Below, in pieces: positions 1-64,000 of a DNA stretch of 64,000 nucleotides. The stretch lies in assembly GCF_035084215.1 (NCBI RefSeq), contig NC_090351.1, positions 33,728,001 to 33,792,000 of the forward strand, read 5' to 3'. The DNA is from Heptranchias perlo (taxonomy: Eukaryota). Each line of letters begins with the position of its first letter. The first letter of the stretch is position 1. A program made the translations under genes and the position numbers. The notes below the pieces were generated by a model. The model had not been told where the DNA came from. It made no database searches and worked only from the letters and a program-made list of their open reading frames with translations.

Positions 1-12208: not shown

Positions 12209-13574
12209 CAGGTGACGAGTGAAGTGCTGGGACGATTGAAAATCGAGAAGTGCAGGACCTCAACTTAAATATATGTTTTACACCTTTGAATGTTCCTGAC
12301 ATGTGCTCCTGACGCCACCTCATCCAATATGGCGGGCGGCGCACTTCCGGCTGGAAATGTGCACGGGCCTTCTCTCCTCCATAATGGAGGCTTAGGAGGC
12401 CGTTTATACACGTTCATTGGGGCAGTATGCAGATGCCCATGACTCTGATATGTGGCATGCACTATGCAATTTATACAGGAATTTGGAAGTTAAGTCCTCG
12501 GAGCTTTGCTTCTCTTTTACTGGTGTATCTCTATTGTGATCAGACCATAAACGAGCAATAGTACTCCGCACAATTGAAACAGCTGGGTCAAAGCTCGTAT
12601 ATTGGCCTCTGGTCCCACATACCGTGAAGTTCTTTAACCACTCCATCCACGCTTAAGGGCTTGGTTCTAGTGTGAGCAAGAGACACTTCTCCAATTATCA
12701 GCATACCCATCACTATGGGCTTAGTAGGATTGAGGCAGATGTGAAGCTGAATCACCCAGGATCTCCCAAAAAAATGGATAACTATTAACATGAAATGTAA
12801 ACGGACATGTATATTTTACCTTCTATCAGTTACTTTACAAATCTTATGTGAGAAATGTTTTCGTGTTATATTTATTCTAATTGATACTTGTACTGACGCA
12901 GTTATGGTTGTGCTTATTTTTATTACTACATATTTATCTACGTTTGCAAAATTTATCAACATTAGTGAATAAATAGTTATGCATAGATGCCACAGTAAAA
13001 TATTATCAGTTTCAATTTTTAATGTGTAAATACTCCAGTTGTATGTACATTTAAAATTTCACCATGAGAATTGAAGACGGAAGGAAGCTGCATCTATTTT
13101 TTAAAAAAAACCTCTCCAATAACAATGAATAAAGCCGCACTCATTTATAAACAATGGCAAGAACTTGCACTGGATTTAGGTCAGCTCCTCTGTGTAATCC
13201 TGCAGACAGAGGCAGGAAGCTTTTCAGAAGCTGCTCCGCTGGCTCCTTACTGGTAAAACAGACACAGGCAGCTCCGTTAGTCTCACTTCCATTCATGGAA
13301 AATAATGGAACTGATGGGAGTGAAGTTGAGACGTATCAGTGCAATGAGAACGTAGTAAAGAGTAACATAGTTTCAGAAGAGGAAGATATTGTCAGAACAA
13401 CCTTCTTGACTTCTTTGAAAAAGTGGCACCCACAACTCTGGAAAGCCCTATGAGTTTCAAAAGACATTTGACAAAGTCCCTCATGAAAGGTTGTTAGTTA
13501 GACCCAAAGCTCTGGGAATTTGGGGTAAACCCTGGGAAAGGATCAGAAGCTGTCTGAATGGTAATGCTCATTGA

Positions 13575-14023
13575 AAAAGAACTTGCAATTATATAGCGTC
13601 TTTCATGACCACAGGATATCGCAAAGCATGTCACAGCCAATGAAGTATTTTTGAAACATATTTACTGTTGCAATGTAGGGAAATGCGGTAGCCAATTTGT
13701 GCACTGCAAGGTCCCACAAACCACGATTAGATGAATGAACGATAATCTGTTTTAATGATGTTGATTGAGGGATAAATATTGGCCAGGACACCAGGAGGAC
13801 TTTTCTTTGAATAGTGCTATGGGACCTTTTACATCCACCTGAGAGGGCAGACGGGGCATCAGTTTAACATCTCACCCAAAAGATGGCACCTCCGACAATG
13901 CAGCACTCCCTCAGTGCTGCACCGGGAGTGTTAGACTGGATTATGTGCTCAAGTCCTGGAGTGGGGCTTGAATCCACGACTTTCTGACTCGGAGGCGAGT
14001 GTTGCCGCTGAGCCAAAGCTGAC
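13575..14023 (-). mobile_element. Deu-domain SINE copy
   Basis: Reverse complement of the 4423-4872 family. Confidence 0.75.
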
Positions 14024-14236
14024 CCCTTGGAGGAATTATGTTATGGTGGAATGGTGGGGGGAGGGGAGGGCTACTGAGTGGAGTGCTGCAAGGCTTGCTA
14101 TTGGGACCACTACTATTTCCCACTTACATAATTGATCTGGGTTCAGAAACTCAATGCAAATTGGTTAGATTTGCTGATGATACCAAATTGGGTGGGGTAG
14201 TGGAAATGGAGGGAACGACTCAGAAGTTACAGAATG

Positions 14237-14700
14237 GGGGTAATTTTAACTCCTCAGGATGGGCAGGGCGGGAGAAGGTGAGGGGGTTAAAATAAAAAAG
14301 TGGGAAACCCGATTTCAATCCTCTTCCAACGTGCCCACCTCCAGTTTTAACGGACGCAGGTTGGGGGGCGAGGGACTAACCTGCTCTCCGGAGATGAGTC
14401 CGTCCTTAAGATACTTTAATGAGGCTGCTCGCCTCGAATTTAACCTGCGTTCCACATTTAACACCTGGGAGTTTTCCTGGAAAACCGGCAGTTGAAGTGG
14501 GTGAGGACAGGTGGATGGAACAGGTAAGTGCTTTTCCAGCACTGCTTGTGGGCCAGGAGGAGCAGGAGTGCTTCCCCCGACCCACCAAGCTACCCTGTAA
14601 ACCTCCCCCTCCCCCTCCTCCTCCCCCTCCCCTGAGTGATCGGACCCTCGACATCTGACACCCCCCCCCCCATATTTGACCTCTGATGTCAGGCAGAACC
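14237..14700 (+). mobile_element. Left part of a non-autonomous Harbinger-like TIR element
   Basis: Starts GGGGGTAATTTTAAC; shares the block tgcttgtgggccaggaggagcagga with the complete element at 32729-33593. Confidence 0.6.
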
Positions 14701-14711
14701 TCCTGAGCTCT

Positions 14712-16372
14712 AATGTCCGACTCCCCCCCCCACCCCACCACCATGTCAGACTCTCCCCTACCCCCCAACCATGTCCGACTCCCCCCCCACCATGTCCGAC
14801 TCCCCCCCCACCATGTCCGACTCCCCCCCCACCATGTCCGACTCCCCCCCCCACCATGTCCGACTCCCCCCCCCACCATGTCCGACTCACCCCCCACCAT
14901 GTCCGACTCCCCCCCCACCATGCTCGACTCCCCCCCCCCCCCACCATGTCCAACTCCCCCACCCCCCACCATGTCCGACTCTCCCCCACCACCATGTCCG
15001 ACTCCCCCCCCCCCCCCACCATGTCCGACTACCCCCCCCCACCATGTCCGACTCCCCCCCCCCACCATGTCCGACTCCCCCCCCCCCACCATGTCCGACT
15101 CCCCCCCCCCCCCCCACCATGTCCGACTCCCCCCCCCCCCACCATGTCCGACTCCCCCCCCCCCCCACCATGTCCGACTCCCCACCCACCATGTCCGACC
15201 CCCCCCCAACCATGTTCGACTCCCCCCCCACCATGTTCGACTCCCCCCCACCATGTCCGACTGCCCCCCCACCATGTCCGACTCCCCCCCCCCCACCATG
15301 TCCGACTCTCCCCCCCCCCCCCATGTCCGACTCCCCCCCCCCCACCATGTCTGACTCCCCCCCCCACCACATCCGACTCCCCCCCCCCCCACATCCGACT
15401 CCCCCCCCCCACGATGTCCGACTCCCCCCCTCCACGATGTCCGACTCCCCCCCCCCCCCCCTCCACGATGTCCGACTCCCCCCCCCCCTACGATGTCCGA
15501 CTCCCCCCCCCCCTACGATGTCCGACTCCCCCCCCCACGATGTCCGACTCCCCCCCCACCCCACCATGTCCGACTCCCCCCCCCACCATGTCCGACTCCC
15601 CCCCCCCACCATGTCCGACTCCCCCCTCCCCCCATCATGTCTGACTCACCTCCCCCACCATGTCCGACCCCTCCCCCCACCATGTCCGACCCCTCCCACC
15701 ATGTCCGACCCCTCCCCCCATGTCCGGGACATCCCCCCCCACCATGTCTGACTCCCCCCCCACCACGTCCGACTCTTCCCCCCCCCACCCCGCCATGTCC
15801 GACCCCCCCCCACCCCGCCATGTCCGACTCTCCCCCCCCCCACCATGTCCGACTCTCCCCCCCCACCATGTCCGACTCTCCCCCCCCCCCCCCACCACGT
15901 CTGATCCTCCCCCCCCCCACCACATCCGATTCTACCCCACCCCACCATGTCCGATTTTCCCCCCCCACCACGTCCGACTCTCCGCCCCCCCCACGACCGA
16001 CTCCCCCCTCACCATTTCCTGCCCCTCCCCCCATGTCCGACACCCCCCCACCATGTCCGACTCTCCCCCCCCCCCCCCACCATGTCTGACTCCCCCCCCA
16101 CCACGTCCGACTCTTCCCCCCCCACCCCGCCATGTCCGACCCCCCCCCACCCCGCCATGTCCGACTCTCCCCCCCCCCCCCACCATGTCCGACTCTCCCC
16201 CCCCACCATGTCCGACTCTCCCCCCCCCCCCCCCCCAACATGTCCGACACCCCCCCCCCCCCATCTCCAAGTTGGACATGGGGGGGTCCCCATGTCCAAC
16301 TCCCCCCCACCATATCCAACACGCCCCCTCCCCCATGTACGACTCTGCCCCCATCCCCACCATATCTGACTC
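14712..16372. repeat. C-rich minisatellite, unit ~CCACCATGTCCGACTC(C)n, ~19-26 bp
   Basis: Dozens of tandem units with variable poly-C length; source of the spurious Pro/Gly ORFs. Confidence 0.97.
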
Positions 16373-16387
16373 ACATGAATGGTTTTC

Positions 16388-16705
16388 CTAAAAAGTAATG
16401 GTAGCATAAGTTGCCTGTTCAGAGTCCTGTGGATTATCAAATGATGGTTTTTCTCTATTTTTCTTTGGAGGTTGGCTTTGAATCTGCACAGCAGCGTAGG
16501 TGACACTGTCCTTGTTGTTAATTGAACATTTTGCCACCTCAACGCTCTGTGCTGGTGATTTCTTTTGAATCTGCACTTCTGCATATGTGATTTCATTTTC
16601 ATCATTTTTCAACTGGGCAGTACCCTTGGTGAGCATTTCTACTGAGCTTCTTCGAATACGCTGCACATTTGCATAGACTATGCTTTCTTCTGTTGCTGCC
16701 AATTG
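16388..16705 (-). CDS. Gene A exon 7, ITIM-bearing cytoplasmic tail
   Basis: Acceptor tttttgttttag; ORF with IVYANV, ITYAEV, VTYAAV (consensus [ILVS]xYxx[ILV]) and C-terminal ATYATITF*. Confidence 0.88.
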   Translation of the reverse strand, partial: QLAATEESIVYANVQRIRRSSVEMLTKGTAQLKNDENEITYAEVQIQKKSPAQSVEVAKCSINNKDSVTYAAVQIQSQPPKKNREKPSFDNPQDSEQATYATITF

Positions 16706-19700
16706 CTAAAACAAAAAGTACAAGATCCAATTTATTTCTGATTAACTTGAATAGCGATTTGTGCTGTTACGATGTGAAATCTTGCTCTAGATCATTACAA
16801 ATCAGTTAACAGTAAGCTTTTTAATTTTTCAAAGAGTATGATACCGCCTTACATATCACCATCTCATAGGTGAAGCAGTCGTGATCCTAATCAATATTAA
16901 CTATATTTACAACAGCACCTTGCATTTATATAGCACCTTCAACATAGTAAAACGTCCCAAGACGCTTCACAGGAGTGTAATCAGACAAAAATTGATATCG
17001 AGCCAAAGAGCGAAACATTAGGACAGGTGATCAAAAGCTTTTAAGATTTTAAAGCAAAAAGATTTTAAGGCGCATCTTCGAGGAGGAGCGAAGTGGAGAG
17101 GGAATTCCAGAGCTTAAGCCTAGATGGCTGAAGGCACAGCCGCCAATGGTGGGGTTAAGGGAATGGGGGATACAAAAGGCCAGAGTTGGAGGAACACAGA
17201 GTTTTGAAGAGTTGTAGGGCTGGAGGAGGTTAAGATGTTAAAATAATGTCGGTGCAACTTCCTGGCCCAAAATCCTAATTTCCTGTTTCAAAATTTTTGA
17301 GTAATGCTTTTATATCAACATTTCAAGTCAACAATTGGAAATTCCCTATTTCCCACTGTCAACGTTGGGCTGTCATGTTCCAAGCCATATTTTGACCTGA
17401 ACCCTGCTCTTGAAGTACCTTGAGCAATGCCAACTGAGGTTACTAGTTTAAAAAATATTTTAAAACTTTGAGGCTTCACCCTTATGGGTCACAAGGTTCT
17501 CAACAGTCTAAGTAATGTGCTGTTTGTCTCACAAAGGAAAACAAAACTCAGTATTTAGCTCCCTGTTTGGGATAGTGTAGCATGTCTGTTGTGTTGTAGG
17601 TTATGTGGAGTGTTATAGAAGAAGTTCAAGTCTAGAAATGCTACTTTGTTCAGTCATGTGTATTCTCCAAAATAAACCATCTTTGTGATTTTACATCGAC
17701 GCTTCAGGGAGATGAGGTCAATCAGTCCCCCTAACAGAAGATTGGAGAAGCCCAACATCCAGATCAATAAACAAGAGGGGCTCATTGTTGCATAAGAACA
17801 TAAGAAATAGGAGCAGGAGAAGGCCATACAGCTCATCGAGCCTGCTGCATCATTCAATCAGATCATGGCTGATCTACGACTTCAACTCCACTTTCCCGCC
17901 CGATCCCCATATCCCTTGATTCCCCTAGAGTCCAAAAATCTATCGATCTCAGCCTTGAATATATTCAATGACTCAACATCCACAGCCCTCTGGGGTAGAG
18001 AATTTCAAAAGTTCACAACCCTTTGCATGAAGAAATTCCTCCTCATTTCAGTCTTGAATGGCCGACCCCTTATCCTGCGACTATGCTCCCTAGTTCTAGA
18101 CTCTCCAGCCAGGGGGAACAATCTCTCAGCATCTACTCTGTCAAGCCCCATCATAATCTTATATGTTTCAATGAGATCACCTCTCATTCTTCTAAACTCC
18201 AGAGAGCATTGGCCCATTCTACTCAACCTCTCTTCATAGGAAAACCCTTTTATCCCAGGAATTAATCTAGTGAACATTCGTTGCACCGCCTCCAAGGCAA
18301 GAATATCCTTCCTTAGATAAGGAGGTCTCACTAAAGCCCTGTACAACTGTAGTAAGACTTCCTTACTGTTGTACTCCAACCCCCTTGCAATGAAGGCCAA
18401 CATGCCATTTGCTTTCCTAACTTTTTGTGTTACGTTGTCATACATCTAGACGCTGCATAGCCAAAGTAAACTCCAAATTGTAAAGGATGCAGTTCCACTA
18501 TTGGGAGAGACTGGTGATGCTAACATGAGGGAATATCTATGGCAGACCAGAAATTTGCAACGTTTTCACTGGTATAGTACAGTCTTTGGAAAAGAGGAGA
18601 CAGATGACGAAATTGAGATTTTTAAGATTATGAAGCTAATTGCCAATATCGACCCAGTCAAATTATTCACTATTGCAAAAGGTTCAAATACTAGGGATGT
18701 CATGTTGAAAATGAATAAGGTAGCAAGTCAGGTCAAACTTTCTGCACTCAATGGAGTTGTTGAAAATATTACTAGGAAAGACTAGTGATAAATAGATTGA
18801 AAAAAACAATTAGATGTATTTTGGAGGGGGAAAGGATTGACAGATATAGTGAGAAAGTAGGTAGTTGAGGTCAACCTATGAGAACGGAACAGATGGGCTG
18901 GCTGGGCCTGAGGGCCTTTTCCTGTTATTAAAAGTTCTTTTCTAATTTTGCGTTAGTACTTGAGAATGTAGAATGAGAAACGTCATCAAATCCAAAGACC
19001 GGGTTACACAATTAACAAAGTCTCACTTCTAACCTATGAGTCAAGGCCAATCTCCCTTTGTGCCCGTCAGTAATGATATTAAAGATTGGAGCCAATCCAA
19101 GGATATCCAATTTTGCGAATATTATTCAGAGAATTCATATTTAATATTCTTACCTGAGTATCATTAAGAGTGTTGTCTCCTCCATTGTTTGTATCTGAAA
19201 AAATACAATGTTACTGTTAAAAGAGCTATAACAGGAATGGTTAATACTTTTAAAATGTCCAAACTGAGCACATGTTCCAGCGTGCATAACTGTACATTCA
19301 TGTGAACCTCATCTGAAATTTTAAATTTGAGATCGGTAGATTTTTGCTAGCCAAGGGTATTAAGGGATATGGAGCCAAGGCGGGTGGATGGGGTTAGGAT
19401 ACAGATCAACCATGATCTCATTGAATGGCAGAATAGGCTTGAGGGGCTGAGTGGCCTACTTCTGTTCCTATGTTCCTATCTGCATTGCACCGACAATTCC
19501 CCTACATAGAGCGAAAAATTGATCTGCTCATTATACGTAATATTCAGAATGGAGGTAACTTTCAGCTTCACTGTCTGACAGAGCAGATCACCCCGTCCAT
19601 TGCTTCCTACGAGGCGCTCTGTCAGATTATCGGCCAGGGGGTGAAGATGAAAATTACCCCCCATGTGTTTAGGGTTTTGCGACACAATTCTTCCCTGAAA

Positions 19701-22700
19701 ATGAGCTCCTGATCTGATGTGCCATCAGTGGGAGGCCAAACAGTTCATCACTGGGAGAAATCAAAGAGATTGTCACCTAATGAGTCTCAGTCCCTGAAGC
19801 AACTGGCTCAGAAGCAGCATTGGTGGCAGAAAACCCATCCACCTTGTTGGACCATGAATAGCATTTTGTTGCAAAGGACCATGGCTGTTTGTGGCAGCTC
19901 TTTGCTGGAGCAATCCAAAACTAGTACTACTGCCCTGCTCTATCTTCATTGGTTTGCATCTCCCTCTGCTTCAAATCTTAATCCAATTTTCCCTTCAAAA
20001 ATGCAATGGTCTCCCTGTGACAAAGCAATTCAACAATCCTCTGAATAATAAAACTTCTCCTCACTCTCTTGGTAATAATTTTAAATTGATGCCTCCTCAC
20101 CAGTGACTCAGCAGAACAAAATAATTTTTCCCTATTCACTCGATCAGAACTGTTCATGACTTTAAAAACCTCCGTTAAACGAAAAGGGGAAGGGAAGAAA
20201 CTATGAAGTAACTGAGGAAAAAAAGGGAAAAAGTAACTAATTTTTGTTAATAACGTCTAATTTGAAGGAGCAAGGATGATTGTAAACTTGTGTGATAAAC
20301 ATGAGGACCAGATTTAATAAATCAACAACTTTAAACACCCGTCTCCTGATGAAAAAGTTAGGGGATGGCTTCGACCAGAGGCCTGCTGAAATTGTACGCT
20401 CACTGGAAGTTAAGAGATGTGAAGCACTGGTCAATTTGACGAAACCCTTCTGTTATTGCACCATCTGTGGCGAGAAATGCAACATCTGTTCACACAACCG
20501 CTTCCTCTTGAACTGACAAGCAGCTTCAAGATTGATTTGCCTTCAAGAAGGCAAGGATATTAAGGGTTACAGAACCAAGACGGGCAGATAGGGTTAATAT
20601 ACAGATCAGCCACAATCTAATTGAATGGCGGAACGGGCTAGAGGGGCTGAACAGCCTACTCCTGTTCCTGTGTTCCTATGATTTCTTCAGATTTCAAAAC
20701 AGTAACAATAGGTGAAAAATTAGAAGGTTATTGGTTTTATCAGATGTTATAAAGTTCTTGTGATGTTATCTCTGCTTTAATTGACAAACTGGAACATCCC
20801 AGCCAGTACTTGTCATCTTTAGGGCTCAGCCTTTGGAATTTCACTTCTGGATTTAGCTTCAGATGTCAAAGCCCAACACATCAGGTTTCCTGCAGGATTG
20901 GCTTCAGACAATCAATCAAACTTGAACTAATGTTCGAATCAACATCTAATTTTTCAGAGTTGGTATCACAAGGAAATTTAGATCAGCAATTATTGCTGAC
21001 AGGGATTTGGTTCACATGCCTTATGCACTCATACTGAAAGATCACTGACTGAAAAATTTCTCCTCCTATGACTAGGGGAAGGACTGGCTTGGTATTTAAA
21101 CACATCTAATTATTAAAAAAAATTACTCTTACAACATACAGTCCCAAAGAGAATCCAGCAACCACTTGAGTAAAAAGGAAACATTCCAATATTGGTCATC
21201 TGACTCCGTAACTAATTCTCTTAAAGAGGAAATATCGGTCCTGTATTTGACTGTAATTTATTACAATTGGGTCGAATCAGAAAAATTTAGCTCATTAAAT
21301 CCTCACAACTTTCAATTACAACAGACAAGTCCCAAAAGCTCAGCCTCACAGTTGAAAGACCAAGGCCCATATAAATCTCACTTCTACCCAATCACTGTGT
21401 GTCATACACCTCTATCATCCTAAAGCCATGTTGACATTTGCTTCCTGAAGAGCTCAGGGGAATATTTGCTGTTTTCTAGTTACAGTAACAACTTAATTAT
21501 TCTTCCATGTGTAATACATCTAGACTAGATTGTGTGGAACGCTGCAATCACAGGTGTTTGTTGTGTTGGCTAGGGGCTGCAGAAGGTAACCTGAGATGTC
21601 AGCTGCTGATACACAGGCAGGAACGACTTTTGAACTAAAGTAACCTGAGTTCTGTCCTGGCCTCAGCTGGCTGGAACCGGTTTGAATTAACCAAGTTTTG
21701 TGAAAGACAAAGGAAACGTGATAAGACACAAGTCCTTATTTTGAAAAGGATTAATGAGGTAATGCTACCTAAGTCCTTGGGACAGAGCCAATGAGGAGAA
21801 GACCCAGGCAAAAAGCGAGCAGGCCTAAACCAAAGGGAGAGAGACAGCACAGCTTGAAGAGATAAGATTCGGAATAAGAATGAAGGATCTGGGGCGTGGA
21901 GTCAGAGCGAAGACTCCGGAGACCAACCATCGCAGAAGTGGAAGACCCTACGTCAGGGACATAGAGATGACGTCGAAAGAGAGAGAGAACGGAATGCCTG
22001 GCCAGCGTCAGCTCTCCTTTTCGGGTATTATCCTTTATATTCTGTGACCACTCAGGGAGTGTCAGAGAAACCTAGTGTGTGTGCGTTTAGATCTTAGTTT
22101 GGGTATAAGACTATAACCTGGTGTAAATTGCATGTCTATATCTAACCAGACGTATAACCAAATGTATATGATCTAACGGCGTGAATAAAGTGAATTGAGA
22201 GTTAAGAGAGAATTGACTCTTCTCCTCTGTGTACTAAGCCAATAACCGTAACCGGTGACCTCCGGTCAACAGTTGATTACAACAAACTATGTTCTCTTAA
22301 TATTCTGCAGTAAACTATTGACATATAATGAAATGATTAAAGAAAAATAGAAACTCACCCTTGTTTTTTTGCTTCAGGTACAAAAGTAGACAAACAGCAA
22401 GCAAAACGATAAGGCCCCCCAGCACACCGAGCACAATGTAAATCAAACTGTGGTATGGAGAATAGGAAAAGGTCAGCTGGTTCTCAATTGATTCTTAGCT
22501 ATTTGTTTAAAGAAAGAAAGACTTGCATTTATATAGTGTCTTTCATGACCTCAGGACGTCCCAAAGCTCTTTACAGCCAATGAAGTACTTCTGAAGTATA
22601 GTCACTGTTGCAATGTACCAGCCAATTTGCGCACAGCACGATCCCACAAACTGAAATGTGATAATGACCAGATAATCTTTACTTTTATAGTGATGTTGGT

Positions 22701-25700
22701 TAAGGTATAAATATTGGGCTGGACACCAGGGAAAATTCCCCTGCAATTTTTCCAAATAGTGCTGTGGGATCTTTTATGCCCACCTGAGAGGGCAGTCGGG
22801 GCCTCGGTTTAACATCTCATCCGAAAGGCAGCGCTGCACTCCCTCTGTACCGCGCTGGAGTGTCAGGCTAGATTTTGTGCTCAAGTCTCTGGAATGGGAC
22901 TTGAACCCACAACCTTGATGACTCAGAGGTGAGAGTGTGACCACTGAGCCATGCTTAATTCATGGTAGGTTTCACACATTAAAAACTGAACAGAAAAGTA
23001 CCTGATGACATCTGAAAAAGTAGAAGCAACAACAGTTTCATGCACTGCAGAGTTCTTATATTCAGCTGATGTTCATAGTCAAATTTATATAACAGTACAG
23101 AAACAGAGATATGTTCAAAAGTAAAATGCACAGATTTTCAATATTTTTCACATAATTAACATCTACCTGATAAAAATAAATATACTGCATGTGCTAGAAA
23201 TCTGGAAGATAAACAAAAGTTGCTGGAAGCACATGGCAGGTCCGTCAGTGTCTGTGGGGAGAACAGATATGTCTAGGTTCGGTTGTGAACCAGAATTCTG
23301 AAGCAGGGTCTCCACCTGAACCATAAGCTTGTCTGTTTTCTCCACAGGTGCTGACTGACCTGCTGTGAGTTTCCAGCAGTCTCTGCTTTTGTTTGACATT
23401 TAGCTGGCATTTTCTCCTTATCACCACATTGTAACTTCAAAGGCCCAATTCCTTCACGTTTACATTAGACGACAATCTCTGCTGCTTATTACCTGCAGCT
23501 CGGGCTAATAATATGGAAATGAGAAGTGAATTATGTTAAATGGGTATTTACATCACATACACATTGGGTGGAATATCTGCCCACAGAATATGAATTGGAG
23601 AGAACCTCCTCCAAACCCAATGGCACCACTTAAAATGAGTCCCCTGCCATCAACATCCATGGGATCACCATTGACCAGAAACATAACTGGATCAGCCATG
23701 CCAACACTGTGGCTGCAAAAGCAGGGCAGAGGCTGGGTACTCAGATTGAGTGGCTCACCCCCTGACCCCCTGACCTTATGACCCCTTGACCCGTCAAAGC
23801 CTCTCCATCATCTGCAGTACTCAAGTTGGGAGCGTGATGGAAAACTCACCTTGGACAGGTGCAGCTGTAACAACACTCAGAGGTTCACCACTATTTAAGA
23901 CAAAGTAGTCCTCTTGGCCAGTGTTCCTGCCAGTGGGCTCAATATCCACCCCCTCCACCACTGGAGCACCGTGCCTGCAGTACGTACTATGAATAGGACA
24001 CACTGCAGCAACGCCCACATCCTGAGAATCTATGAAAGAAAACTGGGCACGTTTACTTAAAATCACCTTTTAGCCCAATGGCCTCTGCCATTAAAGAGGG
24101 CAAGACAAACACTGTCATGAGAACACCACCTCCTCCAAGTTACACACCATTCTGGCTTGGATATATACTGTTGTTCCTTCATTCTTGTTAGGTCAAAATC
24201 ACGGACTGTCTTACTTAACATCATTGTGGGAACATCATCAGCAGATGAAGAATAAGGCCGAGCACCACTTTCTCAGGGCAACTAGTGACAGGCAATAATG
24301 TAACCTTGCCAGCATCACCCACCTTCCAAGGACAAATTTTAGGAAAAGAAACTTCCTGCACTTGTAGTAACTGACGCTGAGAATTTGACCAAAGTGCCAA
24401 GATGTTGCTCACTAGTGATATCAATTGATGTGCAGATGTACTGCTGTAATCCCTCCCTTTCACAAGCAGAAATACAACTTTTCTGTCAGTGCCACACCAG
24501 AACAGATAGGGACGAGGCACACTGCCATTGCTGGGGTTTGGCAAGTACGTCTCATCTCACGCCATGAGGTTAGGTTAGCGGTAAAGTAATGAAGGTGAAT
24601 AATGCAAACAGCACCACCTGAGGGGTGGCAAAATGGAGGTGCTTACTTCTTATTCTTATTCTCCACCAACAAAAATAGCACCTTTGTTCGGAAGCTAACA
24701 CAACAGCATGATGTAAATCCAGCCACCATTTCCATTATGATGAGTTATAGCCTGGAATAGTAAATGTTTGTGAAGCCTTGTGCCAAATTTCTTAAAGAAC
24801 ATTTATTCTCTCAGATGGAAACAGTGCCAATCAAAACACAAGCAATGAGAACATTGTACCTTTTGCTGGCAGATGTGGATTCTGAAGATGTGGTTGGATT
24901 ACCAGTGGAATTGATATTTTTACTTGTGGAACATGGAGTTGTTGGTGATACTGTTGAAAAAACTTCACAAGTATATACAGGTCCTATTGAGGCAAGGGAA
25001 TAAAGTTTAGATTCACCTGATTTTCACTTGTAGTCAACCTAGAGAACACTATTGTTAAATGGAACCTCAGTGCTTGAGTAAAATCCTGGTTGGTATATTG
25101 GATTTGGATGCTTTCATTTCTGTGTAATTTCCCCTCTCTGGTAGCAAGGAGAGATGCTGCTAACACCTGGCAGCGGCCCATTTTTAGTGATATTTCAGTT
25201 ACTTTCCCATATCCAAGTGTTTGCGCTACAGAATTACTATTGGGACAGTTAAAGGTCTCGGGTTGGTGGGACTACAAACCAGATATTCCCTTTTTTGCCC
25301 CACGCAAACATAAAGGAAAGTTAGAGCCAGGGAATGATCTGTGCCACCACCGGAAAGTGTATTCCTGGGCGCCTAGCAACCACGATGCTGCCCTGGAGCG
25401 ATGTCCTCAGTGGAATAGGAACATCAGCAGTGCATTGAGCACATCTGGAAATATTAGACCAATAATTACTGTTGTCGATATTAGTAGACAAGCAGTTAAA
25501 ATTCGTAAGGCGTTCCTCGTTTAAAAGAATGTTTCATTCAAAATAGCAGATAAAGGAATGTCACACGCACACATTAAACAGTCGCCTGCTAATATTGACA
25601 ACGGTCAATTCTAGCCTCTTGGGGTCGGTTTCCTGAGCTTGCCAAGTGATGGGAAACCTCAGCCACCGGGAGTGGATATCGCAAATCAGGGACAGGCTCG

Positions 25701-28700
25701 CAAACAGATGCAATAGATATTAGTTTTAAAAATTCAGTTCCCATATTGTTTGTTTAAAGTAACACTTACCAATGCTGCTGATTTGAGCCACATAACTGCA
25801 GTTTTTCTCTGATCTGTTCCAGACTGACACATCAACCATTTCACTGGATTTTCCTCCATTATTATTTGAGGCTCTGCAGTAATATTGATGATGATCTTGG
25901 GTGAAGGAAGAACATTGTAGATCCAGTTTATCAGATTCAGAGATCGTTAAATCTTCAGACGTGGCCTTTTTATACCATGTGTACCGAATGGGAAGGGACC
26001 CTTGGACAGACTCACAGGAGACTGACACTGAGCCCCCAAAACATGAGGCATTTGCTGGTGATAAAAATCGAAGTACAGGAACAGACACAGATTCTGTGGG
26101 AAAGAAACAAACATTCAGACACTGACTGACTCTGCTTCTTGCACTGGATCCAAACTATCCCTGATCTTTAATGGGATGAGAGAGATTAAATAGCCTTCAA
26201 AAGCACCTGAAAGAAGAGGAACAATTGTGCAAGTTTTTGCTTTTTTTGAAAAACAGCAGCATAATTGATCCAGATGGAAATAATCTTCTCATCATTTTTG
26301 CTTTGATGAAACCCATCATGAATTTGCCAGGTTGGAGCAGTCTATGGGGTAGAAATTGGGATGTGTTTTGTTCCAATTCCGGGCGTAAAATGGTGCAACG
26401 TATACCAATTGCTGGGCGTGAAGTCCTGTGCCCGATTTGCATTGGGGCATGCCCACTGCCCTATTGGTCGACTCTGTTTTTAGGCGTCCCTAGTGGTCGC
26501 CTGAAAGCAGCGTTGCATTAATTTAAAAATGCAAATAAGGGTCCTGGGCATGTTTTAGGAACCTTCTGCAAAATTTTTGAGAAACTAGGCAGAGCGTACA
26601 CCGTGAATGTTCTGACGAGCTTACCCAGTTCTACAGCGGCCTAACCAGAGTTCCTTGAAGAGACCCATTGAGATCACTGAAGAATCGCGACTGCGCTCGG
26701 TCCCCCAGCGTTTTCCACCGGTGTCCAAGCAGGACGTTCCTGAGGGCCACTGGTGAATAGACAGCAGGCTCAAATTTGATCCCCAATGTTGGAAGTAGCC
26801 AGCAGCTCGCCTCTATTATCAAAATGAGGCCAATTTCAGATGAGCCTCAGGCCTCTGGCTTCTTGGGGCGCGCTTTCAGCCTGTCGCTTATTTTGGGTCC
26901 AGAAATGAGCCCAAAAGAATTTCCAACCCTATTGTTTTCAGGTGGGGGTTTGGTCGAATGTTGAATGCATTTCCAGGAATGGCCTGACCCAGGTCCAGTT
27001 TGTACCAGAACTCCCTCATATGGGAATTCTGCAACCAACATCGAAAAATCAAATGCTTTCCAATGTTCATTTTACTTCTGAGACAAAACCAGAATAAGCT
27101 CTCCTGTAACTCAGCCAGGCCCTGCCATTTTGGAACCTCACCAGCACATCTACATCTCCATGTCTCTCCATCCTGCGAGCAGCCTGAACTACCATGTCTA
27201 ATATCAGAACATAGCAGGGCTCCAGATCAGGAGAGCAGTAATGATACTGGGGATGTGTCAATTTGAAAATCAGGGCTAACAATTTCTCTCAGTGGTAGGT
27301 TACCAGCCTCCAATGCTGTTTAATTGTTTGACACTCGAACATGAGCTAGTTGGAGAAAGTCCGAGAAACCACAGCAGAATATGAGTGCAAAAAACTGGAG
27401 ATTTCTACACATGTTCTGTGGCTTTAGACAGGGAGAGTAATTATGATTGGTTTCAGCGAACTGCAGCTGAAAAGCAACCCTTTATCTCAGTTTTATTGGA
27501 GTAGCCAAAGCACAAAGGTGACCAGCTTGACACTTTCAATGAGAATTGTCAGGTCTTCAGTGCTGTTGCGGCCACACCCTGTTCTCAGAAATTGATTAGG
27601 ACAAAATTTGCTTTGTGACTGGACAGTCTCTCTTTGAAATGTTACTGCTTGCCAGCCTGTCCCTCAGCACTTCCCTACTCACCCACCCAGATCCATTGAA
27701 AAATCAATAGGAGGTGTAGAGGATGTAGAAGATTGTATTTAGTATTTGATCCTTCAGGAGGTTTGCTTAGGAGGAAGATAATGGGCCATAATTTGCTGTG
27801 GCAGAGCATCCAACGGTGTTTGCCGTTGGTTAGACTTGCCCTTGCTCGTTTAGGTTTCAAATTGTTTGCAGGTAAGTTACTGAAAGTGCGAGTTGATAAC
27901 ATCGCAGCGAGGGAAACAGGGCATCTGGGACCTGAGTGGACAGAGCAAGAAACCGTGTATCTCCTTCACCAGTCAGATTCAAGGATTTTGAAATAATCAA
28001 TGAAAGGATTGAGAAGGAAGTGTAAATGAGAATGGATTGAATGTCCAATCAGGTACAGAAAGAGAAATAAAGAGAGGGAAAGAAGGATTGGATGAAGAGA
28101 GAAAGAAAAAGGAAATGTACATTTTTAAAATTTCCAACTACAATTAAAACCTGAAGGATTGAAACTCCACACTTGTAAGTTTTCAGTGCCAAAGAGGTTG
28201 CTTGGCAGTAAATAACACTTATCACGTTGTTAAAAGGGTACTCAGACTTGAAATGACTTGACTCAACTTACTGTGGAGAGTTTAATTTGTATCTACCGTG
28301 CAAATACAGCAACTTCATGCCGTTCAATGTATTTCAATGGTGCGGCAGACAGCAAGATGCCCTTTTTGTGAAGCTAAGGGCAGAACGGTGCAACTTGGAC
28401 AGCAACTTTTGGATTTCTGTGTTAACCAGGCATCTGCCCCTCGCCTGAATTTGCTGCACCATTTGCGTGTAAATAATGGCGATCGCCATTAGTCTCACCG
28501 CTATTTTGACAGCAAAATCTGGCCCAACGTGACAACATGAATAAAGAGGCTTCTTTTACCATCAAGAGAGTGATCTAGCTTTTCAATTTTAAGTTTAGCT
28601 CGCTTGTAAAGTTGAACTGTATTGTGCTGAACTAAGTATCTGGTTGATTCTGTATGCCTCCCATCATATCAGGAAACCTACAAAAATCTGTTACGCTCAT

Positions 28701-31574
28701 GTGGATTGATTCCATTTTTAGTGTTTTCTAGGTATTTATCCCATTAATGACTACTTGCTTCTTACTGCTTTTGTTATTGTCTTTCTATCAGTTTTAGCCT
28801 GAATGTAAACATCTGACAGTGTGAAATTTGATACAGTTCAGAGACAGGAAGATGTGTTGAGCATCCATGTGAGGTCTGGTGTAATACACTGCAGTTAAAG
28901 TAACTGTTGGTCCCATAATACGTGAAATTTTTGGTTGGATAGTTGGACAGGCCACGAATTGCGTGTGAGCAACACGAGTCGTGTTTCCAGACCTCTGCCC
29001 ACTTCCTGGAAGACTCTGCACTGCTGCGGAGCTTCGGGAAATCAGTGCTGTATTTTTCTTCCCAGATGAAACATTGAACAGACGTTTTAGTAGTGTATAA
29101 TAAAGTATATCACTGAGAAAAGTACCGTAAGATATTTGTAGCCATAAGTTAAACCTTGGATCGATGCCAGATCGTTCAATACCACAGCTGTACCATCCGC
29201 TATCTCCCAAGCGAAGATCCGTCATAGTAACAACGAATATTCCTTCTCTCTTGTTATCTGTGATTGACATTCTTCCTCGCTGTCCATCTTGCTCACTTGT
29301 TTTTACTAAAATTGAACAATCAACAGTCCAGCCATGACACCAATATTTCACATATGACCGGTACGTATGTTTGTCATAGTGACAGTCTATTGTGATCGCT
29401 CTTCCCACAACTCCATTTACATTTTTTTTTGCCCACAATGCACCTGAAACTGAGGAGACAGCACTTCAGAAATTGAACAGGAAGTAACTGCTAAATACAA
29501 ACAGATACATTTTAATAAGAACTTCCACTGTGTACAGAAGAATCTCTCCACTACGTCCATTAATACAGTTGAATTCCTTGTAGTTTGTGATGAAAGAAAG
29601 AACATTAATTTCGTGCCTTATCACATCCTCACGATGTCCTAAAGCACTTCCCAGCCAGTGAATTACTTTTGAAGTGTAGTCACTATCGTTAAACAAGAAC
29701 AGCAACAACAGCTTGCATTTATATAGCACCTATAACATAGAAACACAAGCGAAGATATAATCAAAAGTAAATGGACATTGAGCTAAGTCAGGAGATATTA
29801 GGAGAGGTGTGTAACAGCTTGGTCAAAGAGGTGGGTTTTAAGGAGGGTCTTAAAGGAGGAGAGGTGGGGGATTTCATACAGGGAATTTCACAATGTAGCG
29901 CCAATGAAGGCAAACCCATTCCCACTAATGGTGGGGCAAATGTAGGGATCGAAGCACAAAAGATCACAGTCAGCGGAAGGGAGATCTCGTGAGGGAGTTG
30001 GTGAGTCGGGCTGAAGGAGGTTACTCAAATAGTGAGGGGCCATTTCATGAAGGAATTTAAACACAAGGATGAAAGTTTGAAGTTTTGAGAGACCGAAAGC
30101 CAATGTAGGTCAGCAAGGACAGGGGTGATAGATGAACGGGACCTGATACGGGCAGCAGAATTTTGGATGCGTTGATGTTTATGGTGGGTGCAAGAGGGGA
30201 GGCAGGCCAGGAGAACATTGGAATAGTTCAATCTGGAGGCAACAAAGACATGGATGTGGGTTTCAGCAGCAGACGGGTGGAAGTAGGCAGACTTTGTAAT
30301 GAACTTGATATCTGCAGGAAAAGTGCTCCAGATTGTCTGTAAGATCAATGAGCAAGACCTCGAGGGTATTAATCACAGGATTATTCCCAGTGCCACATGG
30401 TAATCAGTATAACAATAGTAAGATAAGAGAAGTAATTTTGTGACTGGAGAGATGGTTCAGAAGAAAAGGGTTCATATTCCTGGCACCTTGGGACCAGGTG
30501 TGGAAGAGGAGCATCCTGTAGAGGACGGGAGGAGTTTACTTGAACAGCGCCAAGACCAATGGCCTTGCTGGGAGAGGAACTCATGCTGTGGGCAAAGAGT
30601 TTACTCCCAAATGGCAGGAGGGTGGTTAAAAATAAGCTGAAGAGGCACGAGGAAGAGGACGGAGGGCTGAGGATATAGGATAGATAAAAGAGGGAAATGG
30701 GGAGGGGAAAGAGATCAGATCAGAAAGAGGAAGGTTTGAAAAGAGAAAGATTGCCATAACAGAGGCGTGCTTCAGTTGAATGTTCAAAAAGTATTCTGCA
30801 TAAAATTGGCAAGTTGAGGCACAAATATTTATGGGGAGGTTTGATATAATAGAATTAACAGACTCATGGCTTAGAGTAGGGTGAGACTGGGAGTTTAACA
30901 TTGCTGGTTACAAAATAGATTAGTCCAAAATGGTGGCGGGGAGGCAGTATTAATCAGAAATTCCATTACAGCATTAAATCATAAAGATGATATGGGGCTG
31001 AATCTACTTGGTTAGAGTTAAAGAAGAAGAAGAAAACGGTTCCTTATTAGGAGAGTAATATCGACCAAACAGTGGGCGTCCTCTCCCAGTGAGGAACAGT
31101 TTCACTGACAGAGCCTCGTTAAACAATATTTCATCGGCTGTACTTTAAATAACGAAAACAGTTGCAAATTTGTGACATTTTCTATTTGAGGGATTATTAC
31201 CACTGCAGTCTTCAGTGTATATTGGACTTCAGACTACATTATAAAAGTCACTTTTTTACGGATTAAAACTGGTTGCCTTTGCATTTTGATTGTTGCTTTT
31301 GCAGCTTTTAAAAAAATGAAATGGAACCTTTATTTTCCACTCACAATTAAGAATGCATTTTCGTCTGGCAAATAATACAGTGAAAAAGAGATACAAGACT
31401 ATATGCAAATGTACTTCTGCTGAGTATTTTGTGCCTTTACATTTCTCCAAATATTTAAACATCTCTGCTGTTTAAACCATACACGAGACTTAAACTAACA
31501 CTGATTATCTGAATATCCAGCTCTGGCGGTCACTCACCGGGCAGGGAACAAATGAGAAGAATCAGAATCCGCAT
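16388..31574 (-). CDS. Gene A: inhibitory CD300/pIgR-like (CMRF35-like) Ig receptor, predicted 418 aa, 7 coding exons: 31538-31574, 29126-29449, 25770-26093, 24860-24983, 22359-22447, 19154-19194, 16388-16705
   Basis: All introns are GT-AG with compatible phases (1,1,1,2,1,0), giving an uninterrupted frame. It runs from signal peptide MRILILLICSLPVSGA through V-set Ig, C2-type Ig, S/T stalk and TM LIYIVLGVLGGLIVLLAVCLLLYL-KQKNK to a tail with IVYANV, ITYAEV, VTYAAV, ATYATI. Confidence 0.85.
17790..18420 (-). mobile_element. CR1 LINE 3' fragment in gene A intron 6
   Basis: ORF 18005-18445 matches the CR1 RT C-terminus; cataagaacataagaa tail at ~17791. Confidence 0.85.
19154..19194 (-). CDS. 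Gene A exon 6, short juxtamembrane cytoplasmic exon
   Basis: ttttttcag|ATACAAAC...ACTCAG|gtaaga; 41 nt (DTNNGGDNTLNDTQ) converts phase 1 to phase 0, as the ITIM exon requires. Confidence 0.75.
19551..19662. mobile_element. Tiny MITE
   Basis: GGAGGTAACTTTCAGCTTCAC ... GTGAAGATGAAAATTACCCCC inverted termini. Confidence 0.65.
21533..22271 (+). mobile_element. Probable solo LTR in gene A intron 5
   Basis: TGTGG...CAACA ends, imperfect 4-bp flanks ATTG/GTTG, internal short direct repeats, AATAAA at ~22184. Confidence 0.5.
22359..22447 (-). CDS. Gene A exon 5, uncharged transmembrane exon
   Basis: (S)LIYIVLGVLGGLIVLLAVCLLLYLKQKNK; polypyrimidine acceptor, donor G|gtgagt. Confidence 0.88.
22510..22952 (-). 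mobile_element. Deu-domain SINE copy in gene A intron 4
   Basis: Same family, reverse orientation. Confidence 0.75.
23620..24335 (+). mobile_element. Old degenerate 3' fragment of the same LINE family as 140-3403
   Basis: caccattgaccagaaa...ctgg and tctcagggcaactag...ccttgccagc match the 3' part of copy 1. Confidence 0.7.
24860..24983 (-). CDS. Gene A exon 4, Ser/Thr-rich stalk
   Basis: GPVYTCEVFSTVSPTTPCSTSKNINSTGNPTTSSESTSASK; acceptor after ttcccttgcctcaatag; phase-2 donor AG|gtacaa matches the TM exon phase. Confidence 0.8.
25770..26093 (-). CDS. Gene A exon 3, C2/I-type Ig domain (FcR-like)
   Basis: SVSVPVL...VSVSCESVQGSLPIRYTWY...QYYCRASN; acceptor cccacag, donor G|gtaagt; 324 nt, phase 1-1. 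Confidence 0.9.
26346..28526. mobile_element. Degenerate non-autonomous TIR element(s) in intron 2 (copies at ~43124-45304 and ~60050-62230)
   Basis: GGGGTAGAAATTG ... CAAAATCTGGCCC imperfect inverted ends, resembling the other Harbinger-like repeats here. Confidence 0.45.
29126..29449 (-). CDS. Gene A exon 2, V-set Ig domain of CD300/pIgR type
   Basis: ITIDCHY...KYWC-x6-C...GRMSITD...DSGWYSCGI: canonical Ig Cys pair plus the extra CD300/pIgR-type Cys pair; 324 nt, phase 1-1. Confidence 0.93.
29700..30290 (-). mobile_element. L2 LINE 3' fragment (similar at ~16905-17235, ~32100-32580 and in the duplicated units)
   Basis: Translation AETHIHVFVASRLNYSNVLL...QRIQNSAARI is typical of the L2 ORF2 C-terminus; aacaacagcttgcatttatatagcacc tail. 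Confidence 0.75.
31538..31574 (-). CDS. Gene A exon 1, signal peptide (MRILILLICSLP)
   Basis: ATG at 31574, hydrophobic leader, strong phase-1 donor G|gtgagt; joins in frame to VSGALWA of the V exon. Confidence 0.88.
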
Positions 31575-31720
31575 TGTTTTATTCACAAAGAAGAGATCAG
31601 CACTTGTCGTCAGTCACCCAGCTCTTCGTTCTCATATCTAAATAAATATCTTCATGATGCGAGGAATTTAAATGAGGAAGAAAGTAGCAGGAAGCCAGAT
31701 CGTGAAACCGCAGGAAGCCA
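31575..31720 (-). promoter_or_regulatory. Putative proximal promoter of gene A with clustered ETS/PU.1-like and RUNX-like motifs (matching copy at 48355-48500 for gene B)
   Basis: GAGGAA at 31661 and 31674, CAGGAAG at 31688 and 31711, ACCGCA (TGCGGT) at 31707, all within 150 nt upstream of the ATG. Confidence 0.45.
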
Positions 31721-32728
31721 GCCGATGAAATGTTACCCCTGAGAACTTGAAATATTGTCAGTTATATTTAACAAACAAAACTAAACTAATTTTCATCAAT
31801 GAATAGAAAATTGTGAAAACAGGAATGTGAAAATGTTAACAGGAATGGAGAATGGCGACCCAAGCAAAGTATTTATGCTGAATTGTGAGGTGACATCCAG
31901 AACACAAGTGAGAAAAAAACCTCAGACAAGTGTTGAGATTGGCAGGAAGATTCAATCCCCTCTCCTTCCCACAGTGTACTGTGTATGGAAACTAGTTTCA
32001 CAGATAAAACAGTTAATGCTGTGCTTATTAACAGCATGAAGAATGTCTGGCCACATAGTCGGAAATCCCTTAAAGTCACATGTTAAGTGTCAGAATCATA
32101 CCAACAACAACAACAACTTGCATTTATATAGCACCTTTAACACAATAAAATGTTTCACGGTGCTTCACAGGAGCGATTGTCATGCAAAATTTGGCACCAA
32201 GACACATAAGTCGATATTAGGACATGTGACTAAAAGCTTGGTCAAAGAGGTAGGTTTTAAGGAGCATCTTAAAGGAGGAGAGAGAGATAGAGAGGGGGAG
32301 AGGTTTAGGGAGGGAATTCCAGAGCTTAGGGCCAATGCAGCTGAGGGTACGGCCAGCAATGGTGGAGCGATTAAAATGGGGGATGCGCTAGAGTCAAGAA
32401 TTGGAGGAGCGCAGAGATGGTGGTGGTGAGGTAGAGCTGGGTGTGATCAGCGTACATGTGGAATCTGACGATGTGTTTTCAGATGATGTCACCGAGGGGC
32501 AGCATGTAGATGAGAAATAGGTGGGTCCAAGGATAGATCCTTGTGGGACTCCAGAGGTAACATCGGGCACACTACCCATGATTTCCTGTTTGTTAACGTT
32601 AATGGATGGTGACATGGACTCTGGGACATTTCCACCCACCATGTTCTTTCACATGGGTGTCGGGTTGTGGTACATTGTCCTAGTGTGCAGCACCACACAG
32701 TAATGCACACAGTTCCACATCCACTGTT

Positions 32729-33593
32729 CGGGGTGAATTTTAACCTCAGGAACGGGTGGTTTGGGCGTGGTTGGGAAGGTAACAATTGTAAAAATGTAAA
32801 GCCCGACCCCAACCTGCCCACTTCCGGTTATAACGGAGGCGGTTCGAGGGGTGGGCGACCAACCCGTTCTCAGGAGACGGGTCGGTCAGTGAAAGCTTTT
32901 AAGGAGGCTGCGGGCGTCCATTTTGAAAGATTTTTTATTTTCAACTCCTGGGGGCCGGGATTACCGGGCCTTCTGCTTCAGGCCACGTGAGAGGAGGCAA
33001 GAAGGCCTGGATCAGCAGTGAAGTGCTTTTATTGCATTGCTTGTGGGCCAGGAGGAGCAGGACTGCTTCCCCCAACAAGCTCACCTGCCGCGATCGCACA
33101 CATGCGGTCTCTGACACCCCCCCCAACTATCACCGAACCCCTCCCCCATGATCTCCGACACCCACCCCCCGAATGCCGCCCCCACCACGATTTCGAACCC
33201 CCCAATATCTGACCACCCATGCCTGAGCCCCTGATGAACCTCCCAATGATCACAGACTCTAATGAGCCCCCCTGATGACCGACCCCCACCAATGGCCGAG
33301 CCTCTGATGACCCTGACCCCGAACCCCCTGATGACATCGATGAGCAACTACCCCCGCCGGCCCCCATTTAATACTTTTGTGCTGGCATCTGCTACCCCGC
33401 TGCTCCCCTGTCCGACTGATAGCCAGCTTGTCAATCCAGCTGGACTGTCGGGCAGAAAACCTGCAGAAAAAGAATGAAATACTTCCTTTCGTCAAAATCG
33501 TAAGGACGTCTGGGAAACCCGGACTTCTAGGTTTCCAGTCAGGATTTCTGACCCCCCTCCCATGACCTGGCTCCCTGGTAAAATTTTACTCCC
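32729..33593. mobile_element. Non-autonomous TIR element (copy at ~49509-50373)
   Basis: GGGGTGAATTTTAACC ... GGTAAAATTTTACTCCC ends; internal degenerate C-rich repeats. Confidence 0.65.
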
Positions 33594-33690
33594 TCGTCTC
33601 CAAAAGATAAGACTCTTCCCCATTGGCAGGGAAAGAAAATTAAAAGCAATTGTATCCTTGAACATTTTTAAGTCGCTCTTTGGATACAAA

Positions 33691-35738
33691 GGGCCCGAAT
33701 TTAGCAGGCCTGCGGGTTCCCAGCGGGTGGTCCTCCGGGAGCGTGGTCAACACGCTCGGTGAAATTAGTGGGTTGCCCGCGCGATCGTAGCAGGCAACCC
33801 ACTAATAGGAATCAATTACCTGCTCCTCCGGGGTCCACGGCGCTGGCCTGCGCGTCGGTCGGGCTGCGCATGCGCAGTACGATCTGTCAGCTGGAGGCTC
33901 TCTAGTTAAAGGGGCAGTCCTCCACTGACAGATGCTGCAACCAATGGGACAAATTGCAGCATGGAGCAGCCCAGGGGGAAGGCTGCTCCCAGTTTAATGA
34001 TGCCTCACCCCAGCTATCATCAGATGGGGTGAGGAGGAGGGGGAGGACACAGATCTTCCCCCCGGCGGGCGGGAGGAAGCGGCCTGCCTCTGCCACCAAG
34101 AAGGCCTGGCTCGAGGTGGCAGAGGGGGTCACCTGCGCCACCAACATATCGCCCACCTGCATACAGTGCAGGAGGCGCTGCAATGACCGCAGTAGGTCAG
34201 CCGCAGTGAGAACACGAAGTCTTTCCCCAACACTCCGTCTGCCACAACACTGCCCCCACCCCACATCTCCTTCGGCACCGCCAACACTATTCTGTCACAT
34301 CACCCTTCATACCCACTCACACCCCATCCTCATCTTACCTCCACCTACTCACCTCGCCAGTACTCACCCTGCCACTAACACGCAACCCACTCCTCATACA
34401 ATCTCATTGCTCCATCCCATACTCACCGTCTCGTGCATCTCCCTCACGGCCAGCCTCACTCAACCTGCCACCACCTGTGCTGCAGCCACAGGGCATGCAT
34501 CACATATGTGCAGTCGGCAGCGTAAGGCAAACGTCTCGTCAGCATGTGGGTGCACAAGGGTGTCTGAGGGTTTGTCATGGGTGTTACCCATATTGAATTT
34601 CAGAGCAACAAACAGCACACATTATATTGACACCACCACTGCCATGTCTCCGCGAATCCTGTCCGTTGTGACCAATAATGCCCGCTCCTGGGTATCACTA
34701 TGAGGACCCACCACTGATGCCACCCATCGTGTTACTACAGAGTAGGTGCAGGTGTATTTGCAGGGCTCGTCCGCGCAGACGACTGAGAGACATCGGCGGT
34801 GTAGCCGGCTGCACCCTGGAAGGATGCGGAGGAGAGGTTGTGGAGGGCAGTGGTGACTTTGCCAGCGACAGGTAAGCAGTTGGTGCTGGGGCCAGCCAGG
34901 AGCAGCTCGGCATGAAAGAGGCTGCAGATCTCCACGACTACATGTCGAGCGAATCTGCGCCTCCCTGTGCACTGCTGCTCGGAGAGGTCCGGGGAGCTGC
35001 GCCTCGGTCTGTGGACCCCGTGGCGAGGGTAGTGCCCTCTGCGACGCGTCTCTCTCTGCGGTAGCCCTCCCTCCTGCTGTGCAGGTGGGCGTGCAACAAC
35101 ACCGTGTTGGGGGGATCCACGTCCCTGCGGCGGACGGCGTGGACTGCGAGGCTGCTGGGGCTGGTCATGCTCTTCGTCCTCCGAGGGTCTCCACACACCA
35201 CCCAACTGGCAGGTGTTGGTCTGAGGGGTTGTGCAGGGTAGGTGTGTGGTTCCTCGGACTGGGGCTGCGGTTTCGTGTCGGTCTGTCCTCTGGCTTGGCG
35301 GGGGGTGGTGGAGGGCAGGGCTTGCCCTATGTGACGCGGTGGCCTCCTGCGTGGGTGAGGGCTCTCCCCCGTGGAGCGCACCTTGGCACCTGCCACAGGC
35401 TGCTGGCTGCAACACGCCTGGTTGGAGGGAGACTGTTTCCCCCAGTGTGGGAAACTCACTGCCTTGAACCTAAAATCCCACACTTCCTCTTTTGACAGCT
35501 GCTTCAGCTCATTAACTGACCACAACGAGCAAGGTAAGTACTCTCAAGTGGAACCCCGCTGGCTTTAATTGCCTGCGGGATTCCCACCAGCGGGGCTTGC
35601 GCGCGCAGCCCCGCACGTCAGCGCGGTACCCGGAAGTGGCCGGGATTTCGTCGCGATCCGGTCACGTGACCGGAGATCGGGATTTTCGGGGCCACCCCAC
35701 TGGGAACCCGCCGGAAACACGCTCCTAAAATCGAGTCC
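33691..35738. mobile_element. Internally deleted PIF/Harbinger transposon with Myb/SANT-like (+) and HARBI1-like transposase (-) remnants
   Basis: TIRs GGGCCCGAATTTAG / CTAAAATCGAG(T/C)CC and 3-bp AAA flanks. The + strand gives FNDAS...ATKKAWLEVAEGV...QCRRRCND; the - strand gives DLSEQQC...LPVAGKVTTAL...SASFQGAAG...VSQSSA. Confidence 0.8.
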
Positions 35739-38700
35739 AAAGTGTCTTCGGGAGACTGGGATCAGCTGGGTGGCTGCTGTAGATTCCACTGAAGCTGGCA
35801 CATGCTCCATTGGTGGCTGAAATGAAGAAAAAGCTTCCCCGATGTTGCTGCAGATGAGAACTGTAAACTCAAGTGTCACAGTTGTCAGTTGATCCACATC
35901 CTTGAACCCTGACCTTAGAGCCTGCATGTCGGTGTGATGTTCCTCAAACATCCTGCTTTTCAGGAAAGTATCCATGAGTTCGGGCTCTCAGGACTCCAAA
36001 GGCAAAGGCAGCCTTCTCATCGGCCTCCACATGGACGGTGGCACATTGTTACCTACTTCTCACACCTCCAGCCCGCTTGTGCTCTGTGAATCACCACACC
36101 CTCACAAAACACTATCTAATTTTCCTCGGGTGAATGTACCTGAGCTGGTGCCTGGGATTTAAGAAGAAGGTGACAATGGTGATGAGTTGAAAGGTGTTGG
36201 GACAGAGGAACAAGGGCCATAAGGTGTCTGCAGGAAATCATGGGTTGGCTTCATCATCATCCTGGTCTACTGGTGGGTCAAGGAGACAGAGAAAGCAGTG
36301 GACGCTTGTTGGCGTGTGACACTTCATAGAGATGCCAGGGCAATGGTGTTATGTTGGCAATATGCCCAGACCTCCCCATCTCCCATGGCACGAGGAGAGT
36401 GATTCCCCATGAGTTCCATGGCCTCCTCCTCGTAGGACAAGTGTTCTAAAGTTAAGTATGGCAACCCGCTGGGCATTGTGCACTGCTTTCTCCTGCAAGA
36501 GGATGGAATAAATTAGGGGAAGGCTAGCAGCTGAGAGATGTGTGCCAAGTGTCTGAACCAGTTTGTGGGAGTTAAGAAGTAAGTGGGAGTTAAGGGAGTT
36601 GGGCAGGAGGTCTCTGCAGGAACTCATGGGTGTGCTTAAGTCTGACTTCATCTCCCTTCCCCCGCCAATGGCAGAGTTGAAGTAAGAGCTGGAGCCTGTT
36701 AGTGTTGACAAAGGGGTTTTAGGGTTGTGCATGGAAATAATTGCCTTTCGGGGAGATGGATAACCATAGTGTTGGATGCCAAGCTGGGAGCCCCTTAACC
36801 AGAGTGCATTGTGAAGGGTTAGTTGTGTTGCTGATACTTTTCGATGGTGAAGAGTGTGCTGGTGCCAGGGAAGTAAAGGCAGTGTGGCCAGTGTATTACT
36901 TGCCAGTCCAGGTCAGGTCAGTAAAGTTCTTTGTATCTGGGGTTGAGAGTTGTTAGTCAGTGCTGGTGCTCCCTCCCTTCGGGTGGCACAGGTGACATTT
37001 CAGGCACAAATCCCCTGCTTTTCTTCAAATTTTACCATGGGTCTCATATCCTCGGCAGACTGCACCTTGGCTTAACAACCAATCCAAGAGGCAGCACCTC
37101 TGACAGTGCAGCACTCGCTCAGTACAGCATTAAAGTGTCAGGCTACATTATGTGCTCAAAGCTCTGGAGTGGGGCCTGAACTCACAACCTTCTGACTCAG
37201 AGGTGAGAGTGCTGCCACTGAGCCAAGGCTGAAGCTCGTCTCTGGACCGAGATTCCCCTCAGACCCGGCCGTATTTCCAGCACTTGGTTATTTTACACAT
37301 GGGAGGTCGACTCATTGGTCACCATCTGTCAGGAAGCACATCTTCACACAAAGACTGGTGGAAATCTAGAACTCTCTTCCCAAAAACGCTGTTGAGGCTG
37401 GGGGTCAACTGAAAATTTCAAAACTGAGATTGATGAATTTTTCCCTCAGATCTAGCCGTGTTTCCTGCACTGGGTTCTTGTACATATGGGAGGCCAACTC
37501 CTTGGTCTCCACCTGATGGTCTGCGATTGATACCTTGCAGGCGTTTGGATCTTGCTGCGCAGGGAAATAGGTGGCCAGCAAGCTGTCTGATTCAAAAATA
37601 TTTTCGTTTTCTTTAAAGCCTTCAAATTTTATTCGGGGCGCCTGTGCATGGCGGCACTCTGAGAGTTTTGTTGGCCCAGGGCCCCCTGCGCCGATACCTG
37701 AACGTGACACACGTTATTTGTCTGTCAGCTGAAGAGATAAGGAGGGTAAAATTCGTCATGGGCATTACTGCAAAATGGACACCAGCAAAACAGCAGCCCA
37801 TTTTACACTCCGCACAATTTTCTTTTCCATCGTGGCCCAAGACGAATTTCACCTCGAATTTACACTGGAAATCTGTCTTATTTCCTTTGTGTACTTGATG
37901 GGTAAAAGTTTCACTGTTGACCCTGTAGCCCTCATCCCAAATTACTTTACCATAAGGTCATGTTTCAGTTCATTGGCAGCGTGTGCCTGAATCATAACAG
38001 GCATGAAATGCATGGAGGAAGTAGTGAATTTTTTAATCTTCTCCTGATCGATAATAAGTTTTCGGAAACTGAAAAATGATGAGAGAATTCTGAAGAAATG
38101 CTGTAAATTTATTTTAAGTGTCTGCATTATTTTTGTCAGTGCCCAGCTAAGTAAATGTCTTGTCATGCACACCTGCATTCAGACCTGTTGTTCTGTTTCT
38201 TCTTCTCTCCCCTTAACCCTTCCTTTTCCCAGTTAAAATGCAATCTTGTCCCATTGATGTAATAAGACAGTTAGAGGAGCAGTAAAGGTGAGTGTTCTCA
38301 CTTATAATTTACTCCTCAAATCAATAGGGCTCGCAACATTGAATGTCAGATGTCTCAGATTTATTAAGTCTACACCTGCATTTAAACATACACTTAACAG
38401 CAGTACTTACGACAAGAACCTTACGAGTTAAGTCGGAGGACTCAAACGCGTTACAATTCCAACCTCAGTATGTTGGTTGCAGATCATAATCGAGTCCCGA
38501 GTATCTGTTCCAACACCTACTTTTTACACCTTTTTCTTACCCCCTCTACGAGACAGTCCACACGTTACTGTATTACCAAATACAAGTCCATATAAGGTGA
38601 ATATTAATGATCTGCTTCCTTTGTTCCTTATCAATAATTTTAGCTTTTATCCAATTACTTTTCCATAGATCGGTACAATTCCCCAACCTTTTTATCTTAT

Positions 38701-39735
38701 CAAAGCTTCACTCTTGTTGCTAATCTATCAAGTGAAACTACTAATTTTAAATCTGGACCATGCCATACCAATCTCTTGCTTCTAAAAAGGATGATGTGTT
38801 TGCAGATATTTCCTTCTGCAGCAACTGATTAAAGTTCTCTGCAGGAAGCACTGGAATGTTTTTAATTAGGTTTATTGTCTAAACTGACCATTGCTTTAAG
38901 GTCAGTCTTAATTCAACAGTTCAGTGGTTACTGCATCTAAATTGACTTACACTTCCTCACTCAACAGGCTAAATACAATATAAAGAGAAATCAGTAACAG
39001 TATAACATTGGCAGATTTCAGGACAATCTGATTAACATAAATTAATGAGGCCCCCCGCCTGCTTTAGTGAGGCAACTCATCCACATGCAGAATCTTGCAG
39101 GTTCAAATCTGAAATGGCACGAATAGGTTGGGACCTGAGGGGGAGGTTTCTAACGACCTATCCGCTCGGTTAAAATCAACCCCTCCGTTTTTTATAAAAC
39201 ACACTCAATATTAATTTTAACCCAATAAAGCTTTTGAAATTTATCCTCTTCTTCCTCAAAATTATTTGAAGAAAAATGACTGAGCCGAAATGCTCGATGA
39301 TTAAGAGAAATATTCCATTTGTACAGCTGACTGAATTGTCCTATTGCATCCTATGAAATTAGCTACACTATAACTACACTGCATCATATGACTACACTTC
39401 GGCAAATCCTTAACAAATGCAGACATATAATCTGAAAAATTGACACAAAAAGTGTGACAAAAATTTTACAAAAGGAAGCCAGGTTGTGCAGACAGAAAGT
39501 GGCCACAGACATAAATTTTTAATACGATCGAGATAGATCGAAAGATAGCCACCAATTCGAAGCACGCAGCCATCATTTTAGTTTTGATTTTTTTCTCCAC
39601 TAATTTAATAGTCAAGTTCATTTAATGACCAATTCCATTTTTATTGTACATTTGGTAAAACGGGAAAGCTGGATGAACAATGAATATTTGATCAGGACAC
39701 AAAATTCCATCAAGGTAGATGCAATCAGGAAATCT

Positions 39736-42700
39736 TCATCTTGCCACGTTGGCCGACCTGTGGTGATCTGATTCGTTGAGTAGCTGAAAGTGAAAATATT
39801 TAATGCATCAGATTCATTGATATTGAGAAGTGTGCGTTATTTTACATGTCAGTTCTGAACAGAATTCTATCTGAAACTGTTAACAAGTTGAGGAAAGGCC
39901 TGCGATAGACTGGAGCTGTGTTGAGATCACACTCCTCCCTCCCCCATCACCATTGCACGTGTGCTGGGAAAAGGTGTCAGTTGTGCCCCTTTTGCTGGAA
40001 CACCATTTTCTCACATTCAACATGGGTTTTTCTGCAACCGTGACGGTGGACAGTTGACATCAGAAAACGGTTGACTTTATTAAATATATTTTAGATAGTC
40101 CAGTTGAGGTTCCCAGCAACAATAGAATTAGGTCTGTGTCTGAGCACCCTGGTGCTCGACTGGATAAACAAATCAGAATGGAATCTTTTCTTGACTGTAT
40201 TAGTACAGCTTGGCTCAGTGGTAGCACTCTCATTTCAGATGTCAAAAGGTTGTGGGTTCAAGTCCCAGTCCAGGGACTTCAGCACATAATCTAGGCTGGC
40301 ACTTCAGCACTGTGCTGAGGGAGTGCTCTATTGTCAGATGAAACGTTAATGGAGGGCCCCATCTGTTTGTTCAGGTGGACAGAAAAGATTCCATGACACT
40401 ATTTGAAGAAGAGCAAAGGAGTTCTCCCAATATTCTGGCCAAAACAGATTAACCGGTCATTTATCTCATCTGCTGTGTTTGGGACCTTTCTGTGTGCAAA
40501 TTGTCTGCCACTTTTGTCTCCATAACAACAGTAACACTTCAAAAGTAACTCATTGGATGTAAAGAGATTGGGACATCTTGAAGATATAAAAGAGTCTATA
40601 TAAACGCAGGTTCTTTCTTTATTATATCTGTGACAAATATTTTTGAAAGAATTTTTGGAGTGTTTCATACAAAGTCCTTAATCCTTACCTTAGTTTTTCT
40701 CGTACACGTTGTGACCGAAACAGTACAAATCACCAGGAGAGCAAAGAGCACCCAGCGTAGCACACTCCACACAATGTAACTGAGCAAAAGGGGAGAAATA
40801 CAAAATCATTCACAAGAAACGGGATTGCTTTGTGTCTGAAACATTTATCTCCTGTTTACACTGTAATCTTAGTATTTTGTATCAATGTAAAGCCGCAGAA
40901 CCAAGGGACTTTAGCTGGGAAACTAAACTGTTGTTTGACTTATGGAGGAAAGTCAACTTTGTGATCATTAGATAAAGGCCAAATGAAGCAAAGTTCATTA
41001 ACATGTCCACAATGTGCAGCTATAAAGGCACGGCACAATTTTATAATTGAGGACTTTATAAAAGTGACTGACCATCTGCCTGGGGCCATGTAACAGTGGT
41101 AATATGTCTCCTCAGGGATGATCACAATAACATCAACCTGCAACTGCTCATCTGCACCTTCTTTCAGGCAATTGCTGAGCAGCTGGAAACAGGCAGCCTT
41201 CCCGTTCTCTCAGTTTGGAAACAGTGTATAACATGGGCAAACTGAGAAGGTGAAAATGACGGAGAATGCAAATGCCACTCCAGAATAGTGGAAGGCAAAC
41301 CAGCATTGCTGGGGTTTGGCAAGTACAACTCATCTCACGCCATGAGATTAGGTTAGCGGTAAAGTAATGAAGGTGAATAATGCAAACAGCACCACCTGAG
41401 GGGTGGCAAAATGGAGGTGCTTACTTCTTATTCTGATTCTCCACCAACAAAAATAGCACCTTTGTTCGGAAGCCAACACAACAGCATGATGTAAATCCAG
41501 CCACCATTTCCATTATGGTGAGTTATAGCCTGGATGAGTAAATGTTTGTGAACCCTTGTGCCAAATTTCTTAAAGAACATTTATTCTCTCAGATGGAAAC
41601 AGTGCCAATCAAAACACCAGCAATGAGAACATTGTACCTTTTGCTGGCAGATGTGGAACCTGAAGATGTGGTTCGATTTTCAGTGGAATTGATATTTTTA
41701 CTTGTGGAACATGGAGTTGTTGGTGACACTTTTGAATAAACTTCACATTCATATACAAGTCCTATTGAGGCAAGGGAATAAAGTTTAGATTCACCTGATT
41801 TTCACTTGTGGTCAACCTAGAGAACACTATTGTTAAAAGGAACCTCAGTACTTGAGTAAAATCCTGGTTGGTATATTGGATTTGGATGCTTTCATTTCTG
41901 TGTAATTTCCCCTCTCTGATAGCAAGGAGAGATGCTGCTAACACCTGGCAGCGGCCCATTTTTAGTGATATTTCAGTTATTTCCCCATATCCGAGTGTTT
42001 GCATTACAGAATTACTATTGGGACAGTTAAAGATCTCGGGTTGGTGGGTCTACAAACCAGATATTCCCTTTTTTGCCCCACGCAAACGTAAAGGAAAGTT
42101 AGAGCCAGGGAATGATCTCTGCCACCACCGGAAAGTGTATTCCTGGGCGCCTAGCAACCGCGATGCTGCCCTGGAGCGATGTCCTCAGTGGAATAGGAAC
42201 ATCAGCAGTGCATTGAGCTCATCGGGAAATATTAGACCAATAATTACTGTTGTCGATATTAGTAGACAAGCAGTTAAAATTCGTAAGGCATTCCTCGTTT
42301 AAAAGAATGTTTCATTCAGAACAGCAGATAAAGGAATGTCACACGCACACATTAAACAGTCGCCTGCTAATACTGACAACGGTCAATTCTAGCCTTTTGG
42401 GGTCAGTTTCCTGAGCTTGCCAAGTGATGGGAAACCTCAGCCACCGGGAGTGGATATCGCATATCAGGGACAGGCTCGCAAACAGATGCAATAGACATTA
42501 GTTTTAAAAATTCAGTTCCCATATTGTTTGTTTAAAGTAACACTTACCAATGCTGCTGATTCGAGCCACATAACTGCAGTTTTTCTCTGATCTGTTCCAG
42601 ACTGACACATCAACCATTTCACTGGATTTTCCTCCATTATTATTTGAGGCTCTGCAGTAATATTGATGATGAACTTGGGTGAAGGAAGAACATTGTAGAT

Positions 42701-45700
42701 CCAGTTTATCAGATTCAGAGATCGTTAAATCTTCAGACGTGGCCTTTTTATACCATGTGTACTGAATGGGAAGGGACCCTTGGACAGACTCACAGGAGAC
42801 TGACACTGAGCCCCCAAAACATGAGGCACTTGATGGTGATAAAAATCGAAGTACAGGAACAGACACAGATTCTGTGGGAAAGAAACAAACATTCAGACAC
42901 TGACTGACTCTGCTTCTTGCACTGGATCCAAACTATCCCTGATCTTTAATGGGATGAGAGAGATTAAATAGCCTTCAAAAGCACCTGAAAGAAGAGGAAC
43001 AATTGTGCAAGTTTTTGCTTTTTTTGAAAAACAGCAGCATAATTGATCCAGATGGAAATAATCTTCTCATCATTTTTGCTTTGATGAAACCCATCATGAA
43101 TTTGCCAGGTTGGAGCAGTCTATGGGGTAGAAATTGGGATGTGTTTTGTTCCAATTCCGGGCGTAAAATGGTGCAACGTATACCAATTGCTGGGCGTGAA
43201 GTCCTGTGCCCGATTTGCATTGGGGCATGCCCACTGCCCTATTGGTCGACTCTGTTTTTAGGCGTCCCTAGTGGTCGCCTGAAAGCAGCGTTGCATTAAT
43301 TTAAATATGCAAATAAGGGTCCTGGGCATGTTTTAGGAACCTTCTGCAAAATTTTTGAGAAACTAGGCAGAGCATACACCGTGAATGTTCTGACGAGCTT
43401 ACCCAGCTCTACAGTGGCCTAACCAGAGTTCCTTAAAGAGACCCGTGGAGATCACTGAAGAATCGCGACTGCGCTCGGTCCCCCAGCGTTTTCCACCGGT
43501 GTCCAAGCAGGACTTTCCTGAGGGCCGCTGGTGAATAGACAGCAGGCTCAAATTTGATCCCCAATGTTGGAAGTAGCCAGCAGCTCGCCTCTATTATCAA
43601 AATGAGGCCAATTTCAGATGAGCCTCAGGCCTCTGGCTTCTTGGGGCGCGCTTTCAGCCTGTCGCTTATTTTGGGTCCAGAAATGAGCCCAAAAGAATTT
43701 CCAACCCTATTGTTTTCAGGTGGGGGTTTGGTCGAATGTTGAATGCATTTCCAGGAATGGCCTGACCCAGGTCCAGTTTGTACCAGAACTCCCTCATATG
43801 GGAATTCTGCAACCAACATCGAAAAATCAAATGCTTTCCAATGTTCATTTTACTTCTGAGACAAAACCAGAATAAGCTTTCCTGTAACTCAGCCAGGCCC
43901 TGCCATTTTGGAACCTCACCAGCACATCTACATCTCCATGTCTCTCCATCCTGCGAGCAGCCTGAACTACCATGTCTAATATCAGAACATAGCAGGGCTC
44001 CAGATCAGGAGAGCAGTAATGATACTGGGGATGTGTCAATTTGAAAATCAGGGCTAACAATTTCTCTCAGTGGTAGGTTACCAGCCTCCAATGCTGTTTA
44101 ATTGTTTGACACTCGAACATGAGCTAGTTGGAGAAAGTCCGAGAAACCACAGCAGAATATGAGTGCAAAAAACTGGAGATTTCTACACATGTTCTGTGGC
44201 TTTAGACAGGGAGAGTAATTATGATTGGTTTCAGCGAACTGCAGCTGAAAAGCAACCCTTTATCTCAGTTTTATTGGAGCAGCCAAAGCACAAAGGTGAC
44301 CAGCTTGACACTTTCAATGAGAATTGTCAGGTCTTCAGTGCTGTTGCGGCCACACCCTGTTCTCAGAAACTGATTAGGACAAAATTTGCTTTGTGACTGG
44401 ACAGTCTCTCTTTGAAATGTTACTGCTTGCCAGCCTGTCCCTCAGCACTTCCCTACTCACCCACCCAGATCCATTGAAAAATCAATAGGAGGTGTAGAGG
44501 ATGTAGAAGATTGTATTTAGTATTTGATCCTTCAGGAGGTTTGCTTAGGAGGAAGATAATGGGCCATAATTTGCTGTGGCAGAGCATCCAACGGTGTTTG
44601 CCGTTGGTTAGACTTGCCCTTGCTCGTTTAGGTTTCAAATTGTTTGCGGGTAAGTTACTGAAAGTGCGAGTTGATAACATCGCAGCGAGGGAAACAGGGC
44701 ATCTGGGACCTGAGTGGACAGAGCAAGAAACCATGTATCTCCTTCACCAGTCAGATTCAAGGATTTTGAAATAATCAATGCAAGGATTGAGAAGGAAGTG
44801 TAAATGACAATGGATTGAATGTCCAATCAGGTACAGAAAGAGAAATAAAGAGAGGGAAAGAAGGATTGGATGAAGAGAGAAAGAAAAAGGAAATGTACAT
44901 TTTTAAAATCTCCAACTACAATTAAAACCTGAAGGATTGAAACTCCACACTTGTAAGTTTTCAGTGCCAAAGAGGTTGCTTGGCAGTAAATAACACTTAT
45001 CACGTTGTTAAAAGGGTACTCAGACTTGAAATGACTTGACTCAACTTACTGTGGAGAGTTTAATTTGTATCTACCGTGCAAATACAGCAACTTCATGCCG
45101 TTCAATGTATTTCAATGGTGCGGCAGACAGCAAGATGCCCTTTTTGTGAAGCTAAGGGCAGAATGGTGCAACTTGGACAGCAACTTTTGGATTTCTGTGT
45201 TTAACCAGGCATCTGCCCCTCGCCTGAATTTGCTGCACCATTTGCGTGTAAATAATGGCGATCGCCATTAGTCTCACCGCTATTTTGACAGCAAAATCTG
45301 GCCCAACGTGACAACATGAATAAAGAGGCTTCTTTTACCATCAAGAGAGTGATCTAGCTTTTCAATTTTAAGTTTAGCTCGCTTGTAAAGTTGAACTGTA
45401 TTGTGCTGACCTAAGTATCTGGTTGATTCTGTATGCCTCCCATCAGATCAGGAAACCTACAAAAATCTGTTACGCTCTTGTGGATTGATTCCATTTTTAG
45501 TGTTTTCTAGGTATTTATCCCATTAAAGACTACTTGCTTCTTACTGCTTTTGTTATTGTCTTTCTATTAGTTTTTGGCCTGAATGTAAACATCTGACAGT
45601 GTGAAACTTGATACAGTTCAGAGACAGGAAGATGTGTTGAGCATCCATGTGAGGTCTGGTGTAATACACTGCAGTTAAAGTAACTGTTGGTCCCATAATA

Positions 45701-48354
45701 CGTGAAATTTTTGGTTGGATAGTTGGACAGGCCACGAATTGCGTGTGAGCAACACGAGTCGTATTTCCAGACCTCTGCCCACTTCCTGGAAGACTCTGCA
45801 CTGCTGCGGAGCCTCGGAAAATCAGTGCTGTATTTTTCTTCCCAGATGAAACATTGAACAGACATTTTAGTCGTGTATAATAAAGTATATCACTGAGAAA
45901 AGTACCGTAAGATATTTGTAGTCGTAAGTTAAACCTTGGATCGATGCCAGATTGTTCAATACCACAGCTGTACCATCCTGTATCTCCCGAGCGAAGAGCC
46001 TTCATAGTAACAACGAATATTCCTTCTCTCTTGTTATCTGTGATTGACATTCTTCCTCGCTGTCCATCTTGCTCACTTGTTTTTACTAAAACTGAACAAC
46101 TACTAGTCCAGCCATGACACCAGTATTTCACATATGACCAGTACGTATGTTTGTCATAGTGACAGTCTATTGTGATCGCTCTTCCCACAACTCCATTTAC
46201 ATTTTTTTTTGCCCACAATGCACCTGAAACTGAGAAGACAGCACTTCAGAAATTGAACAGGAAGTAACTGCTAAATACAAACAGATACATTTTTATAAGA
46301 ACTTCCACTGTGTACAGAAGAATCTCTCCACTACGTCCATTAATACAGTTGAATTCCTTGTAGTTTGTGATGAAAGAAAGAACATTAATTTCGTGCCTTA
46401 TCACATCCTCACGATGTCCTAAAGCACTTCCCAGCCAGTGAATTACTTTTGAAGTGTCGTCACTATCTTTGAACAAGAACAGCAACAACAGCTTGCATTT
46501 ATATAGCACCGATAACATAGAAACTCAAGCTAAGACATAATCAAAATTAAATGGATACTGAGATAAGGCAGGAGATATTAGGAGAGGTGTGTAACAGCCT
46601 GGTCAAAGAGGTGGGTTTTAAGGAGGGTCTTAAAGGAGGAGAGGTGGAGGATTTCATACAGGGAATTTCACAATGTGGTGCCAAGTTGGTTGAAGGCAAA
46701 CCCATTCCCACTAATGGTGGGGCAAAGGTAGGGATCGATGCACAAAAGATCACAGTCAGCGGAAGGGAGATTTCGTGAGGGAGTTGGTGAGTCGGGCTGA
46801 AGGAGGTTACTCAAATAGTGAGGGGCCATTTCATGAAGGAATTTAAACACAAGGATGAAAGTTTGAAGTTTTGAGAGACCGAAAGCCAATGTAGGTCAGC
46901 AAGGACAGGGGTGATAGATGAGCGGGACCTGATAGCAGAATTTTGGATGCGTTGATGTTTATGGTGGGTGCAAGAGGGGAGGCAGGCCAGGAGAACATTG
47001 GAATAGTTCAATCTGGAGGCAACAAAGACATGGATGTGGGTTTCAGCAGCAGACGGGTGGAAGTAGGCAGACTTTGTAATGAACTTGATATCTGCAGGAA
47101 AAGTGCTCCAGATTGTCTGTAAGATCAATGAGCAAGACCTCGAGGGTATTAATCACAGGATTATTCCCAGTGCCACATGGTAATCAGTATAAGAATAGTA
47201 AGATAAGAGAAGTAATTTTGTGACTGGAGAGATGGTTCAGAAGAAAAGGGTTCATATTCCTGGCACCTTGGGACCAGGTGTGGAAGAGGAGCATCCTGTA
47301 GAGGACGGGAGGAGTTTACTTGAACAGCGCCAAGACCAATGGCCTTGCTGGGAGAGGAACTCATGCTGTGGGCAAAGAGTTTACTCCCAAATGGCAGGAG
47401 GGTGGTTAAAAATAAGCTGAAGAGGCACGAGGAAGAGGACGGAGGGCTGAGGATATAGGATAGATAAAAGAGGGAAATGGGGAGGGGAAAGAGATCAGAT
47501 CAGAAAGAGGAAGGTTTGAAAAGAGAAAGATTGCCATAACAGAGGCGTGCTTCAGTTGAATGTTCAAAAAGTATTCTGCATAAAATTGGCAAGTTGAGGC
47601 ACAAATATTTATGGGGAGGTTTGATATAATAGAATTAACAGACTCATGGCTTAGAGTAGGGTGAGACTGGGAGTTTAACATTGCTGGTTACAAAATAGAT
47701 TAGTCCAAAATGGTGGCGGGGAGGCAGTATTAATCAGAAATTCCATTACAGCATTAAATCATAAAGATGATATGGGGCTGAATCTACTTGGTTAGAGTTA
47801 AAGAAGAAGAAGAAAACGGTTCCTTATTAGGAGAGTAATATCGACCAAACAGTGGGCGTCCTCTCCCAGTGAGGAACAGTTTCACTGACAGAGCCTCGTT
47901 AAACAATATTTCATCGGCTGTACTTTAAATAACGAAAACAGTTGCAAATTTGTGACATTTTCTATTTGAGGGATTATTACCACTGCAGTCTTCAGTGTAT
48001 ATTGGCCTTCAGACTACATTATAAAAGTCACTTTTTTACGGATTAAAACTGGTTGCCTTTGCATTTTGATTGTTGCTTTTGCAGCTTTTAAAAAAATGAA
48101 ATGGAACCTTTATTTTCCACTCACAATTAAGAATGCATTTTCGTCTGGCAAATAATACAGTGAAAAAGAGATACAAGACTATATGCAAATGTACTTCTGC
48201 TGAGTATTTTGTGCCTTTACATTTCTCCAAATATTTAAACATCTCTGCTGTTTAAACCATACACGAGACTTAAACTAACACTGATTATCTGAATATCCAG
48301 CTCTGGCGGTCACTCACCGGGCAGGGAACAAATGAGAAGAATCAGAATCCGCAT
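39736..48354 (-). CDS. Gene B: activating-type CD300/pIgR-like Ig receptor; exons 48318-48354, 45906-46229, 42548-42871, 41638-41761, 40689-40779, then terminal exon 40091-40159 or 39736-39783
   Basis: Paralogous leader, V, C2 and stalk exons in intact frame; TM YIVWSVLRWVLFALLVICTVSVTTCT contains Arg; short tail without Tyr motifs. Choice of last exon is uncertain. Confidence 0.82.
40205..40620 (+). mobile_element. Deu-domain SINE copy in the intron after the gene B TM exon (duplicate at ~57131-57546)
   Basis: A-box tggctcagtggt and B-box gggttcaagtccc followed by the family core. Confidence 0.75.
40689..40779 (-). CDS. Gene B transmembrane exon with Arg (activating type)
   Basis: Acceptor tttctccccttttgctcag, phase 2; (S)YIVWSVLRWVLFALLVICTVSVTTCTRKTK; donor AAG|gtaagg. 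Confidence 0.88.
41638..41761 (-). CDS. Gene B stalk exon
   Basis: GLVYECEVYSKVSPTTPCSTSKNINSTENRTTSSGSTSASK; same splice sites as gene A. Confidence 0.8.
42548..42871 (-). CDS. Gene B C2-type Ig exon
   Basis: Paralog of 25770-26093 with 5 amino-acid differences. Confidence 0.9.
45906..46229 (-). CDS. Gene B V-set Ig exon
   Basis: Paralog of 29126-29449 with 10 amino-acid differences; same splice sites. Confidence 0.93.
48318..48354 (-). CDS. Gene B exon 1, signal peptide
   Basis: Identical to gene A exon 1 (offset 16780). Confidence 0.88.
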
Positions 48355-50470
48355 TGTTTTATTCACAAAGAAGAGATCAGCACTTGTCGTCAGTCACCCA
48401 GCTCTTCGTTCTCATATCTAAATAAATATCTTCATGATGCGAGGAATTTAAATGAGGAAGAAAGTAGCAGGAAGCCAGATCGTGAAACCGCAGGAAGCCA
48501 GCCGATGAAATGTTACCCCTGAGAACTTGAAATATTGTCAGTTATATTTAACAAACAAAACTAAACTAATTTTCATCAATGAATAGAAAATTGTGAAAAC
48601 AGGAATGTGAAAATGTTAACAGGAATGGAGAATGGCGACCCAAGCAAAGTATTTATGCTGAATTGTGAGGTGACATCCAGAACACAAGTGAGAAAAAAAC
48701 CTCAGACAAGTGTTGAGATTGGCAGGAAGATTCAATCCCCTCTCCTTCCCACAGTGTACTGTGTATGGAAACTAGTTTCACAGATAAAACAGTTAATGCT
48801 GTGCTTATTAACAGCATGAAGAATGTCTGGCCACATAGTCGGAAATCCCTTAAAGTCACATGTTAAGTGTCAGAATCATACCAACAACAACAACAACTTG
48901 CATTTATATAGCACCTTTAACACAATAAAATGTTTCACGGTGCTTCACAGGAGCGATTGTCATGCAAAATTTGGCACCAAGACACATAAGTCGATATTAG
49001 GACATGTGACTAAAAGCTTGGTCAAAGAGGTAGGTTTTAAGGAGCATCTTAAAGGAGGAGAGAGAGATAGAGAGGGGGAGAGGTTTAGGGAGGGAATTCC
49101 AGAGCTTAGGGCCAATGCAGCTGAGGGTACGGCCGGCAATGGTGGAGCGATTAAAATGGGGGATGCGCTAGAGTCAATAATTGGAGGAGCGCAGAGATGG
49201 TGGTGGTGAGGTAGAGCTGGGTGTGGTCAGCGTACATGTGGAATCTGACGATGTGTTTTCAGATGATGTCACCGAGGGGCAGCATGTAGATGAGAAATAG
49301 GTGGGTCCAAGGATAGATCCTTGTGGGACTCCAGAGGTAACACAGGGCACACTACCCATGATTTCCTGTTTGTTAACGTTAATGGATGGTGACATGGACT
49401 CTGGGACATTTCCAGCCACCATGTTCTTTTACATGGGTGTCGGGTTGTGGTACATTGTCCTAGTGTGCAGCACCACACAGTAATGCACACAGTTCCACAT
49501 CCACTGTTCGGGGTGAATTTTAACCTCAGGAACGGGTGGTTTGGGCGTGGTTGGGAAGGTAACAATTGTAAAAATGTAAAGCCCGACCCCAACCTGCCCA
49601 CTTCCGGTTATAACGGAGGCGGTTCGAGGGGTGGGCGACCAACCCGTTCTCAGGAGACGGGTCGGTCAGTGAAAGCTTTTAAGGAGGCTGCGGGCGTCCA
49701 TTTTGAAAGATTTTTTATTTTCAACTCCTGGGGGCCGGGATTACCGGGCCTTCTGCTTCAGGCCACGTGAGAGGAGGCAAGAAGGCCTGGATCAGCAGTG
49801 AAGTGCTTTTATTGCATTACTTGTGGGCCAGGAGGAGCAGGACTGCTTCCCCCAACAATCTCACCTGCCGCGATCGCACACATGCGGTCTCCGACACCCC
49901 CCCCAACTATCACCGAACCCCTCCCCCATGATCTCCGACACCCACCCCCCGAATGCCGCCCCCACCACGATTTCGAACCCCCCAATATCTGACCACCCAT
50001 GCCTGAGCCCCTGATGAACCTCCCAATGATCACAGACTCTAATGAGCCCCCCTGATGACCGACCCCCACCGATGGCCGAGCCTCTGATGACCCTGACCCC
50101 GAACCCCCTGATGACATCGATGAGCAACTACCCCCGCCGGCCCCCATTTAATACTTTTGTGCTGGCATCTGCTACCCCGCTGCTCCCCTGTCCGACTGAT
50201 AGCCAGCTTGTCAATCCAGCTGGACTGTCGGGCAGAAAACCTGCAGAAAAAGAATGAAATACTTCCTTTCGTCAAAATCGTAAGGACGTCTGGGAAACCC
50301 GGACTTCTAGGTTTCCAGTCAGGATTTCTGACCCCCCTCCCATGACCTGGCTCCCTGGTAAAATTTTACTCCCTCGTCTCCAAAAGATAAGACTCTTCCC
50401 CATTGGCAGGGAAAGAAAATTAAAAGCAATTGTATCCTTGAACATTTTTAAGTCGCTCTTTGGATACAAA

Positions 50471-52521
50471 GGGCCCGAATTTAGCAGGCCTGCGGGTTCC
50501 CAGCGCGTGGTCCTCCGGGAGCGTGGTCAACACGCTCGGCGAAATTAGTGGGTTGCCCGCGCGATCGTAGCAGGCAACCCACTAATAGGAATCAATTACC
50601 TGCTCCTCCGGGATCCACGGCGCTGGCCTGTGCGTCGGTCGGGCTGCGCATGCGCAGTACGATCTGTCAGCTGGAGGCTCTCTCGTTAAAGGGGCAGTCC
50701 TCCACTGACAGATGCTGCAACCAATGGGACAAATTGCAGCATGGAGCAGCCCAGGGGGAAGGCTGCTCCCAGTTTAATGATGCCTCACCCCAGCTATCGT
50801 CAGATGGGGTGAGGAGGAGGGGGAGGACACAGATCTTCCCCCCGGCGGGCGGGAGGAAGCGGCCTGCCTCTGCCACCAAGAAGGCCTGGCTCGAGGTGGC
50901 AGAGGGGGTCACCTGCGCCACCAACATATCGCCCACCTGCATACAGTGCAGGAGGCGCTGCAATGACCGCAGTAGGTCAGCCGCAGTGAGAACACGAAGT
51001 CTTTCCCCAACACTCCGTCTGCCACAACACTGCCCCCACCCCACATCTCCTTCGGCACCGCCAACACTATTCTGTCACATCACCCTTCATACCCACTCAC
51101 ACCCCATCCTCATCTTACCTCCACCTACTCACCTCGCCAGTACTCACCCTGCCACTAACACGCAACCCACTCCTCATACAATCTCATTGCTCCATCCCAT
51201 ACTCACCGTCTCGTGCATCTCCCTCACGGCCAGCCTCACTCAACCTGCCACCACCTGTGCTGCAGCCACAGGGCATGCATCACATATGTGCAGTCGGCAG
51301 CGTAAGGCAAACGTCTCGTGAGCATGAAGGGGGTGCACAAGGGTGTCTGAGGGTTTGTCATGGGTGTTACCCATATTGAATTTCAGAGCAACAAACAGCA
51401 CACATTATATTGACACCACCACTGCCATGTCTCCGCGAATCCTGTCCGTTGTGACCAATAATGCCCGCTCCTGGGTATCACTATGAGGACCCACCACTGA
51501 TGCCACCCATCGTGTTACTACAGAGTAGGTGCAGGTGTATTTGCAGGGCTCGTCCGCGCAGACGACTGAGAGACATCGGCGGTGTAGCCGGCTGCACCCT
51601 GGAAGGATGAGGAGGAGAAGGTGTGGAGGGCAGTGGTGACTTTGCCAGCGACAGGTAAGCAGTTGGTGCTGGGGCCAGCCAGGAGCAGCTCGGCATGAAA
51701 GAGGCTGCAGATCTCCACGACTACATGTCGAGCGAGTCTGCGCCTCCCTGTGCACTGCTGCTCGGAGAGGTCCGGGGAGCTGCGCCTCGGTCTGTGGACC
51801 CTGTGGCGAGGGTAGTGCCCTCTGCGACGCGTCTCTCTCTGCGGTAGCCCTCCCTCCTGCTGTGCAGGTGGGCGTGCAACAACACCGTGTTGGGGGGATC
51901 CACGTCCCTGCGGCGGACGGCGTGGACTGCGAGGCTGCTGGGGCTGGTCATGCTCTTCGTCCTCCGAGGGTCTCCACACACCACCCAACTGGCAGGTGTT
52001 GGTCTGAGGGGTTGTGCAGGGTAGGTGTGTGGTTCCTCGGACTGGGGCTGCGGTTTCGTGTCGGTCTGTCCTCTGGCTTGGCGGGGGGTGGTGGAGGGCA
52101 GGGCTTGCCCTATGTGACGCGGTGGCCTCCTGCGTGGGTGAGGGCTCTCCCCCGTGGAGCGCACCTTGGCACCTGCCACAGGCTGCTGGCTGCAACACGC
52201 CTGGTTGGAGGGAGACTGTTTCCCCCAGTGTGGGAAACTCACTGCCTTGAACCTAAAATCCCACACTTCCTCTTTTGACAGCTGCTTCAGCTCATTAACT
52301 GACCACAACGAGCAAGGTAAGTACTCTCAAGTGGAACCCCGCTGGCTTTAATTGCCTGCGGGATTCCCACCAGCGGGGCTTGCGCGCGCAGCCCCGCACG
52401 TCAGCGCGGTACCCGGAAGTGGCCGGGATTTCGTCGCGATCCGGTCACGTGACCGGAGATCGGGATTTTCGGGGCCACCCCGCTGGGAACCCGCCGGAAA
52501 CACGCTCCTAAAATCGAGCCC
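50471..52521. mobile_element. Duplicate of the Harbinger element
   Basis: Same TIRs and AAA flanks, same position in the duplication unit. Confidence 0.8.
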
Positions 52522-55500
52522 AAAGTGTCTTCGGGAGACTGGGATCAGCTGGGTGGCTGCTGTAGATTCCACTGAAGCTGGCACATGCTCCATTGGTGGC
52601 TGAAATGAAGAAAAAGCTTCCCCGATGTTGCTGCAGATGAGAACTGTAAACTCAAGTGTCACAGTTGTCAGTTGATACACATCCTCGGACCCTGACCTCA
52701 GAGCCTGCATGTCGGTGTGATGTTCCTCAAACATCCTGCTTTTCAGGAAAGTATCCATGAGTTCGGGCTCTCAGGACTCCAAAGGCAAAGGCAGCCTTCT
52801 CATCGGCCTCCACATGGACGGTGGCACATTGTTACCTACTTCTCACACCTCCAGCCCCCTTGTGCTCTGTGAATCACCACACCCTCACAAAACACTATCT
52901 AATTTTCCTCGGGTGAATGTACCTGAGCTGGTGCCTGGGATTTAAGAAGAAGGTGACAATGGTGATGAGTTGAAAGGTGTTGGGACAGAGGAACAAGGGC
53001 CATAAGGTGTCTGCAGGAAATCATGGGTTGGCTTCATCACCATCCTGGTCTACTGGTGGGCCAAGGAGACAGAGAAAGCAGTGGACGCTTGTTGGCGTGT
53101 GACACATCATAGAGATGCCAGGGCAATGGTGTTATGTTGGCAATGTGCCCAGACCTCCACATCTCCCATGGCACGAGGAGAGTGATTCCCCATGAGTTCC
53201 ATGGCCTCCTCCTCGTAGGACAAGTGTTCTAAAGTTAAGGATGGCACCCCCGCTGGGCATTGTGCACTGCTTTCTCCTGCAAGAGGATGGAATAAATTAG
53301 GGGAAGGCCAGCAGCAGAGAGATGTGTGCCAAGTGTCTGAACCAGTTTGTGGGAGTTAAGAAGCAAGTGGGAGTTAAGGGAGTTGGGCAGGAGGTCTCTG
53401 CAGGGACTCATGGGTGTGCTTGAGTCTGGCTTCATCTCCTTTCCGCCCCCTGCCATGGCAGAGTTGAAGTAAGAGCTGGAGCCTGTTAGTGTTGACAAAG
53501 GGTTTTTAGGATTGTGCATGCAAGTAATTCCCTTTCGGGGAGATGGGTCGCCATAATGTTAGATCCCAAGCTGGGAGCCCCTTAACCAGAGTGCATTGTG
53601 AAGGGTTAGTTGTGTTGCTGCTACTTTTAGATGGTGAAGAGTGTGCTGATGCCAGGGATATAAAGGGAGTGTGGCCAGTGTATTACTTGCTGGCCCTGGT
53701 CAGGTCATTAAAGTTCTTTGGCTCTTGGGTGAGAGTTTTTAGTCACTGCGAGTGCCATTTCCCTTCGGCTGGCACAGGTGATATTTCTGGCACAACTCCC
53801 CTGCTTTTCTTCAAATAATACCATGGGTCTCATATCCTCGGCAGACTGGACCATGGCTTAAAAACCAATCCGAGAGGCAGCACCTCTGACAGTGCAGCAC
53901 TCGCTCAGTACAGCATTAAAGTGTCAGGCTACATTATGTGCTCAAATCTCTGGAGTGGAGCCTGAGCTCACAACCTTCTGACTCAGAGGTGAGAGTGCTG
54001 CCACTGAGCCAAGGCTGAAGCTCGTCTCTGGACTGAGATTCCCCTCAGACCCGGCCGTATTTCCAGCACTTGGTTATTTTACACAGGGGAGGTCGACTCA
54101 TTGGTCACCATCTGTCAGGAAGCACATCTTCACACAAAGACTGGTGGAAATCTGGAACTCTCTCCCCCAAAACGCTGTTGAGGCTGGGGGTCAGTTGAAA
54201 ATTTCAAAACTGAGATTGATGAATTTTTGTTAGGTTCGGGCATTAAGGGATATGGAACCAAGGTGGGTAAATGGAGTTAAGATCAGCCCATGATCTAATT
54301 GAATGGCAGGGCAGGACGACTCCTGTTCCTATGTTCCGATGACTGACATTTCCCTCAGATCTAGCCGTATTTTCTGCACTGGGTTCTTATACATATGGGA
54401 GGCCAACTCCTTGGTCTCCACCTGATGGTCTGCGATTGATACCTTGCAGGCGTTTGGATCTTGCTGCGCAGGGAAATAGGTGGCCAGCAAGCTGTCTGAT
54501 TCAAAAATATTTTCGTTTTCTTTAAAGCCTTCAAATTTTATTCGGGGCGCCTGTGCATGGCGGCACTCTGAGAGTTTTGTTGGCCCAGGGCCCCCTCCGC
54601 CGATACCTGAACGTGACACACGTTATTTGTCTGTCAGCTGAAGAGATAAGGAGGGTAAAATTCGTCATGGGCATTCGTGCAAAATGGACACCAGCAAAAC
54701 AGCAGCCCATTTTACACTCCGCACGATTTTCGTTTCCATCGTGGCCCAAGACGAATTTCACCTCGAATTTACACTGGAAATCTGTCTTATTTATTTGTGT
54801 ACCTGATGGGTAAAAGTTTCACTGTTGACCCTGCAGCCCTCATCCCAGATTACTTTACCATAAGGTCATGTTTCAGTTCATTGGCAGCGTGTGCCTGAAT
54901 CATAACAGGCATGAAATGCATGGAGGAAGTAGTGAATTTTTGAATCTTCTCCTGATCGATAATAAGTTTTCGGAAACTGAAAAATGATGAGAGAATTCTG
55001 AAGAAATGCTGTAAATTTATTTTAAGTCTCTGCATTATTTTTGTCAGTGCCCAGCTAAGTAAATGTCTTGTCATGTACACCTGCATTCAGACCTGTTGTT
55101 CTGTTTCTTCTTCTCTCCCCTTAACCCTTCCTTTTCCCAGTTAAAATGCAAACTTGTCCCATTGATGTAATGAGACAGTTAGAGGAGCGGTAAAGGTGAG
55201 TTTTCTCACTTATAATTTACTCCTCATATCAATAGTTTTCATAACATTGAATGTCAGATGTCACAGATTTATTAAGTCTACACCTGCATTTAAACATACA
55301 CTTAACAGCAGTACTTACGACAAGAACCTTACGAGTTAAGTCGGAGGACTCAAACGCGTTACAATTCCAACCTCAGTATGTTGGTTGCAGATCATAATCG
55401 AGTCCCGAGTATCTGTTCCAACACCTACTTTTTACACCTTTTTCTTACCCCCTCTACGAGACAGTCCACACGTTACTGTATTACCAAATACAAGTCCATA

Positions 55501-56661
55501 TAAGGTGAATATTAATGATCTGCTTCCTTTGTTCCTTATCAATAATTTTAGCTATTATCCAGTTATTTTTCCATAGATTGGTACAATTCCCCAACCTTTT
55601 TATCTTATCAAAGCTTCACTCTTGTTGCTAATCCATCAAGTGAAACTACTAATTTTAAATCTGGACCATGCCATACCAATCTCTTGCTTCTAAAAAGGAT
55701 GATGTGTTTGCAGATATTTCCTTCTGCAGCAACTGATTAAAGTTCTCTGGAGTAAGCACTGGAATGTTTTTAATTAGGTTTATTCTCGAAACTGACCATT
55801 GCTTTAAGGTCAGTCTTAATTCAACAGTTCATTGGTCACTGCATCTAAATTGACTTACACTTCCTCACTCAACAGGCAAGAGCTAAAGGTTACTATTACT
55901 ACAATATAAAGAGAAATCAGTAACAGCATAACATTGGCAGATTTCAGGACAATCTGATTAACATAAATTAATGAGGCCCCCCGCCTGCTTTAGTGAGGCA
56001 ACTCATCCACATGCAGAATCTTGCAGGTTCAAATCTGAAATGGCACGAATAGGTCGGGACCTGAGGGGGAGGTTTCTAACGACCTATCCGCTCGGTTAAA
56101 GTCAACCCCTCCGTTTTTTATAAAACACACTCAATATTAATTTTAACCCAATAAAGCTTTTGAAATTTATCCTCTTCTTCCTCAAAATTATTTGAAGAAA
56201 AATGACTGAGCCGAAATGCTCGATGATTAAGAGAAATATTCCATTTGTACAGCTGACTGAATTGTCCTATTGCATCCTATGAAATTAGCTACACTATAAC
56301 TACACTGCATCATATGACTACACTTCGGCAAATCCTTTACAAATGCAGACATATAATATGAAAAATTGACACAAAAAGTGTGACAAAAATTTTACAAAAG
56401 GAAGCCAGGTTGTGCAGACAGAAAGTGGCCACAGACATAAATTTTTAATACGATCGAGATAGATCGAAAGATAGCCACCAATTCGAAGCACGCAGCCATC
56501 ATTTTAGTTTTGATTTTTTTCTCCACTAATTTAATAGTCAAGTTCATTTAATGACCAATTCCATTTTTATTGTACATTTGGTAAAACGGGAAAGCTGGAT
56601 GAACAATGAATATTTGATCAGGACACAAAATTCCATCAAGGTAGATGCAATCAGGAAATCT

Positions 56662-59600
56662 TCATCTTGCCACGTTGGCCGACCTGTGGTGATCTGATTC
56701 GTTGAGTAGCTGAAAGTGAAAATATTTAATGCATCAGATTCATTGATATTGAGAAGTGTGCGTTATTTTACATGTCAGTTCTGAACAGAATTCTATCTGA
56801 AACTGTTAACAAGTTGAGGAAAGGCCTGCGATAGACTGGAGCTGTGTTGAGATCACACTCCTCCCTCCCCCATCACCATTGCACGTGTGCTGGGAAAAGG
56901 TGTCAGTTGTGCCCCTTTTGCTGTGACACCATTTTCTCACATTCAACATGGGTTTTTCTGCAACCGTGACGGTGGACAGTTGACATCAGAAAACGGTTGA
57001 CTTTATTAAATATATTTTAGATAGTCCAGTTGAGGTTCCCAGCAACAATAGAATTAGGTCTGTGTCTGAGCACCCTGGTGCTCGACTGGATAAACAAATC
57101 AGAATGGAATCTTTTCTTGACTGTATTAGTACAGCTTGGCTCAGTGGTAGCACTCTCATTTCAGATGTCAAAAGGTTGTGGGTTCAAGTCCCAGTCCAGG
57201 GACTTCAGCACATAATCTAGGCTGGCACTTCAGCACTGTGCTGAGGGAGTGCTCTATTGTCAGATGAAACGTTAATGGAGGGCCCCATCTGTTTGTTCAG
57301 GTGGACAGAAAAGATTCCATGACACTATTTGAAGAAGAGCAAAGGAGTTCTCCCAATATTCTGGCCAAAACAGATTAACCGGTCATTTATCTCATCTGCT
57401 GTGTTTGGGACCTTTCTGTGTGCAAATTGTCTGCCACTTTTGTCTCCATAACAACAGTAACACTTCAAAAGTAACTCATTGGATGTAAAGAGATTGGGAC
57501 ATCTTGAAGATATAAAAGAGTCTATATAAACGCAGGTTCTTTCTTTATTATATCTGTGACAAATATTTTTGAAAGAATTTTTGGAGTGTTTCATACAAAG
57601 TCCTTAATCCTTACCTTAGTTTTTCTCGTACACGTTGTGACCGAAACAGTACAAATCACCAGGAGAGCAAAGAGCACCCAGCGTAGCACACTCCACACAA
57701 TGTAACTGAGCAAAAGGGGAGAAATACAAAATCATTCACAAGAAACGGGATTGCTTTGTGTCTGAAACATTTATCTCCTGTTTACACTGTAATCTTAGTA
57801 TTTTGTATCAATGTAAAGCCGCAGAACCAAGGGACTTTAGCTGGGAAACTAAACTGTTGTTTGACTTATGGAGGAAAGTCAACTTTGTGATCATTAGATA
57901 AAGGCCAAATGAAGCAAAGTTCATTAACATGTCCACAATGTGCAGCTATAAAGGCACGGCACAATTTTATAATTGAGGACTTTATAAAAGTGACTGACCA
58001 TCTGCCTGGGGCCATGTAACAGTGGTAATATGTCTCCTCAGGGATGATCACAATAACATCAACCTGCAACTGCTCATCTGCACCTTCTTTCAGGCAATTG
58101 CTGAGCAGCTGGAAACAGGCAGCCTTCCCGTTCTCTCAGTTTGGAAACAGTGTATAACATGGGCAAACTGAGAAGGTGAAAATGACGGAGAATGCAAATG
58201 CCACTCCAGAATAGTGGAAGGCAAACCAGCATTGCTGGGGTTTGGCAAGTACAACTCATCTCACGCCATGAGATTAGGTTAGCGGTAAAGTAATGAAGGT
58301 GAATAATGCAAACAGCACCACCTGAGGGGTGGCAAAATGGAGGTGCTTACTTCTTATTCTGATTCTCCACCAACAAAAATAGCACCTTTGTTCGGAAGCC
58401 AACACAACAGCATGATGTAAATCCAGCCACCATTTCCATTATGGTGAGTTATAGCCTGGATGAGTAAATGTTTGTGAACCCTTGTGCCAAATTTCTTAAA
58501 GAACATTTATTCTCTCAGATGGAAACAGTGCCAATCAAAACACCAGCAATGAGAACATTGTACCTTTTGCTGGCAGATGTGGAACCTGAAGATGTGGTTC
58601 GATTTTCAGTGGAATTGATATTTTTACTTGTGGAACATGGAGTTGTTGGTGACACTTTTGAATAAACTTCACATTCATATACAAGTCCTATTGAGGCAAG
58701 GGAATAAAGTTTAGATTCACCTGATTTTCACTTGTGGTCAACCTAGAGAACACTATTGTTAAAAGGAACCTCAGTACTTGAGTAAAATCCTGGTTGGTAT
58801 ATTGGATTTGGATGCTTTCATTTCTGTGTAATTTCCCCTCTCTGATAGCAAGGAGAGATGCTGCTAACACCTGGCAGCGGCCCATTTTTAGTGATATTTC
58901 AGTTATTTCCCCATATCCGAGTGTTTGCATTACAGAATTACTATTGGGACAGTTAAAGATCTCGGGTTGGTGGGTCTACAAACCAGATATTCCCTTTTTT
59001 GCCCCACGCAAACGTAAAGGAAAGTTAGAGCCAGGGAATGATCTCTGCCACCACCGGAAAGTGTATTCCTGGGCGCCTAGCAACCGCGATGCTGCCCTGG
59101 AGCGATGTCCTCAGTGGAATAGGAACATCAGCAGTGCATTGAGCTCATCGGGAAATATTAGACCAATAATTACTGTTGTCGATATTAGTAGACAAGCAGT
59201 TAAAATTCGTAAGGCATTCCTCGTTTAAAAGAATGTTTCATTCAGAACAGCAGATAAAGGAATGTCACACGCACACATTAAACAGTCGCCTGCTAATACT
59301 GACAACGGTCAATTCTAGCCTTTTGGGGTCAGTTTCCTGAGCTTGCCAAGTGATGGGAAACCTCAGCCACCGGGAGTGGATATCGCATATCAGGGACAGG
59401 CTCGCAAACAGATGCAATAGACATTAGTTTTAAAAATTCAGTTCCCATATTGTTTGTTTAAAGTAACACTTACCAATGCTGCTGATTCGAGCCACATAAC
59501 TGCAGTTTTTCTCTGATCTGTTCCAGACTGACACATCAACCATTTCACTGGATTTTCCTCCATTATTATTTGAGGCTCTGCAGTAATATTGATGATGAAC

Positions 59601-62600
59601 TTGGGTGAAGGAAGAACATTGTAGATCCAGTTTATCAGATTCAGAGATCGTTAAATCTTCAGACGTGGCCTTTTTATACCATGTGTACTGAATGGGAAGG
59701 GACCCTTGGACAGACTCACAGGAGACTGACACTGAGCCCCCAAAACATGAGGCACTTGATGGTGATAAAAATCGAAGTACAGGAACAGACACAGATTCTG
59801 TGGGAAAGAAACAAACATTCAGACACTGACTGACTCTGCTTCTTGCACTGGATCCAAACTATCCCTGATCTTTAATGGGATGAGAGAGATCAAATAGCCT
59901 TCAAAAGCACCTGAAAGAAGAGGAACAATTGTGCAAGTTTTTGCTTTTTTTGAAAAACAGCAGCATAATTGATCCAGATGGAAATAATCTTCTCATCATT
60001 TTTGCTTTGATGAAAACCATCATGAATTTGCCAGGTTGGAGCAGTCTATGGGGTAGAAATTGGGATGTGTTTTGTTCCAATTCCGGGCGTAAAATGGTGC
60101 AACGTATACCAATTGCTGGGCGTGAAGTCCTGTGCCTGATTTGCATTGGGGCATGCCCACTGCCCTATTGGTTGACACTATTTTTAGGCGTCCCTAGTGG
60201 TCGCCTGAAAGCAGCGTTGCATTAATTTAAATATGCAAATAAGGGTCCTGGGCATGTTTTAGGAACCTTCTGCAAAATTTTTGAGAAACTAGGCGGAGCA
60301 TACACCGTGAATGTTCTGACGAGCTTACCCAGCTCTACAGCGGCCTAACCAGAGTTCCTTAAAGAGACCCGTGGAGATCACTGAAGAATCGCGACTGCGC
60401 TCGGTCCCCCATCGTTTTCCACCGGTGTCCAAGCAGGACGTTCCTGAGGGCCGCTGGTGAATAGACAGCAGGCTCAAATTTGATCCCCAATGTTGGAAGT
60501 AGCCAGCAGCTCGCCTCTATTATCAAAATGAGGCCAATTTCAGATGAGCCTCAGGCCTCTGGCTTCTTGGGGCGCGCTTTCAGCCTGTCGCTTATTTTGG
60601 GTCCAGAAATGAGCCCAAAAGAATTTCCAACCCTATTGTTTTCAGGTGGGGGTTTGGTCGAATGTTGAATGCATTTCCAGGAATGGCCTGGCCCAGGTCC
60701 ACTTTGTACCAGAACTCCCTAATATGGGAATTCTGCAACCAACATCGAAAAATCAAATGCTTTCCAATTTTCATTTTACTTCTGAGACAAAACCAGAATA
60801 AGCTTTCCTGTAACTCAGCCAGGCCCTGCCATTTTGGAACCTCACCAGCACATCTACATCTCCATGTCTCTCCATCCTGCGAGCAGCCTGAACTAACATG
60901 TCTAATATCAGAACAGAGCAGGGCTCCAGATCAGGAGAGCAGCAATGATACTGGGGATGTGTCAATTTGAAAATCAGGGCTAACAATTTCTCTCAGTGGT
61001 AGGTTACCAGCCTCCAATGCTGTTTAATTGTTTGACACTCGAACATGAGCTAGTTGGAGAAAGTCTGAGAAACCACAGCAGAATATGAATGCAAAAAACT
61101 GGAGATTTCTACACATGTTCTGTGGCTTTAGACAGGGAGAGTAATTGTGATTGGTTTCAGCGAACTGCAGCTGAAAAGGAACCCTTTATCTCAGTTTTAT
61201 GGGAGTAGCCAAAGCACAAAGGTGACCAGCTTGACACTTTCAATGAGAATTGTCAGGTCTTCAGTGCTGTTGCGGCCACACCCTGTTTTCAGAAACTGAT
61301 TAGGACAAAATTTGCTTTGTGACTGAACAGTCTCTCTTTGAAATGTTACTGCTTGCCGACCTGTCCCTCAGCACTTCCCGACTCACCCACCCAGATCCAT
61401 TGAAAAATCAATAGGAGGTGTAGAGGAGGTAGAAGATTGTATTTAGTATTTGATCCTTCAGGAGGTTTGCTTGGGAGGAAGATAATGGGCCATAATTTGC
61501 TGTGGCAGAGCATCCAACGGTGTCTGCCGTTAGTTAGACTTGCCCTTGCTCGTTTAGGTTTCAAATTGTTTGCGGGTAAGTTACTGAAAGTGCGAGTTGA
61601 TAACATCGCAGCGAGGGAAACAGGGCATCTGGGACCTGAGTGGACAGAGCAAGAAACCGTGTATCTCCTTCACCAGTCAGATTCAAGGATTTTGAAATAA
61701 TCAATGCAAGGATTGAGAAGGAAGTGTAAATGAGAATGGATTGAATGTCCAATCAGGTACAGAAAGAGAAACAAAGAGAGGGAAAGAAGGATTGGATGAA
61801 GAGAGAGAGAAAAAGGAAATGTACATTTTTAAAATCTCCAAATACAATTAAAACCTGAAGGATTGAAACTCCACACTTGTACGTTTTCAGTGCCAAAGAG
61901 GTTGCTTGGCAGTAAATAACACTTATCACGTTGTTAAAAGGGTACTCAGACTTGAAATGACTTGACTCAACTTACTGTGGAGAGTTTAATTTGCATCTAC
62001 CGTGCAAATACAGCAACTTCATGCCGTTCAATGTATTTCAATGGTGCGGCAGACAGCAAGATGCCCTTTTTGTGAAGCTAAGGGCAGAATGGTGCAACTT
62101 GGACAGCAACTTTTGGATTTCTGTGTTTAACCAGGCATCTGCCCCTCGCCTGAATTTGCTGCACCATTTGCGTGTAAATAATGGCGATCGCCATTAGTCT
62201 CACCGCTATTTTGACAGCAAAATCTGGCCCAACGTGACAACATGAATAAAGAGGCTTCTTTTACCATCAAGAGAGTGATCGAGCTTTTCAATTTTAAGTT
62301 TAGCTCGCTTGTAAAGTTGAACTGTATTGTGCTGACCTAAGTATCTGGTTGATTCTGTATGCCTCCCATCAGATCAGGAAACCTACAAAAATCTGTTACG
62401 CTCTTGTGGATTGATTCCATTTTTAGTGTTTTCTAGGTATTTATCCCATTAAAGACTACTTGCTTCTTACTGCTTTTGTTATTGTCTTTCTATTAGTTTT
62501 TGGCCTGAATGTAAACATCTGACAGTGTGAAACTTGATACAGTTCAGAGACAGGAAGATGTGTTGAGCATCCATGTGAGGTCTGGTGTAATACACTGCAG

Positions 62601-63155
62601 TTAAAGTAACTGTTGGTCCCATAATACGTGAAATTTTTGGTTGGATAGTTGGACAGGCCACGAATTGCGTGTGAGCAACACGAGTCGTATTTCCAGACCT
62701 CTGCCCACTTCCTGGAAGACTCTGCACTGCTGCGGAGCCTCGGAAAATCAGTGCTGTATTTTTCTTCCCAGATGAAACATTGAACAGACATTTTAGTCGT
62801 GTATAATAAAGTATATCACTGAGAAAAGTACCGTAAGATATTTGTAGTCGTAAGTTAAACCTTGGATCGATGCCAGATTGTTCAATACCACAGCTGTACC
62901 ATCCTGTATCTCCCGAGCGAAGAGCCTTCATAGTAACAACGAATATTCCTTCTCTCTTGTTATCTGTGATTGACATTCTTCCTCGCTGTCCATCTTGCTC
63001 ACTTGTTTTTACTAAAACTGAACAACTACTAGTCCAGCCATGACACCAGTATTTCACATATGACCAGTACGTATGTTTGTCATAGTGACAGTCTATTGTG
63101 ATCGCTCTTCCCACAACTCCATTTACATTTTTTTTTGCCCACAATGCACCTGAAA
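56662..63155 (-). CDS. Gene C (5'-partial): second activating-type copy; exons 62832-63155, 59474-59797, 58564-58687, 57615-57705, terminal 57017-57085 or 56662-56709
   Basis: Offset 16926 from gene B; V and C2 translations identical to gene B; leader exon expected ~1.3 kb beyond the window end. Confidence 0.8.
57615..57705 (-). CDS. Gene C Arg-containing TM exon
   Basis: Matches 40689-40779. Confidence 0.87.
59474..59797 (-). CDS. Gene C C2-type Ig exon
   Basis: Same protein as gene B C2 exon. Confidence 0.9.
62832..63155 (-). CDS. Gene C V-set Ig exon
   Basis: Same protein as gene B V exon; splice sites intact. Confidence 0.92.
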
Positions 63156-64000
63156 CTGAGAAGACAGCACTTCAGAAATTGAACAGGAAGTAACTGCTAA
63201 ATACAAACAGATACATTTTTATAAGAACTTCCACTGTGTACAGAAGAATCTCTCCACTACGTCCATTAATACAGTTGAATTCCTTGTAGTTTGTGATGAA
63301 AGAAAGAACATTAATTTCGTGCCTTATCACATCCTCACGATGTCCTAAAGCACTTCCCAGCCAGTGAATTACTTTTGAAGTGTCGTCACTATCTTTGAAC
63401 AAGAACAGCAACAACAGCTTGCATTTATATAGCACCGATAACATAGAAACTCAAGCTAAGACATAATCAAAATTAAATGGATACTGAGATAAGGCAGGAG
63501 ATATTAGGAGAGGTGTGTAACAGCCTGGTCAAAGAGGTGGGTTTTAAGGAGGGTCTTAAAGGAGGAGAGGTGGAGGATTTCATACAGGGAATTTCACAAT
63601 GTGGTGCCAAGTTGGTTGAAGGCAAACCCATTCCCACTAATGGTGGGGCAAAGGTAGGGATCGATGCACAAAAGATCACAGTCAGCGGAAGGGAGATTTC
63701 GTGAGGGAGTTGGTGAGTAGGGCTGAAGGAGGTTACTCAAATAGTGAGGGGCCATTTCATGAAGGAATTTAAACACAAGGATGAAAGTTTGAAGTTTTGA
63801 GAGACCGAAAGCCAATGTAGGTCAGCAAGGACAGGGGTGATAGATGAGCGGGACCTGATAGCAGAATTTTGGATGCGTTGATGTTTATGGTGGGTGCAAG
63901 AGGGGAGGCAGGCCAGGAGAACATTGGAATAGTTCAATCTGGAGGCAACAAAGACATGGATGTGGGTTTCAGCAGCAGACGGGTGGAAGTAGGCAGACTT

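Follow-up and report, generated by a model that had tools for sequence, protein, structure and literature searches.

The window, a stretch of 64,000 nucleotides from Heptranchias perlo, holds three receptor genes, A, B and C, all on the minus strand, with one V, one C2 and one stalk exon in each copy. The sequence-only reading had placed an Ig-receptor cluster here in a probable cartilaginous fish. The host is indeed one, the six peptides quoted from the cluster all lie where they were placed on the minus strand, and the proposed limits are correct to the base, with A's stop codon ending at 16388 and C's V exon starting at 63155. Self-BLAST of the window shows a unit of about 16.8-16.9 kb present three times in tandem, with copies 97-99% identical (24490-37442 against 41273-54228, 98.0%; 37440-47074 against 54349-64000, 98.9%; 24490-30294 against 58199-64000, 97.0%), and the genes are 16.8 kb apart. 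The C2 and stalk exons of B and the V, C2, stalk and Arg-TM exons of C were placed from sequence; all introns of the three models are GT-AG with compatible phases. The features are as follows.

24490-64000, no strand: three ~16.9 kb units in tandem (24490-41272, 41273-58198 and 58199 to the window end)
31538-31574, minus: coding part of gene A's leader exon, MRILILLICSLP and 1 further base, donor G/GTGAGT, ATG at 31574; found by tblastn of homologues; residues 1-12 of XP_067863712.1
29126-29449, minus: gene A V exon, phase 1-1, Pfam V-set E 7e-12; exactly residues 14-120 of XP_067863712.1
25770-26093, minus: gene A C2 exon, phase 1-1, FCRL-like, Pfam Ig_2/Ig_3; residues 122-228 of XP_067863712.1
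24860-24983, minus: gene A stalk exon, phase 1-2, rich in Ser/Thr and carrying a single N-glycosylation sequon; residues 230-269 of XP_067863712.1
22359-22447, minus: gene A transmembrane (TM) exon, uncharged LIYIVLGVLGGLIVLLAVCLLLYL, then KQKNK; seen in RNA contigs; residues 271-299 of XP_067863712.1
19154-19194, minus: gene A cytoplasmic mini exon of 41 nt, (D)TNNGGDNTLNDTQ; best splice-scan candidate, with RNA joints; residues 301-313 of XP_067863712.1
16388-16705, minus: gene A tail exon including the stop codon, with Tyr 324 (IVYANV), 354 (ITYAEV), 383 (VTYAAV) and 413 (ATYATI)
48318-48354, minus: gene B leader exon, same as A's, ATG at 48354; found by tblastn of homologues
45906-46229, minus: gene B V exon; residues 14-120 of RefSeq isoform X3 (XP_067863714.1)
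42548-42871, minus: gene B C2 exon, within RefSeq isoform X3
41638-41761, minus: gene B stalk exon
40689-40779, minus: gene B Arg-TM exon, (S)YIVWSVLRWVLFALLVICTVSVTTC, then TRKTK, donor AAG/GTAAGG; residues 485-514 of H. perlo XP_067863711.1
39736-39783, minus: gene B terminal exon including the stop codon, LLNESDHHRSANVAR, coding 39783-39739; residues 515-529 of XP_067863711.1
62832-63155, minus: gene C V exon
59474-59797, minus: gene C C2 exon
58564-58687, minus: gene C stalk exon
57615-57705, minus: gene C Arg-TM exon
56662-56709, minus: gene C terminal exon including the stop codon, coding 56709-56665, same as B's

The product of gene A is 418 amino acids long and matches, exactly and over all seven coding exons, the H. 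perlo RefSeq protein XP_067863712.1, also 418 aa and named "uncharacterized protein". Its leader lies about 2.1 kb upstream of the V exon, which has a second acceptor 6 nt downstream (29443) in RefSeq isoform X2. The V exons of the window score as Pfam V-set with E values of 7e-12 and 3e-10, and the second exons as Ig_2/Ig_3. The tail has four tyrosines at intervals of 29-30 residues, and three of these lie in canonical ITIMs; on the minus strand IVYANV occupies 16664-16681, ITYAEV 16574-16591, VTYAAV 16487-16504 and ATYATI 16397-16414.

RNA contigs bear on how this tail is attached. They come from three runs of a single sample, for which there are four runs in all, labelled only 'RNA?', and the spliced contigs show that the runs do contain RNA. 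The contigs have the joints 22359>19194 and 19154>16705, both GT..AG, and so connect the TM exon of gene A to its tail, as had been proposed, by way of a mini exon that the sequence-only reading lacked. A splice scan had predicted this mini exon before the RNA showed both its joints, and its 41 nt bring the tail exon back into frame with the TM exon. Splicing the TM exon straight to the tail exon is out, since phase 1 would then meet phase 0 and the reading frame would shift. A TM-looking peptide in an open stretch at 19167-19346, considered as an alternative TM, is merely the surroundings of the mini exon. At the TM exon the contigs span 22359-22449, and the link from stalk to TM rests on the RefSeq model together with the 2-nt alignment overhang.

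Gene B encodes 315 amino acids, and its leader too lies about 2.1 kb upstream of its V exon. Gene C runs out of the window, with its leader expected near 65280, past the window end. The TM of both contains WSVLRW (40752-40769 in B and 57678-57695 in C, minus strand), which puts an arginine in the outer third of the membrane segment, 7-8 residues in from the outer face. The tail is 20 residues long and free of tyrosine, its last 15 codons coming from the terminal exon; AATAAA follows 90 nt past the stop codon in B. A read-through ending (...TRKTK-VRIKDFV-stop) was rejected for B and C, since the terminal exon at 39783/56709 matches shark homologues and the C-terminus of XP_067863711.1. The Arg-TM exon of B is homologous to the TMs of Chiloscyllium and Hemiscyllium proteins and of skate MDIR5. 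The expected division thus holds: one gene combines an uncharged TM with conserved ITIM-type tyrosines, and two combine a TM arginine with short Tyr-free tails. The suggestion that the cluster was unannotated is right in part. Gene A has its RefSeq protein, under an uninformative name. RefSeq has the V and C2 exons of B solely as part of isoform X3 of the A locus, and the stalk exon of B and C is in no protein among the retrieved relatives.

We then compared the copies with each other. Their divergence is mosaic, ranging from 0 to 5%. The V, C2 and stalk exons of B equal those of C without a difference; in A, 32 of these 772 exon bases are different. Over V+C2, A and B share 93% amino acid identity (15 differences in 216 residues; 22 with the stalk included), in keeping with the near-identical ectodomains noticed earlier and with what paired receptors look like in sequence. 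Along some 2 kb of the V-C2 intron, B differs from C by 1.4-2.4%, more than it differs from A there. Between A and B, the leader exon together with roughly 1.5 kb of sequence upstream of it has diverged by only 0-0.2%; this would fit a shared control region and is compatible with co-expression. Exons diverge more between A and B than introns and flanks do (4.1% versus 1.9%, Fisher p 3e-4), with 27 nonsynonymous and 5 synonymous differences. The excess may hint at selection for change; the dN/dS of 1.6 between A and B is not significant (p 0.5).

Judged by their sequences, A, B and C are new members of a known family, the MDIRs, short for modular domain immune-type receptors, reportedly described from skate by Cannon et al. 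in 2006 in Immunogenetics 58:362, with scarce follow-up since. Gene A and MDIR2 of the clearnose skate (Raja/Rostroraja eglanteria, ABC86796.1) are collinear over their whole length, signal peptide to C-terminus (44% identity across 426 alignment columns, E 7e-120; 418 versus 416 aa): both have V, C2, stalk, uncharged TM, short linker and a tail with the same Tyr positions. MDIR2 differs in having lost the first tail Tyr, comes from a batoid and is known only as a cDNA; the literature we searched describes neither its genomic setting nor a pairing with a near-identical activating neighbor. MDIR5 (ABC86800.1) carries the same Arg-TM module as B and C (SYISWKVGRWLLFLLLVIW) and an acidic short tail, with four Ig domains (V-C2-V-C2) against two in B and C. 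The 2006 abstract is said to name MDIR1 as the form with a 'positively charged TM', and the window likewise holds an ITIM-tailed form (A) and positively charged TM forms (B and C). A family profile built here retrieves MDIR2 and MDIR5 at E values of 1e-133 and 4e-220, and, at E<=1e-10, 128 proteins of shark, ray, skate and chimaera origin, a large multigene family of which the window has three copies. Many of these relatives are annotated 'pIgR-like' by NCBI and are 450-680 aa long. MDIR ectodomain modules are related to CD300/pIgR/TREM and to FcR homologues (PMC3031540). In the window, the V domain matches pIgR, CD300f, CD300a, NKp44 and TREM2, and the C2 domain matches FCRL5 and FCRL4.

The idea of a lineage-specific family did not hold up. 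These are MDIR genes, and by their distribution both signaling modules are old and common to sharks, rays and skates; the one recent feature is how nearly identical the ectodomains are. All four tail Tyr positions are kept in about 20 elasmobranch proteins (sharks, rays and skates) and two of them in Callorhinchus. The Arg-TM module x-R-W-[VL]-L-F occurs in 31 of 126 retrieved elasmobranch relatives, MDIR5 among them; its arginine is invariant within the hydrophobic TM across sharks, rays and skates, where the B/C-type short tail conserves a [DN]-E-S-[DE] motif. As a 31-aa query, the Arg-TM exon gave two matches at E<=0.001 among 1.84 billion representatives, both from orectolobiform sharks; a query of this length is too short to reach rays, and the ray forms were found by a regular expression run on the retrieved proteins. 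The tail exon of gene A alone gave no match in a protein search limited to 58-184 aa, a blank that reflects nothing but this length limit. In an ectodomain tree, with the B ectodomain taken from isoform X3, A and B are sisters at 100/100. Signaling type changes 7-8 times on this tree, equal to shuffled labels. Ectodomains therefore group by lineage and not by signaling type, which suggests that old signaling modules have repeatedly been re-paired with recently homogenized ectodomains.

These data suggest how the locus might work. Each unit encodes a type I membrane protein with a pIgR/CD300-type V domain, an FCRL-type C2 domain and a glycosylated stalk. In gene A, Src-family kinases would phosphorylate the ITIMs, which would then recruit tandem-SH2 phosphatases (SHP-1, SHP-2 or SHIP) and damp ITAM signaling, making A the putative inhibitory member. 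In B and C, the TM arginine would pair with an ITAM adaptor from the FcR-gamma/DAP12/CD3-zeta group through the Asp in that adaptor's TM, making B and C the putative activating members. Tandem duplication and gene conversion would exchange or homogenize ectodomain exons between neighbors, and with ectodomains so young the inhibitory and activating forms would see nearly the same ligand. Overall, we consider it probable (roughly 75%) that the window contains the 3' end of an MDIR gene array in Heptranchias perlo, in which A is inhibitory, B and C are activating, and old signaling modules are joined to young ectodomains.

Other explanations have to be weighed against this one. The array might be a single modular transcription system, in which upstream V-C2 cassettes are spliced in frame onto downstream units to give receptors of four or more domains ending in the ITIM tail or the Arg-TM, with B and C mainly as cassette donors. 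RefSeq isoform X3 (634 aa) consists of B's leader, V and C2 followed by A's V-C2-stalk-TM-tail, XP_067863711.1 and skate MDIR5 both read V-C2-V-C2 plus Arg-TM, and the length of many 'pIgR-like' relatives points the same way. Any concatenation would stay in frame, because the V and C2 exons are all phase 1-1. Given X3, B may act otherwise than as a separate gene only. Yet X3 is a computed model whose transcript would need to pass over three exons, a poly(A) site and some 8 kb of spacer, whereas A and B each possess an ATG leader exon with near-identical upstream sequence, and B and C each possess a terminal exon, a stop codon and an AATAAA. The divergence between the two V-C2 pairs of XP_067863711.1 is about 20%, a value that fits a genuine gene with four Ig exons at another place in the array. 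We regard this modular reading as unlikely. It is similarly doubtful that the MDIR array is an additive exon-cassette system, a single locus yielding receptors of 2, 4 or 6 Ig domains whose end is either inhibitory or activating; if true, such splicing would explain the 'modular' skate cDNAs, reportedly with 1-6 domains.

The number of genes and the function of the arginine can be questioned as well. B and C have the same sequence in every coding exon and along extensive flanking stretches, and their stalk exon is missing from the retrieved RefSeq proteins, as if they were very recent, possibly silent duplicates, or as if one were an assembly duplication and the real locus had one inhibitory and one activating gene. 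We find this highly unlikely: the window is gapless (0 runs of N), the reading frames and splice sites of B and C are intact, and their intron differences, with A nearer to B than C is, form the pattern of conversion among three copies and not of alleles. It is also possible, and we think quite unlikely, that the Arg-TM forms do not signal through an ITAM adaptor and instead serve as ligand sinks or decoys, pair with another partner or rely on the acidic motif of the short tail. That motif is conserved, which hints at a function of its own, and the Arg-TM module has no detectable relatives beyond cartilaginous fish in the search of 1.84 billion representatives. FcR-gamma is reported as not found in cartilaginous fish, sharks included, in a 2014 survey that had far poorer genomes than those of now (PMC4016189). 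Against such a role, it would be difficult to account for a TM arginine that is invariant in sharks, rays and skates if the membrane contained no charged partner. In LILRA, PIR-A, OSCAR, NKp46, GPVI and Fc-alpha-RI, the same arrangement marks adaptor-coupled receptors.

If the array is indeed one of inhibitory and activating MDIR genes, the window provides a genomic picture of MDIR organization in a basal shark, with ancient ITIM and Arg-TM modules joined to ectodomain exons on which duplication, conversion and probably diversification between neighbors are at work. The window also shows that cartilaginous fish possess V domains of the pIgR type and C2 domains of the FCRL type, fused to each other, contrary to what the 2014 survey concluded (PMC4016189). 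A further, speculative reading is that these hybrids are the missing Ig (Fc) receptors of cartilaginous fish, and A and B offer a defined pair for questions of ligand, adaptor and Fc-receptor-like origin.

Several known systems resemble parts of these genes. The best solved-structure matches of the V domain are pIgR (E ~1e-35 to 1e-39, several domains), Fc-alpha/mu-R and Fc-mu-R (FAIM3, E 1e-5), and with CD300f they bear out the CD300/pIgR-like assignment. Unlike pIgR, which has 2-5 V-like domains, no C2 and a long transcytosis tail without ITIMs, the genes of the window join V-C2 to an ITIM tail or an Arg-TM. The CD300 (CMRF35-like) family shares a V domain with an extra C-C' disulfide pattern (CD300f/CLM-1, E 1e-20) and, like the array, includes ITIM members and charged-TM members; CD300 proteins, however, have a single V domain where A, B and C add an FCRL-like C2, and their charged residue is Lys or Glu where the module here has Arg. 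FCRL proteins share the C2 domain (FCRL5, E 8e-43 over six stretches; FCRL4, E 2e-5) and ITIM tails, but they are built of FcR-type C2 domains and lack the N-terminal pIgR/CD300-type V-set domain found here. The paired clusters KIR, LILR/PIR, SIRP and CD300A/C, and the teleost NITR, LITR, PIGRL and DICP, likewise consist of linked genes with highly similar ectodomains and opposite signaling ends, either ITIMs or a charged TM, and duplication and conversion keep them alike; close linkage and near-identical ectodomains are also what A and B display. These clusters use other types of Ig domain and TM module, so that their likeness to the MDIR array is one of analogy and not kinship: the same logic as in KIR, LILR or SIRP pairs, about 400 million years removed.

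Paired inhibitory and activating receptors, as the sequence-only reading had proposed, are well supported here at the sequence level: gene A has an ITIM tail, whereas genes B and C carry an Arg in the transmembrane (TM) segment, and the ectodomains of A and B are sisters. All peptides quoted in that reading were found on the minus strand, where it had placed them. Self-BLAST of the window revealed a tandem unit of ~16.8-16.9 kb in three copies.

Repeat matches between copies (self-BLAST)
24490-37442 vs 41273-54228: 98.0%
37440-47074 vs 54349-64000: 98.9%
24490-30294 vs 58199-64000: 97.0%

Each copy has one V-set exon and one Ig_2/Ig_3 exon (Pfam), followed by a Ser/Thr-rich stalk exon. The homology of A to the B and C copies stops at 24490, ~370 bp past the stalk exon. 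From this breakpoint on, A proceeds to an uncharged TM exon and a Tyr-rich tail exon, and B and C to a TM exon encoding WSVLRW. The inter-unit spacer (32000-36000 and 49000-53000) includes a GC-rich part, in which GC reaches 59% and long open stretches rich in Pro, Arg, Ser and Gly lack any Pfam match; a repeat origin is probable. ORFs for an endonuclease (Exo_endo_phos) and a reverse transcriptase mark a LINE at 5278-8430 (-), which has an inverted copy, 94% identical, at 289-3310 (+), ~2 kb away, and further fragments, 88% identical, at 10916-12207.

Exons of genes A, B and C (minus strand, window coordinates)
Leader exon: A 31574-31538; B 48354-48318; C outside the window, near 65280
V exon: A 29449-29126; B 46229-45906; C 63155-62832
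C2 exon: A 26093-25770; B 42871-42548; C 59797-59474
Stalk exon: A 24983-24860; B 41761-41638; C 58687-58564
TM exon: A 22447-22359 (uncharged); B 40779-40689 (Arg); C 57705-57615 (Arg)
Mini exon: A 19194-19154; none in B or C
Last exon: A 16705-16391, stop 16390-16388; B 39783-39739, then stop; C 56709-56665, then stop
Coding length: A 418 codons; B 315 codons; C incomplete in the window

All splice boundaries in these models are GT-AG with compatible phases. In A, the TM exon finishes in phase 1 but the tail exon begins in phase 0, so an exon is needed between them, and 19194-19154 ranked top in a splice scan. The B/C terminal exon, LLNESDHHRSANVAR, was located because it resembles the C termini of homologues from Chiloscyllium and Hemiscyllium; its acceptor is good, and 90 nt separate its stop from a downstream AATAAA. 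Two short upstream ORFs (ATG to stop) lie within ~90 nt of the leader ATG in A (31575-31660) and B (48355-48440). A minisatellite of ~63 copies of a 23- to 25-bp unit (14726-16263) begins ~125 bp after the stop of A, within either the 3′ UTR or the flank. Its plus strand is C-rich, giving many G runs on the sense strand of A; the tail RNA contig stops just short of it.

We then compared these models with proteins retrieved by a profile built from first-round homologues. RefSeq XP_067863712.1 (Heptranchias perlo, Hexanchiformes; 418 aa; "uncharacterized protein") contains every exon translation of A with 0 differences; the window thus comes from this shark and A already has a RefSeq model, so the suggestion that the genes were possibly unannotated fails for A. 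It appears to stand for B and C: their stalk exon is in 0 of 126 retrieved proteins, and independent models thus seem to be missing from this set. The neighboring XP_067863711.1 (529 aa; V-C2-V-C2-stalk-Arg-TM) is a separate paralogue, since its Ig domains are 77-91% identical to those of B/C. Its last 45 residues are those of the B/C TM and terminal exons, which confirms this splice in H. perlo. Isoform X2 of A (416 aa) uses a V-exon acceptor 6 nt downstream. Tandem acceptors 6 nt apart (…CTCAG|TTTCAG|GT…) are present at all three V-exon starts (29443-29449, 46223-46229, 63149-63155), and the two residues encoded between them, VS, are the difference between isoforms X1 and X2.

Four small sequencing runs from one sample, labeled only "RNA?", were aligned to 16500-22499. 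Contigs contain the joints 22359>19194 and 19154>16705 with GT..AG ends, three runs supporting the two joints between them, and this splicing shows that the runs contain RNA. A single 539-nt contig holds both joints and continues past the 5′ boundary of the TM exon for another 71 nt. The TM, mini and tail exons of A are thus joined in RNA exactly as modeled. The contig match reaches 22449, two bases past the start of the TM exon, as it should if AG are the last bases of the preceding exon, and the stalk exon of A does end in AG. The transcript check proposed for the junctions therefore bears out TM-mini-tail in A, and the two-base overhang hints at the stalk-TM joint. Repeat fragments in the introns of A (17700-18500, 19300-19500 and 21700-22100, with an open stretch at 18008-18445) are covered very deeply by RNA contigs matching at 95-99% identity (summed word depth as high as ~70,000); the expressed repeat copies are dispersed ones, not those of this locus.

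The signaling ends are old. The four tail Tyr positions of A (residues 324, 354, 383 and 413, at a spacing of 29-30 residues) are all kept in sharks, rays and skates in an alignment of ~20 tails, and the first two are kept in Callorhinchus. At the first site, sharks have Y-A-N (IVYANV, 16664-16681), a sequence also compatible with the Grb2 SH2 domain, which prefers pY-x-N; in stingrays and sawfish the site reads Y-A-D or Y-A-N, and the Tyr is lost in skates, including MDIR2, a modular domain immune-type receptor. Of the 126 retrieved proteins, 31 carry the Arg-TM module ([YF]-x-x-W-x-V-x-R-W-[VL]-L-F…), and the short tail behind it contains a conserved [DN]-E-S-[DE] motif. This acidic motif (39739-39783 and 56665-56709 in B and C) is kept from sharks to skates, as in relatives P0037, P0057 and P0064, suggesting a conserved cytoplasmic contact or sorting signal in the "tail-less" activating forms.

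The ectodomains have a different history. A maximum-likelihood V+C2 tree places A and B as sisters (100/100); both orectolobiform clades hold inhibitory and activating types, and the label changes 7-8 times, not fewer than with shuffled labels. Divergence between copies is a mosaic. A and B differ by 3-5% near the stalk and V exons, 0.4-1% in the V-C2 intron and 0-0.2% in the leader and upstream sequence; this near-identity suggests expression of A and B in the same cells. B and C do not differ save in a 2-kb intron patch (1.4-2.4%), where A is nearer to B than C is. Such a mosaic is what duplication and gene conversion, acting repeatedly, produce; old signaling ends are re-paired with recently homogenized ligand-binding ends. 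Between A and B, 32 of 772 exon bases differ (27 nonsynonymous, 5 synonymous), a rate of 4.1%, twice that of introns and flanks (1.9%; p 3e-4). The A-B dN/dS alone is not significant. These data suggest, but do not prove, selection for difference between inhibitory and activating ectodomains.

Alternatively, the array could work by cassette splicing and not as separate genes. Isoform X3 (634 aa, "pIgR-like") joins the leader, V and C2 exons of B in frame to the V exon of A, and MDIR5 also favors this reading, but leader, stop codon and poly(A) signal are separate for each unit. B and C could also be silent copies or in part an artifact of assembly duplication; the conversion pattern across three copies and a window with no gaps argue against this.

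With separate paired genes, ligand binding would bring the tail of A to Src-family kinases, and the ITIMs, once phosphorylated, would recruit SHP-1, SHP-2 or SHIP; their spacing suits tandem SH2 domains. The TM Arg of B and C lies seven to eight residues in from the helix's outer end and would pair with an Asp in the TM of an ITAM adaptor. The Arg is placed as in LILRA, PIR-A, OSCAR, NKp46, GPVI and Fc-alpha-RI, which would favor an FcR-gamma-like partner. FcR-gamma itself was not found in sharks (PMC4016189). The Arg-TM forms might work without ITAM adaptors, against which stands the invariance of the buried Arg across elasmobranchs.

Among solved structures, the V domain is nearest to pIgR domains and CD300f/CLM-1 (E 1e-20), followed by CD300a, NKp44, Fc-mu-R, TLT-1 and TREM2, in line with the affinities first proposed. 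The C2 domain is nearest to FCRL5 (six stretches, E 8e-43) and FCRL4 (E 2e-5), making the receptor a hybrid of a pIgR/CD300-type V and an FcR-like C2. Known ligands of the V-domain relatives are lipids for CD300 and polymeric Ig for pIgR and Fc-mu-R. At E<=1e-10, the profile search yielded 128 proteins, from cartilaginous fish only, which NCBI names "CMRF35-like molecule," "pIgR-like," "Fc receptor-like" or "uncharacterized." MDIRs reportedly have 1-6 Ig domains, with a charged TM in MDIR1 and ITIMs in MDIR2 and MDIR3. They are multigene activating and inhibitory receptors of skate, kin of CD300, TREM/TLT and pIgR (PMC3031540). Judged by homology, A, B and C belong to this known family. We found no description elsewhere of the genomic layout of the MDIR array, of recent ectodomain homogenization versus ancient signaling modules, or of the explicit hybrid of pIgR/CD300-type V with FCRL-type C2. 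Contrary to what had been supposed, the family is not lineage-specific, for both signaling modules are found in sharks, rays and skates. Two of the 128 are named members of a described family, MDIR2 and MDIR5 of clearnose skate: MDIR2 is collinear with A along its full length (44% identity, E 7e-120), and MDIR5, a V-C2-V-C2 protein, shares its C-terminal Arg-TM module with B and C.
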